A DNA stretch of 64,000 nucleotides from an uncultured Pseudomonadota bacterium (GCA_963843375.1 CAWJKT010000029.1:1-64000), one strand, 5' to 3'. Counted from the stretch's first letter, positions 1 through 64,000 are shown. Program-made: numbers and translations. Notes: generated by a model from the letters alone, not told the origin.

Positions 1-708
1 ACCCTGAGATCCCTCATCAAATAGGGATACTTTTTGTGCGCTTGATCTGGCTTGCTTAAATTCGGCTTTGGGTAAATGGCCTCCAATCCCATTGTTTGCA
101 TGGCAGTCCTCACTTTCTTCTGCCCAACGAAAAACCCTTCATCCCTCATAGCTACGGTCATCCGACGACGTCCCGAGTAAAAAGGGGTCTGCAAGTATTG
201 CTTGTCAATCGCAAGCATCAGCTGCAAATCTTCCTCAATAAACCCTCTTGGTTCATAATAGAGCCCGGATCGATGAATCCTCAGCAACTGGCATTGTTTT
301 CTCTGCGAAAACACCGCCCCAGCAGGGTCGACCGGCTCCCTTCTCTTCTCTAACCCGAGATCCCCAATTTTTTTTTAAGCCATTCGAGCTCCATCTTCAA
401 CCGTCCAATCTGTTCGAAAAGTTCTGCCTTTTCCTTGTCATCAGACGTGCCTTTTACCTTTTTCTGTCTTTCAAAGAGCTTGGCCCCGCTCTCCATAAAG
501 ATCTTTTTCCAATCGGAGAGCGCCACCGGATGAACACCTAATTCTCCAGCTTAGCTGGGACGCTGTCTTTTCTCCCTTCAACACCTCGACTACTGCCTTG
601 AGCTTGAATTCGGGGGTGTGTTTTTTCTTATTCGGGCCATTTTTAGCCTCCTCCTGTTCTAGGAGACTATAAGCTTAGACGGTGGTCCTAATTTCTGGGA
701 CCATTATA
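1..708 (-). mobile_element. IS3-family insertion sequence, left end plus orfA and the start of orfB (runs off the window)
   Basis: The minus strand from ATG at 640 reads MARIRKKHTPEFKLKAVVEVLKGEKT..., then after a 1-bp slip ...ELFEQIGRLKMELEWLKKK, with an A9 slippery run at ~368-376. orfB follows: ...QCQLLRIHRSGLYY...TPFYSGRRRM...MGLEAIYPKPNLS...HKKYPYL. A terminal-IR-like TATAATGGTCCCAGAAATTAGGACCA starts at 708. Confidence 0.9.
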
Positions 709-709
709 T

Positions 710-1661
710 TGCTACTTCTCAGCAAGAATTGTTGGGAAGACTTGATGTTTATCGAAATGCACCGAGACCTTTGAAAAACCGACTTCTTTAAATTCTTTAT
801 CCAGTTCATCTACAGATCGAAAATTTCTCCAATGAAGTCCTAAAATGTCCCTCCATAAAATATTCTCCATTACGAGATCCCCTGCGGGAATACCCTTCTA
901 AAATCCAATCGGTTTTTTTCGATTCTCCAGGAGAATTCGTCGGAATTTCTCATAAATCAGGGAGCCCTCCCGGTTTCAAGGCTGTGAAAAATTTTTTATA
1001 TAACTCCAAAACCTTTTGTGGGTCAGATTCATAAACATTCAAACCACTACTAGCGATTACATCAAATTCATCTATAACTGTCATTTGCCAAGCGTCTTGT
1101 TGAATAAAATCCACATTTTTTACTTCTTTTTCACGAGCGAGATTTTGAGCAAGATCAAGAGATTTTTTGTCAATATCCAATCCAACAAGTCTAAACCTGT
1201 CAATATTTGAAAAATTTAAGGTTAGAAGGTCTCTCATAACTCCACAAGGAATAGAAGCTAAAACTACTCCTCCCTTCAATTTTTTTTGAAGAATATTTTG
1301 AAAAATACAAACACGCTCTCTATGTGCCAGCACAAGCACTGATCGGTTAAAAATAAAATCTTCAACAAGATTAGCAAGAGGATCTTGATCGATAGTCGCA
1401 GTGGCTAGTCTTCTATTAGAATGAAAAATTAAGTAGTCTGTCCAAAATCCGTTTGCCCCTTCTTTCCAAAAGGTAACGACCAAAAGGAAACTCCGAAAGT
1501 TGATTCAAAAGTTCTAATTGATCTTTAATCGAAATATGAGGCAAATCACCTCTAGAAATAATTTTTCCTCTAATAGCGTTGATAGCATCTTCCAAAGAAG
1601 AGCAATCAGCACAGTGACTTCGGTTGTCTGTCGTTGTCTCGCTATCTAAAGTTCTATCCAT
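710..1661 (-). pseudogene. Class I SAM-dependent methyltransferase, split by frameshifts (ORFs 1416-1661 and 950-1483, tail in a third frame)
   Basis: Motifs LASIPCGVMRDLL, LVGLDIDKKSL, QQDAW, FDVIASSGL and ALKPGG; the ORF pieces overlap; the DNA is AT-rich. The 3' end is approximate. Confidence 0.75.
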
Positions 1662-2657
1662 TTTTTATCCTCGCTACATTAGGCACTAAAATCCATAAAA
1701 ATGTGTTAGGAACTCCGTCGATTTGGACTTCTTTTGAAACAGTATAGTTTGAGTTCTTGAACATAGTTATTGTTTCTTGGTAAGTTCTCATTTTCATGCC
1801 AAGAAGCCCATGAACATAATCAAACCCAGGTAAAATCTCGTCTCTGCTATCACAAGGGGCAACTGAATCAAGGAAAAAGAAGCACTTTAAATGAGGGAAA
1901 TTATCTATAAAAGAATTCATCAAACGAACGCAACGCTCCTGTGGGGTAAAATCGTGAAATACATGACATTGAATAAGAACAACAACGTCTTCCCAAATTC
2001 CTTGAAAATTCGTTATGTCCATCTGTTCAATTATTATATTAGTCCTTTTAAATTGGTTTTTGGCTCGCTTAACCACTTTTGGTTCACTATCAAACCCTAA
2101 ACCAGGATTGCCTGTAACTTTACAGATACTAGATAGCATTTCTCCATACCCGCACCCGAGATCACAGATTGTGCCCCAAAGTTAACTCAGAAAATTCTTT
2201 AATAGGAATAGGATATGAACATTTTTTTTGCTAACTGGACAGCTGATCTAGAAACCACTGAACCTCTGATTAATTTTTCAGGTCTAAGAAAAGGAGCAGT
2301 TGCAATTTCTCTTTGATTTGAAATTAAATCTCCATAGCCATCAAAAACCATTGTAATCAAACCAATGTATTTAGCTATTTTCACTCCAAATCGAGTAATT
2401 ATAAATTTTTTATTCTTAATTTCTAAAATGCCACACTTCCTTAAAGTCGCTAACACTGACTCAATACAAATGGGGTTGTTATAATCGTTGATTTCTTTAC
2501 TGTTTAAATAACCCCTATCCAATAGAAGGTCTAGGATGCCAGTTTGGTGTAGAACTACTAAACAATTACACCCAACACCCGCGCTTATAAAATCAATCGC
2601 ATTACCATTAAAAATACTCTCTTTATTAAAAGGTTTTAGTTTTTTTAAATTCTTCAT
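1654..2657 (-). pseudogene. Methyltransferase-like protein (N-terminal winged helix plus SAM domain), split into ORFs 2199-2657 and 1654-2139
   Basis: The spacer between the ORFs encodes ICDLGCGYG on the minus strand (~2145-2171, SAM motif I). The downstream piece has GLGFD, MDIT and HVFHDF, as in O-methyltransferase-like proteins. Confidence 0.65.
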
Positions 2658-2665
2658 AAGGCCAT

Positions 2666-3668
2666 CAATGCTGTCAATTTAAGCATTAACACACACGCGG
2701 CAAAGAAAAAAACCGTTTTGGTTGTCCCACAAGCCATCTCGTGAAAAATGTCTCCCAGGCTTCACTGGCACTTTAGCTCTCCAATGCTAACTTTTTAAAC
2801 TTCTTCGCAAAATTCTCTACAGACAGCTCCCCACCCAAGGTTCTAAGCACATCCTCTTTCATGCTTCCAAATAATACGCTTCGATTCAGTCGTTCTTTCG
2901 GGTCTTTCCCAGGAATCGAGGGTCCTTCCAATTCATAACAACTCATTGCCACTATATTGGTGATGTAGATCATTGCCCAAAATTCCTGCAGCACTCCTAT
3001 GGTACTTCCTGTGGCCCAGTTTTGTAGCTGGAATTGTACTTTCTGTCGCTTGTTTTCCTTCCTCCATTGCTCTCCAACGAGCTCCATACACGGGAAACAG
3101 TTCCTCATAAGCAACCTCTTCTCTATCCACGAGAGAAGTCAAAAGGATTTCTTGTTCTCCAGAGACTGGTGAGAAAACTGCAATCCGTAGAGCGGGTGTT
3201 TCATCATACAGCTTTAATATCCCGTCTGTTTCTCCTGATGCCACAAAAGCATCTACTGTGTTGTTAAATCCAGTTGGAAGACGGAATACAAAATCGACAT
3301 TTAAAATGAAATGTGACAAAATAAATTGTTTTGATGGGTAGCCTCTATCATAAACGAAAAGTAGTCTGTCTTGGCCCCAGGATTGCATTTTTTCAACAAC
3401 CAGTTTGAGCTGCCCTTCTGCCATGCTTTCTTCTCCTATACTCAATGGCAGAAGGGCAGCTCTACGATATAGTCCAGATATTACGTCGGTAAATTCTGAA
3501 ATTCTTCCCATCACAGGGCGGCATCCGCTTGAACATTTTTTCCGCAATTATACCGTCCAAAATGCGCAATGGTATCGGAAGATTCAGGCAAGCGCAGAGT
3601 GGATCCATCTGCAGCAATAATCCTGCGGCTCTTCCAAATTCCGACCTTATCTTCTTGATAAAAGGCTC
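2666..3668 (-). mobile_element. IS4-family transposase, frameshifted and 5'-truncated, with its right terminal IR
   Basis: Minus-strand motifs WKSRRIIAADGSTLRLP...HFG (first D), LFVYDRGYPS (second D) and YGARWRAMEE (YREK region). An IR-like CAATGCTGTCAATTTAAG lies at 2666. Confidence 0.85.
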
Positions 3669-3893
3669 AGAATCCGCAAAGAATGGGATCTTCCCATCGG
3701 GCAGGGAAAACGCTATTCCCCAGGCTATCCCGCCTGCCCAGAGCAGTCGGACCAGGAAAAATATTTCAGGCTCCTTGACGCCACGAAGGCAGTCGGCATC
3801 ACCCTCACCGAAGCCCACATGATGGTACCGGAACAATCCACCAGCGCCATCGTTCTCCACCATCCCGATTGTGAGTATTTCGCGGTGAGGTAA
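3669..3893 (+). pseudogene. metH: 3' fragment (74 aa) of cobalamin-dependent methionine synthase, activation domain
   Basis: My translation (not in the ORF track): RIRKEWDLPIGQGKRYSPGYPACPEQSDQEKYFRLLDATKAVGITLTEAHMMVPEQSTSAIVLHHPDCEYFAVR*, which is the MetH C-terminal signature. Confidence 0.88.
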
Positions 3894-4008
3894 GAGGGTT
3901 TCCAAGCGTTTATAATTAGTTCGATAAACCCCAAAGGACTTAAATGTCTTCGAGACACATTTGGTTTATTTTGCTCCTCCTGATTTTCACCATAAGCAGG
4001 GAATTCGC

Positions 4009-4821
4009 ATGAAGAAAATTATTTCACTTGGTTTGTTTGTCCTTTTATTCGCCTCCGCCGGTTTTGCCGCTACCGATCAGGCCACGATTAATTTTTTAAC
4101 CGGACTAGACGGGCATTATTACTGTTTGACTCGGGAAGGACTCAGCGATTTTCAATGCGAAGTGAAATGCTCCCTGCTTGATAATTACAAAGTCAAGTGC
4201 CTAAAGACCTATCCTCCCGACGACAAGAGAACCCAAGCCATCGTCCGAATCAAATTGGTGCTTACCTATTCCACCGATGGAAAGTTGTCCTTGGACGTGA
4301 CCGATTTCGACCCCAATGGCGAGGGTGGTTCCGACGAAAACATCGCGAAAATCCTGGAAGTTGTGAAAGGGGCTTTTAACGAAAATATTTACCCCTGGCG
4401 CTCCAGTGTCTTGGAGCCCCCTTTTGGCGGGGATGATTTTGTGAAATTCGATCTGCAGGTGAAGAAAAACAACGATGGTTTTATGGTTTTATCAACGGGG
4501 GCCCAGCCAGTCACCGAACATGTGGACAAACAATGGAGGATATTCGCCATTGAGGCGGGTAACCTGGCGACCATCCAGGCTTGCAAGCTTCAATATACCG
4601 ATAGCCCTCAAGGTTTGCTTTTATCCGAGGTGGATACCCAACTGCCCCAAAAGGCCAGCGAGGAAGATGTTCAGATGGAGTATCAAACGCTCGATGGTCT
4701 CGTGATGCCCCAAAAAATGACCGTGCACGCCGAAAGAACCGGAGAGGACTCCAGCCATTTTGATGTGGTTTTTGAGTTCCGGAATTACCAGATTGATAAA
4801 ATTCCACAACAAAAGAATTAA
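4009..4821 (+). CDS. Secreted hypothetical protein
   Basis: Signal peptide MKKIISLGLFVLLFASAGFA; beta-rich C-terminus. Confidence 0.75.
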   Translation: MKKIISLGLFVLLFASAGFAATDQATINFLTGLDGHYYCLTREGLSDFQCEVKCSLLDNYKVKCLKTYPPDDKRTQAIVRIKLVLTYSTDGKLSLDVTDFDPNGEGGSDENIAKILEVVKGAFNENIYPWRSSVLEPPFGGDDFVKFDLQVKKNNDGFMVLSTGAQPVTEHVDKQWRIFAIEAGNLATIQACKLQYTDSPQGLLLSEVDTQLPQKASEEDVQMEYQTLDGLVMPQKMTVHAERTGEDSSHFDVVFEFRNYQIDKIPQQKN

Positions 4822-4825
4822 GAAA

Positions 4826-5627
4826 ATGAATATTCCCTTTTTCCTTGTCGACGCCTTCGTCACACGCGAACCCTTCTCGGGCAACCCGGCGGGGATTTGC
4901 CTCCTTCCTGGCCGAATGGATAGGCCTTGGATGCAGTTACTGGCCGCCGAAATCAACCAGGCGGAAACGGCTTTTCTTTATCCCCAGAACGACGGCTTCC
5001 ACCTGCAGTGGTTCACACCGAAGATGGAGGTGGCTCTTTGCGGACACGGGACTTTGGCCAGCGCCCATATTCTTTGGCAGGAGGGAATATTGAAAAAGGG
5101 CGAGGAAGCCCGTTTTTACACCCAGAGCGGACTTTTAAAGGCCAGCCAAAAAGGGGATTTGATCGAATTGGATTTTCCGGCGAAGCCGACGGTTCTTTGT
5201 GAAAAACCCAAGGGATTGGAGGAATGCCTGGGAACCAAGGTTTTAAGCCTGGGCCTTACGGGAACCCTCTATCTGGCGGAATTGTCTTCGGACCAAGCCG
5301 TTCGGAATGTAAAGCCGGACTTTAAGTTGATGGAATCTTTCCTGAATCCCCAATTGCACGGCGTCATTATTACGGCTGCCTCAGATGACCCGGCTTATGA
5401 TTTCGTTTCCCGGTTTTTCGCGCCCCTCGCCGGGCATTCCCGAGGACCCCGTGACCGGTTCGGCTCACTGCTGTCTGGGCCCTTTTTGGCAAAGCCACCT
5501 TCATAAAAACTCCTTTTCAGCTTTCCAAGCTTCTCAGCGGAGCGGAGCCCTCCAGGTTCGCTGTGAAGGCGATCGCGTTTTTCTGGGAGGAAAGGCTTTG
5601 ACCGTTATTCAGGGGAAATTAGCATAA
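4826..5627 (+). CDS. PhzF-family (DAP epimerase-like) isomerase with a +1 frameshift at ~5432
   Basis: VDAF...FSGNPAG, INQAETAF and LCGHGTLA in the first frame; GIPEDPVTGSAHC in the second frame after one extra G. Confidence 0.88.
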
Positions 5628-5671
5628 GTGCTCCCGGCGGAATCTTCCGGACAAAATCGACAAGGCGCTGG

Positions 5672-7621
5672 ATGGAAAAATCGGATAAATTATCCCTAAT
5701 GCAATTGCGAAACACCTTCTTCATCCTGGCGTCCGCCCTCCTTGGGGTTTCCACCGCTTTTTCACAATCAACCACACCCGTCCCAACCCCGGGCGAAACC
5801 GACTATTCCCAGGTCATTGAAAACCTCTATGATTTCATCCCCACTGAAATGATGGACGAGCATGTGAAAGGCTTGAGCATCGCCCTGGTGGACGGCGATA
5901 GGATCGTTTGGGTGAAGGGTTTTGGCTATGCGGACGCGGACAAGCGCCTCCATACCACTGGGGACACGCTTTACCACCTCGGAGCGGTTTCGAAAATCTT
6001 CACCGCGGCGGAGGTCTTGAAACTCGCACGCGAGGGTAGGGTGGGTCTGGATAAGCCCCTGGGGAAATATCTGCGGGAATTTTCTATTCATAGCCGGTTC
6101 AAAAAGGCGAAGGCCCTGACGGTGCGTTCCCTTTTGGCCGGCCATTCGGGCCTGCCGGGTTTTTTTCTCAAAGGTCTTTGGGTGGACCACCCGGAAGGGC
6201 TGAAAGACTTCCTATCCGACCTGAAGTCCGACTACATGGTCGCCCCGCCCCAAAGCCTCTATAAATATTCCTACGTGGACTACGACCTTCTGGGGCGCTT
6301 GGTGGAAGTGAAGCGAAAGAAGGCTTTCGCGGATGCCTTGAAAGAAGACCTTTTCGATCCCCTGGGGATGGAACACTCTTCCTTCGACAACTCCTCCGAT
6401 ATGGATCCGCTGCTGGCCCAGGGCTATCGCAAGGGGGACAGTGTGCCCCTGATCCACTTGCGGGATATTCCGGCTGCCGGCATGGTTTCCAGTGCCAACG
6501 ACCTGGCCAAATTTCTCCAGGTGGTTTTGGGAGAAGGGGAACAAGGCGACCCGCCGTCGTTTAAGAGTGAAATTCTAAAGTCCATGTTCAAACCGCAGTA
6601 TTTGGACATTCCGCTGGACCTCGGCCACCAAGTGGGAATGGCGTGGCAGCTTTCCGGGTTCGATGTCCAAGGCTCCCAGGGAACGGCTTGGCATGACGGC
6701 GAATATCCGCCCTACATCGCTCAATTGACGGTGCTTTACCGACAGGGTCTGGGCGTTGTTTTCCTCTCCAACAGCGAGGAAGGGGACAAACCGAGGGAGG
6801 AGGTGACGGTGCGGGCCCTCAAACTAATGCTCCAGGCCAAATATGGGATCAAGGCGGATTTGAAAAAGAAAAAAATCGAGATGCCCAAGACCGTTGAAGT
6901 GCCGCCGGACCAACTGGACCGGGACGGGGGATTTTATTCGGCCCTGGGCCAGTTGATGAAAGTTTTCCGAAAGGATGGCCACCTATCGGCTGATTTCGCA
7001 GGCCAACAGCTGGACCTGTTGCCTGTTTCCCCGGATACCTTTGTGCCCCACCTGGTTTTTCTTCTGCTTTTTCCCGTTGACCTGCCCCAGTATCCGCTCA
7101 CTTTTTCCACGGTCGGGGACCAGGACTTAGCGGTGTTAGGAGGATTGAGCTTTCCCGTGCCATTGCAAAAGATCCAGCCAGTGGATATCCCGCGGGCTTG
7201 GATGGACAGGGAGGGAGATTACGAACTAGAAAATCCCGACGGGCAGTTTGAGTTCAGTCGTATTTCGTTGGGCGAAAAAGAGGGGTTCCTGACGGTGACT
7301 TTGAAAGTTTCCTTTAAGGCCTTCGACCTCAAGGACCAGGAATTTAAAGTGGCCCTAATGCCTCTCTCCGATGAGGACGCGGTCATACCCGGGCTTTTTT
7401 ACGGCGATGGGGGGACCCTGCATGTGGGGGAGGATAACCGGGTTTATTATTCGGGCTATTGGTTCGCAAAAAAGCCGGGCACCAATCCGACACCCGCCGT
7501 CAACCCGGAACCGAAACCGGTGGTGCCGGTGGTTTTGACCCCGGTTGGTAAAATGACCATTCCCACGCCAGTTCCGACCTCCGCCATTTCTGCCAAACCC
7601 AGCGCCAGGCCGACTATTTAA
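5672..7621 (+). CDS. Secreted class C beta-lactamase/serine-hydrolase-fold protein with degenerate catalytic motifs
   Basis: GLSIALV, GFGYAD, LTVRSLLAGHSGL, LFDPLGM and PAAGMVSSANDLAKF are present. SxxK reads AVSK and YxN reads YSY. Pro/Thr-rich tail. Confidence 0.85.
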   Translation: MEKSDKLSLMQLRNTFFILASALLGVSTAFSQSTTPVPTPGETDYSQVIENLYDFIPTEMMDEHVKGLSIALVDGDRIVWVKGFGYADADKRLHTTGDTLYHLGAVSKIFTAAEVLKLAREGRVGLDKPLGKYLREFSIHSRFKKAKALTVRSLLAGHSGLPGFFLKGLWVDHPEGLKDFLSDLKSDYMVAPPQSLYKYSYVDYDLLGRLVEVKRKKAFADALKEDLFDPLGMEHSSFDNSSDMDPLLAQGYRKGDSVPLIHLRDIPAAGMVSSANDLAKFLQVVLGEGEQGDPPSFKSEILKSMFKPQYLDIPLDLGHQVGMAWQLSGFDVQGSQGTAWHDGEYPPYIAQLTVLYRQGLGVVFLSNSEEGDKPREEVTVRALKLMLQAKYGIKADLKKKKIEMPKTVEVPPDQLDRDGGFYSALGQLMKVFRKDGHLSADFAGQQLDLLPVSPDTFVPHLVFLLLFPVDLPQYPLTFSTVGDQDLAVLGGLSFPVPLQKIQPVDIPRAWMDREGDYELENPDGQFEFSRISLGEKEGFLTVTLKVSFKAFDLKDQEFKVALMPLSDEDAVIPGLFYGDGGTLHVGEDNRVYYSGYWFAKKPGTNPTPAVNPEPKPVVPVVLTPVGKMTIPTPVPTSAISAKPSARPTI

Positions 7622-8297
7622 ACCTTTTGGCGGCTTCCTCAAGGATGGCGACGGTGGCGGTGGCGCCCACCCGGGTGGCGCCCAATTCCAGCGCTTCCAG
7701 CAGGCTGTCCAGGTCCCGAATGCCCCCGGCGGCCTTGACTTGGATGTAAGGAGGACAGTATGCCCGCATGAGTTTCAAGTCCTCATGAGTGGACCCGCCG
7801 GAGCCGTAGCCGGTGGACGTCTTCACGAAATCCGGGCCGACGTTTTCACAGATTTGGCACAGCCTGATCTTATGCTCGTCGTGCAGGTAACAATTTTCAA
7901 AGATGACCTTGCTGAGGGCCTTGCCGGCCTTGCAGAGGCCTACGACCCCCCGGATATCTTTCTCCACGAAATCCCAATCGCCGCTTAAAACCTTCCCGAT
8001 ATTAACGACCAAGTCCAGTTCGGTGGCGCCGTACTGGATGGCCTGTTGGGCTTCCAACATCTTGACCGCGGTCGTGGATCCGCCGTGCGGAAAACCCACC
8101 ACCGACCCCACCGCCACACCGGAATCTTTCAACGAAATGGCTGCTCTTGAAACGAAATGGGGTTTGATGCAAACCGACGCGACTTTATACCTTCGGGCGA
8201 TTTCGATTCCTTCCACTAGGGCATCGTCCGTCAAAACGGGATTTAAAAGGGAATGGTCGATCACCTTGGCGAGGGACTCGGGGGAATGGTTTTTCAA
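7614..8297 (-). CDS. deoC: Deoxyribose-phosphate aldolase
   Basis: IDHSLL, VVGFPHG, ELDLV, KVIFE, FVKTSTG, VKAAGGIR, GATRVG. Confidence 0.95.
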   Translation of the reverse strand: MKNHSPESLAKVIDHSLLNPVLTDDALVEGIEIARRYKVASVCIKPHFVSRAAISLKDSGVAVGSVVGFPHGGSTTAVKMLEAQQAIQYGATELDLVVNIGKVLSGDWDFVEKDIRGVVGLCKAGKALSKVIFENCYLHDEHKIRLCQICENVGPDFVKTSTGYGSGGSTHEDLKLMRAYCPPYIQVKAAGGIRDLDSLLEALELGATRVGATATVAILEEAAKRFK

Positions 8298-8518
8298 GGG
8301 ACCATCCTATAACCGCCCGGGACCAGATCTGCCGCGCGGTCATACGCCAAACCCGGGATGAGCGAAGTGATGAAAAGCTTTAGGAGGTCCTCAAAGGTAT
8401 TCTCGCTGCGCATGACTTTCATCAGGCGCTGGTACATGAGAATTTCCCGGGCGAGGACTTTTTTTTCGAGAAGGGCCTTTTGCAAAAGGCTCTGCTTTTG
8501 AGGATGGCGCTTGGCCAT
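8294..8518 (-). CDS. Short ORF resembling the start of a GAF-domain sensor, possibly truncated
   Basis: GGAGG RBS; coiled-coil followed by ...FEDLLKLFITSL...GLAYDRA, typical of a GAF N-terminus; overlaps the deoC start. Confidence 0.4.
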   Translation of the reverse strand: MAKRHPQKQSLLQKALLEKKVLAREILMYQRLMKVMRSENTFEDLLKLFITSLIPGLAYDRAADLVPGGYRMVP

Positions 8519-8674
8519 AAAACCTCCAGCAGAAGGATATGCGTTTAACCTTTTGGTTTAACGAATAAATTGTCCCACCTTTTAGGCAAAAGTCAAATAA
8601 AAAGCCGCCTGGCCTGCCCTTTTGGAACCATGGGGCTTTTACCAGGCGGCTTAAATCCAATTTGAATGGAATGT

Positions 8675-9308
8675 TTAGTCTTTGTATTTCACATGACAGC
8701 CGTAAGGCGGGGTGGAAGGAATCGAAACTTTCTTTCCGTTCACCATGGATTCAGTCAGTGCCCGGTCCACGTAGTTTACGAAAGCTTCGCCCGAATCAGT
8801 CTTGGTTACATCTTCGTCCATGCGGGGGGCGTTATCGATGGCCCCGTCGTAAATGAGAATTCCTTTAGGATCGATGACAAACATATGAGGGGTGGTCTTG
8901 GCGTCGTAAGCGTGCCCCAAAGTACCTTTGGGATCCAGAAAAACAGCCGTCACATGAGCGCTGTGGCCGTTCATATCAATATTGGCTTGGGTTGCCTCCG
9001 CGTAGCCTTCCATACCGGGAGCGGAAGAAATGACCGCGAACCACTGCACTCCCTTCCTAACCCATTTGGCCTGTAGTTTCTCCATTTTACCTTTGTACTG
9101 GCTCACGACAAAGGGACAGGATTGGTTATGCCATTCCAAAACCACGTACTTTCCCTTGAGATCGGCCAGTTTATGCTCCTTGCCCATGCTGTCGGTGGCG
9201 TTGAAATCCGGAGCCGGGTCACCTACCGTTGCCGCGCGACCTAAAGATCCGATTGCTAAGGTTATCAGGACCACAGCGTAATAATTTCCACTGCTTAAAA
9301 CTTTTCAT
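8675..9308 (-). CDS. Exported redoxin (AhpC/TSA, thioredoxin-like); true start probably ATG 9308, with a 1-bp indel in the signal peptide
   Basis: VGDPAPDF, VVLEWHNQSCPFV, YDAKTTPHMFVID, YDGAID, PYGC; AGGAGG precedes 9308. Confidence 0.85.
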
Positions 9309-9339
9309 TCTAATCCTCCTTAAAAAATTTACTGAAACC

Positions 9340-10168
9340 CTACTCCTCCGATAACGGGACAGTTACGTTATATCCCTTCGTCGTTTTCTTGTCTTTGATC
9401 ACTAGAACCCCTTCCAAGGATTTTAGGTCCTGCGCCAGTTGGTCGGACTTTTTGACCGCCAGTTGTATGGAATCGCCTGAAATCTTGAACACCTGGGCGG
9501 GAGCGTTTTCGATTTGATTCGGGTGCAGGGGAACAAAAAGGGCCGTGGTGGTTTTCGCGACGAGAGCCCCCGTATCCAAGTCGATATGAAATTCTTTTTT
9601 ACCCATGGAACCGGCCACTTTCCAATCCTCCGGCACATCCGCAGGGAGGCCACGGCGGGCCGACTGGAAAAGATATTCATGCCGGGTATTCAGTTTGGGT
9701 TTGTGGTTTTTGACCACCAAGCGGACATTAAAAACCATGTCCCCGGGAATGCAGATTTCATTGCAAACCAGCCACCGGATATGGGCCGAGAAACGGACGA
9801 AATGGCCAGGCTTTAAGTTGGCCGGGGCCTGGATGGGAACCATCAAAACGGTTTCATTGGTGTAGCCATAATCGGCCAAGCGAAGGAAGCGTGATGCGTT
9901 GGGGAGTGGGCCAAATGATATCGCCCGCCACGAAGCCATCCGGAAGGGTCCAGGTGATGGAGGGCGCCTGGCCCGAATCCCCCGGGTTTTGCCAGTAAAT
10001 ATGCCAGTCTTTTTGCATGCGGAAATGAAAACCAACCGTGACACTGCCACCCGGTTGGACCGAGGCTTGTTCGGCCAGCAACTCCACTTTCAAGTGGGTA
10101 AGGTTTTGTGAAAAGGCGGGGGCTATACATAAGAAGAGAAATGCCGCCAGAAAGATTCGTCGAAACAT
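9340..10168 (-). CDS. DsbD N-terminal-type (protein-disulfide reductase) domain protein, frameshift at ~9880
   Basis: WHIYWQNPGDSG...WPTP in one frame; YGY...WLVCNEICIP in the next. Confidence 0.85.
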
Positions 10169-10330
10169 GTGATTCCTTGATGAGAAAATTCAAATTGCCA
10201 TTGCGAGGTTGTTCCCCGAACAGGGGACGGTTACGACAAATAATCCGGGTTTAAATAAGTCCAATTTATCTAAAACCAATTTTTTTGACGTAATTTTACG
10301 AGCAATGGCGTCGGGAATTTAGACGCTGGA

Positions 10331-11030
10331 TTAGTCGATTTTGAGCCTATAACCGACTCCCGATTCGGTGACAATATACCTTGGCCGGTCGGGATCGGCC
10401 TCTAATTTTCTGGCGGAGTTGGTAAACGTAAATTCTCAAGTATTGTACCTGATCCCCGCTGGCCGGGCCCCAAACTTCCTGCAGGATCTGTTTTTGGGTG
10501 ACAACTTTACCCGCATAGCGGATGAGGAAGGCCAGCAGGTCATACTCGTTGGGAGTCAAATGGACTTCCTTGCCCCGGACCGTGACAACCCGGGCGGAGA
10601 GGTCCACCTTGAAGTCGGGTGTCTCGAAAACCGGGTCTTGCTTTCCCCCTTGCTTCATCGTCTGGGCGTGTCGCAGGGCCACACGGATGCGGGCCATGAG
10701 TTCGCCCACGTCAAAGGGTTTGGTGAGATAGTCGTCAGCCCCGGCGTCCAACCCGGCGATCTTGTCTTTTTCTTTGCCGCGGGCCGTGATGATAATGATG
10801 GGGATTGTGCTCCATTCCCTCAGACGCTTGACGATTTCCAGGCCGTCCAGGTCAGGAAGTCCCAGGTCCAAAAGAATGATATCGGGATTGTGGGATGAGG
10901 CCAGGGCCAAGCCTTCCTCGCCCTTGACGGATTCCAACACCTTGAAGCCCTGGCTTTGCAGGGTGGGTTTGAGAAAACGACGGATGGCGAGTTCATCTTC
11001 GATGATTAAAACCGTACCGGTGTCAGCCAT
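10331..11030 (-). CDS. kdpE: KdpE response regulator, copy 1 (extra A at ~10407; corrected end ...LEADPDRPRYIVTESGVGYRLKID*)
   Basis: IIEDE, LLDLGLPD, GADDYLTKPF, HLTPNEY, YLRIY; lies downstream of kdpD. Confidence 0.92.
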
Positions 11031-11197
11031 AAAAATCCTCGTTCCAGAATTGAAACTGTCATTTCGGCAGCTGCCCCGGGAATGGCGGGGAGTTTAGGAC
11101 GAAGCAACCCCTGTTCCCGGACACTTGACTCAATTTATTATAAAACAATTTAGGAGAATGGGTGGTTTTGCCGTGAACTCAGGCCCGTTATGACACT

Positions 11198-13883
11198 TTA
11201 CTCCTGATTCGGATTTTCCGAAGAGTTTTTCAAAGGTAAGGTAAAACGGAAAAGGGCCCCCCCGCCCCGCCCGTTTTCCGCCGAAATGGTCCCGCCATGA
11301 ATTTCGATGATACCCTTGCAAATGGAAAGGCCCAAGCCCGCTCCGCTTTTGGTTTCCTTCTGGGGCCCCCGGTAGAATTTCTCGAACAATCGGGGGATAT
11401 CCGCCTCGGGGATACCCGGTCCCCGGTCCGCCACTTCCACAACCAACTCATTTTCCTTGGTTTCCGCCGAGATATCGATGGGGGTTCCATCGGGGGTGTA
11501 CTTGAGGGCGTTGTCCAGGAGGTTCACGATCACCTGTTCGATCAAAAGAGCGTCCATGGGAACCAACGGAAGGCCGGGGGCGATTTGGGTGGTCAGGGAA
11601 CGGGATCCTAATCTTTCCTCCACCCGGGCAATGGCCGATCCGATGATTTCTCCGGGAACATGCAGCTCTTTTTTCAATTGAACCGCCCCGGATTCGAGTT
11701 TGGTCATTTCCAAGAGGTTGTTAACGAGCCGCTCAAGGCGTTCCGCCTCGTCATGGATGTTTTCCAAAAGATCGCGACGAGTGGGAGCCGGGAGGGAATC
11801 CCCATTATCCAGGAGACTACTGGCCGATCCCGTGATGGCGGCCAGGGGCGTCCTGAGATCGTGGGATACGGAACTCAATAGAGAACTGCGTAACTTTTCG
11901 GTCTCCATTTCCATCTGGGTTTGCTGTTGTTTTTGCAGAAGTCCATCCGCGGATACGGCCAGCGCGGTTTGATGCGCGAAGGCCTCCAGAAGATGCAGTT
12001 GTTCAGGAATGAAAAGCCTTTCGCTGTTATGGGGCTTGACGCCCAGGGCTCCTACCGGCGCGCCGGAAGCCAGGAGGGGGACATATAAGGCTTCGGTGCC
12101 GGGCAAGGTGTCGGTGCCGTGGCCCGCCATTTGGCCCAGGTCAAAAGCCCAATGGGCCACGCCCAGTTCCTTAGCCGTGAGATTAAATTCGGACGAAGCG
12201 CCGCACTGCAATTGCAAACGGCCATTCTCGTCGGGGAGAAAGGCGATGACGGAACTCTCAAAAACATCTGAAATGTGCTTGACGGCGATTTCCAACAGTT
12301 GAGCCGTTCCCCAGGTGCTGGCCAATTCGCGGGAAAGCGAGTAAAGGGCGGCCGTACGGCGCTCACGCAGACGGCTAAGCCGGGCTTGGTCCCTCATCCT
12401 AACCGTCAAATTGCTGATGGAAAGCCCCACCAACAGCATGACCAGGAACATGAAGATGTATTGGGTGTCCGACACCGCAAAGGAAAAACGCGGGAGGGAC
12501 AAAGAAAAAGTCGAAGGCAATGACGCTTAAAAAAGTGGTCAAGGTAGAAGGACCCAGGCCCAAGCGGTAGGAAACCGCCAGGATTCCCAAGAGATAAACC
12601 ATGATGAGGTTGGCCAAGTCGACCCGGGGAAAAAGAAACCAGGCGACCGCTGTGGAGGCCGCGACCGATAGGCAAGCGTAGCCATAACCGGCCCAGACGA
12701 TCTTCCTTGGAGTAACTTGTTTTTTCACGTTAATGGGGTTCGTTTCCTCGCCCCGGGTCACGTAAATATCGATGTCTCCGCTATTTCGAAGGAGGCGGTC
12801 CACGGGGGAGGGGCGGAAAAAGTTGGACCAGGAGTATTGCAGAGGTTTGCCGATGAAGATCTTGGTGATGTTGCGCTGGCGGGCGTAATCAATAACTTCC
12901 TCAGTGAAATCGGTTCCGCTGAAAGTGGCGGTTTCGGCCCCCAATTGCTCGGCTAAGCGCAGGTGCTGGATGGCCTGATAACGAACCTGCTCGGGCAGGC
13001 GGGCTTGGGAAGGGGTGACTAAATAAAGAGCGATCCATTCGGCCTTCAGGCTTTTGGCTAATCGGTGCGTGGCTCGAACCAGGTTGGCCGAAGAGGGATT
13101 GGAACTTACGCAAACCAGCAGGCGGTCAGCGGTTGCCCAGGTTTGGGTAATGGCCTTGTCCTTGCGATAGCGCTGGACCTGTGCATTCACCCGGTCGGCG
13201 GTGGTCCTCAGAGCCATTTCCCGAAGAGCGATCAGGTTGCCCTTGCGGAAAAAATTCTTGATGGCCCGCTGGGCGGCGTCCGACACATAAACCTTGCCTT
13301 CTTGCATTCTCTTCAGAAGGTCGTCGGGGGGGAGGTCGATGATTTCCACCTCATCGGCTTCCTCCAGAACCTTGTCGGGAAGGGTTTCGCGCACGATTAC
13401 CCCGGTGATCTGGGCCACGATATCGTTCAAACTTTCCAGGTGCTGGACGTTCAGGGTCGTGTAGACATTCACGCCCAGGTCCAAAAGTTCCTCCACGTCC
13501 TGCCAGCGTTTCAAGTGCCGGGCCCCGGGGACGTTCGTGTGGGCCAACTCGTCCACCAGGAGAATGCCGGGCCTGCGTTTTAAAGCCCCGTCAATATCGA
13601 ATTCTTTCAACCTTGCCCCGCGGTATTCCAATTCCTGGGGAGGGAGGATTTCCAAGCCTTCCAGCAGGGCGGCTGTTTCCTTGCGGCCGTGAGTTTCCAA
13701 GAGGCCAACCACCACATCCAGCCCTTCGGCTTTCTTTGCTCGCGCGGCTTCCAGCATCGAAAAGGTTTTCCCCACGCCCGGAGAGGCGCCGAAAAAAATC
13801 TTTAGCTTACCCCGTTTTTCCTGGGCCGCTTCCATTTGGACGCGATTGAGAAGCTGGTCGGGATCGGGTCGCTTGTCGTTCAT
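11198..13883 (-). CDS. kdpD: KdpD sensor kinase, copy 1 (1-bp frameshift at ~12493)
   Basis: GASPGVGKT, ETHGRKET, VDELAHTN, TTLNVQHLESL, Usp domain, 4 TM, GAF, SHDLRTPL, NLLDNALKY, GAGLGL. Confidence 0.93.
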
Positions 13884-13946
13884 GAATGGATTTTACGGCC
13901 CGGCGAGGGGGACTGTCCATGAAAGGGGTCATAAAATCTCTTTATT

Positions 13947-14013
13947 TTAATTTTTCCCATATGCCCCAGGTTTCCTTTTAACAGCATTCATATTGGGTTT
14001 CTCCGTATCTTTT
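13947..14013 (+). promoter_or_regulatory. Putative KdpE-type promoter block, copy A (upstream of the degenerate P-II gene)
   Basis: TTAATTTTTCCCATAT...TTAACAGCATTCATAT...GTATCTTTT, homologous to 14405-14472. Confidence 0.6.
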
Positions 14014-14134
14014 GAATACCGAACGCTCATGACGCAAGTCCTATCGCGTAATTAAAAGATCACAAAAATGATCTAGGGCTTAAGGGAGTGGTCAAAAAAT
14101 ATCCGTGGGTAGGGGATATTGAGAGAGGTGAGCC

Positions 14135-14392
14135 ATGAAAAAAATTGAGGCCATTCTGCGGCCGGCTGGGTTCGGCGAAATGGAGAGAATATTGAAAGGG
14201 TTCGGCTATCCGGGGATCGTTCCCGCAACCGCCCAAGAGTATGAAAAATCCAAAAGCATTTCCTGGAGTTGGGGTCCATTGGATTTTAAGGTGGAATTCC
14301 TCCCGGATTTGAAGCTGGAAATATGGGGTCCGGACATGTTCGTGGATAAAATTTCCAAGGCGATGGCTCAACAACCCAGAACCGCGGCTTAA
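14135..14392 (+). CDS. Degenerate/truncated P-II-like protein (85 aa)
   Basis: MKKIEAILRP...GYPGI...KVEFLPDLKLEI; lacks the GxGxQ loop and GDGKIF; GAGGTG RBS. Confidence 0.75.
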   Translation: MKKIEAILRPAGFGEMERILKGFGYPGIVPATAQEYEKSKSISWSWGPLDFKVEFLPDLKLEIWGPDMFVDKISKAMAQQPRTAA

Positions 14393-14404
14393 AAACCATT
14401 GATA

Positions 14405-14472
14405 TTAATCTTTCCCATATAGCTTGGGATTCCCTCTTAATAGCATCCATATCCGGTTTCGTCATATCTTTT
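14405..14472 (+). promoter_or_regulatory. Putative KdpE-type promoter block, copy B (upstream of the micropeptide-kdpFABC operon)
   Basis: TTAATCTTTCCCATAT...TTAATAGCATCCATAT...ATATCTTTT; half-sites 11 bp apart. Confidence 0.6.
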
Positions 14473-14565
14473 CTTTGAAGAGAAAAAGATATGCCTGTGG
14501 ATGACATGGGTCATAAGTGGATTTTGAAGAAGGGGCGATCATTATATCGCCCGAAGGAGGATGCC

Positions 14566-14712
14566 ATGACAAGGATATTGTTTCTGTTGAGTCCGGTCAT
14601 TTTCGGCGGGCTGTGTCTTTTGATCGGGGAAACGTTCAGCTGGTTGAAACAAAAACGGGGAGAATCGGGTTTGACGAAAATGACGATTGTGTCTAACACG
14701 AGGAGGAAATAA
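14566..14712 (+). CDS. 48-aa single-TM micropeptide
   Basis: AAGGAGG RBS; MTRILFLLSPVIFGGLCLLIGETFSWLKQKR... Confidence 0.6.
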   Translation: MTRILFLLSPVIFGGLCLLIGETFSWLKQKRGESGLTKMTIVSNTRRK

Positions 14713-14714
14713 TC

Positions 14715-14813
14715 ATGTTGGAATTTTGGTGTGTAGCTTTGTTCCTGGCCTTGTCCGTTATAACGGTTGGTTTGATCGGCCTGTTGGACAAGATGATGGG
14801 AGGGGAACCATGA
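14715..14813 (+). CDS. 32-aa single-TM peptide coupled to kdpF
   Basis: GAGGAGG RBS; MLEFWCVALFLALSVITVGLIGLLDKMMGGEP*; its stop overlaps the kdpF start (ATGA). Confidence 0.75.
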   Translation: MLEFWCVALFLALSVITVGLIGLLDKMMGGEP

Positions 14814-14899
14814 GCGCGGTTTACTTGATCAGCGCGGTCGTCTCGGGGGGGCTTCTGGTTTACCTGGTAATTGCTTTGTTGAAGCCGGAGTGGTTTTAA
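14810..14899 (+). CDS. kdpF: K+-transporting ATPase subunit F
   Basis: MSAVYLISAVVSGGLLVYLVIALLKPEWF; YL..ALLKPExF signature; directly upstream of kdpA. Confidence 0.92.
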   Translation: MSAVYLISAVVSGGLLVYLVIALLKPEWF

Positions 14900-14959
14900 A
14901 TTTCTTTCGTCCGCCGGCAGCCGTTAACTTGTTAGACAAAGATTTTAGGAGATACATAA

Positions 14960-16753
14960 ATGACGACCAATCAATGGCTTCAGATCGCGGCGTATTTCGT
15001 GGTCCTTTTGGTTTTGTCGATACCCTTAGGCACTTACATGGCAAAGGTTTACGAAAATAAGCCATTTTTCCTGGAGAAGCTGTTCGGATGGCTTGAAAAA
15101 TTAATTTATAAAATTGCGGGCGTCCAACCAGACAAGGAAATGGATTGGAAAGGGTATGCCCTAGCGATGCTTCTTTTTAATATCGTGGGGGGATTAATCC
15201 TTTACGCGATCCAACGGTTCCAGGCCTCCATGCCCCTGAACCCAGCCGGTCAAAGCGCGGTGCCGCCGGACTTGGCCTTCAATACCGCCATCAGCTTCAT
15301 CACTAACACCAATTGGCAGTTTTATGGCGGTGAAACCACCATGAGCTATTTCACCCAGATGGCGGGATTGGCGGTTCATAATTTTCTTTGTGCCGCATCG
15401 GGTATGGCAACCTTGGTGGCCCTTATTCGGGGCATTGTCCGAAAAGAATCGAAATTTCTTGGGAATTTTTGGGCCGATATGACCCGGGGAACCCTTTATA
15501 TCCTCTTGCCCTTGAGCATTCTCTTTACCCTGGTCCTCATCCAGCAGGGGTCTCCTCAAACCTTCGCCAACACCGCCACCGCCACCTTGGTCCAGCCAAC
15601 TTCCTATGACCAGCCGGTAACGAATGCCCAGGGTGCGCCCGTGACGGGCAAGGACGGCAAGCCGGAAATGACGCATGTGGTTGTCACGGAACAACCTATT
15701 TCCCTGGGGCCAGTGGCTTCCCAGGAAGCCATCAAGATGCTCGGAACCAATGGGGGCGGTTATTTCAACGTGAACTCCGCCCATCCTTATGAAAACCCCA
15801 CTCCTCTCACCGACTTTTTGGAACTATTGGCGATTCTTTGGATTCCCGCTGCATTGTGCTTCACCTTTGGAGCTATGGCGAAAGATATGCGGCAGGGCTG
15901 GTGCATCCTGGCGGCCATGTTCCTGCTCTTGGCGCCCATGCTTTATCTTTGCGGCCAGCAGGAACAATCGGGTAACCCTCTTTTAAATAAGATCACCGCA
16001 GGCGCCCATGGCGAGGTTCTCTCCGATGGTAATATGGAGGGGAAGGAAGTGCGTTTTGGAATTGTCAACTCGGCTCTATGGGCCACAGTGACTACCGCTG
16101 CTTCCAACGGATCGGTCAATAGTATGCATGATTCTTTCACTCCTCTGGGCGGAATGGTTCCCATGTGGATGATCATGCTGGGAGAGGTTTCCTTCGGTGG
16201 TGTCGGCTCGGGACTTTACGGCATGTTGGCTTTCGTCATTTTGGCGGTTTTCGTGGCAGGACTAATGGTTGGACGCACGCCTGAGTATTTGGGGAAGAAG
16301 ATCCAAACCTACGAAATGAAGATGGCCTCTATTATGATCCTGATTCCGCCTCTTCTGGTTTTGATTTGTACGGCGGTGGCGGTGGCCTCGGGCGGGGCGG
16401 GCACCAACAATCCAGGGGCCCATGGTTTTTCAGAGCTTTTATACGCCTTTGATTCTATGTCCAACAATAACGGCAGCGCATTCGCGGGGCTTTCAACCAA
16501 CACTCTTTACAATCTCATGGGCGGAACGGCGATGTTTTTGGGTCGTTTCTGGCTGGCCATTCCAGTTTTGGCCATGGCGGGAAGTTTGGCAAAAAAGAAG
16601 GCCGTTCCCGAGAGCGCGGGAACCCTTCCGACCCACACGGTCCTTTTTACCATCATGCTGATTTCCACGATCATCATTGTCGGCGCTCTTACTTTCTTTC
16701 CAGCCTTGGCTTTGGGTCCTATTGTGGAGCACTTAAAAATGGTCCACATGTGA
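14960..16753 (+). CDS. kdpA: K+-transporting ATPase subunit A
   Basis: [55 protein letters not shown]. Confidence 0.98.
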
Positions 16754-16895
16754 CGGTTTGAAGATGAAAAAAACAAGAAAGACCAGGAGCGACAGCGTTA
16801 AAAGAAGAAAAAAAGAAATCAAGAAGCAGGGCAGAAAAAAAATAAAAAAAGATTCCAACCCGGGCCTTTGGGCCCCTCCAAAAGAGGTATTGAAA

Positions 16896-18971
16896 ATGAC
16901 ATCTGAAAAAATCAAAGAACGGAAATTGTTCGAAGGCGAGATCACCCGCAAGGCGATCCTTGAGGCCTTCAAAAAGCTGAACCCGGGGCACATGATCAAA
17001 AACCCCGTCATGTTCACGGTTTACGTGGGCAGCATTCTGACGACCGGTCTTTGGTTACAGGCTCTTACGGGTAAAGGGGAAGCGGGTCCGGGTTTCATCT
17101 TCGCGGTTTCGCTTTGGTTGTGGTTTACTGTGCTTTTCGCCAATTTTGCAGAGGCTATGGCCGAGGGCCGGGGCAAGGCTCAAGCCGATACCTTGCGCAA
17201 ATCCCGCCAGGAAGTGAAGGCGAAGAAACTATCCAAAGCCGACAGGGATTCCAAACAAACCGAGGTCTTATCCGGTGACCTTCGCAAAGACGATCTCGTA
17301 CTGGTGGAATCGGGCGATTTCATACCCGCCGACGGCGAAGCCCTGGTGGGTATCGCCATGGTGGATGAGAGCGCTATTACGGGGGAGTCGGCGCCCGTGG
17401 TTCGCGAATCGGGCGGAGACCGCAGCGCTGTTACCGGTGGAACAAGGGTTATTTCCGATTGGCTTGTCATCAGGGTTTCCTCCAACCCAGGTGAGTCCTT
17501 CCTGGACCGTATGATATCCATGGTGGAAGGCGCCAAACGGCAAAAGACTCCCAACGAGATCGCCCTCAATATATTACTAGCGGCTTTAACCATTGTTTTT
17601 CTCATCGTCTGCGCGACCCTGCTTCCTTTTTCTCTCTATAGCGTAATGGCATCGGGAGCCGGCAAGGCCGTGACGGTCACGGTGCTGGCCGCTTTATTTG
17701 TTTGTCTGGCCCCCACCACCATCGGCGGGCTCCTGTCAGCCATCGGCATCGCAGGAATGGACCGCATGATCCAGGCCAATGTCATTGCAATGTCGGGAAG
17801 GGCGGTGGAGGCGGCGGGAGACGTGGACATGCTCCTTTTGGACAAGACCGGAACCATCACCCTGGGCAACCGCCAAGCTACTGAATTCATCCCCGCCTCG
17901 GATGTAGATATCAAGGAATTAGCCGAAGCGGCTCAATTGTCCTCCCTCGCGGATGAGACCCCGGAGGGACGCAGTATTGTGGTGCTGGCCAAGGAAAAGT
18001 ACGGCCTGCGGGGCAGTTTAATCCACAACCTTAACGCGACTTTTGTGTCCTTTACGGCTCAAACCCGCATGAGCGGGGTGGACATGGGGAAGCGGTCCAT
18101 TCGAAAAGGGGCGGCTGAATCTATTGAGGAGTACGTGAAAGATCAGGGGGGCAAATATCCGGAGGATGTGCGGCGAGGGGTGGATTCCATTTCCCGCCTG
18201 GGTGGTACGCCTTTGGTGGTAGCCGAGGGAAAAAAGGTTCTCGGGGTCATTCATTTGAAGGATATCGTAAAGGGCGGCATCCAGGAGCGTTTCGCCGAAC
18301 TGCGTCGAATGGGCATCAAGACCGTCATGATAACGGGAGACAATCCCTTGACGGCTGCCGCCATCGCGGCGGAAGCCGGGGTGGACGACTTTTTGGCGCA
18401 AGCCACTCCTGAAACGAAACTCAAGCTTATCCGGGAATCCCAAGCGGGAGGGCGGCTAGTCGCCATGGCAGGGGACGGCACCAACGACGCCCCAGCTTTG
18501 GCTCAAGCGGACGTGGCAGTGGCCATGAATACCGGCACCCAGGCCGCCAAGGAAGCGGGAAACATGGTGGATTTGGATTCTAACCCCACCAAATTGATTG
18601 AGGTTGTCAAAATCGGGAAACAGCTTTTAATGACCCGGGGATCCTTGACGACCTTCTCCATCGCCAATGACGTGGCAAAATATTTCGCCATTATCCCGGC
18701 GGCATTTGCTGTCACTTACCCGGAACTCAATGCCTTGAATATCATGCGGTTGGCCACGCCCCAATCGGCCATCCTTTCGGCTGTTATTTTCAACGCACTC
18801 ATTATCGTGTTCTTGGTGCCTTTGGCCCTGAAAGGGGTCAAGTACCGGCCCGCTTCAGCTTCCAAGTTATTACAGGATAACTTTCTGATTTATGGAGTCG
18901 GAGGTCTCATCGTTCCATTCGTTGGCATCAAGCTGATCGATATGATCCTGGTGGGTTTGGGGCTTGTTTAA
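16896..18971 (+). CDS. kdpB: K+-transporting P-type ATPase subunit B (ORF is open back to 16758)
   Basis: [41 protein letters not shown] before ATG 16896. Confidence 0.98.
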
Positions 18972-19031
18972 TTCAGTTAAGTTTCAGCCGGCGGCTGAGG
19001 GCCTACGGCTAGATTTATTCGGAGGTTTCTC

Positions 19032-19619
19032 ATGATGAATGAAATCGCGGTTCAATTGCGGAATTCATTTGTTTTCGTCGTGCTTTTCACGTTTTTGGTG
19101 GGGCTTCTCTATCCAGGGGCGATGACTTTAGTAGGACATGTATTGTTTCCCCGTCAGGCCTCAGGGAGCCTGATTACGGTGAATGGAAAAACAATGGGCT
19201 CGGAATTGATCGGCCAGCCTTTTGACGACGTCAAATATTTTTGGAGCAGGCCCAGCGCGACCTCGCCCCAAGCCTATAATGCCGCTAATTCCAGCGGCTC
19301 CAACTTGGGGCCCACCAATCCCGATTTCATCACTTCAGTGAAAGGGAGGGTTGACACGCTGCGGAAGGCCGATCCGGACAAGGCGGAGGCTCCCGTTCCC
19401 ATGGACCTCGTGACGGCTTCCGGATCCGGCCTGGATCCGCATATCAGCCCGGCAGCGGCCGAATACCAGGTGTCCCGCGTGGCGAAGGCCCGGAACCTCG
19501 CCCCCGCCAAGGTTGAAGAATTAATCGCGCAGAACACCGATGGGCGTTGGCTTGGCTTTATTGGGGACCCGGGTGTGAATGTGTTGAAATTAAATCTTGC
19601 GCTGGATTCCATCAAATAA
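19032..19619 (+). CDS. kdpC: K+-transporting ATPase subunit C
   Basis: [48 protein letters not shown]. Confidence 0.98.
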
Positions 19620-19828
19620 GTGATTTAACCGTGAGAAATTTGGGGTATCGGAGATCCGGTACTTATAGGATTTAAGATTGATTGCGTTGTTTTAAGTTTA
19701 AAGGCACCTCAGGTTACCGTTAAAACCGCTTATTTTAATTATTTTTTGATACTTCCAAGGTCTTTCCTTAGGGAATTTTAATCTCGATTCGTCCTAGACT
19801 TGCGTGTTTTTACTTTTAGGAGGGCAAA

Positions 19829-19906
19829 ATGGATTCAGGCATATGGTCATTAGTGGTTCTTGGGGTTATGGTTTTGATGAGCGTGGTTTATTTGAAAGAT
19901 TATTGA
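19829..19906 (+). CDS. 25-aa single-TM micropeptide
   Basis: AGGAGG RBS; MDSGIWSLVVLGVMVLMSVVYLKDY*; followed directly by a terminator. Confidence 0.7.
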   Translation: MDSGIWSLVVLGVMVLMSVVYLKDY

Positions 19907-19920
19907 GAAAAGATTTCGGA

Positions 19921-19952
19921 AAAGCCCTCCACCGGCGGTGGGGGGCTTTTTT
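19921..19952 (+). terminator. Intrinsic terminator
   Basis: AAAGCCCTCCACC-GGC-GGTGGGGGGCTTT followed by a T run. Confidence 0.85.
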
Positions 19953-20122
19953 TATTTTAGCCCTGCCTAGAATAATCATTATTGAAATTTAGATAAAACC
20001 TTGGCCCTTCAGGCAAAAGCTTTTGATTGTCCGGGGGTTTTGAGCCTGCCAACATTAATCTTCGCAACTATAACTTAGACATAACATCTCAAGGATCAGG
20101 TCTTTTCGGCTCCGTTTTTTAT

Positions 20123-20770
20123 TCAGGGGGGAGCCGTGAATCCGTTCGCGGAACCTTTGCGTTGGCGTTTGAATGTGGGCGTGGGGGTGTTCTCGCCTAT
20201 GGCAGGCGCGTTCACGTCCCATTGGACATCATCCTTGTTGCGCCAATAGTCCTCATTGATCTCGGCGAAGGTTTTTCCAGAAGCCCGCCGTTGAATGATG
20301 TCTTTCGGATCGCGCCCGTAATATTCGGACAGGAATTTCAAATTGGCTAAATTGATCAAATCCGCATCGGTCATGTTGAAGGGGTTTTGCCGGTTTTTGT
20401 ATTCCCCATAAACCTTTTCAAAAGGCGTGTGGCTTGTGTCAAAGGTAAGGTAAGTATAAAAAACCAAGGGATTTAAACGGAAATGATAAGCCACCTGCAT
20501 CCAGTTCAAGCCGCTGGAATGGACATTCGTTACCGATTCGGGTCCCAGGTTGTTTCTTTGGGCCATGAAAAAAACAACCGGAAGTTCCTCATCCGTTATG
20601 CCGGTGGTCTTGGCATCGGCTACCTGTTGTTCCGAAACCTTGAAATAATCCTGAAGGGCTAAATGGTAGTTGTCGCCCTCCGCCATAGCCTTTACCGAAA
20701 ATCCCACTGTCGCCAAAAGAATTAAGATAAAAAGCCTTATTCGTCGGGTGTTCGATAGGTTCATTTTCAT
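20123..20770 (-). CDS. Secreted alpha-helical hypothetical protein
   Basis: Signal peptide ending VKAMA; GITDEELPVVFFMA and MTDADLINLANLKFLSEYYG helical repeats. Confidence 0.8.
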   Translation of the reverse strand: MKMNLSNTRRIRLFILILLATVGFSVKAMAEGDNYHLALQDYFKVSEQQVADAKTTGITDEELPVVFFMAQRNNLGPESVTNVHSSGLNWMQVAYHFRLNPLVFYTYLTFDTSHTPFEKVYGEYKNRQNPFNMTDADLINLANLKFLSEYYGRDPKDIIQRRASGKTFAEINEDYWRNKDDVQWDVNAPAIGENTPTPTFKRQRKGSANGFTAPP

Positions 20771-21314
20771 CTGGATTTAGAGCTCCTTTGGCCGATGCCA
20801 TGGATTTAATGTTTTTGGTAATCGGCACAAGGCTCAAAATATAACCTAGTTCACGAGGTCTTGTCTATTCCGTAAAAGCTCTCGATGGTTTGTATTTCTT
20901 GGTTTCTTCCCGAAGAAAGTTTTCAAAATCATTTGCCAATTGGATAGAAAAAAACAAAAGGTGAACCGGTAGATAATTTAAAACGCTGAGCCAATGGGCG
21001 GATTTAAAAATGAATTAGAACAACTTCTTCTTAATAAAATAACAACAATTTAATGTGGCCATCCTGACAAATTAAAAATGCCGATAGGTTTTGTTGTTGG
21101 TCTGCGCGCGGGCCCTCCGGAGTTTTCAAAAAAAAATAAATTGAAAATTAATTTCAAAAACAACCTCGTTAGTTTGCCGTTAGTTTTTTTATTTTTATTG
21201 TTAGTAAGTTGTTATGAAATGTTGGAAAGAACAATTTAGGTCAGACGCACACAAATTTGTGTTTTCAAATTTAAATTTGTGATTGTTTTTGATGGATTAG
21301 CTCCTTGTTAGGAT

Positions 21315-21329
21315 TGGCATGAGTGTTGC
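21315..21329 (+). promoter_or_regulatory. Sigma54 (-24/-12) promoter of porin 1
   Basis: TGGCAT-GAGTG-TTGC. Confidence 0.85.
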
Positions 21330-21519
21330 TTTTGTGTTAGGTGCATATAGGTTCCGGGCGGAAGAAATTCAAGCCCCGGATGGAGGGAAGAGACGAGTTG
21401 AGAATCAAAGGCTGAAAAAGGAGGGAGGCGCTTTCCTGGCGGGTCGGGATCAACTGATCTAAAAGGGGGCGGGTTCCTCAAAATTTAACCCTGGAAATTG
21501 GGGAAAGGTGGGTGTTTTT

Positions 21520-23172
21520 ATGAGGTCGAGTAAGATTAAAAAAAGGATGGGCCAAGGAATTTCGCTGTTCTTTTTCTTGGCAGTAGCCCTATTCGGAGCC
21601 GGGGGGAGAGCCTGGGCGGATGATGCCGCTGCCGCAACCACGCCCGCAGCCACGCCTGCGGCGACGGCAGCACCCACTTCATTGATGGGCTTCATGAATT
21701 ATGCGGACTTCACTTGGGTGAATGGTAACACCCACGAGGTGGACTTCCCCTTGGCGGGGAAAGTTTGGTCACCGGAGTTCCTTTTCGACACAAACTACGC
21801 CTACGATTTCGCTCGTCCAAACGACCATGTGATTTCGGGATCCACTTGCACCAACATCAGCAATCAGGTGGTCTTGGAGCATTTGGGATTTGGAGGTGAC
21901 GCATGGCTTGACAACGTCCATTTGCGTATTATGACCGAATTCGGCATGTACGCCACGGAGGTGCCAAGGGACGACGAGACCCCGGCCAGGGGCTCTTGGG
22001 CTGTCGTGCCGGGAGTCCAGTATCTTACTGAGGCTTACGGCGGTTACCACTTTGATATCGCTGGCACGGATGGCATCAACATCGATTTCGGCCAGTTTCC
22101 GTCCTATGTCGGCCTTTACAGCTTCTATGACTCGGAAAACTGGACCTATCAGGCCTCTTACGTGTCATCCAACACTCCCTGGTTCTTTACGGGGGAACGC
22201 ACCCAGATATTCCCGAATGACAGATTTAAAATCGAGCTTTGGCTTATCAACGGCTGGCAGACTTACAACGAATTCGATGAGGGGTTGGGAAATGTGGGCC
22301 TCAATTTCGGCTGTGAACTCCGTGGCGCGCCGAATCCGAACCTGGTCTTGATTTCCAACGATTACATTGGTCCGGACAATCCCGATTCGCCGCAATGTAT
22401 CAAGTCCCACACGGACGACAGCATTGTGTGCAAATATTTCGATGACCCGAAATCAGGCGGTCTGGACAAGATGGCCTTCTCCTTGACTTGCGACGCGGGT
22501 ATGCAACAAGGGCCTTTGTATGTGGGAGGGTCACCCACCAGTCCTGCAGCCATATATGACAGCGAAAGCACGGTATATGGTAACGGTCCTTCGGACATAG
22601 GAATTGGGGAAAATGGCAACCCGACGGGTTATGGGCCCATTAATGCGCCGGCCTATACCGTCAACAGCGCGTACGTTACCGTTGGTCCCGGAAACAAACC
22701 CGGACAATACGCGGAATATTTCCTTGGAACCATGGCATACGACCGCATGTGGTTCGCCCACGATACCATCGCCATTACACTTGGCGGCGGTTGGATGACG
22801 AATCCCGGACGTTACTTGGCTCTGCTTCCGGATATCGACGGGGATACGGCCGCTCAATACGGTGGTGATCCTATCGCCACAGCCGCGTTCAACGAAGAAC
22901 CTGGGCTTCCTTGGACCTGCTGGGATTACGACATCAGTCTTCAAATTATGTCCAACGAATATATCACCTGGGATTTCGAATATACCCATCGCAACTCCAG
23001 CGTGCCTTACTTCGTCGGTCCGGGTGGCGTCACTTCCTCCGACGGGTGGACGGCGGGAGCGGCTACGGGATCAACCCAAGCCAACGGGGGTGGCGGTGCC
23101 TTTACTTCTTATCATCCGGATCTCGTGAACTATGAGGACATCCTTGTGGGTGCGGTGATGATCCACATCTAA
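21520..23172 (+). CDS. Outer-membrane beta-barrel/porin-like protein, paralog 1
   Basis: Signal peptide ending RAWA; Ala/Thr linker; amphipathic aromatic strands; LTEAYGGYHF, SYVGLYSFY, SSNTPWFFTG, WLINGWQ. Resembles BBP2/OmpL-like porins (by eye). Confidence 0.8.
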   Translation: MRSSKIKKRMGQGISLFFFLAVALFGAGGRAWADDAAAATTPAATPAATAAPTSLMGFMNYADFTWVNGNTHEVDFPLAGKVWSPEFLFDTNYAYDFARPNDHVISGSTCTNISNQVVLEHLGFGGDAWLDNVHLRIMTEFGMYATEVPRDDETPARGSWAVVPGVQYLTEAYGGYHFDIAGTDGINIDFGQFPSYVGLYSFYDSENWTYQASYVSSNTPWFFTGERTQIFPNDRFKIELWLINGWQTYNEFDEGLGNVGLNFGCELRGAPNPNLVLISNDYIGPDNPDSPQCIKSHTDDSIVCKYFDDPKSGGLDKMAFSLTCDAGMQQGPLYVGGSPTSPAAIYDSESTVYGNGPSDIGIGENGNPTGYGPINAPAYTVNSAYVTVGPGNKPGQYAEYFLGTMAYDRMWFAHDTIAITLGGGWMTNPGRYLALLPDIDGDTAAQYGGDPIATAAFNEEPGLPWTCWDYDISLQIMSNEYITWDFEYTHRNSSVPYFVGPGGVTSSDGWTAGAATGSTQANGGGGAFTSYHPDLVNYEDILVGAVMIHI

Positions 23173-23279
23173 AGTGAAGGTGGGAAAGAAGTTTTAAAAA
23201 GAGAGTGAACGTGAAGCGCCGGGCCGGATTTCAGGGATTCGGCCCGACGCCCTCTCCTCCAAGTTGATCGGCAGGAACG

Positions 23280-23313
23280 GGGACGGTTCTTCGGAACCGT
23301 CCCTTTCCTTTTT
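23280..23313 (+). terminator. Intrinsic terminator (UUCG loop)
   Basis: GGGACGGTTC-TTCG-GAACCGTCCC-TTTCCTTTTT. Confidence 0.9.
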
Positions 23314-23431
23314 GGGGGCGGTTATGAAGGGAACAAACCCTGAATCAAGGTCCAATAAGATTTTTTAAATTTCTTGTTTTTAAATTGCAGAACGATTTTT
23401 CAAGTACTCGGTTATCCAACAGGAATGAACG

Positions 23432-24127
23432 ATGGCCCACAAATATTTAATTCTTATGATTGAGGATGAAAAACCGATCAGGCGGTTCCTGAAGCCCTAT
23501 CTGGAAAGCCACGATTTTAAAGTGATTGAGGCGGCTAACGCCCGGGAAGGTCAGGCCCTGGCTTCTTCCCATAAACCGGATTTGATTCTTTTGGACTTAG
23601 GATTGCCCGATGAGGATGGACTGGTAGTCCTGCGCCGCCTTCGGGAATGGTCCCAGGTACCCGTTATCATCCTGACCGCAAGAGGCAAGGAAAAGGAAAA
23701 AGTGGAGGGACTGGACGCGGGGGCCGACGATTATCTCGCCAAGCCCTTTGACGTCGAGGAACTGATGGCCCGTATTCGCGTGGCCTTGAAGCACCTAAAC
23801 AGCATGAAACAACAAAATGACACCCCGGTTTTTGAGACCCCGGATTTCAAGGTGGATTTGGCGGCCCGTATCGTCAAGGTCGGGGGAAATGAAGTTCACC
23901 TGACCCCAAATGAGTTCAGTCTTTTGGCCTTCTTGGTCCGGCACGCGGGCAAAGTGGTCACCCAAAAGCTGATTATCAACGAGATCTGGGGGCCCACCAG
24001 CGACGACCAGGGGCGCTCCTTGAGGCTATATATCCACCTGTTGCGCCAAAAGATAGAAACCGATCCCGCTCTTCCAAAGTACATCCTGACCGAACCCGGA
24101 GTGGGTTACCGTTTGAAGTACCAGTAA
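23432..24127 (+). CDS. kdpE: KdpE-like response regulator, copy 2
   Basis: LLDLGLPD, GADDYLAKPF, HLTPNEF, TEPGVGYRL. Confidence 0.9.
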   Translation: MAHKYLILMIEDEKPIRRFLKPYLESHDFKVIEAANAREGQALASSHKPDLILLDLGLPDEDGLVVLRRLREWSQVPVIILTARGKEKEKVEGLDAGADDYLAKPFDVEELMARIRVALKHLNSMKQQNDTPVFETPDFKVDLAARIVKVGGNEVHLTPNEFSLLAFLVRHAGKVVTQKLIINEIWGPTSDDQGRSLRLYIHLLRQKIETDPALPKYILTEPGVGYRLKYQ

Positions 24128-24367
24128 ATCTTTATCCAATTCCCTTTCGGAAAAATAAAGAAATGATGAACAAGGCGCTGGCTTGGAGTTGAAGCGCAAA
24201 ATAAGTTTTTCCTTTGCCATTCGAAAAGGACGAAGGAGAGAGAGGAAGTGAAGTCTCGCGAAGAAAAAGAGGGAGATCTCCCCCGCCTTGGTGAGCGGAT
24301 TCAATAGATTAGTTGGAACGGGCTTGAAAAATACAATCATGTCAATTCGCGAAAGGCGGGTGTTGTT

Positions 24368-25999
24368 ATGAAGTCGAGAGAACTTAAAAAAAGGACAGGC
24401 CAAGGAATATCATTATTGCTTTTTTTGGCTATAGCCGTCATCGGATTATGGGGAAAAGTCTGGGCGGAGGAGGCTGTTGCCACAACGCCAGCGGCCACGC
24501 CGGTTGCCGCGGCGCCCGCCTCCCTGATGGGCTTCATGAATTATGCCGACTTCACTTGGGTGAACGGAAACACCCATGAGGTTGATTTTCCTTTGGCGGG
24601 GAAAGTTTTCACGCCCGAGTTCCTTTTCGACTCCAATTACTGTTACGATTTTTCCCGTGCGAATGACCATAATATATCCGGGTCCACCTGTACGAATCTG
24701 AGTGGCCAGGTCGTTGTCGAACATTTGGGTTTTGGGGGTGACGCCTACATCGATAACGCCCATTTGCGCATTATGACCGAGTTTGGAATGTATGCCACCG
24801 AGGTGCCCAGGGATGATGAGACCCCGGCCCGGGGTTCTTGGGCTGTGGTACCGGGGGTCCAGTATCTCACCGAAGCCTTTGGAGGTTACCACTTCGATGT
24901 TGCGGGGACGGATGGGATCAATGTCGACTTAGGCCAGTTTCCCTCTTATGTCGGTCTTTACAGCTTCTATGACTCGGAAAACTGGACCTACCAGGCTTCC
25001 TACGTTTCCTCCAATACACCCTGGTTTTTCACGGGTATGCGTGTTCAGTTGTTCCCCAGTGATTATTTCAAATTGGAACTTTGGGCCATCAACGGGTGGC
25101 AGACCTACGGCATTTTCGACGAAGGCTTGGGAGGCTCGGGACTCAATTACGGCTTTGAAGTCCGCGCTGCGCCAAACCCTTCGCTGGTCCTGATCTCGAA
25201 TGATTACGTCGGGCCGGATAATGCCGATTCTCCGAACTGCATCAAGTCCCATACGGATGACAGCATCATCTGCAAGTATTTCGACAATCCGAAATCAAAC
25301 GGTCTGGATAAGATGGCCTTCTCCTTGACTTGCGATGCGGGTATGCAACAAGGGCCTTTGTATGTGGGTCCGAGCGCGCCGTTATACGACAGTGAAAGTA
25401 CCGTATACGGCGGGGGTAACGGCACGGGTTTTGGACCAAGTTATGGGCCCATCAATGCGCCTTATGCCACTGTTGGTCCGAGTGGCTGGGTTACGGTCGG
25501 TCCCGGGAACAAACCCGGGCAGTACGCGGAGTATTTCCTGGGGGCCATGGCCTATAACCGTATGTGGTTCGCCCACGACACCATCGCCTTTACGTTTGGC
25601 GGAGGTTGGATGGATAATCCCGGACGTTATCTGGCGCTTCTTCCGGTGATCGATGGGGATACGGCCGGCAATTACGGCAGTGATCCTGTCGCCACGGCTG
25701 CTTTTAACGAATCGCCGGGCGTCCCCTGGCAAGCATGGGATTACGATTTAAGCTTACAGATTATGCCAAACGAATATCTCACATTCGGTTTGGAGTATAC
25801 GCATCGTTCCTCCAGCGTACCTTACTTCGTTGGGCCTGGGGGCATCACTTCCACCGATGGATGGGGACCGGGCGCGGGTACTTCAAGCATCAATGTCAGC
25901 ACGGCTCCCGGTACTCCGAATGGTACCTACACTTCCTATCATCCCGACCTGGTGACCTACGAAGATTTGATCGTGGGCGCGATTATGGTCCATATTTAA
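24368..25999 (+). CDS. Outer-membrane beta-barrel/porin-like protein, paralog 2
   Basis: Collinear and highly similar to paralogs 1 and 3; differs in loop segments. Confidence 0.8.
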   Translation: MKSRELKKRTGQGISLLLFLAIAVIGLWGKVWAEEAVATTPAATPVAAAPASLMGFMNYADFTWVNGNTHEVDFPLAGKVFTPEFLFDSNYCYDFSRANDHNISGSTCTNLSGQVVVEHLGFGGDAYIDNAHLRIMTEFGMYATEVPRDDETPARGSWAVVPGVQYLTEAFGGYHFDVAGTDGINVDLGQFPSYVGLYSFYDSENWTYQASYVSSNTPWFFTGMRVQLFPSDYFKLELWAINGWQTYGIFDEGLGGSGLNYGFEVRAAPNPSLVLISNDYVGPDNADSPNCIKSHTDDSIICKYFDNPKSNGLDKMAFSLTCDAGMQQGPLYVGPSAPLYDSESTVYGGGNGTGFGPSYGPINAPYATVGPSGWVTVGPGNKPGQYAEYFLGAMAYNRMWFAHDTIAFTFGGGWMDNPGRYLALLPVIDGDTAGNYGSDPVATAAFNESPGVPWQAWDYDLSLQIMPNEYLTFGLEYTHRSSSVPYFVGPGGITSTDGWGPGAGTSSINVSTAPGTPNGTYTSYHPDLVTYEDLIVGAIMVHI

Positions 26000-26096
26000 A
26001 CCTGAGGTTTTGGATGAATTTTGGAAGAAAGTTAAATAAAACTTCGGTCTGAGTTTTAACGATAGGTCACAAGTCTTTTCTCTTAGTTGAGAAAGC

Positions 26097-26127
26097 AGGG
26101 ATGGTTCTTCGGAGCCGTCCCTTTTTT
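26097..26127 (+). terminator. Intrinsic terminator
   Basis: AGGGATGGTTC-TTCG-GAGCCGTCCCT followed by a T run. Confidence 0.88.
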
Positions 26128-26641
26128 ATTGGGCGCTAAAAAGTCCGATTTGCGAACTTTTCCCCTGCGTTTTTGAAAATAACCGAAACGGGTTTCGGGG
26201 CCCTAATTCATTGATGAATTCCCAACCATATGAATTATGAATATAGAAGGTTCTTTTCTTCAAACAGCCACATTGAACGGGGGATTCAATGTTCGCGAAA
26301 CAATGGGCGAGTTTTATAAATCCATCAAAGCAATTCCGTCTTAACAAAACCATAACCTTTAAACGGCAATCTTTATGGATTACTAATGCGCCGTTGTTTT
26401 ATGATCCGCTCTCGTAAACACAAAAAGAGATTTTTTTCGGCGAATTAAAAAGTGGAAATTAATTTTTAAAATAATTTTTTAACCGTTTGGATAATTGGTT
26501 ACATCGGCCATTCATTTTAAATTTTATAAAGAATTAGTTAGGAAATGTTAAAAAGAACAATTAAGGGCAGACACGAACAAATTTGTGTTTTCACTTTAGA
26601 GTTTGGTTTTCGTTTTTAAGGCAATAGCGCGTTGTTAGGAT

Positions 26642-26656
26642 TGGCATGAGTGTTGC
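26642..26656 (+). promoter_or_regulatory. Sigma54 promoter of porin 3
   Basis: TGGCAT-GAGTG-TTGC, identical to 21315. Confidence 0.85.
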
Positions 26657-26838
26657 TTTGAGGTTAAGCGCTTATAGGTTCCGGGTTGAAGAAATTCAAG
26701 TTCCGGATGGAGGGAAGAGAAGAGCTGGGAATCAAAGCTGAAAAAGGAGGGGCGCTTTCCCGGAGGGCCAGAACTGGCCTGAAAGGGGGCGAGTTCCTCA
26801 AATTTAACCCTGGAAATTGGGGAAAGGTTGGTGTTTTT

Positions 26839-28485
26839 ATGAGGTCGAAAAAGATTAAAAAAAGGATGGGCCAAGGAATTTCGCTATTCCTTTTCATGGC
26901 GGTAGCCTTATTTGGATGGGGTGGTAAAGCCTGGGCAGACGCAGCAGCCACGCCCGCGGCTACGCCTGCGGCGACGGCAGCCGCGCCCACTTCATTGATG
27001 GGCTTCATGAATTACGCAGACTTCACATGGGTGAACGGTAACACCCACGAGGTGGACTTCCCCTTGGCGGGGAAAGTTTGGTCACCGGAGTTCCTTTTCG
27101 ACACAAACTACGCCTACGATTTCGCTAAGCCGAATGACCATGCGATTTCGGGGTCCACTTGTACTAACATCAGCAATCAGGTGGTGCTTGAACATTTTGG
27201 ATTTGGCGGTGATGCGTGGATCGACAATGTCCATTTGCGGTTAATGACCGAATTCGGAATGTATTCCACTGAGGTTCCGAGGGACGATGAGACCCCGGCT
27301 AGGGGCTCCTGGAACGTCATAACGGGAACCCAGTATCTCACCGAGGCTTACGGCGGTTATCACTTCGATATACCGGGAACGGATGGAATTAACATCGATT
27401 TTGGCCAGTTTCCGTCCTATGTCGGCCTTTACAGCTTCTATGACTCGGAAAACTGGACCTACCAAGCGTCTTATGTGTCATCCAACACTCCCTGGTTCTT
27501 CACGGGGGAACGCACGCAGATTTTCCCGGATGACCATTTAAAAATAGAGCTCTGGCTCATCAACGGCTGGCAGACCTACAACGAATTTGATGAAGGGTTG
27601 GGAGGCTCGGGCCTCAATTACGGATGTGAAATCCGTGCCGCACCGAACCCAGGGCTAGTCTTGATTTCCAACAATTACGTTGGTCCGGACAACCCCGACT
27701 CACCACAATGTATCAAGTCCCACACGGACGACAGCATTGTGTGCAAATATTTCGATGACCCGAAATCAGGCGGTCTGGACAAGATGGCCTTCTCCTTGAC
27801 TTGCGACGCGGGTATGCAACAAGGGCCTTTGTATGTGGGAGGGTCACCCACTAGTCCTGCAGCCATATATGACAGCGAAAGCACGGTATATGGTAACGGT
27901 CCTTCAGACATAGGAATTGGGGAAAATGGAAACCCGACGGGTTATGGGCCCATTAATGCGCCGGCTTATAGCGTCTCAAGCGCCTACGTCACGGTTGGTC
28001 CCGGAAATAAACCCGGCCAATACGCCGAATATTTCCTGGGAGCCATGTGTTACGACCGTATGTGGTTTGCCCACGATACCCTTGCCTTTACGGTTGGGGG
28101 TGGCTGGATGACGAACCCGGGACGTTACCTTGCTCTGCTTCCCCCTGTTGATGGGGATACGGCCGCCACTTATGGCAGTGATCCCATCGCCACAGCCGCT
28201 TTCAACGAGGAACCTGGGCTTCCTTGGACCTGTTGGGATTACGACATCAGTTTACAAATCATGACCAACGAGTACATCACCTGGGATTTGGAATATACCC
28301 ATCGCAATTCCAGCATTCCATACTTCGTCGGGCCGGGTGGCGTCACTTCCTCCGACGGATGGACAACGGGAGCGGCCACGGGGTCAACCCAAGCCAACGG
28401 GGGCGGGGGTACCTTTACTTCTTATCATCCCGATCTCGTGACCTACGAGGATATCCTTGTTGGATCGGTCATGATTCATATCTAG
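26839..28485 (+). CDS. Outer-membrane beta-barrel/porin-like protein, paralog 3
   Basis: Closest to paralog 1; start assigned by homology (GAAAGG...ATGAGGTCG). Confidence 0.8.
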   Translation: MRSKKIKKRMGQGISLFLFMAVALFGWGGKAWADAAATPAATPAATAAAPTSLMGFMNYADFTWVNGNTHEVDFPLAGKVWSPEFLFDTNYAYDFAKPNDHAISGSTCTNISNQVVLEHFGFGGDAWIDNVHLRLMTEFGMYSTEVPRDDETPARGSWNVITGTQYLTEAYGGYHFDIPGTDGINIDFGQFPSYVGLYSFYDSENWTYQASYVSSNTPWFFTGERTQIFPDDHLKIELWLINGWQTYNEFDEGLGGSGLNYGCEIRAAPNPGLVLISNNYVGPDNPDSPQCIKSHTDDSIVCKYFDDPKSGGLDKMAFSLTCDAGMQQGPLYVGGSPTSPAAIYDSESTVYGNGPSDIGIGENGNPTGYGPINAPAYSVSSAYVTVGPGNKPGQYAEYFLGAMCYDRMWFAHDTLAFTVGGGWMTNPGRYLALLPPVDGDTAATYGSDPIATAAFNEEPGLPWTCWDYDISLQIMTNEYITWDLEYTHRNSSIPYFVGPGGVTSSDGWTTGAATGSTQANGGGGTFTSYHPDLVTYEDILVGSVMIHI

Positions 28486-28583
28486 GTGAATTTTGGAACG
28501 AGTATGAAAATAGGATCAAAGTGAAGTGTCGGGCTGGAACTCAGGGATCCGGCCCGGCGCTCTCTCCTTCTAGTTGAAAGTTG

Positions 28584-28617
28584 GGGACGGTTCTTCGGAG
28601 CCGTCCCTTTCCTTTTT
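28584..28617 (+). terminator. Intrinsic terminator
   Basis: GGGACGGTTC-TTCG-GAGCCGTCCC-TTTCCTTTTT. Confidence 0.9.
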
Positions 28618-28775
28618 CAGGGTAAATATTTGATAACATTTGTGAAATAAATATGCAACTAACGGGAAATCCATTCATAAAAAAATTAAAAGGTTATAAT
28701 AAGTCTCGTACCGGTTTCGAGTTTGTTGAAAGGGCTAATAATTATTTTTGGTATTCTGCTAAAGAGGAATGAACG

Positions 28776-29471
28776 ATGTCCAACAAATATTCAGTTCTCA
28801 TGATTGAAGACGAAAAGCCGATCCGGCGGTTTCTGAAGCCCTATTTGGAGAGCCATGATTTCAAAGTCATCGAAGCTGTCAACGCCCAAGAAGGTTTGTC
28901 CCTGGCTTCTTCTCACAAGCCGGATTTGATCCTCTTGGACTTGGGATTGCCCGACCAGGATGGGCTAGTAGTCTTGCGTCGTCTCCGGGAGTGGACTCAG
29001 GTACCCGTCATCATCCTGACGGCCCGGGGCAAGGAAAAGGAAAAAGTAGAGGGATTGGACGCCGGGGCCGATGATTATCTCGGCAAACCTTTTGATGTCG
29101 AGGAACTAATGGCCCGCATCCGCGTGGCCTTGAGACATCTAAACAGCATTAAACAACAAGGTGAGGAGCCGGTTTTTGAGACCCACGATTTCAAGGTGGA
29201 TTTGGCGGCCCGCATCGTCACCGTCAGGGGAAAAGAGGTTCACCTGACCCCGAATGAATATGGACTTTTGGCTTTTTTGGTCCGGCATGCGGGTAAAGTA
29301 GTCACACAAAAGTTGATTATCAATGAGATATGGGGACCCAATAATGACGACCAGGGGCGTTCCTTACGGCTTTATATCCACCAATTGCGACAAAAAATGG
29401 AAGTTGATCCGGCTCTTCCCAGGTACATTCTCACCGAACCCGGGGTGGGTTACCGGTTGAAATACGAGTAG
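28776..29471 (+). CDS. kdpE: KdpE-like response regulator, copy 3
   Basis: Protein nearly identical to copy 2. Confidence 0.9.
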   Translation: MSNKYSVLMIEDEKPIRRFLKPYLESHDFKVIEAVNAQEGLSLASSHKPDLILLDLGLPDQDGLVVLRRLREWTQVPVIILTARGKEKEKVEGLDAGADDYLGKPFDVEELMARIRVALRHLNSIKQQGEEPVFETHDFKVDLAARIVTVRGKEVHLTPNEYGLLAFLVRHAGKVVTQKLIINEIWGPNNDDQGRSLRLYIHQLRQKMEVDPALPRYILTEPGVGYRLKYE

Positions 29472-29750
29472 GTATTTTCAATTCCGCCCATCCGCCCTTC
29501 CTGTTCTAACTCCAAGGAAGTCTTGGAATTCCCAGCAAAAATTATCAATAATAATAATTTGAACCTTGTTCACCACGAAAAAAATAAGTGTTCGAATTAA
29601 GCCACCCATACCATTTCGCTTTTAGGTCTTGAGGGTATTTGGTGGTGAAAAATATTTTTTTAGATTCTCTGGATCTTGTCCTGGTTTCCATTGCGGCAAA
29701 TGCGGTTATAGGGCTCGAAATCGATTGGTCATCAAACTTTGGTGGTGGGA

Positions 29751-32453
29751 ATGAAAGATAAACGTCCAAATCCGGATGAGCTTCTAAAGCAATTCCATGA
29801 AGGGGAAAAGAACCGCAACCGGGGTAAGCTGAAAATTTTCTTCGGCGCCTATCCAGGCGTGGGCAAAACCTTTTCTATGCTGGAAGCCGCGCGCATCAAA
29901 AAGGCAGAGGGGATTGAAGTGGTGGTAGGAATCGTGGATATCCACGACAGCAAAGAGACGGAAGCCCTGTTGCAAGGTATGGAAGTTTTGCCCCACTTGG
30001 AAGTTCCGCAAAAGGGCGATTGTTTATGGGAATTTGACTTAGATGGCGCCTTGAAAAGAAGGCCGGAACTCATCATCGTTGACCACCTAGCCCATACCAA
30101 TGCCGAAGGGTTTCGCCACCATAAACGCTGGCAGGACGTGGAAGAGATCCTTGAAAGCGGCATCGATGTCTATACAACCCTGAATGTCCAGCACCTCGAA
30201 AGCCTTCACGATATCGTCACGCGGCTAACCGATGTCAAGGTCTGGGAAACGATTCCTGACTCAGTGCTGGAGAACGCGGACGAGATGGAATTGGTCGACC
30301 TGCCCCCTAGCGACTTGCTGGAGCGGTTGGAAGAAGGACAGATCTACATTCCCGAAACCCACCAGCCGGCCTTCTGGCATTTTTTCAAGCGGGCTAACCT
30401 GGACGCCTTTCGGGAAATGGCCCTGAGAATCACCACCGATTGGGTGAATGAGCAGGTTCAAGTCCATCATCGGGGAATGGCTACCGCCCAAGCTTGGCCC
30501 ATTCGGGAACACCTTTTGGTCTGCCTGAGCGCCAGCCCTACTGCGGCTAAATTGGTGCGGGCTGGCCATCGAATGGCCAAAAGCCTCAGAGCGAACTGGA
30601 CTGCCGTTTATGTCGAAACCTTTTTGCATACAAAAGACAGGGGTGAAAGGGAGGCCTTGGCCATCCAAAATCTCCGATTAGCGGAGCGGTTAGGAGCTGA
30701 AACCGCCATTTTGACAGGATCGGATTTTACCGAGGAAGTCCTCACCTACGCCAAGGACAAAGAAATTACCAAGATCATCATTGGACAAGCACCAAAGCCT
30801 TCCTGGCGCTCTCCTTTTCCCAACACCCTGATTGACAAGCTTTTGCGCGATTGCGGGGATATCGACGTCATCGTGACCCGGGGAGAACCGGATAATCCAA
30901 GTTCAACAAGAACAGTTGCCGAAAAGGTCCCTTTCAAATGGGATTGGAAGAGTTACGCTTATTCCCTCCTCCAAGTCATCCTTTGCACGGGGATTTGCGA
31001 AATCCTTTTTCATTACATGCGTTCCACCAATGAAACCATGATTCATGTCAACCAAATCATGGTTTACCTCATGGGCATAACGGTTTTATCCGCGTTCCAA
31101 GGAATAGGGCCTTCCATATTGTCCTGTTACCTCAGCGTTACGGCCTTCGACTTTTTTTTCGTGCCGCCCCTTTATACCCTCACCGTTTATGACAGCCAGT
31201 ACGTCATTATCTTTTTCGCCATGCTGGGAGTCGGGATTTTCATCAGTACCCTAACGGTAAGGTTCCAAATTCAAAACCGTCTTTCCCGTTTGCGGGAAAG
31301 ACGCACCGAGGCTCTATACGCTCTTTCCAGGGAATTGGCCTCGACCCGGGGGTCCGCCGAACTTTTGGAAAAAGCGGTAAAACATATTTCGGAGATTTTT
31401 GAGAGTTCGGTTTTGGCTTTCTTGCCAAACGCACATGGACGGCTGGAGGTGCATTCGGGAAAAACGGTCGATTTTAATCTTTCCAGCAAGGAAATGGGGG
31501 TAGCCCAATGGGCCTATGATCTGGGGCAAATGGCGGGAAAAGGAACGGAAACCCTCTCGGATGCGGAAGCCCTTTATGTTCCGTTGATGGCCTCGGGAGA
31601 GCCCGTGGGAGCCTTGAGCGTCAAATCCCGATTTCCGGACCGTTTGTTCATACCCGAGCAACTGCAATTATTGGAGGCTTTCGCCCATCAGACGGCCATC
31701 GCGGTTTTGGGGGATAAAATGGCCGAGGAAAAACAACACGCCCAATTGCAGATGGAAACGGAAAAGTTACGGAGCTCCCTTTTAAGCTCCGTATCCCATG
31801 ACTTGCGTACCCCTTTGGCCACTATCAAGGGATCGATTGGGGGACTGCTGGAATCGGGTGAAACTATGGAAGTTGCCACTCGCAGAGATTTCCTAGAGAA
31901 CATCCATGATGAAACGGACCGTTTGGAAAGGCTGGTGACCAACCTCTTGGAGATGACCCAGTTGGAGGCGGGAGCCATCCAGCCTCGCAAGGAACCCAAT
32001 GACCCAGTGGATGTGATTGGGTCGGCGGTGGCAAGGGTCCAAAAAAGGCTGGAAGGTCGGAAACTGGAACTGCGCGTGCCGCCCGACATGCCCCTGGTTC
32101 CCATGGATGGCATTTTAATAGGCCAGGTGGTGACCAACCTGTTGGACAACGCCGCCAAATATACCCCCGAGGGAAGTCCAATTGAAATTTCCTCCTGGAT
32201 TGACGAAAACCAGTGGGTGGTCCAGGTCTCCGACCGCGGTCCCGGTGTTCCGGAACAAGACTTGCCTCATTTGTTCGATAAATTCTATAGGGGTCCTCAA
32301 AAAGAAAACAAAAGCGGGGCCGGGCTTGGTTTGGCCATTTGCCAGGGGATCGTGGATATCCACGGGGGAAACCTGACTGCGGAAAACCGTTCGGAAGGCG
32401 GGATGTTTTTTCGGTTGGTCTTACCCTTGGAAAAAGAGATAAATAAAGACTAA
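29751..32453 (+). CDS. kdpD: KdpD sensor kinase, copy 2 (intact)
   Basis: GAYPGVGKT, AHTN, TTLNVQHLESL, Usp, 4 TM, GAF, SHDLRTPL, GAGLGL. Confidence 0.93.
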   Translation: MKDKRPNPDELLKQFHEGEKNRNRGKLKIFFGAYPGVGKTFSMLEAARIKKAEGIEVVVGIVDIHDSKETEALLQGMEVLPHLEVPQKGDCLWEFDLDGALKRRPELIIVDHLAHTNAEGFRHHKRWQDVEEILESGIDVYTTLNVQHLESLHDIVTRLTDVKVWETIPDSVLENADEMELVDLPPSDLLERLEEGQIYIPETHQPAFWHFFKRANLDAFREMALRITTDWVNEQVQVHHRGMATAQAWPIREHLLVCLSASPTAAKLVRAGHRMAKSLRANWTAVYVETFLHTKDRGEREALAIQNLRLAERLGAETAILTGSDFTEEVLTYAKDKEITKIIIGQAPKPSWRSPFPNTLIDKLLRDCGDIDVIVTRGEPDNPSSTRTVAEKVPFKWDWKSYAYSLLQVILCTGICEILFHYMRSTNETMIHVNQIMVYLMGITVLSAFQGIGPSILSCYLSVTAFDFFFVPPLYTLTVYDSQYVIIFFAMLGVGIFISTLTVRFQIQNRLSRLRERRTEALYALSRELASTRGSAELLEKAVKHISEIFESSVLAFLPNAHGRLEVHSGKTVDFNLSSKEMGVAQWAYDLGQMAGKGTETLSDAEALYVPLMASGEPVGALSVKSRFPDRLFIPEQLQLLEAFAHQTAIAVLGDKMAEEKQHAQLQMETEKLRSSLLSSVSHDLRTPLATIKGSIGGLLESGETMEVATRRDFLENIHDETDRLERLVTNLLEMTQLEAGAIQPRKEPNDPVDVIGSAVARVQKRLEGRKLELRVPPDMPLVPMDGILIGQVVTNLLDNAAKYTPEGSPIEISSWIDENQWVVQVSDRGPGVPEQDLPHLFDKFYRGPQKENKSGAGLGLAICQGIVDIHGGNLTAENRSEGGMFFRLVLPLEKEINKD

Positions 32454-32625
32454 AAGATTCTAACGAAATCCTTTTGAGCCACGAAGGACATTGAGGTCGC
32501 CGAATAAAACAAAAGGCAAGCTTGTTTAAACCCCGAAAAATAACGGTTGTTTTTTATTTTATGGGTTAGTTTAAAATTGTTCTTGAAGCTCTCGATGAAT
32601 TAGAAGAATTAGAAAAGGATCATCA

Positions 32626-33835
32626 ATGAATTTTAAAATGAAAAATTGGATTGTGTTTCTAGCTTGGGGCCTTTTGGCCGCGGCCCAGACCCGATCCCAG
32701 GAAATCAACAATGTCCAATTCAAATTGGACAACCAGAAAAAGGAAGTTCACATTACTTATGATCTATTTGACCCCCAGGAAAGGGCCAACGATGTGATGG
32801 TCCAAGCCTCCAATGACCAAGGAAAAACTTGGGACCTGCTTCCTTCCCCTAAAGTGCTATCCGGTGATGTGCATGGCGTTAAACCCGGAAAAGGAAAAAG
32901 TATCGATTGGAAGGCTGGAGATGATTTCCAGGGGTTCTCCACTGAATTGTTCCAGGTTCGTCTGGTCCTGGTACAGGTGGTAAGTTCAGCTTCCTCGGCA
33001 ACTACAAATCTCGACCCGGTGGCTGAGGCGACACGAGAAGCCGAGGTGGAGGAAAAAGAAAATCAGCTTGAACTAACCAAGTCAAAAGACCTTCCTCAAA
33101 CCATGACAGGAAAAGATGGAGCCTCCATGGTTTTGATTCCAGCTGGATATTTCACGATGGGTTCACCCAATGGAAAGGGCGGGAAGGATGAACATCCCGC
33201 CCATCGGGTTTGGGTCAGTGCTTATTACTTGGACCAATATTTGGTGACTTTCAACCAATTTGACAAGTTTTGTGAAGCTACCGGAAGGCAAAAACCGTTA
33301 GACGGCATTACCCTAACCGTAGCCATCACCAAACATTGGGGAAGGGATCAAAGCCCGGCCATGAATCTTAACTGGTATGAAGCGGAGGCCTATTGCAAGT
33401 GGGCGGGTGGCCGCTTGCCCACGGAAGCGGAGTGGGAAAAAGCTGCGAGAGGCGGAACTGAATCGATTTACTTTTGGGGAAACGACGGGGGTAAAGCGGC
33501 CGATTACGCCTGGTATGACGGAGATTCCCGTTATAAGACTTGGCCTGTGGGGCAATTAAAACCCAACCCTTTTGGATTGTACGATATCGTTGGAAATCTG
33601 TGGGAATGGGTGTCCGACTGGTATGGAGCGGATTATTACGGAGAAAGTCCGGGCCGTAATCCTGCGGGTCCGGAAGAGGGGAGGCTAAAGGTGCTACGGG
33701 GAGGATCCTTCTCAAACGGCCGATGACACCTTGCAGGTGGCGCACCGGAGCAGTTGGGATCCGGAAAAACAAGATGGCGAGGAATTAATGGGCCATCGTT
33801 ATGAACATGGCTGCCGTTGCGCATTTACGCCTTAG
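32626..33835 (+). CDS. Secreted FGE-sulfatase (SUMF1/EgtB/PvdO) domain protein, frameshift at ~33718
   Basis: IPAGYFTMGS, DEHPAH, RLPTEAEWEKAARG, NPFGLYDIVGNLWEW, VLRGGS; the shifted frame supplies the terminal ...HGCRCA (GFRC-like) motif. Confidence 0.88.
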
Positions 33836-34028
33836 AACCTAAAACGAAAATTTTTTTACCAACAATTTCGCCAGACTCTTCGAATCGCAGCGAGTGACAC
33901 CGGACCAAGAGCGACGAAAGGCAAAATGTTTTAAATCCAATTTTGTATTCGGCGTGACCTTAATGATCTTGGTGATTTGAATTGTCCTACTTCCTGGGTT
34001 TTGTGAGAGATTCTTTTTTAATCGGTGT

Positions 34029-34787
34029 TTAATGGTATTGGTGGTTGAAGCTGTCAAGTCCGCCTTGACCTGAGGTTGTTTTATCATCTTGCTTGTTGAG
34101 GGGAACAAAGGTTTCTTTCACGACCGGTTCGGTGACATCTTCTTCTGTTCCGGTAGTGAAAAGATCCTCTCCTAAAGTCCCGTTGGCGGAACAATCGTAG
34201 TAATGACCGTTTTCCAAGTAAACCTGGAACTGATTTTTTTTAAGCCCCTGCCATCGCCAATAGCCACGGTCGAAATACAACCATCGTTCAGCGTAAACAT
34301 CGTGCCACCAAAAATGCTTACCAAGGTAAAGAGTCCAATAAAAATCGCCGCCTGAGGACCAGCCATACCACTGAACTCCTGTTCCGCTGCGGAAATGGAC
34401 ATAATCCATGCCCTTCAAGGAATGCCAGTAATAAATCTTGGACTTATTCTCCGATTTGTTGAAGGATTCGATTTGAGGAAGGAAGGAAGGGTCGGCCAAA
34501 CTGTTGAGAGCTTCCCCCAGGGGAAGCTGGGCGCTGTTTTCCAACTGGAGGGGTTTTCCATCAACGTTTTTTCCGGGAGGCGACGGAATGGAATGATTTT
34601 CCGAGTCATGCATTTTTTCTAAATCTCCCAAGACGATTGGGCCCGGGACCTGCGTGATTGACAATGGAATGTTTGAACTAGGGGTTTCTATTGCTGTGGG
34701 AGTGGATACTTCCGAAGCTAGGAGTCCAATGGCGCCTCCTCCGCATAAAAGCAGGAATAAGCCCAGACTCGAAATTGTTTTTTTCAT
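34029..34787 (-). CDS. Secreted Trp/Tyr-rich hypothetical protein, paralog of 56652-57440
   Basis: Signal peptide; YYWH...WYGW...HFWWHD.YAER.LYFDRGYW. Confidence 0.8.
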   Translation of the reverse strand: MKKTISSLGLFLLLCGGGAIGLLASEVSTPTAIETPSSNIPLSITQVPGPIVLGDLEKMHDSENHSIPSPPGKNVDGKPLQLENSAQLPLGEALNSLADPSFLPQIESFNKSENKSKIYYWHSLKGMDYVHFRSGTGVQWYGWSSGGDFYWTLYLGKHFWWHDVYAERWLYFDRGYWRWQGLKKNQFQVYLENGHYYDCSANGTLGEDLFTTGTEEDVTEPVVKETFVPLNKQDDKTTSGQGGLDSFNHQYH

Positions 34788-35078
34788 CGAACGCCTTCCT
34801 TTCGCCACCGGATTATACAAGTTTTTGAGGATTATGTGGCTCGTCCGTTCTCACGGTTCAATCTTGGTTTGAATTGACCCCATCGGAAATGCAAGCTTTA
34901 TGGGTTTTTAATCGCGGAATTTTACTCAACAATTTTAGAGTGAATAAATGGCAAAACCTGGCTTTTAGCGGCAAGCAGCCAATCAACTCAACTGTTTAGG
35001 GTTTGGAATAATACTAATCCAGCTGATTGAGATGACGCCTTGAAATAAAAACCCGAAATCCTCCAACAAAACATTTTC

Positions 35079-35152
35079 CTAACGAATCTCTAATTACTTA
35101 CTAACAAACGCCTCCGTAACAGTCTCCTACCACCTTCTAACAGCAACCTAAT
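35079..35152 (+). promoter_or_regulatory. Array of 11-bp-periodic CTAAY direct repeats (OmpR/KdpE-type operator candidate)
   Basis: CTAAC 35079, CTAAT 35090, CTAAC 35101; GTAAC 35116, CTACC 35127, CTAAC 35137, CTAAT 35148. Confidence 0.7.
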
Positions 35153-35235
35153 CGGTACCGGACATATATTTTATTTGAAAGAAACGGTCGGTTCTTTCCA
35201 AAGCTATTTGAAGAACCGAAACAAAGGGGGAAGTC

Positions 35236-35337
35236 ATGAATTTATTAATTATAGTCGGCTTGGGCTTGTTTCTAACCACCACCGGACTATCGGGAATGAT
35301 AGGCGTAATGCTTTTTAAAAAAGACGATTTATTTTAA
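35236..35337 (+). CDS. 33-aa single-TM micropeptide with KdpF-like architecture
   Basis: AGGGGG RBS; MNLLIIVGLGLFLTTTGLSGMIGVMLFKKDDLF*. Confidence 0.65.
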   Translation: MNLLIIVGLGLFLTTTGLSGMIGVMLFKKDDLF

Positions 35338-35374
35338 TTCAAATAATTTTAGACTTTTAAAAAGGAGCAAAACA

Positions 35375-35731
35375 ATGAAAACTTTAACATTAGTCTTAAC
35401 CATGGTTTTGGTGTTTGCAAGTGTTGGAATTGGTTTTGCGGGTAATAAGCCAGCCGTAACCTATCCAGCGGGGATTTTGGTCTCGGCCAGTAACACCGTC
35501 CAAATGAATGAATTGACCCCGTGGCACAAAGGAGCATTTCAACACCCCGCAGGAATTGTTACTGCGGGAGTTTGGTACCGTACCTGCCCCGTGATGACCG
35601 GTGTTATCCTTAACTCGAAACGTGAATCCGAAGTTACTTTGTCAAACGGAAAAAGAATCATGCTTTCCTGGGCAGGTTTAAAGGATAAGGTGGAAGCTAA
35701 TCTTCAGAAATACCAGCCTTATATGTATTGA
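35375..35731 (+). CDS. Small secreted protein with a YHS/TRASH-like C-terminus
   Basis: AAGGAG RBS; signal peptide; TCPVMTG...NGKRIMLSWAGLKDKVEANLQKY. Confidence 0.7.
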   Translation: MKTLTLVLTMVLVFASVGIGFAGNKPAVTYPAGILVSASNTVQMNELTPWHKGAFQHPAGIVTAGVWYRTCPVMTGVILNSKRESEVTLSNGKRIMLSWAGLKDKVEANLQKYQPYMY

Positions 35732-35842
35732 TGTTTAATGGACAGGGTTTCCAAAAACGGTAAGAGTCAAAACCGTTTTTGATTTTCGGTCAGCCGGGAA
35801 ACGGATAAACCTAATGGATCTGAAGCTTGAGATAGGTGAAAA

Positions 35843-36223
35843 ATGAAAAAAATAGAGGCAATCATCCGGCCCGTAAAGTTTGACGATGTGAAGATGGCCT
35901 TGGCGGAAACGGGTTATGGGGGGATTACCGTTACGGAAGTCGAAGGTCACGGCACACAAAAAGGCTTCACTCAAGTTTGGCGGGGCAGGGAATATAAGGT
36001 TGATTTGTTGCCCAAGATTAAGTTAGAGATTGTCTGTCCTGAAAAAGACACGGCCAAACTGGTTAAAGCTATTTTAAAAAGCGCATGGACTGGCCAAGCG
36101 GGTGATGGGAAAATCTTCGTCTATGAAATTGCCGAGGCCTATCGGATTAGCAGTGGGGAAGAGGGCGAAAAGGTCCTTTTTGAAAACCAAAATCCCGTTT
36201 CCAAGACGGTAAAAGCCGTCTAG
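35843..36223 (+). CDS. P-II family protein 1
   Basis: MKKIEAIIRP, EGHGTQKG, WRGREY, LLPKIKLEI, TGQAGDGKIFV. Confidence 0.95.
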   Translation: MKKIEAIIRPVKFDDVKMALAETGYGGITVTEVEGHGTQKGFTQVWRGREYKVDLLPKIKLEIVCPEKDTAKLVKAILKSAWTGQAGDGKIFVYEIAEAYRISSGEEGEKVLFENQNPVSKTVKAV

Positions 36224-36276
36224 ACACATTTCGGGGATAAGAATAGCCGTATCTTTGTTTCTTTTTGGATGAAGAC

Positions 36277-36308
36277 AAAGGCTGACCCATCAAGGTTAGC
36301 CTTTTTTT
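36277..36308 (+). terminator. Intrinsic terminator
   Basis: AAAGGCTGACC-CATCAA-GGTTAGCCTTT followed by a T run. Confidence 0.75.
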
Positions 36309-36417
36309 ATAAGCAGGTTGGCGGTTCACAATTGTTAATTTACGGCTTTGTGCCATAAATTCAGGTTTTCCCCTGGCTTTCAAACGTGAACTTCCAACGG
36401 GTCAGCGGGAGTTCGCC

Positions 36418-36783
36418 ATGTTAAAAATTGAGGCGGTTATTCGGCCTGAAAAACTGGATCCGGTTTGCGCAAAACTACGGCGAATTGGTTATCCCGGAAT
36501 GATGGTGATGGAAATGGAAGGCCATGGGCGCCAAGGGGGCCTTCATGCTCATTGGCCGGAAGGAATGCGGATTAATTTTCTTCCGAAAGTCCGGATGGAA
36601 ATCGTAGTCGAGAACAAGGATATGAGAAAAGTGATATCGGCCATTCTTTCGGGGGCGCGAACCGGGGAAGAGGGCGATGGTAAAATCTTTATTTCGGAAA
36701 TTAAGGAAGCCATTCGCATTCGTACGGGCGAAAGGGGCTCCAAGGCTCTTTCGAAGGAGAAAGGATTGTCCCTGAAGAAATAA
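36418..36783 (+). CDS. P-II family protein 2
   Basis: IEAVIRP, EGHGRQGG, FLPK, TGEEGDGKIF, AIRIRTGE. Confidence 0.95.
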   Translation: MLKIEAVIRPEKLDPVCAKLRRIGYPGMMVMEMEGHGRQGGLHAHWPEGMRINFLPKVRMEIVVENKDMRKVISAILSGARTGEEGDGKIFISEIKEAIRIRTGERGSKALSKEKGLSLKK

Positions 36784-36830
36784 GGGAATTCGAGGCTAAA
36801 TCAAAATTATTTGGACCAAGGGGAAAACGG

Positions 36831-37166
36831 ATGAAACGAATCGAAGCCATTATCAGGCCTAATGCCCTCAAGGCGGTTTTGGACAGCTTAGAAGAAATCG
36901 GTTATCCCGGTGTGACGGTTCAGGAAGCCCAAGGGCACGGCACCCAAAAAGGTGCTACCGACATTTACCGGGGCCAAAGCGTTGAAGGTCTGCTTCCCAA
37001 ACTTGTAGTGTCCATGGTGGTAGAGGATAAAATTTTGGATAAGGCCATTGAAACAATTGTCAAGGCGTCGCGTAAAGGTGAAATTGGCGACGGTAAAATT
37101 TTTGTTTATTCGGTTTTTGAAGCCGTGCGAATCCGTACCGGGGAGAGGGGCAAGGAAGCGCTTTAG
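36831..37166 (+). CDS. P-II family protein 3
   Basis: IEAIIRP, QGHGTQKG, YRG, LLPK, GEIGDGKIFV, AVRIRTGE. Confidence 0.95.
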   Translation: MKRIEAIIRPNALKAVLDSLEEIGYPGVTVQEAQGHGTQKGATDIYRGQSVEGLLPKLVVSMVVEDKILDKAIETIVKASRKGEIGDGKIFVYSVFEAVRIRTGERGKEAL

Positions 37167-37274
37167 ACCCCGTTCCCCATTTGGCGGTACAACACAACGG
37201 TATGTTGAGGAAAACTCTTAACAACAATATGAGGTTCAAGTCGATTCTATCCCCCCTGCGATTAGAATCCTGCC

Positions 37275-37298
37275 GAAAAAATCCTTCGGATTTTTTTA
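37275..37298. terminator. AT-rich hairpin, possible bidirectional terminator
   Basis: AAAAAATC-CTTCG-GATTTTTT after P-II gene 3. Confidence 0.5.
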
Positions 37299-37417
37299 TT
37301 AGAAATTGTGGATAGGTTTATTCCGGTTTTCTCTCCTTGATTTGCTCAAACGCTTTCCTAACGAATTCGGATTTCTTCTAACAGCAATTTAATGCCCTGC
37401 TGTCGTAAACTTCCGGT

Positions 37418-37472
37418 ATGAAAATTTCACATTTGTTAATTCTAAAATGAAAATATCACATCTGTTAATTCT
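37418..37472 (+). repeat. 29-bp tandem duplication creating a 10-codon uORF (37418-37450)
   Basis: ATGAAAATTTCACATTTGTTAATTCT versus ATGAAAATATCACATCTGTTAATTCT. Confidence 0.9.
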
Positions 37473-38082
37473 CATGCGCGAAACAGATCTCTCGCCCGAA
37501 CAACTGGCCACGCGGTTGGGAATTTCCAACATGACTGTGCGCCGCTGGATGAAAAGATCGCCGGGTGAGACGCTTCCCGTCATTTATCGAAGAACAGTGC
37601 AGGACGCTATTTACCAGATGGTCATTGATGGAGTTTTAACGGCGGATTCCCGATCTTATCAATCGGTTTTAAAAATGAGCCAGGGTTTATCTTTTGTGAC
37701 GATCCTTAAAAGTTTGGGGATCAAAAACGATTTCAAAAAGGCGCCTAGTTTTGCGCCTGACCGCTTGATGGTGGGGCTTTCCCAAATTGGGGCCAAGGAA
37801 AGGCAAAAGAAGGAAGTGGATAAGAATTACAAAAAAATAAGGTCATTCAGTCGATTGAGCCGGGAGTGGAAAGATAGGATTTCGACACTAATGCGGGTGG
37901 TTTTGTCCGGAAAATTGAATTCCTCGGACAAGTTAGTTGCATATGGAGCTTTGTTTTACCTGTTATGCCCTTTTGATTTAATCCCGGATAACATCCCGGT
38001 TTTCGGCTTGATGGACGATTACGTTGTGCTGGGGTTGGCCTCGGCACATTACATTAATAAATACAAAATTCTTTTTGGATGA
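37447..38082 (+). CDS. XRE-type HTH fused to a DUF1232 (YkvA) membrane domain
   Basis: LSPEQLATRLGISNMTVRRW; ALFYLLCPFDLIPDNIPVFGLMDD. Confidence 0.88.
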   Translation: MKISHLLILMRETDLSPEQLATRLGISNMTVRRWMKRSPGETLPVIYRRTVQDAIYQMVIDGVLTADSRSYQSVLKMSQGLSFVTILKSLGIKNDFKKAPSFAPDRLMVGLSQIGAKERQKKEVDKNYKKIRSFSRLSREWKDRISTLMRVVLSGKLNSSDKLVAYGALFYLLCPFDLIPDNIPVFGLMDDYVVLGLASAHYINKYKILFG

Positions 38083-38089
38083 ACTGAAA

Positions 38090-39481
38090 ATGAAAAAAAT
38101 ATTTTATGGAATTCTTTTCGCTTCCTGGGGTCTCGCCGGCGTTGTTGGCGCCCAAACCTTTACCCTGGAACAAGCCATCCTTTCTACCTGGGATAACTCT
38201 TCCCAATTAAAAGCCCAAAAGTCTTTGGGGGTGATCTATTCGGATGACACCTGGAGGCGGTTTATACCCGAAGAACCCCAAGTTTCCTATACCTGGTCGG
38301 ACAACAATGCCGAGCAATCCTGGGGCCTTTCCTTGGACTATCCCATCCCTTTTAAAAGCTTGGCCTATACCCAACTGGATTCGGCTGTTGCCCAGCAGCA
38401 AAGATGGGAATTCACTGCTCAAAAATATGACCTGGCGGTCACCATCGCTCAAGCTTACATGAACTGCGCTACGGACCAGGCCATGATCGTTTTTCAAACA
38501 CAAAACGTACAGGATTTAGAAACCATTACTGATGCGATCCGAATCCAGTACACCCATGGGCATTCCAATCAAACCCAAAAAATCAGCGCTGAGCTCCAAT
38601 TAACCCAGGCCCAAAGAGACCTCAAAACTGCCCAAGACCAGATGAAAACGGCTGTGGAACTTTATGCCCGGCTAATGAAGGTTCCGCCCGGCCAGGTGAC
38701 GGGTTTTGAACTCCCAGACGACGTTCCGTCATCAATTATCAAGGAATTGGGGGACCGGACATCGGGCCAATTACGGGATAAAGCCTCAGTAGAAGTGGGG
38801 GAGGCCAATCGCGCAACAGGGTTTTGGTCCCAAATACCCGATTTGGATTTAAGCGTCGGCCAAAACCAATGGCTCAACCTGCCAGCAAGCCCTTCGGGCT
38901 TGCAATATGACTACACCTTCAGTGTTGCCATCACCGTTCCCATCCTTTTTCCATTCCATGAAGTGGCCGAAGCGGGTAGAGCTGAAAACCAGGGGATTGT
39001 TTCCAGGGAAATGGCCAAAATTCAACTTTTGCAGGACAACTCGGCCCAGGAAGCGGGAGCCCTTGATTACGTTCGCAGCAAAGAGCGTTTCAAGCAGTTG
39101 CATTCCAGGGATTTGGTTCTGGCTGAGACCATGAAGGAAAGCGCAGTGGAAGCCTATAAAAGGGGAACGCTCCAATTTTCAGATTTGATGTTGGCCCGTC
39201 AGACTTACGCCAGTTTGAAAACCGAGGATATTCAAATCCGCGCGGAAATTGTTAATGCCCATCTGGCCGGTTTGAGGGATATCGAGGAATCGTCCGAAGG
39301 CTCAACAACGAATGGTTCGAATGATGCGGAAAAAAATACACCCCCAGCGTCGGTAGATCAGGTTCCATTGTCCGTCCCAAGTCCACAGCCCCTTTTGGGC
39401 GCCAATAATCCGCCGGTGGATTCTACCCCGACTCCGGCGGCGGGAACCAACGACGGGGATGGTTCAAAAGAAGCGAAATAA
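38090..39481 (+). CDS. TolC-family outer membrane efflux protein
   Basis: Signal peptide; TLEQAI; IPDLDLS; AYKRG...DLMLARQ; precedes MFP and RND genes. Confidence 0.85.
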   Translation: MKKIFYGILFASWGLAGVVGAQTFTLEQAILSTWDNSSQLKAQKSLGVIYSDDTWRRFIPEEPQVSYTWSDNNAEQSWGLSLDYPIPFKSLAYTQLDSAVAQQQRWEFTAQKYDLAVTIAQAYMNCATDQAMIVFQTQNVQDLETITDAIRIQYTHGHSNQTQKISAELQLTQAQRDLKTAQDQMKTAVELYARLMKVPPGQVTGFELPDDVPSSIIKELGDRTSGQLRDKASVEVGEANRATGFWSQIPDLDLSVGQNQWLNLPASPSGLQYDYTFSVAITVPILFPFHEVAEAGRAENQGIVSREMAKIQLLQDNSAQEAGALDYVRSKERFKQLHSRDLVLAETMKESAVEAYKRGTLQFSDLMLARQTYASLKTEDIQIRAEIVNAHLAGLRDIEESSEGSTTNGSNDAEKNTPPASVDQVPLSVPSPQPLLGANNPPVDSTPTPAAGTNDGDGSKEAK

Positions 39482-39507
39482 GTTTATTTTTTAACGAGGT
39501 GACGACG

Positions 39508-40464
39508 ATGAAAATAATTCAAGCATTCCTTTTGGCCGGGACTATGGCCGCGGGAACACAGGCTGGGGCCACTGATTATCAATGGACCAAGGTGGTGGCA
39601 GGTGAAGAAATTACGGGGCTTAGGGCGACTGGAATGATCATTCCCCAGGAAGGAGCCTTGAAGAACCAATCAGCCAATACCCAAGGGCGGGTTTTAGCTG
39701 TCCTTAAAAGGGAAGGGGATGAGGTCGTACCGGGTACGCCGCTTTTCCTGGTCAATGACTCGGAATGCATCTCCTTGGCCCAGGAAATGCGCCTAGCCCA
39801 GAAAAACGGAGTCCAAGAATTAATTGATGCGGCTGCCGAACGTGAAAAGCAATTAGGTGTCAAAGTGGAAAACGGCCAATATGAAATTGTTTCCCTTTAT
39901 ACGGGTGTGATCACCCATATCAACGTCAATTCGGGAACGAATTACAACCCCGGGGACCAGTTGGCAAACATTCTGGATATGCACAAGCTCACCGTGGAAT
40001 TGGATATTGCTGAAAAATATGTATCCGATCTTCACCGGGGCCAGAAGGTCACATTCCAATTGGCTTCCGATTCCCTGACTTCCTATACCTCCACCATTCG
40101 GACAATTGTGCCGACGATTGATCCTAACCAGCGCACGACCATCGTGCGCCTGAAGCCGGTAACCCTCCCGGAGGATGTCAACCTTTCCGAGTTGGTATAC
40201 GGCATAGTCCAAACCGGAGCTAATCAGCCTGTTTTAAAAATTCCATCTTCGGCCCTGGTTTTCAGCCACGACCAGCAGTATGTCCTGAAAGGCGATGAAA
40301 AAAACCACACCGCGGTTCCGGTGCAGGTGGTAAATGAAACGGATGATCTAAGTTCGGTGAGGCCGGTCAACCCGGGAGAATTGAAAGAAGGAGATTCGGT
40401 GGTCAGTACCGGCGCCATTTATTTATTCAGTGAAATGAAGGACAGCGATGGTGGAGGGAGTTGA
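39508..40464 (+). CDS. RND membrane fusion protein (CzcB-like)
   Basis: Lipoyl halves GRVLAVLKREGDEVVPGTPLF and SLYTGVI; IDPNQRT; IPSSAL; LKEGDSVVSTGA. Confidence 0.9.
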   Translation: MKIIQAFLLAGTMAAGTQAGATDYQWTKVVAGEEITGLRATGMIIPQEGALKNQSANTQGRVLAVLKREGDEVVPGTPLFLVNDSECISLAQEMRLAQKNGVQELIDAAAEREKQLGVKVENGQYEIVSLYTGVITHINVNSGTNYNPGDQLANILDMHKLTVELDIAEKYVSDLHRGQKVTFQLASDSLTSYTSTIRTIVPTIDPNQRTTIVRLKPVTLPEDVNLSELVYGIVQTGANQPVLKIPSSALVFSHDQQYVLKGDEKNHTAVPVQVVNETDDLSSVRPVNPGELKEGDSVVSTGAIYLFSEMKDSDGGGS

Positions 40465-40583
40465 TCTATCGGTTCCCCCAACCAGGTTTGAAAAGATTTC
40501 TTTAAACCCTTTGGGCGGGTTGAATGGGGTCGCTTGGAACCAAAAGTTTCAACGAAGTAATTATCGGTTTGAGGATTTAAAAC

Positions 40584-43500
40584 ATGAATAAGCTATTACT
40601 GCGCTGGTTCCAGTTCCAAAGGGAAAGTTTTGTTCTTTTCCTATTCCTTCTGATGTGCCTGGTCGGGTATGGAGCCTTTATCGCCTTTAACAGTGAAATA
40701 CAAGCTTTTCCCGAGTTCACTAACGTCCAAGTCCAAATCCAGACTCTTTTTCCGGGAAAAGCCGCGGAGGAGGTGGAAAGACTGGTCACTATTCCCCTGG
40801 AAGTCGCCACCCGAAGTGTTCCCGGACTCATCAATTCCCGTTCCATCTCGGAGTTCGGCTTAAGCGTAATTACCCTGACTTTTGACGATGATATCGCGGA
40901 CTGGAAAGCTCGAAGCGATACAAACCTCTATATGGCTAACGCCACCCTGCCTAACGGGATCCAGCCGGGACTTTCAGCCGACAGTACGCCTTTGGGCGAA
41001 ATATACCGCTATACCCTTGAAGGGGACCTGCCGGTAAATGAAAAACGGATGATCCAGGACTGGACCCTGGAAAGGGCCTTCAAGGGAATCTCCGGCGTAG
41101 CCGATGTGGTGGGCTTCGGGGGTCCAACCCGAACCATCGAGGTGAAAATCGATGTGCCCCGAATGAAATCTCTGGGACTCAGCGTCGCCCAAATCGCCCA
41201 GAACTTGGGAGCCAATCATGCCAATGCCGGAGGCAGCATCATCACCCATGGCGAGGAAAGTTATGTGGTGCGTTCCATCGGGTTGTACCAGGATCCTGTA
41301 GAGCTGGAAGACGCCGTCATTGCCACCCAGGGAAACACTCCGATCCGGGTGCGGGACGTGGGTACGGTGAGCATCGGAAACCATATTCGCTTGGGGATGG
41401 TAGGGCGGGACCACGAGGATGACGTGGTGGAAGGTATCGTCCTTTTAAGGATAGGGGCAAACACCCTGCGAACCTGTGCGCTCATCCGGGATAAAGTTAA
41501 GGATTTGAATGAGAATATTCTCCCGAAGGGCTGCAAACTGGTCAATTATTACGACCGTACCGACCTCATTCGTCGCAGCAGTCATACAGTTTTCCACAAT
41601 ATCTTTTTCGGCATCATGCTGGTCTGCGTACTTTTGATCCTTGGTTTCGGAGTCCAATATTGGGCCATGTCGGCGGGAGTGGCTTTGATTATTCCCTTCG
41701 CGCTCTTGGTGGCGTTCGTGGGCCTTCACTTGGAAGGTTATAACCCCAACCTGATTTCGCTAGGCGCGGTGGATTTCGGGATCATTGTGGAGACCGCCAT
41801 TTTCGCGGCCGAAGCGGTGCTAGCCACGATTTCAAAACCCAAACAGCATGATGAAAATATCGTCTTGTCTCTGGCCGATGTGCTGGGCCCGGCCCTGCTT
41901 TGCGCGTTCCTTTTGTTGATCGCCTTTATTCCCATCATCAGCCTTCAGCGGGTGGAAGGCCGTATTTTCAGGCCTTTGGGTATCACCCTCATTTCCGCCC
42001 TGATCGGTGGCCAAATGGGCGCCTTCATTTTTATCCCTTTGGCCACCTCCTGGGTGCCGATGGGACCCCAGCCCACAAATAAAGCGGACCGTTTTTTTGT
42101 GTGGGTCATGCAACGATGCCGCAAGGTAATGCTTTTCTTCGATCGTTGGAAGAGGCTGTTCCTGATCGCAGGGGTCTTCTTCGCGGCAGTCCTGGTGGCC
42201 CTCAATTGGGGTCTGGGAGGAGAATTCCTCCCCACCATGAACGAGGGCAATCTTTGGGTCCGTATCACCGCTCCTCCCACCATCTCTCGTGAGGAAGCGG
42301 TAAGGCTTGTCCATAAAATCCGTGAAAGGTTCATGGAAATTCCCGAGGTCCGGACGGTCATCTCTCAGACGGGCCGCCCGGACGATGGTAGCGACGTCAA
42401 CGGGTTCGACGTCACGGAATTCGATGTGGACCTTGGCGATCCCGAAAATTGGAAAAGCGCCAAGGATATTAATGGGTTCATTGCCGAAGCCGAAGACAAG
42501 ATGAAAGACATCGATGGTGTGGATTTCAACTATTCCCAATATATCAAGGACAACGTGGATGAGGCCATCAGCGGGGTCAAGGGCGAGTTGGTAGTTAAGA
42601 TTGTCGGGCCAAAATTGGAACAACTTCAAAACATCGCCGATGAAATCGAGGCGATTGTTAAAAAAGTGCCGGGCGCGGAGGACGTGGGAGCCGAAAAAAT
42701 ATTACAGCAACCTGAACTCCAATTCGTCATGGACCGTCCTGCTCTGGACCGTTACGGCATCCAGGTAGCCACGGCGGAGGATGTCTTGGAGTCCGCCCTT
42801 TCGGGCAAGTGGTCCACCCAGATGGTGGATGACCAGGGCCGCTATGTGGACGTGCTCGTGAAGCCCAGCCTGCCTAACCATGTGACTGAGAATATTCTTT
42901 CCTCCCTGCCCGTCCTCTCTCCGGGTGGCGCCGAGATCCCCTTGGGAGAAGTGAGCCATCCAAAGTTGGTCGAGGGTGTTTCGGCTATTTATCGGGAAGA
43001 AGGGGACCGCCGTATTGCCGTTAAATGTTCCGTCCGCGGTCGGGCGGTTGTAGATTTCGTGAAGCAAGCGGATGCAATGATCAGGCAGAAAGTGACTTTA
43101 CCGGCCCATTATCATATGTCTTGGTCTGGTTCTTTCGAGAATGCAAAGAGGGCAAGCGCACAACTGGCTATCCTTGTTCCACTTTGCCTGACAGCCATGG
43201 TGATCATTCTTTATACCTGGTTCAAGGATTGGACCCTGGTAGGACTCTTATTATGGGAAATACCCTTTTCGGGTCTGGGTGGATTATCAGCCATCCGGTT
43301 AGCCGGACTCAACTTCAGCATTTCGGCGGCAGCTGGGGGAGTTGTTTTGATCGGAGTCTCATTCCTCACAGGAATGATGCTTATTTCCGAGTGGGTTCAC
43401 GTAAGGGACGCCTGGAAAGCTTTAGAAGAAAAAGGACGGAGCATCATTATTTCAAGCGGGGTGGCGATTATCGGCTTAATTCCCGCTTCTTTCTCCCACG

Positions 43501-43646
43501 GCATGGGATCGGAAACGGCCAGGCCCTTTGCGGTGATGATTATGGGCGGGTTGACCAGTTCACTCTTTTTTTCCCTTACCTTGCTCCCGGCCTTTTTGAA
43601 AAAAATTGAGGGAAGGTATAGGAAGGATAAGGGTCATGCGGATTAA
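40584..43646 (+). CDS. CusA/CzcA-family RND efflux transporter (divergent)
   Basis: AFPEFTNVQV, AAEEVERLVTIPLE, TPLGEIYRY, ISLGAVDFGII, FLPTMNEG, GRPDDG, GSETARPFA. Confidence 0.92.
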   Translation: MNKLLLRWFQFQRESFVLFLFLLMCLVGYGAFIAFNSEIQAFPEFTNVQVQIQTLFPGKAAEEVERLVTIPLEVATRSVPGLINSRSISEFGLSVITLTFDDDIADWKARSDTNLYMANATLPNGIQPGLSADSTPLGEIYRYTLEGDLPVNEKRMIQDWTLERAFKGISGVADVVGFGGPTRTIEVKIDVPRMKSLGLSVAQIAQNLGANHANAGGSIITHGEESYVVRSIGLYQDPVELEDAVIATQGNTPIRVRDVGTVSIGNHIRLGMVGRDHEDDVVEGIVLLRIGANTLRTCALIRDKVKDLNENILPKGCKLVNYYDRTDLIRRSSHTVFHNIFFGIMLVCVLLILGFGVQYWAMSAGVALIIPFALLVAFVGLHLEGYNPNLISLGAVDFGIIVETAIFAAEAVLATISKPKQHDENIVLSLADVLGPALLCAFLLLIAFIPIISLQRVEGRIFRPLGITLISALIGGQMGAFIFIPLATSWVPMGPQPTNKADRFFVWVMQRCRKVMLFFDRWKRLFLIAGVFFAAVLVALNWGLGGEFLPTMNEGNLWVRITAPPTISREEAVRLVHKIRERFMEIPEVRTVISQTGRPDDGSDVNGFDVTEFDVDLGDPENWKSAKDINGFIAEAEDKMKDIDGVDFNYSQYIKDNVDEAISGVKGELVVKIVGPKLEQLQNIADEIEAIVKKVPGAEDVGAEKILQQPELQFVMDRPALDRYGIQVATAEDVLESALSGKWSTQMVDDQGRYVDVLVKPSLPNHVTENILSSLPVLSPGGAEIPLGEVSHPKLVEGVSAIYREEGDRRIAVKCSVRGRAVVDFVKQADAMIRQKVTLPAHYHMSWSGSFENAKRASAQLAILVPLCLTAMVIILYTWFKDWTLVGLLLWEIPFSGLGGLSAIRLAGLNFSISAAAGGVVLIGVSFLTGMMLISEWVHVRDAWKALEEKGRSIIISSGVAIIGLIPASFSHGMGSETARPFAVMIMGGLTSSLFFSLTLLPAFLKKIEGRYRKDKGHAD

Positions 43647-43740
43647 TCGAACTGTTTTATGGTTTTGAAAAAGATAGAACCGGAACTAGATAGATGAAGA
43701 GTTAAACCAACCACCCATCTGGTTCCGGTAAGATTAGAAT

Positions 43741-43995
43741 TTACACAATCCCTTTGCGTGCCTCAGAAGTTTGGGTAATGATGCCGGCTATCACCCAAAA
43801 ATCAAAAGTGATCATGATGGAACAATAGAGGGTCATTGCCCAGGCGAAAAGCTGGTGCTGTTCCCATAACTCGGTCCAGGCTTGAGCTAAAGTATAGTCG
43901 GGGAGTTGTAAAAGATTAATTAAGCCTGCAGAGACGATGGCTACACCGGCCCCGGTCAATAATCCCATTACTGTTAACAACTGTGATTTTTTCAT
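43741..43995 (-). CDS. 84-aa two-TM membrane protein
   Basis: AAGGAGG RBS; two hydrophobic segments; upstream repeat array CTAAC-AACTTA-CTAAT-ACTTTA-TTAAT on its own strand (44074-44100). Confidence 0.75.
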   Translation of the reverse strand: MKKSQLLTVMGLLTGAGVAIVSAGLINLLQLPDYTLAQAWTELWEQHQLFAWAMTLYCSIMITFDFWVIAGIITQTSEARKGIV

Positions 43996-44265
43996 GGCGT
44001 GCCTCCTTCTTAATAAAATGCTAACACAACTATTAAAATCTTAATAATAAAATTCAATAAATCGAGTGTTAGTATTAATAAAGTATTAGTAAGTTGTTAG
44101 GATTTTGCGATTGAAATAACATTTTTGTGGATTCGGAACCTGTAAAACTGAAATAACCTCAAAGTGAGGATCTCTTTGGGAAAGTCTATGCTTTGAAGTT
44201 TTGGCCGGGCAATATCGAATTTTTATAAAGCGGTGTGAATCTCAACAGCGTTTGCTGGAGAAAGG

Positions 44266-46245
44266 TTATAACACCCGCACGGGCACAATCATCATATTCA
44301 CGCCCTTGAAGAGAAGACGGCGCTGGATTTCCAAGGACGTTTGGTTGTGCAATAGGTTGGTCCAAAGAGATTCCTTTGCAAAGATAAGTTTCCCGGAAAA
44401 GAATGTCGCGTCGGGAAATTCGGCCGAAACTATTTCGCATAACCTTTCCATTCCCGCGATGACGTCGATATCATCCACGTGCCTATAGTCCGACCGGTAG
44501 CCCATTTTGTGGGCCAGGGCCACGTATTTTTGAAGGTTCTCTTCAGTGTTTTTTCTCAAGTTATCCAGTTCTTCAATCCCCTTGAACTTACTGGAGTCGA
44601 TCCGGCCGATGGAAACGAAAATAAAATCCTGGAAACGGTTGGCGAAAAGTTTTTGGATCGAAAAGATGGCATGAATGCCAAGTCCGTTATAGCGCTCCAC
44701 CATTACCACCGCGACAGGTTTGGATTTGTCACAGGGCCCTAAGGCGGGTTCGCTGGCGTCCCGGTCGGGCAAAGGGAGATTGATCAAGGCGTCATCCAAA
44801 CGGGTCAAGGCTTGTTGGACCCCTCGGTAATGGCGTTTGACCAAGTAACAAAGGATGATCAGGACAGTGGTCATCAGGATGGTCACGCAACCGCCTTGCA
44901 GGAATTTCGACATTACGGTGGCTACCAAGATGATGGAAGTCAGTGTGAGCCCCAAGCCGTTGATGAAAAATCGGCGCGGCCAGTCTTTCTGATCATGGCG
45001 AGCCTGCCACCAATGCACACACATCGAAAGCTGGGATAAGCTGAAGGTGATGTAAACATTGATAGCGTAAAGAAGGATCATGACATCCACATTTCCCTTA
45101 GCGATGATGAGAATGATGAGGGAAAAGATGCCCATAACCAAGATGCCATTCATGCGCACAAGGCGGTGAGAAAGGTTGGCAAAGCGGTGGGGAAGCCAGG
45201 AATCCACCGCCATATTGGAAAGGACATTGGGGCCGTCGATAAAACCGGTCTGGGCGGCAATAAATAAAAGAAGACCTTCGGACAGGAGGGTTACGGTGAT
45301 GAGGGTCTTGCCCATCGCCCATCCCCCAAAGGTCCATGAACCGAATACCGCCTTAGCCAATGTGCCGTTCATGGTCTCATTGGGAATGGTGGGAATATCA
45401 CAAAGCATGTATAAGAGAAGGATACCGCCAGCGGTGAAGGCCAGAGAAGTGGCCATGTACATCATGGTGCGTTTTCCCGTCTGGACTCGGGGTTCCCTCA
45501 GGTTTGCCAATCCGTTAGACACGGCTTCAATTCCCGTGTAGGTTCCGCCGCCCAAGCTATAAGCCGTAAAGAAGATAACCAGAAACCCCCAAAGCCCCAA
45601 TGGACCGCTGATAATTTCGTGGGTTTCCTTAAAAGTACTTTGGACTACGGGAACAATTTGCCCGGAATGGCCGAAGAGCCCAGACATGATCAATACGATA
45701 TGGGTAGCCACGAAAACAAGGAATATCGGAAGAAGGGCCTGAACCGATTCCTTGATACCCCGCATATTCAGCCAAATGAGCAGAATCATCAAAAGAACTT
45801 CGACCCAAAGTTTATAAGTGGTGAAGAGGGGAGGCATAAAGTCGGCGATGGCGTCTACTCCCGCGGCGATGGAAAGGTTAATAGTAAGCACATAGTCCAC
45901 GATAAGGGCCGAACCGGATATCAGGCCGGCTACGGGATGCAGCAGCTTGCTGGCCACAACGTAACCACCGCCGCCCGAGGGAAAATATTCGATGACTTGG
46001 CTATAACTGGCCGAAATAATGAAAACGGTTGCGGCCACAGCGATGGCCAAGTAAAGGGCGATGTGATGATATTGGGCGCCCAGAGCTTTATAAGTTTCTT
46101 CCGGGCCATAGGCGGAGGAGGAAAGGCCGTCAGCGCCCAGGCCAACCCATGCCAGGAAGGCAATGAGGCTTAATTTGTGGAAGACATTTTGATCGAGGGG
46201 ATTCTTGGCCTTGCCGAAAACGAGCTCTTTAACTTTTTCAACCAT
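44266..46245 (-). CDS. KimA/YdaO-like APC-superfamily K+ transporter
   Basis: GADGLSSSAYGPEE, FPSGGGGY, LIVDYVLT, TGIEAVSNG, LYAINV; cytoplasmic C-terminal domain; downstream of a ydaO riboswitch; GGAGG before ATG 46245. Confidence 0.88.
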   Translation of the reverse strand: MVEKVKELVFGKAKNPLDQNVFHKLSLIAFLAWVGLGADGLSSSAYGPEETYKALGAQYHHIALYLAIAVAATVFIISASYSQVIEYFPSGGGGYVVASKLLHPVAGLISGSALIVDYVLTINLSIAAGVDAIADFMPPLFTTYKLWVEVLLMILLIWLNMRGIKESVQALLPIFLVFVATHIVLIMSGLFGHSGQIVPVVQSTFKETHEIISGPLGLWGFLVIFFTAYSLGGGTYTGIEAVSNGLANLREPRVQTGKRTMMYMATSLAFTAGGILLLYMLCDIPTIPNETMNGTLAKAVFGSWTFGGWAMGKTLITVTLLSEGLLLFIAAQTGFIDGPNVLSNMAVDSWLPHRFANLSHRLVRMNGILVMGIFSLIILIIAKGNVDVMILLYAINVYITFSLSQLSMCVHWWQARHDQKDWPRRFFINGLGLTLTSIILVATVMSKFLQGGCVTILMTTVLIILCYLVKRHYRGVQQALTRLDDALINLPLPDRDASEPALGPCDKSKPVAVVMVERYNGLGIHAIFSIQKLFANRFQDFIFVSIGRIDSSKFKGIEELDNLRKNTEENLQKYVALAHKMGYRSDYRHVDDIDVIAGMERLCEIVSAEFPDATFFSGKLIFAKESLWTNLLHNQTSLEIQRRLLFKGVNMMIVPVRVL

Positions 46246-46287
46246 AACGGCCTCCAATAGAATTTGGGCCGTCCTCTACTCGACGCG

Positions 46288-46422
46288 CCCTTCGATGCCT
46301 GCGAGGTTAGCTGTCGGGCTCGGCGCGAAAGGTTCGCCGTTCTTTCCCATCAAGTCGGGTTAGAAATTAGCCCCAAATACCTGGGTCCCCCGTTCGCTCT
46401 AAACAAGCGATTCGGCTATAAG
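46288..46422 (-). ncRNA. c-di-AMP riboswitch (ydaO/yuaA class)
   Basis: Minus strand GCCGAATC...ACGGGGGACCCA...TTTGGGGCTAAT...ACGGCGAACCTT...GCCGAGCCCGACAGCTAACCTCGCAGGC matches the class consensus. Confidence 0.93.
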
Positions 46423-46624
46423 CCGAGAATCTTTATACTTTTTTAATATGAAATCAATGGAAATAGGAAAGAGGGTCGAAATTAATAAAATTTTAACATC
46501 TAAAAAAATTACATATTATAAATATTTCCAATATTTCAGCCCCGCTTTTGAAGCCATCAGAGGACCAGGTGAAGATTTGTCACCAATTTGGATATAAAAA
46601 TTGTGTTTTTTCAGCTGAAAGGGG

Positions 46625-48463
46625 TCAACCGACAATAATCAGGGCAGCGGATTCGGGAAGACGTTCCGCCAGGTTCTTAAGCATTCGTCCTCTAACCATT
46701 CGCCAAAAGAAAGTCCGCTTGGAGGAACCCACAAACACATGGGTAACCCTGAGGTTTGTCGCGGCTTCGGCAAGGGAATGGCCGGCATCTTCCGCCATCC
46801 TCCAAATAGGAATGCAACCGACCTTGTGTTTTTGAAGGACAGCGCAGGAACCCGTCAAAACATTAATGGCTTCGGGGGATGGCTTGATTTCCTGGGGAAG
46901 AAAAAGGCCCGGCATTTCATCGATGTAAATCACATAAACATTAACCCGTTTTAAGCCCTTGGCGTAAGTGGCCGCGTCTTGAAGGAGCTTTTCATTGACG
47001 AACCTTAACGCCACGATAATGGGCGAGGATTCCATGGCGGAAGCCTCGATCGCTTCTTCCAGGGTGAGTATATTGGAAGCTTCCGGAAGGTTCGCCACCC
47101 TGGATTCGGCTTCGGCAAATTGAAGTACCGCTTTTTGGGACGCCTTAACGCGATGCCAGACGCCGACCCCCACCAAGATTGTGGCCAAGGTGCCTCCAAA
47201 CATAAGAGCTTCAGGCTTGTGGAACATGTTGATAACCCACGCGGCCAAAAGGGCCAGGGTGGTGAAGGCCCCCGTCCAAAATTTTATTCCCCGGACCCCA
47301 TCCCTCCAGCGAAGCTTATCAATGGCCAGGGAGGAGAGGGATAGGGTGCCCAATAAGCCGAAATTGTAAAGGTCGCCAAGCGCGTCCACGTTGGCCCGAG
47401 TGATAAGAATGATGGCCATAGGGACCAACCCCGAGATGAGAATTGAAAAATAGGGCGTTCCAAGAGTCGGATGGCGTTTTCTTAAAAATGATGGGAGGAA
47501 GCCCAGATCCGAAAGTCGGACGTTTACGTGGTAGTTCCCGACGATAGCGGTATTGCAAGCCATGAAAAGCAAAGACGAAGCGGCTAATACCACCGCGACC
47601 CCCATCAAAGGTCCGCCGATTTGAAAACCTAGGGCGGAAAGTAGGGAATCGGATTGAGTTTGTTTCACCGAATCCGGAAGCAAGTAAAGCACCACGGAAG
47701 TCATGGGAGAGGATACCAAGGCGATGGTCACAATGACCCACATCATGGCTTTGCCGGCGGTGGCTTTGATAGGGAAGCGCATAGAACCGGATATCTGGGC
47801 GACCGATTCAAGGCCCGAATAAGCCAGCCAAGTAGTGGCATAACCAATCATGACCGCTCCAAAAGTAATGGGAATGCCGGGATGAGTAATGCTATTCCAC
47901 CAACCTGACCAGGAATAATGGGGATTGAAGGCGATTTTTAAAAAGGCCCAGCCCAAGAGAAGAAAAGTGACGATGATTTCCACGGTGGCGAAACTCGAGG
48001 TTACGGACGCCGATTCCTTGATGCCGATCATATTGATTAGCACCAGACAGAGGAACAAAACCATGGAAGCGGCAATAACCAAATCCTTGGTTTCGGGCAT
48101 GAGACTGGAAAGGTAATAAAGACCTGAGACGCCCGATATGGCCGAAGTAAGAAAATAATCCACCGTAATGAAAGCCCCCCCGACCAGGGGGAGAAATTCC
48201 AGAGCGGAAAAGGCTTCCCGCACGATCGATACCACTCCGCCGCCATCGGGGCAACGCTCACAGATTTCCACGTATTTAAGAGCGATGGAAACGAATACGC
48301 CGGTAGTGATGAACTGTGCCAGGGTGGCCAGGTTGCCGATGGAGCCAAATAGGATGCCGGGAGTGTAAAAAACGGATGTTCCGATGTCCGCATAAACGAT
48401 GGCGAAAACCAGTACCCAGCCTAGCTGATGAACTTTCACGGATGTTGAATTGGAATCGGACAC
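46625..48463 (-). CDS. APC (KimA-like) transporter with a C-terminal USP domain; start GTG 48463
   Basis: YADIGTSVFYTPG, PDGGG, ITVDYFLT, YSGLES, LYNFG; USP tail ...LAEAATNLRVTHVFVGSSKR...; GGAGG just before the GTG. Confidence 0.88.
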   Translation of the reverse strand: MSDSNSTSVKVHQLGWVLVFAIVYADIGTSVFYTPGILFGSIGNLATLAQFITTGVFVSIALKYVEICERCPDGGGVVSIVREAFSALEFLPLVGGAFITVDYFLTSAISGVSGLYYLSSLMPETKDLVIAASMVLFLCLVLINMIGIKESASVTSSFATVEIIVTFLLLGWAFLKIAFNPHYSWSGWWNSITHPGIPITFGAVMIGYATTWLAYSGLESVAQISGSMRFPIKATAGKAMMWVIVTIALVSSPMTSVVLYLLPDSVKQTQSDSLLSALGFQIGGPLMGVAVVLAASSLLFMACNTAIVGNYHVNVRLSDLGFLPSFLRKRHPTLGTPYFSILISGLVPMAIILITRANVDALGDLYNFGLLGTLSLSSLAIDKLRWRDGVRGIKFWTGAFTTLALLAAWVINMFHKPEALMFGGTLATILVGVGVWHRVKASQKAVLQFAEAESRVANLPEASNILTLEEAIEASAMESSPIIVALRFVNEKLLQDAATYAKGLKRVNVYVIYIDEMPGLFLPQEIKPSPEAINVLTGSCAVLQKHKVGCIPIWRMAEDAGHSLAEAATNLRVTHVFVGSSKRTFFWRMVRGRMLKNLAERLPESAALIIVG

Positions 48464-48470
48464 GCAAACG

Positions 48471-48640
48471 CCTCCGAAGCCTGCGGGGTTAGCTGTCGGG
48501 CTCGGCGGGAATGCTCGCCGGTTCAATCCTTTTATTAAGAGGATGAAACTTCGCCCCGAAAAAACTGGGTCCCCCGTTTGGCCTTCCGTTTGTTCCATGG
48601 AACAGGAACATTGCGTCAAGGCCAATTCGGCTATTAAGGT
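48471..48640 (-). ncRNA. c-di-AMP riboswitch (ydaO/yuaA class) with an extended P2 insert
   Basis: GCCGAATTGGCC...GGCCAAACGGGGGACCCAG...CGGGGCGAA...CCGGCGAGCATT...GCCGAGCCCGACAGCTAACCCCGCAGGC. Confidence 0.93.
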
Positions 48641-48860
48641 GAATCTTTATACTTTTTTAATATTTAATTTCAAGGGGATTATATTATCTGGAATCCTTCC
48701 TTGAGGTGAAAAAAGCCTTTTTTGTAATGGAAAACGACTCTTTACGATGGCCATTTTCCCATAAAAAAGAAAGCCGAAATGAACCTAATTGAGAAGCAAT
48801 AACAAACCGCATTCGAGTTAAAGTGGGGACAAGGTTTGGTTATGGTTGGTGAATTCCCAA

Positions 48861-49031
48861 TTAAGGGTGGGTGTCCTCATAGGCGTTGTGGGAAATCGGC
48901 CTGGGCTGCAAGTTTTCCGGATGGGAATAAAAACTCCAGCCCGCCCAGCCGATGAGAGCGATAAACCCAGCCCAAAAAATCAGCTCCACCAGTCCCATCC
49001 CCTTTTGGTTTTTGATCGAAATCCATTTCAT
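48861..49031 (-). CDS. 56-aa peptide with a prepilin-type (class III) signal
   Basis: MKWISIKNQKG^MGLVELIFWAGFIALIGWAGW: basic leader, G at -1, E at +5, then a TM helix. Confidence 0.6.
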   Translation of the reverse strand: MKWISIKNQKGMGLVELIFWAGFIALIGWAGWSFYSHPENLQPRPISHNAYEDTHP

Positions 49032-49191
49032 GCTTTCATCATAAAACACTTAAAACCTTTGAACAACTTAACCAAAAATAAAATAAGGGCGATTCGGGGA
49101 CGATTAAAACCCAATTTTAATTTCACCCACTTTCACGCCGGGTAGTTGATAATAAGGCCCCATAAAACTTTCATTCCGAATTGGGAGATTC

Positions 49192-50025
49192 ATGTCCTAC
49201 CGGAAATATCCTCGATTCACCCTTCTACTGGCCCTGCTGACGCTTGCTGGCGTTCTCGGGATTGTTGTTTCCTATCGCGTAAGTGAAAAGAAAGAAGCCC
49301 TTTCCGGCATTGTTTATACCTGTCCCATGCATTGCTTAAATGGAAAAACTTATCCAGGACCGGGGCGTTGCCCGATTTGCCATATGGAACTGGTTCCTGT
49401 CGTCAACCCTCAAATACTGGGAGATGCCCGGAGTCAAGACGGGCGTAATGAGGTCCAAATCGAGGGAAAAACCTCTATGGGTTTCTCATCCTACCAAGTT
49501 CAGCGCCGATCTATTGAAAGCATCATTTGGACTGCTGGGCGTCTTTCCCCCAATGGGTTGAGGCTGGAAGCGGAGGTGGACCCGGCGACGGAGGCCGGTT
49601 TCCAAAAAGGGGGATTGGCGATTGTAACTTTGGACGCGGACTCTTCCAGCGCCTTTGTAGCTAAAATTGAAAGCCTATCAAACCAGGGGCGGATCACACT
49701 CCGATTATCCCGTCCCGCACCTGGAAGTCGCTACGCTCAGGCCCAGATGATCCGAGAAAAACCCGACTGCTTGGCCATTCCCCTGAACGCCCTCTGGTAC
49801 CAGAATGGGAAAAATTACGTTTATCTTATGGATAAGGGTATCCCCCAAATGCGGGAAGTCCAATTGGGATTGAAAGGGGAACATTTCGTTGAAGTGGTCC
49901 AGGGTCTGGTGGAGGGGGACACCATCGCGGAGTCCGGTTTGTTTTTTTTGAACGCTGAAAGAGTATTTCAGGAATCAGAACCGGGTGACTCTTCAGACGA
50001 TGCGATTCACGGCAAGGCACTCTGA
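49192..50025 (+). CDS. CusB-like efflux adaptor with a heavy-metal-binding domain
   Basis: YTCPMH...PGRCPICHMELVP; IPLNAL; VEVVQGLVEGD. Confidence 0.85.
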   Translation: MSYRKYPRFTLLLALLTLAGVLGIVVSYRVSEKKEALSGIVYTCPMHCLNGKTYPGPGRCPICHMELVPVVNPQILGDARSQDGRNEVQIEGKTSMGFSSYQVQRRSIESIIWTAGRLSPNGLRLEAEVDPATEAGFQKGGLAIVTLDADSSSAFVAKIESLSNQGRITLRLSRPAPGSRYAQAQMIREKPDCLAIPLNALWYQNGKNYVYLMDKGIPQMREVQLGLKGEHFVEVVQGLVEGDTIAESGLFFLNAERVFQESEPGDSSDDAIHGKAL

Positions 50026-50057
50026 CTTTTGTAAAAAATAAAAAATGAAAGGCATTC

Positions 50058-53000
50058 TTGTTTTCCAGAATCACCGAATTCTCAGTTAAAAAATCCAACT
50101 GGATATTGATTTTCTTCTCTCTGGGAACCCTGGCGGGTTTAGGATCGTTGGCCCTTTGCCCCCTGGACGCCATCCCCGATTTATCCGATCCTCAGGTGCT
50201 CCTTTATGCCCGGGTGCCCGGGAATCCCCGGGAAGTTTCCCAAACGGCTACCCAGCCGATGATGGAGCGTTTGTCGGGGCTGCCGGAGGTCGAGGCGGTA
50301 CGCGGTTTTTCCGACTTGGACTACAGCTATATCACGGTGGTGTTGAAGGAAAAAGCGGACAACCCCGAAGCCCGCCAAAAAATCGGGGATTTGGCCAACG
50401 GATTCAGCGCTAGCTTTCCCGTGACCTGGCAAGTTTCTCAGGACAATTCAGGAGTGGGCTGGGTTTACGAATACAGTCTTTGCCACCGCAAAAACGGGCT
50501 GGATTTATACGGTCTTCGTTCCCTTCAGGAAAATGTGATCAAACCCGCCCTCGCCCGTTTGGAGGGTGTCGCCGAGGTGGCGACCGTGGGAGGCTACTCC
50601 AAGCAGTTTCAGATCGTGATTAATCCCTACCTATTAAGAGCTTATGGATTGACGCCCATGGACCTTAGTCTGGCTTTGGACGCGCGGGAAAAAGAACTCA
50701 AGGGCCGTACGATCGAATTGAATGAAAGGGAAGCGATTCTCGATTTTTCCGGTTCACTTCCCCCGGAGAAGCTGGGAAAAATCAAGTTTCTTGCTCATGG
50801 GCCCATCACCAGCCTGGAGGATCTGGCGGCGTTGAGGTTCCAGTTTAAAGGAAAGGAAATGGCCCTGGGCCAAGTGGCGACGGTTCGCTTGGAGCCGGAT
50901 TTAAGCTGGGGAACCGCCGATTTGGACGGTAAAGGGGAAGTAGTAGGAGGAATCGTCATCGCCCGCAAAGGGGTTAATAGTCTTGTTTTGATCCGGCGCA
51001 TCAAGGAAGAAATGGAGCGGTTGAATCCATCATTTTCAGGAGTTGAAGTCCAAACGGTTTATGACCGCAGTCAGCTCATCCGATCCACCCTTAGGACGGT
51101 TGGCTGGGAAATATTCCAAGAGTTATTTCTTTTGTCGCTGGTGGTATCACTCTTTCTGGGGCATTACCGATCCGCAGTGGTTCTGGGCTTGGCTTTCCCG
51201 GCGGCTCTGTCGATTTGTTTTGTCCCCTTTCACGCGGTGGGCCTTTCCTTAAACCTGATGACCCTGGGGGGATTGGCCATCGCTATTGGCGATATGCTCG
51301 ATGCGGGCATCATCCTGGTGGAAAATGCCAACCGCAGGCTAGCCCAATCCGGCCGGCCAGCTTTATTAAAAGAGGGCGTCCGCCGCAGGGAACTGGTATT
51401 GGCCTGTTCCGCCTTGATGCGGCCGCTGGTTTTTACCCTACTGATCGTTACCGTTTCCTTTCTGCCGGTTTTTGCGCTTCCGGGTCAGTTGGGACGGCTT
51501 TTTGTCCCACTAGCTGCCGCCAAGACTCTGGGCATGTTGTCCGCCTTAGCCGTTACTTTATTCCTCTTGCCGGCGTTGTGCGTCAAACTATTGAAAGGGA
51601 AATTCCAAAAGGAAGAACAAAACCAAATCTCCATGAAGCTGCAATCTTTATACCGGCCCAGTCTCGAATGGGTGCTTCAACGGCCACGGCGGGTGCTGGC
51701 TTCGGCCTTTCTTTTAATCGCGCTGACCTTGCCTCTTTTCTTTTCGCTGCACCGGGAATTCCTACCGTCGTTCAATGAGGGGAGCTTGCTTTTTATGCCC
51801 CTCACCTTGCCGGGCGCGGATTACGAGACGACAAAAAATTGGCTTGTTGCGACGGATAGAAGACTGGCGGCCTTTCCTGAGGTTGAGCGGGTTTTCGGGA
51901 AAGCGGGTCGGGCCGAAAGCGCCACCGATCCCGCACCTCTTTCCATGATTGAAAGCACTGTCTTGCTAAAGCCCCGAAGTCAATGGCCGTTCAGCATGAC
52001 AGAGGATAAGCTTGCCCGAGAAATGGATGCGGCTCTTCAATTTTTAGGAGTTTCCAACGGTTGGACCCAGCCCATCCGAGGGCGCATTGACATGCAGGCG
52101 ACCGGTATCCGGACTCCTCTGGGAATCAAGGTTTCGGCTTCTACTCTGGAGAAGGCCCAGGCGGGAGCAATAGATTTGGAAAAGGTCCTTATTCAAATGG
52201 GGGGCGTCAAATCGGCGACGGCTGAGAGAGTAGTGAAGGCGCCCTATTTAGAAGTGGTTGTGGACCCAACGGCTGCGTCGAAGGTGGGGCTTTCTCCGGA
52301 GGAAGTGCAGGGTCAAGTGATATCCTTTGCGGGTGCCGCGGCCTTGGGGAAAACGTCGAATGGACCGGACGGCTTTCCAGTCGCCGTGATTTATTCACCG
52401 GAATTCATCAATAGCCTGGACAAATTGAACCGTTTCCCGATTTTCACTTCCCCGGGAAAAACCGTTCCGTTGGAAAGATTGGCCCGAGTGGGATGGGGAG
52501 ATGGCCCGGATATGATTCCCTTAGAAAATGGAAAACCCACTGTGATTGTCTATTTGGATTTGGACTCCACGGATACTTTTGGGTGGGTCCAGCGCAACCG
52601 GGTTCGGCTCGACCAGGTTTTCCCTCCCGGTTCAGACCTTCATCTTGAAATTTCCGGGCAATACCAAGAGGCTCGACAGGCTTGGGACCGGCTAAAATGG
52701 CTGGCACCCCTTTGCATTTTATTGATCGCAATTCTCTTGTGGATCGCTTTGGCATCTTGGAGGGAGGCGGGAATCATCCTTCTTTCGGTGCCTTTCGCTT
52801 TTCTAGGTGGCGTTTGGATGCAGGCTCTATTGGATATTCCCTTGTCGGCTTCGGCCTGGGTGGGCTATATCGCCCTTTTCGCGGTGGCGGTTCAGACCGG
52901 AGTAGTGATGGTGGTTTACCTGACACAAGCCTTGGAACGCGAAGGCCCCCGGGCCAAGTTTGATCCGGAAAGCTTTCGGCAGGTAATCCTGCGGGGTTCG

Positions 53001-53252
53001 GTTTTGAGGCTTAGGCCCAAGCTCATGACGGTGGCCACTAATGTTGCCGCATTCCTTCCCCTACTTTGGACCCGAGGAACCGGCGGGGATTTCCTGGCTT
53101 CGGTGGCCGCACCGATCGTAGGGGGAATGATCACTTCAGCCATTCATGTGCTTTATATCACCCCGGTTCTTTTTTATTGGGTGAGAGGTATGCGAAAAGA
53201 GAAATCCGGAATAGGAGGAAAAAAGCCCAAAATGTTTGTAAAAAGGCCATAA
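50058..53252 (+). CDS. cusA: Cu/Ag efflux RND transporter CusA
   Basis: LDAIPDLSD, GVGWVYEY, GGLAIAIG; metal-binding Met triad in LLFMP, APLSMIE and RIDMQ; RLRPKLMT. Confidence 0.9.
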   Translation: MFSRITEFSVKKSNWILIFFSLGTLAGLGSLALCPLDAIPDLSDPQVLLYARVPGNPREVSQTATQPMMERLSGLPEVEAVRGFSDLDYSYITVVLKEKADNPEARQKIGDLANGFSASFPVTWQVSQDNSGVGWVYEYSLCHRKNGLDLYGLRSLQENVIKPALARLEGVAEVATVGGYSKQFQIVINPYLLRAYGLTPMDLSLALDAREKELKGRTIELNEREAILDFSGSLPPEKLGKIKFLAHGPITSLEDLAALRFQFKGKEMALGQVATVRLEPDLSWGTADLDGKGEVVGGIVIARKGVNSLVLIRRIKEEMERLNPSFSGVEVQTVYDRSQLIRSTLRTVGWEIFQELFLLSLVVSLFLGHYRSAVVLGLAFPAALSICFVPFHAVGLSLNLMTLGGLAIAIGDMLDAGIILVENANRRLAQSGRPALLKEGVRRRELVLACSALMRPLVFTLLIVTVSFLPVFALPGQLGRLFVPLAAAKTLGMLSALAVTLFLLPALCVKLLKGKFQKEEQNQISMKLQSLYRPSLEWVLQRPRRVLASAFLLIALTLPLFFSLHREFLPSFNEGSLLFMPLTLPGADYETTKNWLVATDRRLAAFPEVERVFGKAGRAESATDPAPLSMIESTVLLKPRSQWPFSMTEDKLAREMDAALQFLGVSNGWTQPIRGRIDMQATGIRTPLGIKVSASTLEKAQAGAIDLEKVLIQMGGVKSATAERVVKAPYLEVVVDPTAASKVGLSPEEVQGQVISFAGAAALGKTSNGPDGFPVAVIYSPEFINSLDKLNRFPIFTSPGKTVPLERLARVGWGDGPDMIPLENGKPTVIVYLDLDSTDTFGWVQRNRVRLDQVFPPGSDLHLEISGQYQEARQAWDRLKWLAPLCILLIAILLWIALASWREAGIILLSVPFAFLGGVWMQALLDIPLSASAWVGYIALFAVAVQTGVVMVVYLTQALEREGPRAKFDPESFRQVILRGSVLRLRPKLMTVATNVAAFLPLLWTRGTGGDFLASVAAPIVGGMITSAIHVLYITPVLFYWVRGMRKEKSGIGGKKPKMFVKRP

Positions 53253-53279
53253 AACCTTAAAGTTAAAGTGGAAGGTCAA

Positions 53280-53308
53280 TGGACTAGGGATTACAATGAG
53301 AGTATATT
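53280..53308 (+). promoter_or_regulatory. Sigma70-type promoter
   Basis: TGGACT-N17-TATATT, conserved before the paralog at 54896-54924. Confidence 0.7.
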
Positions 53309-53360
53309 AATTGTCATCTTATCAACCTTGCAACGATTGTAGTGTCTATCGGAAGAATTT

Positions 53361-54773
53361 ATGAAAAAACAAATTATCTTTTTTGTGTTGGCTGGTTTCT
53401 TTGTCACCTTTTTAGCCCATCCTCGGCCATCCTATGCTCAATTAAATATGCTCATTTACGGGGACACAGACCCCGGAATCTCGGATACGGCACCCGGTTT
53501 CAATGTGACGGTTTGGAATGACGCGACTTGGACAGCGGCCTCCACTGCGGATTTCGCCGCATTCAATGTCATTGTGTTCGCCGACGCCCCCGCACCTTTT
53601 TGTCTTACCAGTTCAAGCGTTTGGAATACCGCAATAGCCACACAGGCGACTTGGGGGCCGGCTATTACGGGCAACGTCCTGATCATCGGATCAGATCCTG
53701 ATTACCATATCACCAATTCGGGCGTGTCTCCCAACGTCGAATACAATTTTTTGAATTTTGCCGCGTCCGGTAAAGGCACAGGTCTTTATGTCGCCTTGAG
53801 CTGTGTATTTAATGGGGTTTCGCCAAGTACGGCTGTTCCGCTTCTTAGCCCTCTGGGAACATTTACCGTGGAAGGTGCCGCGTCCGGAGGTTATGACGCG
53901 GCCCATATTGTTGCCGATAGCCCCGCCCTTACGGGTGTGACGGACACCATGCTTTCCAATTGGGATTTTTCCGTCCATGAGGGTTTCGATGTTTGGCCGA
54001 GCACCTTCATACCCTTGGCAATCGCCACTGACGCCACCGATCCCAATTACACCGCCTCGGATGGGACCTCGGGGTTGGTTTACATCTTGGCATCAGGCCA
54101 AATCGTGAACCTCGGAACCAACACGCCTACCCCTTATCCCTCCAATACCCCAACTCCGACTCCCAACTTTACTTTAACTTTAACGCCCGTGAATACATCC
54201 ACCCCAACTCCTACCCCCAACCTAACGTTGACTTTGACGCCGCCGAATACTCCTACGCCTACTTCCACTCTCACGCTTACGCCCACTCCCACCATCTCCT
54301 CCACCCCCACGGTTACGACCACTTCCACACTTACTTTCACTGTCACACTAACCGCGACTAAGACCGAAAGCTTTACTCCCACTAATAGCCCTACCTTGAC
54401 CGATACCTTTACGATTACCAACACCCCTACGATGACCTACAGTCCAACTATCACCCCAACGCCAACAGCCACCGTACCCACTTTTGACGTATTCTATGTC
54501 TCGGCCAATGAATTCAACCCTTCAACGGATAATCCGGTTTCCATTTACGTTGGCTACAGCGCGTACCCGGGGGAATACGATTTATGGATCTATAATTCGG
54601 CGGGAGAACACATTAAAACACTCGACCATCAAGAAATGAGCGGTCCGCTTACGCAATCCTATCATTGGGACGGCACGAACAAATATGGGGATAAATGTGC
54701 CAGCGGAGTTTATATATTTTACTTGGTTGAACCCTTCTCCCAAAAAATGAAGCGGATTGCCCTGATACGGTGA
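53361..54773 (+). CDS. Secreted protein: unknown N-domain, Pro/Thr linker, FlgD-Ig-like C-terminal domain
   Basis: Signal peptide; (TP)n tract; IYNSAGEHIKTL...WDGTNKYG...SGVY. Confidence 0.85.
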   Translation: MKKQIIFFVLAGFFVTFLAHPRPSYAQLNMLIYGDTDPGISDTAPGFNVTVWNDATWTAASTADFAAFNVIVFADAPAPFCLTSSSVWNTAIATQATWGPAITGNVLIIGSDPDYHITNSGVSPNVEYNFLNFAASGKGTGLYVALSCVFNGVSPSTAVPLLSPLGTFTVEGAASGGYDAAHIVADSPALTGVTDTMLSNWDFSVHEGFDVWPSTFIPLAIATDATDPNYTASDGTSGLVYILASGQIVNLGTNTPTPYPSNTPTPTPNFTLTLTPVNTSTPTPTPNLTLTLTPPNTPTPTSTLTLTPTPTISSTPTVTTTSTLTFTVTLTATKTESFTPTNSPTLTDTFTITNTPTMTYSPTITPTPTATVPTFDVFYVSANEFNPSTDNPVSIYVGYSAYPGEYDLWIYNSAGEHIKTLDHQEMSGPLTQSYHWDGTNKYGDKCASGVYIFYLVEPFSQKMKRIALIR

Positions 54774-54895
54774 TTTGCAGGGGGGGCGGGCTAGAAGGCT
54801 TTCCTCATAATCGGACGCCAACAGGAGGCTGGGTTTTTCTTTTATACCAGGATTTTTATTACTCCGGTATTTAAAGGCTAACCCCGTTGGCCAAT

Positions 54896-54924
54896 TGGAC
54901 TAGGAATTGGGATTAGGGTATATT
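54896..54924 (+). promoter_or_regulatory. Sigma70-type promoter
   Basis: TGGACT-N17-TATATT. Confidence 0.7.
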
Positions 54925-54970
54925 TAATGTCATCTGTAAACTTGGAAGATTACTATCACCGGAAGAATTT

Positions 54971-56233
54971 ATGAAAAAACAAATTTCCACTTTTCTCCTT
55001 ATAATAGTGACCAGTTTCTTTGCTTATTTAGGGCATCCCCTTCCATCCTACGGGCAATTGAACATGCTTGTTTACGGGGACACCTCTCCTGGTATTGCGA
55101 ATTCGGCACCAGGATTTAATGTGACGGTTTGGGACGATGCCACATGGGCAGCGGCCTCCACTGCGGATTTCGCCGCCTTCAACGTCATCGTATTCGCGGA
55201 CGCCCCGCTTCCTTCTTGTATTACAAGTTCGAGCGTTTGGAGTACCGCTATAGCGACACAAGCGGCTTGGGGACCAGCCATTACGGGAAACGTTCTGATC
55301 ATTGGTTCGGATCCGGATTTCCACATCACTTATTCGGGTGTTTCTTCGAACGTGGAGTACAATTTCTTAAATTACGCCGCGAGCGGTAACGGCACCGGGC
55401 TCTTTGTTGCTTTGAGTTGTGTTTATAACGGAGTCGCGAAGGGAACAGCAGTTCCGCTCCTTAACCCTTTGGGGACCTTTACCGTGGAGGGTGCTGCGGC
55501 AGGCGGCTATAATGAATCCCATATCGTCGCCAATAGTCCTGCCCTTACGGGTGTGACGGACGCCATGCTTTCCAACTGGGATTTTTCGGTTCATGAAGGT
55601 TTTGATGTTTGGCCCACCAATTTCATACCCCTGGCGATCGCCACTGACGCCACCGATCCCAATTATACCGCCGAGGATGGAACTACGGGTTTAGTGTACA
55701 TCTTGGCGACCGGCTCGATCGTGGGCCTGGGAACCAACACCCCTACTCCCCTCCCTACCTGGACCCCCACCTCCACTCCTTCGGCAACTGGCACTTTTAC
55801 TCCAACTTTTTCTCCTACTAATACGACCACCCTGACGCCCATATTCACTCCGACTCAAACCCCGACAATAACGCCTACTTTCACTCCAACCCCAACGACC
55901 AGCTGGACACCCTCTCAAACAACCACCCAGACACCTACCGTTACTCCGACTTTTACCCCTACTTGCGAGACCCATATATGGCCCGATCCCTATAATTCCC
56001 AATATGCCGTGGGTCAAATGCTGAATATCAGTTGCCTGCCGTCGAACGCTACGGTTTATTTTTATACCTTATCAGGGGAATTGGTAGGCCAGGCAACGGA
56101 ATGGCAAGGTCTGGCGCAATGGAACGGAAAAAATCAGCGGGGGGTTCCGGTATCGGCGGGAATTTATTTCTACGTCATCAAGAACGGGCAGCAAAAGGTG
56201 ATTGGAACTGGCAAATTCCTCGTGAGCCATTAA
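54971..56233 (+). CDS. Tandem paralog: same N-domain, Pro/Thr linker, different FlgD/T9SS-like C-domain
   Basis: N-domain nearly identical to 53361; IWPDP...YTLSGELV...WNGKNQRG...SAGIYFY. Confidence 0.85.
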   Translation: MKKQISTFLLIIVTSFFAYLGHPLPSYGQLNMLVYGDTSPGIANSAPGFNVTVWDDATWAAASTADFAAFNVIVFADAPLPSCITSSSVWSTAIATQAAWGPAITGNVLIIGSDPDFHITYSGVSSNVEYNFLNYAASGNGTGLFVALSCVYNGVAKGTAVPLLNPLGTFTVEGAAAGGYNESHIVANSPALTGVTDAMLSNWDFSVHEGFDVWPTNFIPLAIATDATDPNYTAEDGTTGLVYILATGSIVGLGTNTPTPLPTWTPTSTPSATGTFTPTFSPTNTTTLTPIFTPTQTPTITPTFTPTPTTSWTPSQTTTQTPTVTPTFTPTCETHIWPDPYNSQYAVGQMLNISCLPSNATVYFYTLSGELVGQATEWQGLAQWNGKNQRGVPVSAGIYFYVIKNGQQKVIGTGKFLVSH

Positions 56234-56651
56234 GTTAACCAAAACTCGATAAGTCACGATTAAAAATTGATTTAGAATAATCCGGACTTTTGAACCGAAA
56301 AATTTTTCCCCTTTATTTCGAACTCCGTAAAATCAATCAGCGGATTGTTTCAATCATTAAAATCTCAAAATTGTTATTTGCTATATTTTGGTGGTCAAAT
56401 GGACTCCGAAACGAATTCGGATTCTTTGGAATTTTTTAATTTCCCGGGTGTAAATTAGGCCAAATCCGAAAACCATTTGATTGAAGTTCAACCTAATATG
56501 AATTCGTGTTCTTTTGAAGGGTTTTTCATGGGCGGAGATTCCTTCCGCACACGGAGCTGAAGACCAGGCAGTAATTGCCTCGCCTCATGATATTATGATC
56601 TATCTTCACTTTAGCGTCATGAACCGGATTAATCATTAAGGGGAAAGTAGA

Positions 56652-57440
56652 ATGAATCTCTGGCAGATCGGACTATTCTTTCTATTAGGTTTTAATTTAG
56701 TTTCGATAAGAGTTTGGGCCCAAGTATCTTTTGCTTTGGATAGGGAGACTCCCGGCGTCTCACCCACCATCCAAGCAGTTGAAAACCCCACCCTGACTCC
56801 CGATAAAACCGTCCGCATACCTAAGCCAATCGTTCTAAAGGATTCTGACAGGTTAGGCGATTCCGAATTCCGTTCAAATCCCAAAGCCCCGATGAAAGGG
56901 TTCGATGGTAATTCCTTGCAAATCGAGGTTGATGACCGTATTCCACGTGGTTTGGCGATGATACAGATGGAAGAACCCGCTTTTTCCCTGCAGATGGAGG
57001 ACTGGAACAAATCCGAGAAAAAGCCAAGGGTTTATTATTGGCATACGTATATGGGGATTGACTATTGTCATTATCGCGGCGGGTCGGGCACTGAGTGGTA
57101 TGGTTGGGCGGAGGGTTCCGCATTCCGTTGGGTACTTTATCATTCGGGGCATTTCTGGTGGCACGATGGCTACGCCGAGAGGTCACTTTATTTTGACCGG
57201 GGCTATTGGTGGTGGCAGGGGAAGCGCAAAGACCAATTCCAGGTTTACCTGGAGGATGGACATTATCACGTTTGCGGACCCGATGGAGTTTTAGGGGATG
57301 ACCTATTTACAACCGGAACCGAGGAAGTGGCTACCCAACCGGTGGAAAAAGATCTAACTCCCGCTTCAACTCCATCGGATGATTCGGGACCGCCTGGGGG
57401 AATGGGGGGGAGCGGAACGGGTTCGGGTTTTGGTCATTAG
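56652..57440 (+). CDS. Secreted Trp/Tyr-rich hypothetical protein, paralog of 34029-34787
   Basis: Shared ~110-aa aromatic domain ending LG.DLFTTGTEE..T.PV.K. Confidence 0.8.
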   Translation: MNLWQIGLFFLLGFNLVSIRVWAQVSFALDRETPGVSPTIQAVENPTLTPDKTVRIPKPIVLKDSDRLGDSEFRSNPKAPMKGFDGNSLQIEVDDRIPRGLAMIQMEEPAFSLQMEDWNKSEKKPRVYYWHTYMGIDYCHYRGGSGTEWYGWAEGSAFRWVLYHSGHFWWHDGYAERSLYFDRGYWWWQGKRKDQFQVYLEDGHYHVCGPDGVLGDDLFTTGTEEVATQPVEKDLTPASTPSDDSGPPGGMGGSGTGSGFGH

Positions 57441-57508
57441 TCGGATCATAAAAAGTTCCCCGGCGATCTTTTTATAGTATGGTTAACATCTTCAAAGGAT
57501 TAAAAATT

Positions 57509-57865
57509 ATGACTGAAAAAAACAAATCTTTTCTCGAACAAAGGCATCAATCGCGAGTCCCCGTGAAGATTCCGGTTCAATTCGAATTAGTCGAAGATCC
57601 GAAGGAATTGGATGAGCTCAAAAGTCGGACGGGTTTGGCCAAGGATTTGAGTCTGGATGGAATGTTCGTCAAGACGGACAAATCAGTTAAGCCGGGAGAT
57701 GTTTTTCGGTTGGATATTTCTTTGCCAGAGAAATCAAAACAACTATTCGCCTTCGCGGAAGTGGTATGGGCCAATGAAACCGGCGCCGGCCTTCGCCTGA
57801 TGTTAATGGCCGTTGAGGATAAGGAGGAATTGAAAGGCTATTTGGTCGGGGCCGTCTCCAGTTAA
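57509..57865 (+). CDS. Stand-alone PilZ-domain protein
   Basis: RxxxR (RHQSR) and DxSxxG (DLSLDG) c-di-GMP motifs; AEVVW. Confidence 0.9.
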   Translation: MTEKNKSFLEQRHQSRVPVKIPVQFELVEDPKELDELKSRTGLAKDLSLDGMFVKTDKSVKPGDVFRLDISLPEKSKQLFAFAEVVWANETGAGLRLMLMAVEDKEELKGYLVGAVSS

Positions 57866-57884
57866 CCTGTTGGGGATTTATTAT

Positions 57885-58367
57885 TCAATTCGGTAGGGCG
57901 TTTCCCAGGTCTTTTTCCAGATCTTCCGGTTTTGTGGTGGAAGCGTAACGTTTGATCGGCTCGCCTTTCGAATCGACCAGAAATTTTGTGAAATTCCATT
58001 TGATGGCTTCGCTTCCCAAAATTCCCGGTCTTTCATTGGTCAGGTATTTGTAAAGTGGATGGGCATTGACGCCATTAACCTCGATCTTGGAGAAGAGCGG
58101 AAAGGTAACCCCGAAATTCAGATCGCAGAAATTTTTGATTTCCGCTTCAGTGCCAGGCTCTTGGGAACCAAACTGGTTGCAAGGAAATCCCAGGGTGATA
58201 AATCCTCTATCCTTGTATTTTTTGTAAAGTTTTTCCAATCCCTCGTATTGAGGCGTAAAACCGCATTGGCTGGCCACGTTCACGATCAGTAGAACTTTCC
58301 CTTGGTATTCGGAGAAGGAAATTTCCTTTCCTTCGATGTTGGTAGCTTTAAATGAATAAATGGACAT
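57885..58367 (-). CDS. Glutathione peroxidase family protein (Cys type)
   Basis: GKVLLIVNVASQCGFT, LGFPCNQFG, IKWNFTKFLV. Confidence 0.95.
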   Translation of the reverse strand: MSIYSFKATNIEGKEISFSEYQGKVLLIVNVASQCGFTPQYEGLEKLYKKYKDRGFITLGFPCNQFGSQEPGTEAEIKNFCDLNFGVTFPLFSKIEVNGVNAHPLYKYLTNERPGILGSEAIKWNFTKFLVDSKGEPIKRYASTTKPEDLEKDLGNALPN

Positions 58368-58563
58368 GGAGCCTCCTTGGGGCATCTTCCGTTCCAACGT
58401 ATCTTAATTAATGAACATTTAAGCAGAAATATATTTCAATAGTGTATTTAGATACAATGTTGTAGTGACTCTCTGATTAGCAAAATTTGTAGAATTCCTC
58501 CGAAACCTAACTTTTCCCTAACGCTTTCATGTAAAAAATTCATAATTTTTTGCTGTGGTGGAG

Positions 58564-58578
58564 TGGCATGAGAGTTGC
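58564..58578 (+). promoter_or_regulatory. Sigma54 promoter of the APC-PII fusion gene
   Basis: TGGCAT-GAGAG-TTGC; preceded by CTAAC-N6-CTAAC at 58507-58522. Confidence 0.82.
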
Positions 58579-58627
58579 TTTTCTTCTTCCGACATTAGTT
58601 AAGTTTGACTATTTTTAGGAGGAAAAT

Positions 58628-60598
58628 ATGGCTAAGTCCGAAGCACCTCAAGCCCCAACCGAAATTGCCCGTGTACTCGATTGGAAAGGGGCATCCATCA
58701 ACGCTATGGCGCTCATCGCGCCGGGGGCCTTTTTATGGATCACCTATCAACTTCAAGTGGCAGCTACTGATCCCACTGGGGCCTCTTGCGCCAATGACAT
58801 GTGGGCCGGGATTCTCGTGGCCCTGGGATTAGCCTTATTGACGGCCCTCTCCTACGCCGAGTTGGCCAAGATTTATCCGGAAGCGGGTTTCGCCGGTTGC
58901 GTTTATTTCGCCGAAAAGGCCTTTATTGATGACCAGAAACTTAAAAGGCCGGGTCCAGAATCTATGGCTCGTATTGCCAAGCTGATCACCGGCTGGGCTG
59001 CCCATTTGTTTTACTGGGTTTATCCAGGAGTCATGGTGGCCTTCATGGGCACCCTGGCTTCGTACATTTATGGCGCAGTTACTGGCGGGACCATGACGAT
59101 CATGTGGGAATTGGTAATTGCCTGGGTTTTCGCATTTGGGGTGGGGTATATCGCCTACAAGGGCGTGGCAGGGTCTACGAAAGCCAATATGTGGGGCAAT
59201 ATCATTCAATGGGTCACCCTGGTTATCTTTAGCGTCTTAGCTATCGCCTATCGGTGGGTTAATCCGGATCACGCTACCAATTGGGCCTTCAGTGGGGGAT
59301 TCGATATTGTAAAGTTCCATTCGATCAAGGGGGTCCTGGTTCAATCCACCATCGCAATCCTGATTCTCGTCGGATTCGAAAGCTGTACTTCCTTATCGGC
59401 TGAAACCAAGGAACCAGAAAAGAATATACCGAAAGCCATTATTGTGGCCTTGATCGTCCAATGCGTATTCGCTTATATGTTCGAGTATTGGGCAGCCAAC
59501 TACATGGTGAGTGAGAAACTGACGGGGACCGTTCCAGTACCGGCTGTGGCCGCCGTTGCGGCCGTACCGGCAAGCGTGAGTGCCGCTGGAGTTACCACCG
59601 CCGCCGTCGCCGCGGTTGCCGCCGCGCCCGCGACCACCAAGATCGTCACGGGCTTTGATGCCATGGCCGCTTCCAGCGCTCCCATCGGGGACATGGTGGT
59701 TCGTCTGGGGGACAGCTTTTTTGGCCATCTGGGTTTCGCTTTAATGATCATTATGGCGATCACGGTGGCTATCGCTGTCGTGGGAACCACCCTGGCCTGC
59801 TATAACACGGCTGTCCGCGTGACTGCCGGGATGGCCGAGGACCGGGAACTACCCGCCTTCCTGGGATTCATCCACTTGAAGAATAAATCGCCCCACACGG
59901 CGATCTGGCTTTTGGTTGCGGTTTCCTGCGTGATTGCCACCATTGGTTGCCAATCGGTGGACGGATTGACCGGCATCACCCTGGCTTCCAACTTCGGGAC
60001 CTTCGTTCTTTACGGCTCGGTCTGTATCTGGACCTTCATCGCCTACAAGAGACGCAAGGATTTCAACGCCTTCAAACACGCTTTAATCCCCTTGGGAGGG
60101 CTTATCCTGAACGTGCTGATGTGCTGGGGCGTCATCTACCTCTACACTATCGGAAACGCGGACTCGCAGCTTGAGGCGAAGATCTTCTTCTATATCGCCG
60201 GCGGCTGGTTCCTGGTTTGGTTCCTCTACTTGTTCTTCACGTCCACGTTGAAATCGCATGGGATGAAGATGATCTCGGTGATCATCCGGCCGGATTCATT
60301 GGAAAACCTGGCGGATGCCTTGAATAAGGAAGAACTAGTCCAAGGAATGACGGTATCCGAGGTGAAGGGCTTCGGCCGTACGAAAGGATCGAAGACCGAC
60401 GACTCGCCCGCCAAAGTCAAGTTCCTGGAAAAGGTCCGGGTGGATGTGGTGGTGAACACATGGGATGTGCCCCATGTTATCGACGTCATGAAGGAGATCT
60501 TATACACCGGTAACAAGGGCGATGGAAAGATCTTCGTCCTTGAAACGACCGAGGCCGTCCGTGTCCGCACTGGCGAATCGGGAATCGCCGCAGTTTAA
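58628..60598 (+). CDS. APC-family permease fused to a C-terminal P-II domain (60263-60595)
   Basis: MALIAPGAF, LSYAELAKIYPEAG, LVGFES, AETKEPEKNIPKA, MAEDRELP; then in frame MKMISVIIRP...VKGFGR...TGNKGDGKIFV...AVRVRTGE. AGGAGG RBS. Confidence 0.92.
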   Translation: MAKSEAPQAPTEIARVLDWKGASINAMALIAPGAFLWITYQLQVAATDPTGASCANDMWAGILVALGLALLTALSYAELAKIYPEAGFAGCVYFAEKAFIDDQKLKRPGPESMARIAKLITGWAAHLFYWVYPGVMVAFMGTLASYIYGAVTGGTMTIMWELVIAWVFAFGVGYIAYKGVAGSTKANMWGNIIQWVTLVIFSVLAIAYRWVNPDHATNWAFSGGFDIVKFHSIKGVLVQSTIAILILVGFESCTSLSAETKEPEKNIPKAIIVALIVQCVFAYMFEYWAANYMVSEKLTGTVPVPAVAAVAAVPASVSAAGVTTAAVAAVAAAPATTKIVTGFDAMAASSAPIGDMVVRLGDSFFGHLGFALMIIMAITVAIAVVGTTLACYNTAVRVTAGMAEDRELPAFLGFIHLKNKSPHTAIWLLVAVSCVIATIGCQSVDGLTGITLASNFGTFVLYGSVCIWTFIAYKRRKDFNAFKHALIPLGGLILNVLMCWGVIYLYTIGNADSQLEAKIFFYIAGGWFLVWFLYLFFTSTLKSHGMKMISVIIRPDSLENLADALNKEELVQGMTVSEVKGFGRTKGSKTDDSPAKVKFLEKVRVDVVVNTWDVPHVIDVMKEILYTGNKGDGKIFVLETTEAVRVRTGESGIAAV

Positions 60599-60626
60599 AA
60601 GAGTTTTTATAAAATTTGAAGCATTG

Positions 60627-60657
60627 AAGCCTCTGTGGGTAACCACGGAGGCTTTTT
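60627..60657 (+). terminator. Intrinsic terminator
   Basis: AAGCCTCTGTGG-GTAA-CCACGGAGGCTT followed by a T run. Confidence 0.88.
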
Positions 60658-60888
60658 GTTTAGTTGCTATTTTGGGTTGCGTGAATTTTAATTTCTTTTT
60701 GGATAAGGATCCAACCTATTTGAGGGCCGCAGCCTAAGTTTCTATCCAAAATGGCCCTTTCAACCCACTTGTATGAGTAAGTATTAGATTTTCATGTTTT
60801 CTAAACCCTTACCTCGGGTTCGTGGTTTTCTTTTAAGGGGGATTTTAGTAACATACAACTTCTTCCAACCATTTCCCGGAGGTTGAGC

Positions 60889-61338
60889 ATGTCAGATTAT
60901 CCAACTCCCTATGTTTTTGTTTATGATGTTTTTTTGAAAGATGCGGTAAAACATATTCAAATCGCGCCTTACGTGAAAACATGGGCCAGGGCGGAAATGC
61001 CAGGCAAGTTGTACCAGCTTCCAACGGGGCTGCCAATCGTTGTGGAAGAAGATGGGGGTAAAGTCTTCGGGGAAGTCATGACTTTTGAGGACATGGATGA
61101 AGTTATGGGAATAATTGATTCCCAGGAAGGGTTTCGTTCAGAAGCCCCTCAAAATAGCCGTCTTTTAAGGGAAGTGAGGGAAGTTACCTTATCCCCTGGC
61201 GGCGAAAAGGTAAAAGCTATGGTTTATCTCTTTCCGAAGGAGAAATTCAACGCCAAGGAAATGTATGCGGTTTTTGCCCATGGCGGTGATTGGCGCAAGT
61301 TCGTCATGATGCCCCGATTTGACGGGTACCAACATTAA
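60889..61338 (+). CDS. Gamma-glutamylcyclotransferase (AIG2-like) family protein
   Basis: VFVY, GKLY, VFGEV, ID.QEG, AMVY, GDW. Confidence 0.75.
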   Translation: MSDYPTPYVFVYDVFLKDAVKHIQIAPYVKTWARAEMPGKLYQLPTGLPIVVEEDGGKVFGEVMTFEDMDEVMGIIDSQEGFRSEAPQNSRLLREVREVTLSPGGEKVKAMVYLFPKEKFNAKEMYAVFAHGGDWRKFVMMPRFDGYQH

Positions 61339-61429
61339 GTCGATTCTCGGTATAAACTTTTAAAGCAAATGGAAGTTTAACCCTCCCTACCCTAAAATGA
61401 CCCCTCTTTGATTCCGGCGCGGGGGTTGA

Positions 61430-62221
61430 ATGGTTTCCAAAATCGCATTTCTATATTTTGGTTTTATGTCCTGGGGATGTCTGGTCCTGTTACCCATGGT
61501 GAAACTTCAGGAAATAGGGCAGGGATTTTACCGTTTTTTTGGTTTTTTTTGCGTGACCCTGGACACGCTCTCCTTGGGGTTGGCCCTTTTCAGTGGGCCA
61601 GATTTTGACGATTATTTCCATAGGGCCGCTTGGGCCATGGGCGGATCCCTTCTTTTCACCCTTTGTTTCACCATAGCTTTAAAAGTGCGGGTCCGTTGGT
61701 TTCTATGGGGATGTTTTTGGTTGGCGGTTCTAAGTGGATGGCTGGCGATTGGATTTTACCCTTGGCAGACGGGGGTTAGTCCCGCATTCCTTTTTTTTCA
61801 TGCGGTCTGCTCGAGTCTTGTCTTGGGAATGGGCATCCTTGCCATGATGTTGGGCCACTGGTACCTGGTGACTCCCAAACTTTCCATCAACCCCTTGAAG
61901 CGTTACTCGGGGGGGTATATTCTTCTGACGGTTTTGACGGCACTGGAATTGGTTTTAAGTTATATCCTGTATGTAGGGTTTGGTTCCGAACCCGCTACAC
62001 TTATAGGTGCCCGTCTTATTCATGATGAAGTGATTTTCACCCTTTTTCGTGTAGCTTGGGGAATTCTCCCTCCATTGGGAATGGCCTATTGGATTTGGGA
62101 AACGGTGCGAATGAAGTCCACCCAATCCGCCACCGGCATCCTTTATGCGGCCATGGTCTGTACTATTATTGGCGAAGGAATGGGGCTTTACCTTACTGTA
62201 CAGACGGGAGTTCCTTTTTAA
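61430..62221 (+). CDS. Conserved multi-TM membrane protein
   Basis: About 8 TM helices; AMMLGHWYLVTPKL; STQSATGILY. Confidence 0.8.
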   Translation: MVSKIAFLYFGFMSWGCLVLLPMVKLQEIGQGFYRFFGFFCVTLDTLSLGLALFSGPDFDDYFHRAAWAMGGSLLFTLCFTIALKVRVRWFLWGCFWLAVLSGWLAIGFYPWQTGVSPAFLFFHAVCSSLVLGMGILAMMLGHWYLVTPKLSINPLKRYSGGYILLTVLTALELVLSYILYVGFGSEPATLIGARLIHDEVIFTLFRVAWGILPPLGMAYWIWETVRMKSTQSATGILYAAMVCTIIGEGMGLYLTVQTGVPF

Positions 62222-62665
62222 ATGGAGATCAATAGTTATTGTCCGGAATGCGAGAATGGAATTTTCCTTGATGAACTGCCCAAGGCAGGTTTTTTGCCTT
62301 GTAAGCGTTGCGGCAAAGGAAGGGAAGTCACCGGAAACGGAGAACTGGACGCTCAAGGGGCCATTCAAAAGTGCGGTTTATGCGGCTGCACGGAGTTTTA
62401 CCGGCAAAAGGATTTCAACACCAAACTAGGGCTTTGGTTGATTGTTTTGATGGTAATTTTGGCCATCGTTTTTAATAAGTGGTTTATCCAAATCCTGGTC
62501 GTTTTCGCGGTCCTGGACTTGGCTCTTTATTTCGGTCTGGGGGATATCGTCCTCTGTTATAACTGCAGGGCCATTTATCGCGGTTTGCCTATTTCGGATA
62601 AAATCGGCGGCTTTGATTTGAAAATTCATGATCAATATGCATTTAAGAATAAACAACCGGAATAA
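62222..62665 (+). CDS. Zn-ribbon membrane protein
   Basis: Four CxxC pairs flanking a TM hairpin. Confidence 0.8.
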   Translation: MEINSYCPECENGIFLDELPKAGFLPCKRCGKGREVTGNGELDAQGAIQKCGLCGCTEFYRQKDFNTKLGLWLIVLMVILAIVFNKWFIQILVVFAVLDLALYFGLGDIVLCYNCRAIYRGLPISDKIGGFDLKIHDQYAFKNKQPE

Positions 62666-62674
62666 GGAGAAGTT

Positions 62675-63550
62675 ATGCCGGACCATCCATCCAACCCCGC
62701 CAGTCCCCAGGGCAACAACCAAGATCCTCTTTACGCCCCGGAGTCGGGTTTTTCTCTTTTCTTAAAGCTATTTATCGTCCCGGCCGCAATCGTGGCGGTG
62801 GCCTTAGGTATCTTTTTATTAGGTACACTCGCCATTCAGCATCCCAAAAGCGCCCAAGAGTATCTGGAAGAGCTGAAAAGTGACAGCACTAGCCGACGCT
62901 GGCAGGCGGCCTATGAACTTTCCCGCATGTTGAACCAAGGGGAAAAAGTGGAGTTCGACGAAAATCTCCGCGCTGACTTGGTGAAAACATTCACCGAGGC
63001 CAAAAAAGACGATCCCCGGGTAAGGGAATACTTGGCCTTGGTTTTGGGACGAATGAAAGAAAAATCGGCGGTGCCGGCGCTTTCTGACGCCGTCAATGAT
63101 GAATCCGATGATGTGAAAATCTATAGCCTGTGGGCTCTCGGCAATATTGAGGATCCGGCGGGCGGGCCCGCGGCCCTTCAAGCCTTATCGAATTCAGATC
63201 AGGAGGTTCAACGCATGGCGGTGGGAGCCCTGAGCGCTCTTCGTTATGAACCGGCCAAGAACGCCCTCGAAGCCAATTTAACCACTTCCAATGAGGCTTT
63301 GAAATATGACTCGGCGGTTGCCCTTGCCCGGATCAAGGACGAAAAAGCCATCCCAACCCTCCTATATATGATGAACCTCAAGGCGACCGGACAAGCTAGT
63401 GACGAAATCATTGAGTCGGCCAAAATAGCCGCCATTGAAGGCGCCCAGGAACTTAACAATAAAGACCTGTATTCCGAATTGGTTGCCCTAAGCAAGAACG
63501 ACCCTGATTTGAAGATACGCGAAGCCGCGTTGGATGCGCTCAGGAAATAA
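62675..63550 (+). CDS. Membrane-anchored HEAT-repeat protein
   Basis: N-terminal TM followed by PBS/HEAT repeats (DDPRVREYLALVLG, AVPAL...ALG). Confidence 0.88.
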   Translation: MPDHPSNPASPQGNNQDPLYAPESGFSLFLKLFIVPAAIVAVALGIFLLGTLAIQHPKSAQEYLEELKSDSTSRRWQAAYELSRMLNQGEKVEFDENLRADLVKTFTEAKKDDPRVREYLALVLGRMKEKSAVPALSDAVNDESDDVKIYSLWALGNIEDPAGGPAALQALSNSDQEVQRMAVGALSALRYEPAKNALEANLTTSNEALKYDSAVALARIKDEKAIPTLLYMMNLKATGQASDEIIESAKIAAIEGAQELNNKDLYSELVALSKNDPDLKIREAALDALRK

Positions 63551-63567
63551 TAAGTTTCGAGGCACCT

Positions 63568-64000
63568 TTGATTATTTCCGAAACCTTAATTGATAAACAC
63601 TCCTGCATTATTTTGGATCCGCCGATTATCCAACCTGGCATGCCAGTGGTTATAGTCTTGCATGGATTAGGAACTAACTCGGATGACCTTGTCCCTTTTT
63701 GCGAACAATTAAAGATTCCCGATTGCCGATTTGTCCTTCCCGACGCCCCTCTTCATTTGCCTGGTTATCCGGAAGGGGCCTACGCCTGGTATGATTTTCA
63801 GTCCCATGAAAGATTGGAAATTATAAATAGCCGGGAATATCTTGATAAAGTCATGGACCGATTTTCGGATGATCCTAATTTGAGGCCTTCTCCCGGCAGC
63901 GAGAAAAAGCCTCATCCGATCATCCTGATGGGTTTTTCTCAGGGCGGGGTGATGGCTTTGGAAGCTGGATTAAACTATAAGGGCAATATCGCAGCCATCA
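63568..64000 (+). CDS. Phospholipase/carboxylesterase (alpha/beta hydrolase), runs off the window
   Basis: VIVLHGLGTNSDDL, FVLPDAP, AWYDF, MGFSQGGVMA (GxSxG); start TTG 63568 inferred. Confidence 0.88.
   Translation, partial: MIISETLIDKHSCIILDPPIIQPGMPVVIVLHGLGTNSDDLVPFCEQLKIPDCRFVLPDAPLHLPGYPEGAYAWYDFQSHERLEIINSREYLDKVMDRFSDDPNLRPSPGSEKKPHPIILMGFSQGGVMALEAGLNYKGNIAAI

Follow-up and report, generated by a model that had tools for sequence, protein, structure and literature searches.

Nitrogen and energy state are read, as a standard, by P-II proteins, whose known targets among transporters are the carriers of ammonium, nitrate, urea, and bicarbonate. In Proteobacteria, KdpD is under PTS-Ntr control. 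P-II genes have also been reported beside czcABC (excerpts of PMC7726332), the name PII-NG denoting a P-II encoded beside czcCBA (Sant'Anna 2009, cited in the same excerpts of PMC7726332), and NH4+ is described as being carried by Kdp, giving futile cycling (excerpt of PMC8552747).

Potassium and nitrogen uptake genes in and beyond the window

The window analysed here, a 64-kb stretch (64,000 nucleotides) from an uncultured soil bacterium in whose genome K+ and nitrogen uptake genes are kept together, contains kdpF, kdpA, kdpB, and kdpC, two kdpD and three kdpE genes, three BBP2 porins, and TolC-MFP-CzcA, all as initially annotated (Table 1). Its five P-II-type domains are genuine, yet they do not make up a single c-di-AMP/K+ layer. 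PF00543 matches those at 35843, 36418, 36831, and 60263 (fused) with 77-99 bits, above the cut-off, whereas the domain at 14135, counted alongside them in the initial annotation, reaches 21.8-22.9 bits and stays below the 25-bit cut-off. Compared with E. coli GlnB, the four full domains keep the ATP/2-oxoglutarate residues G37, Q39, K58, the B-loop GDGK, and R101/R103, the exceptions being R103S in 35843 and Q39T in the fusion. Tyr51, the GlnD uridylylation position, is kept among window P-IIs only in 35843, and GlnD (PF08335) was not found in the 80%-complete genome, which has nine P-II matches.

The domains had been proposed to be co-opted for K+ transport; the kdp linkage of some P-II genes is supported, but independence of the set from nitrogen control and likeness to DarA or SbtB are not. 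There is indeed no amtB in the window, but this apparent absence is a window-edge effect: the sole amtB of the genome lies on the same contig (C29:66545-68335) with a P-II right behind it, the amtB-glnK pair beginning ~2.5 kb past the window. Likewise the window has no glnA; that gene lies on contig C3, where a second APC-P-II copy comes right after it. In the genome (80% complete), NifH-like matches get no better than 4.8e-10. A nitrogen-independent or DarA/SbtB-like reading is unsupported because amtB-glnK lies just beyond the window, the ligand motifs are canonical, CdAMP_rec gives no match, and the nearest P-II relatives adjoin amtB, a second Amt type, porins, or glnA.

A neighbourhood survey and P-II tree gave Amt-, porin-, or glnA-linked sisters for the full domains, and also kdp linkage for three groups: the mini-P-II of 14135 under a kdp operator (two loci), full-length P-IIs directly behind kdpC (G001, G011, G072), and the trio at 35843, 36418, and 36831 behind a second kdpDE (6/6 loci with sequence there). 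For some P-IIs, then, a K+ link remains in this conserved linkage to kdp genes, and it is a minority state in the family. Among 79 metagenome P-II loci, the neighbours were amt in 36, the APC family in 20, GS in 11, and kdpA/C in only 1. In the relatives' loci gene order is fluid, and kdpD/E paralogues flank amt and APC-P-II genes too. The reading that we favour, with confidence about evenly balanced, is that the window belongs to an island, specific to this lineage, that scavenges K+ together with NH4+ and organic nitrogen, in which the P-II domains are three different things and KdpE-type regulators would turn on the P-II genes.

Table 1. Features of the window discussed in the text
Feature	Position	Strand	Remarks
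kdpE1	10347-11030		follows kdpD1; one-base error near 10403
kdpD1, cognate sensor of kdpFABC	11198..13883	-	split by one-base assembly error near 12491-12495
kdp operator copy 1	13956..14013	+	CCATAT..TTAACAGCATTCATAT..CCGTAT; putative OmpR/KdpE-type repeats; upstream of mini-P-II
mini-P-II, 85 aa	14135..14392	+	P-II beta1 to alpha2 only; RBS present; purifying selection
kdp operator copy 2	14414..14473	+	upstream of leader peptides and kdpFABC
pair of short, conserved, hydrophobic peptides (48 aa, 32 aa) and kdpF (14810-14899)	14566..14899	+	
kdpABC	14960..19619	+	
CTAAC boxes 21168-21183, 21296-21311 (minus strand) and sigma54-type promoter 21315	21168..21330		before porin 21508
three BBP2 porins with kdpE2 (23432-24127)	21508..28485	+	
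kdpE3, kdpD2 (904 aa, intact), FGE-sulfatase-domain protein	28776..33726	+	conserved upstream part of trio module
CTAAC 11-bp repeat array	35079..35152	+	promoter of trio operon
33-aa hydrophobic peptide and secreted 118-aa protein with conserved CPV motif	35236..35731	+	
P-II type A	35843..36223	+	Q39, Y51, K58, B-loop, R101; R103 to S
P-II type B	36418..36783	+	W-P T-loop, no Y51; Q39, K58, R101, R103 retained
P-II type C	36831..37166	+	RND-linked subclade within amtB-GlnK clade
CTAAC-type box, HTH-DUF1232, TolC, MFP, CzcA-like RND pump	37378..43646	+	
c-di-AMP riboswitch and KimA homologue	44266..46427	-	E 9e-59 to 6s3k
c-di-AMP riboswitch and distant KimA-like APC protein	46625..48642	-	E 4e-10 to 6s3k
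CTAAC pair and sigma54-type promoter (TGGCA-N-TTGC at 58564)	58507..58579	+	
APC-fold permease with C-terminal P-II domain (residues 546-656; the fused P-II of 60263)	58628..60598	+	PF00543 over cut-off at residues 546-650

The P-II trio, the RND pump, and the permease fusion

The trio is shown to hold one copy each of three older Amt/porin-linked P-II clades. It sits in a conserved module of the order porin-kdpE-kdpD2-FGE-(secreted protein-P-II x3)-HTH-TolC/MFP/CzcA, which recurs in at least 7/31 family genomes; where sequence is available there, kdpE-kdpD2-FGE lies upstream (6/6) and the RND pump downstream (6/6). A KdpE paralogue would switch the trio on via CTAAC boxes, and the trio P-IIs, possibly as heterotrimers, would inform the kinase or the pump of their own module about energy/2-oxoglutarate status.

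A related 11-bp repeat had been described ahead of 14135, 35236, and 58628. The CTAAC box is real before 35236 and 58628, and also precedes 37447, whereas the element at 14135 is a copy of the kdp operator, a relative of the box and not the same motif. The window has 6 occurrences of CTAAC-N6-CTAAY where 0.12 would be expected (0/100 shuffles reach 6), and the trio promoter array is the best genome-wide match of a matrix trained on the orthologous promoters of relatives. A second sigma54-type promoter lies at 26642, within the porin region. Elsewhere in the genome, sigma54-type sites also stand ahead of secreted proteins without a nitrogen link.

It is conceivable, if somewhat unlikely, that the trio works for the CzcA-like efflux pump in a PII-NG-like role reached independently, kdpD2E then regulating a metal/cation efflux module and not K+ or nitrogen uptake. 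The pump (TIGR00914, 687 bits against a cut-off of 701; TM4 DFGIIVE) follows the trio at all 6 loci, and type C belongs to an RND-linked subclade of 5 members (99% support), of which the copy on contig C8 lies right against czcA, with neither kdp nor amt genes nearby. The secreted leader protein carries the CPV motif; Pfam gives no match for it, and only a lead from Atlas, with a score of 0.84, makes it YHS-like. P-II beside czcABC has a precedent (excerpts of PMC7726332). The initial annotation had offered membership of the RND operon as its alternative for the trio, and for the third P-II the tie to the pump stands; PII-NG does not come into it, as membership of type C in that clade was rejected. 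In a tree of only 112 columns, with three czc-linked plasmid P-IIs standing in for PII-NG, type C is nested in the amtB-linked clade (97) and the PII-NG references form a separate group (95). Also against a role in efflux, type C has the Q39/K58/K90 missing from the three references, types A and B are elsewhere neighbours of porins, of the second Amt type, and of PF16980 transporters, and 14135 and the fusion would be left unexplained.

The fusion is shown by sequence and context to be a nitrogen-regulon permease with a sigma54-type promoter and glnA/amtB linkage. Such a promoter precedes 11/12 fused genes in the family. At 28 fused loci from other genomes, a free P-II is next in 22, amt/GS/GOGAT in 18, and kdpA/C in 3, while 46 unfused relatives have PP2C in 46, a Ser/Thr kinase in 43, and GS in 29. 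An AA_permease domain and the LeuT/APC fold place the permease in the APC superfamily: residues 17-545 match APC transporters (GkApcT 5oqt, LAT1, AdiC, BasC) at a Foldseek E of about 3e-11 and TM 0.72-0.77 by target. For a named subfamily or a substrate, NCBIfam scores are all far below cut-off and PDB profile matches appear only at E about 4e-4. The fused P-II has a short T-loop and retains K58, the B-loop, and RxR; its Q39T is shared widely, residue 39 being Q in 59% and T in 39% of 115 fused rows. Trimerised with free P-II, it would gate uptake by ATP/ADP/2-oxoglutarate, like GlnK on AmtB. The fused APC-P-II family, with its unfused relatives and their phosphatase/kinase pair, offers a second candidate P-II target.

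A P-II fragment and a second copy of the kdp operator

The gene at 14135 is shown to encode a P-II fragment that is under selection, blind to ligands, and preceded by a second copy of the kdp operator. Its P-II homology is clear by profile (prob 99.2); an AF2 model built from 9 rows has pLDDT 80, and its top five Foldseek rows are P-II, yet at E>=0.065 and TM 0.36-0.43. G37/R38/Q39, K58, the B-loop, and the C-loop are missing, the ligand residues being replaced (E37, K38, S39, D58) and the C-terminus falling before the B-loop. The protein is truncated but conserved, and the original label "degenerate" does not apply in the sense of a pseudogene. The mini-P-II forms four 90% clusters (a single 50% cluster) at 60-75% identity, all of 85-87 aa and ending in PRTAA/PRNAA; pN is 0.22 against a pS of 0.72, and dN/dS is 0.11 (one pair, dS near saturation), to be compared with 0.13 for kdpD and 0.08 for kdpA. 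The 48-aa and 32-aa leader peptides have dN/dS of 0.14 and 0.09. Spanning short-read contigs list no differences in the mini-P-II; the frameshifts in kdpD1 and kdpE1 each come from a one-base error of the assembly, the extra base being missing from short-read contigs in 4/4 runs.

The repeat ahead of 14135 duplicates the kdp operator almost exactly. Genome-wide, the operator pattern has just these two occurrences, one preceding 14135 and the other preceding kdpF. Gene context is readable at two mini-P-II loci, both with the operator duplicated; the gene has the same position in L227, and among 99 phylum genomes the form is present in only 1, the present one. Mini-P-II, the P-IIs next to kdpC in G001 and G072, and the P-II following the second Amt type form one clade with 96% support.

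Standing behind its own copy of the kdp promoter, the fragment hints at a link between K+ and nitrogen uptake systems. It would be made together with KdpFABC under K+ shortage and act as a non-sensing P-II subunit or decoy that either titrates its parent, the type-A P-II, or takes the place of this parent on the Kdp system. The handling of ammonium might thereby be readjusted for as long as the Kdp pump, which lets NH4+ through, is at work. A wider proposal, which we advance tentatively and judge improbable as a whole, is that P-II signalling is wired into the Kdp regulon: full P-IIs behind kdpC and the ligand-blind mini-P-II would be induced by KdpE-type regulators, the latter reprogramming P-II trimers or docking on Kdp, and shortened KdpD paralogues beside amt/APC-P-II would be ammonium sensors, giving a joint K+/NH4+ circuit in place of the PTS-Ntr link of Proteobacteria. 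If true, P-II in the Kdp regulon, above all as a conserved non-sensing fragment, would be a new way of tuning P-II signalling and give a direct handle on how NH4+ futile cycling via a K+ pump is avoided. No description of P-II in the Kdp regulon, or of a fused APC-P-II family, was found in open-licence PMC and bioRxiv text.

Ordinary nitrogen control could also underlie everything, with kdp brought alongside by transporter-island shuffling, the kdp-side P-IIs mere passengers, and the mini-P-II without a K+-specific role. Each full-length window P-II does have Amt/porin-linked sisters, island gene order is fluid, other eroded P-IIs lie beside the fusion in G067 and G070, and 20/25 kdpC genes of the family lack a P-II neighbour within 6 kb, such a neighbour being present in 1/16 other phylum genomes (G023, of the fused type). 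We nevertheless think this account unlikely. The remaining 5/25 family genomes compare with a random expectation of about 0.014 each under a crude model, although family counts overstate because kin are not independent; a related full-length P-II lies within 2.5 kb of kdpC in 4/25, and these four need 3 changes on the tree and stem from at least three separate recruitments of type-A P-II to this place. In addition, at two loci near synonymous saturation the mini-P-II has its own intact kdp operator and is under purifying selection.

c-di-AMP elements and comparison with known systems

Both c-di-AMP riboswitches were confirmed (46281-46427 and 48464-48642), each before a KimA-related gene; they are the only two in the genome, which also encodes a diadenylate cyclase. 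The 44266 protein is KimA-like in its homology to 6s3k, its riboswitch, and the acidic/Tyr positions that we take to be the KimA K+ ligands, all retained; 46625 is more distant. The targets of c-di-AMP would be the two riboswitches, with KimA/KdpD as further possible ones, and not the P-IIs. The c-di-AMP motif that KdpD carries within its USP domain is SXS-X20-FTAXY (PMC4686210). KdpD2 has SAS-X20-WTAVY and KdpD1 SSN-X20-WIALY, both of which likewise agree, fully or nearly, with the E. coli-type RXXXR-X8-WXAVY, and SXS is missing from four other KdpD2 orthologues. Assignment of the P-IIs to the DarA/PstA family was rejected, PF06153 being absent at E<=0.5 from the five domains; it also gave no match genome-wide, while 3 control genomes did, and among 41 PDB sequences matching 35843 at E<=10 none is labelled DarA, PstA, or SbtB, the best being GlnB/GlnK. 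That all five P-II units are a dedicated, nitrogen-independent K+-homeostasis layer, DarA/PstA- or SbtB-like and possibly c-di-AMP-binding, is highly improbable: the cyclase, the placing of both riboswitches in the window, the repeat shared by trio, RND operon, and fusion, the trio's constant position after kdpD2E, and the nearness of the KdpD2 motif to the published one (PMC4686210) speak for it, but PF06153 is absent from proteins and genome, the PDB labels favour GlnB/GlnK, canonical ligand residues are retained, amtB-glnK is adjacent and the fusion glnA/amt-linked, and the KdpD2 motif also fits the E. coli type, SXS being missing from the four other orthologues.

The locus resembles DarA/PstA and SbtB systems in the P-II superfamily, a c-di-AMP-producing organism, and nearby K+ transporters, but differs in its GlnB/K-type motifs, the missing PF06153, and the lack of an sbtA-type neighbour among annotated window genes. 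Fold, B-loop GDGKIF, K58, R101, and Q39 (T in the fusion) are those of GlnB/GlnK, and the amtB-glnK pair on the same contig and P-II genes beside transporters recall GlnK-AmtB. Unlike GlnB/GlnK, however, the genome has nine P-II matches, no GlnD found at 80% completeness, Y51 only in 35843, one P-II joined to an APC permease, three clustered behind kdpDE, and a truncated copy in the kdp leader. Type C (36831) and the C8 copy adjoin a TolC-MFP-CzcA-type pump as in PII-NG, but type C retains the canonical T-loop base and K58/K90, and on the tree it stands apart from the three czc-linked plasmid references. In contrast to GkApcT 5oqt, LAT1, AdiC, and BasC, to which it is only 13-16% identical, the permease has its own invariant motifs (NAMALIAPG, HLFYWVYPG) and a fused P-II, or else a PP2C and Ser/Thr kinase partner pair. 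With its leader peptides, the complete kdp system resembles KdpFABC/KdpDE with small accessory peptides. Finally, the logic of tying K+ uptake to nitrogen status is shared with PTS-Ntr and KdpD, but the candidate link here is a P-II, or a P-II fragment, encoded in the kdp regulon.

The mini-P-II gene and P-II linkage to kdp

Pfam searches placed P-II domains above the cut-off in the three trio genes and at the C terminus of the APC-P-II permease, with a weak match in the mini-P-II, as the initial annotation had proposed; the kdp genes, three BBP2 porins, the TolC-MFP-CzcA cluster and two c-di-AMP riboswitches with KimA-related genes that it described were all confirmed in the window. The regulator genes beside kdpFABC, kdpD1 and kdpE1, are not broken genes: their frameshifts are missing from short-read contigs (4/4 runs) and are thus assembly errors.

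Positions of the features discussed (window positions unless a contig, C, or a locus of a relative, L, is named)
Feature	Position	Strand	Description
kdp operator	13978; 14437		before the mini-P-II; before kdpF
mini-P-II	14135-14392	+	85 codons, RBS present; between divergent kdpD1 and kdpF leader
kdpF leader peptides	14566-14813		small, hydrophobic; 48 and 32 aa
CTAAC-box genes	43741-44100; 20123-21215	-	uncharacterised
Trio, type A	35843
Trio, type B	36418
Trio, type C	36831
Second RND pump	49192-53252		CusA-type, MFP with heavy-metal-binding domain; divergent from second riboswitch gene
APC-P-II fusion	58628-60598
amtB	C29:66545-67951		P-II immediately after
C15-type P-II	C15:79547-79885		between TPR protein and CheY
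G+C rise	C3, past about 182000		about 0.47 to 0.60-0.70 toward contig end
Eroded P-IIs	L325:8469-8858 (G067); L337:14511-14825 (G070); L042:5964		adjoin APC-P-II fusion
Short KdpD-like kinases	L022:15287; L027:9563; L032:2578		also L336, L337, L338, others

The mini-P-II belongs to a set of eight sequences (four 90% clusters, one 50% cluster), all ending in PRTAA or PRNAA; its relatives have 85–87 residues and 75, 66 and 60% identity. None of the 99 phylum genomes yielded a second mini-P-II-bearing genome, and genomic context was readable for one relative (L227), the one true relative among the 80 metagenome loci listed. There the placement is identical, from divergent kdpD to kdp leader, and both operator copies are kept. 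Over the 85 codons this pair gives pN 0.22, pS 0.72 and dN/dS 0.11 (Fisher P 1e-11), with dS near saturation, similar to kdpD (0.13) and kdpA (0.08). Length-conserved relatives, this purifying selection and short-read contigs, which span the gene with no differences listed, exclude a pseudogene or long-read artefact. The two peptides ahead of kdpF are also under purifying selection (dN/dS 0.14 for the longer, 0.09 for the shorter) and have no Pfam match.

G37/R38/Q39 and K58 are gone from the mini-P-II, as are the B- and C-loops; with these ligand residues and loops missing, nucleotide or 2-OG binding in the P-II manner would be impossible, judging from established P-II structure. No clear match came out of fold searches with its model (best VIA Z 6.1, rmsd 4.0, 61 aligned), a result that indicates neither a novel fold nor an altered one; Atlas searches with the mini-P-II and with 35375 gave leads below 0.9 only. 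In the P-II tree it forms a long branch within a 96%-supported group that includes the kdpC-adjacent P-IIs of relatives G001 and G072 and the P-II following the second Amt type. Among the eroded P-IIs beside fusion genes of relatives, that of G067 has a W..LDF..EFLP stretch in common with the mini-P-II and is likewise without a B-loop.

Among the 99 phylum genomes 41 carry kdpC, 25 of these in the family (Muellerivitaceae). A full-length P-II lies directly 3′ of kdpC in G001, G011 and G072, and in G002 a porin separates the two; these four P-IIs require three changes on the tree. Counting the mini-P-II, a P-II lies within 6 kb of kdpC in at least 5/25 family genomes (about 0.014 expected for each) and within 20 kb in at least 10/25 (about 0.048 each), the expectations coming from a crude random model with several contigs short, and the counts being lower bounds, as up to 51 weaker P-II matches fall outside the list. 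Outside the family, among the matches listed, a P-II is that near kdpC in G023 only, and is of the fused type. We also considered ORFs of 103–122 aa 3′ of kdpC in relatives as divergent P-IIs: the one that recurs encodes a membrane protein resembling YnfA/UPF0060 (103–115 aa), often 3′ of kdpC in the family and also near APC loci (L181, L185, L189, L197), and the remainder are unrelated. A predicted complex of three copies of the G001 kdpC-adjacent P-II with the cytoplasmic part of KdpB scored 0.00, which is no answer and neutral either way. Metagenome P-II loci (n = 79) contain amt in 36, the APC family in 20, GS in 11 and kdpA/C in one, L245, where a GlnB-like gene is immediately upstream of kdpA; this scarcity of kdpA/C speaks against a general P-II-kdp link.

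CTAAC boxes, the trio and the RND pump

The repeat said to be shared by the P-II units and kdp proved to be two things: CTAAC boxes precede the trio and the fusion, but the kdp operator is a related yet distinct element, whose pattern precedes kdp genes in family loci and is duplicated here, occurring exactly twice in the genome. CTAAC-N6-CTAAY occurs six times in the window versus 0.12 expected, and a strict repeat scan of 4.05 Mb found seven sites, three in the window and one before the fusion copy on contig C3. A matrix trained on orthologous promoters of relatives, and hence partly circular, placed 12/74 matches inside the window versus 1.2 expected. The five best matches comprise the trio promoter, the promoters of the two fusion copies and two window sites that were not used in training. 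The pair upstream of the fusion is kept in just 2/12 family relatives. Sites of OmpR-family regulators are typically 11-bp direct repeats, and with three KdpE genes in the window the binder is probably a KdpE paralogue. Some of the genome's strongest boxes lie at two minus-strand genes encoding an 84-aa membrane peptide and a 215-aa secreted protein.

G005, G010, G011, G067 and G068 share with this genome the gene order porin-kdpE-kdpD2-FGE-secreted protein-P-II A,B,C-(HTH-DUF1232)-TolC-MFP-CzcA, and G071 has the trio by itself on a short contig. The trio is thus present in at least 7/31 family genomes, this one counted, in a survey that took P-II loci systematically from 18 family relatives and selected loci from the remainder. 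Many forks of the tree are open because it has 127 rows on 112 columns. Type A falls in a 98%-supported clade whose members follow the second Amt type, porins or kdpC; type B is of the W-P T-loop type, whose members follow porins; type C, together with other RND-linked genes, makes up a 99%-supported subclade of five inside the amtB-GlnK clade (97%). These separate clades exclude a tandem triplication.

The recurrent order, together with a paralogue on contig C8 in which a type-C P-II alone abuts czcA, ties the trio both upstream to the second KdpDE and downstream to the pump, and gene context is compatible with either. That the trio serves the RND pump, as the initial annotation offered in the alternative, is possible though rather unlikely, and may hold alongside the mechanism proposed below. 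The conserved pump, the C8 copy and the RND-linked subclade favour it, whereas the second KdpDE is equally tied and the subclade sits inside the amtB-GlnK clade, apart from three czc-linked plasmid P-IIs, taken as PII-NG stand-ins, which branch outside these clades. Against these references, residue and tree tests rule out PII-NG identity. The window also holds a second RND pump.

The fusion permease and nitrogen genes

The claimed lack of amtB is an edge effect: the window is the initial 64 kb of a 77.7-kb contig, and the single amtB lies just beyond it. The 80%-complete genome has nine P-II matches, and no GlnD was found in it. On C3, glnA has a sigma54-type promoter and lies directly upstream of a second, frameshifted APC-P-II copy; the G+C rise at the end of this contig, with different-looking genes, marks a possible mis-assembly or contamination.

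Both domains are present in 119/120 best homologues of the fusion (query included), candidate division FCPU426 being among its closest named relatives, and a full-length copy occurs in 11/30 relatives. The APC fold is seen in its AF2 model (pLDDT 81.8), at 13–16% identity to GkApcT, LAT1 and AdiC. Among 80 genome loci, six cut by contig ends were left out. The 28 fused loci have a neighbouring free P-II in 22, amt/GS/GOGAT in 18, kdpA/C in three and PP2C or kinase in none; the 46 unfused have PP2C in all 46, Ser/Thr kinase in 43 and GS in 29. The two states form two clades and therefore amount to one contrast, not 74. In the family, 11/12 fused genes have a sigma54-type promoter upstream, as do the two copies of this genome. 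The fusion is a nitrogen-regulon permease, in which the P-II tail and the phosphatase/kinase pair are alternative states. Unfused relatives (L076, L077, L082-L090, others) lie in an APC-PP2C-Ser/Thr kinase-glutamine synthetase operon in Chloroflexota, Ignavibacteria, Bacteroidota and others.

That the P-IIs here are passengers in a nitrogen island is doubtful: the relatives of the full-length P-IIs that sit beside Amt genes or porins are in keeping with it, and the kdpC-adjacent P-IIs and the mini-P-II operator point to Kdp.

Relatives also carry short KdpD-like kinases (DUF4118 +/- GAF + HisKA) without the N-terminal KdpD domain, which with KdpE-like partners are divergent from and adjoin amt and APC-P-II genes; they are candidate ammonium sensors. 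The short DUF4118 kinase frames number 20, including some that contig ends truncate; a P-II or amt gene is found no more than 6 kb from 10 of them, and kdpC no more than 6 kb from one. A conserved operon in which a long Amt of the second type (about 560 aa) is followed by two P-IIs and a PF16980 (CitMHS_2) transporter (L023, L131, L145, L032, L326, L331, L334, L335) is absent from this assembly. Several family relatives have P-II pairs, some near NifA-like activators (L137, L152, L160, L165, L166), which we take to be NifI1/NifI2-like; none occurs in this genome. The C15-type P-II, inside a chemotaxis cluster, forms with 15 relatives (e.g., L121, L124, L129) a distinct clade (100% support, 16 rows) with an altered T-loop base, GYGYQ, and R in place of K58.

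Ligand residues and a proposed mechanism

The four full domains all retain G37, K58, the GDGK B-loop and R101 (E. coli GlnB numbering); Q39 is retained in three (T in the fusion), R103 in three (S in type A), and Y51 is present in type A alone. A DarA-like layer is very improbable, as the P-II domains have no CdAMP_rec match, none of the 41 PDB matches of type A at E<=10 is labelled DarA, PstA or SbtB, and family and residue tests rule out DarA/SbtB identity. The P-II signalling layer for K+ homeostasis of the initial annotation does not hold up; what stands is a narrower P-II-Kdp link, in the mini-P-II operator and the kdpC-adjacent P-IIs.

Beyond the gene content, residues, clades, selection and operator duplication observed, we infer a mechanism that, taken whole, has about an even chance of being right. 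Under K+ shortage, active KdpD1/E1 would induce the mini-P-II along with kdpFABC. Kdp carries NH4+ as well, which drives a futile cycle (PMC8552747). For this reason the mini-P-II, if it acts as a subunit or decoy that cannot sense ligands and descends from the Amt-linked type A, could alter how ammonium uptake, or the pump itself, is controlled. Where relatives have a full-length type-A P-II after kdpC, that protein could play an equivalent part with sensing intact. ATP/ADP/2-OG would be read out by the trio and the fusion, each for its own module, and c-di-AMP would enter via the riboswitches and perhaps KdpD2.

Literature searches outside subscription sources turned up no description of an APC-P-II fusion, of a P-II within kdp operons or of such a truncated P-II; passages of PMC10433425 mention neither fusions nor Kdp, and the work found on K+ and FCPU426 comprised community surveys only. 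Every component family described here is already known.
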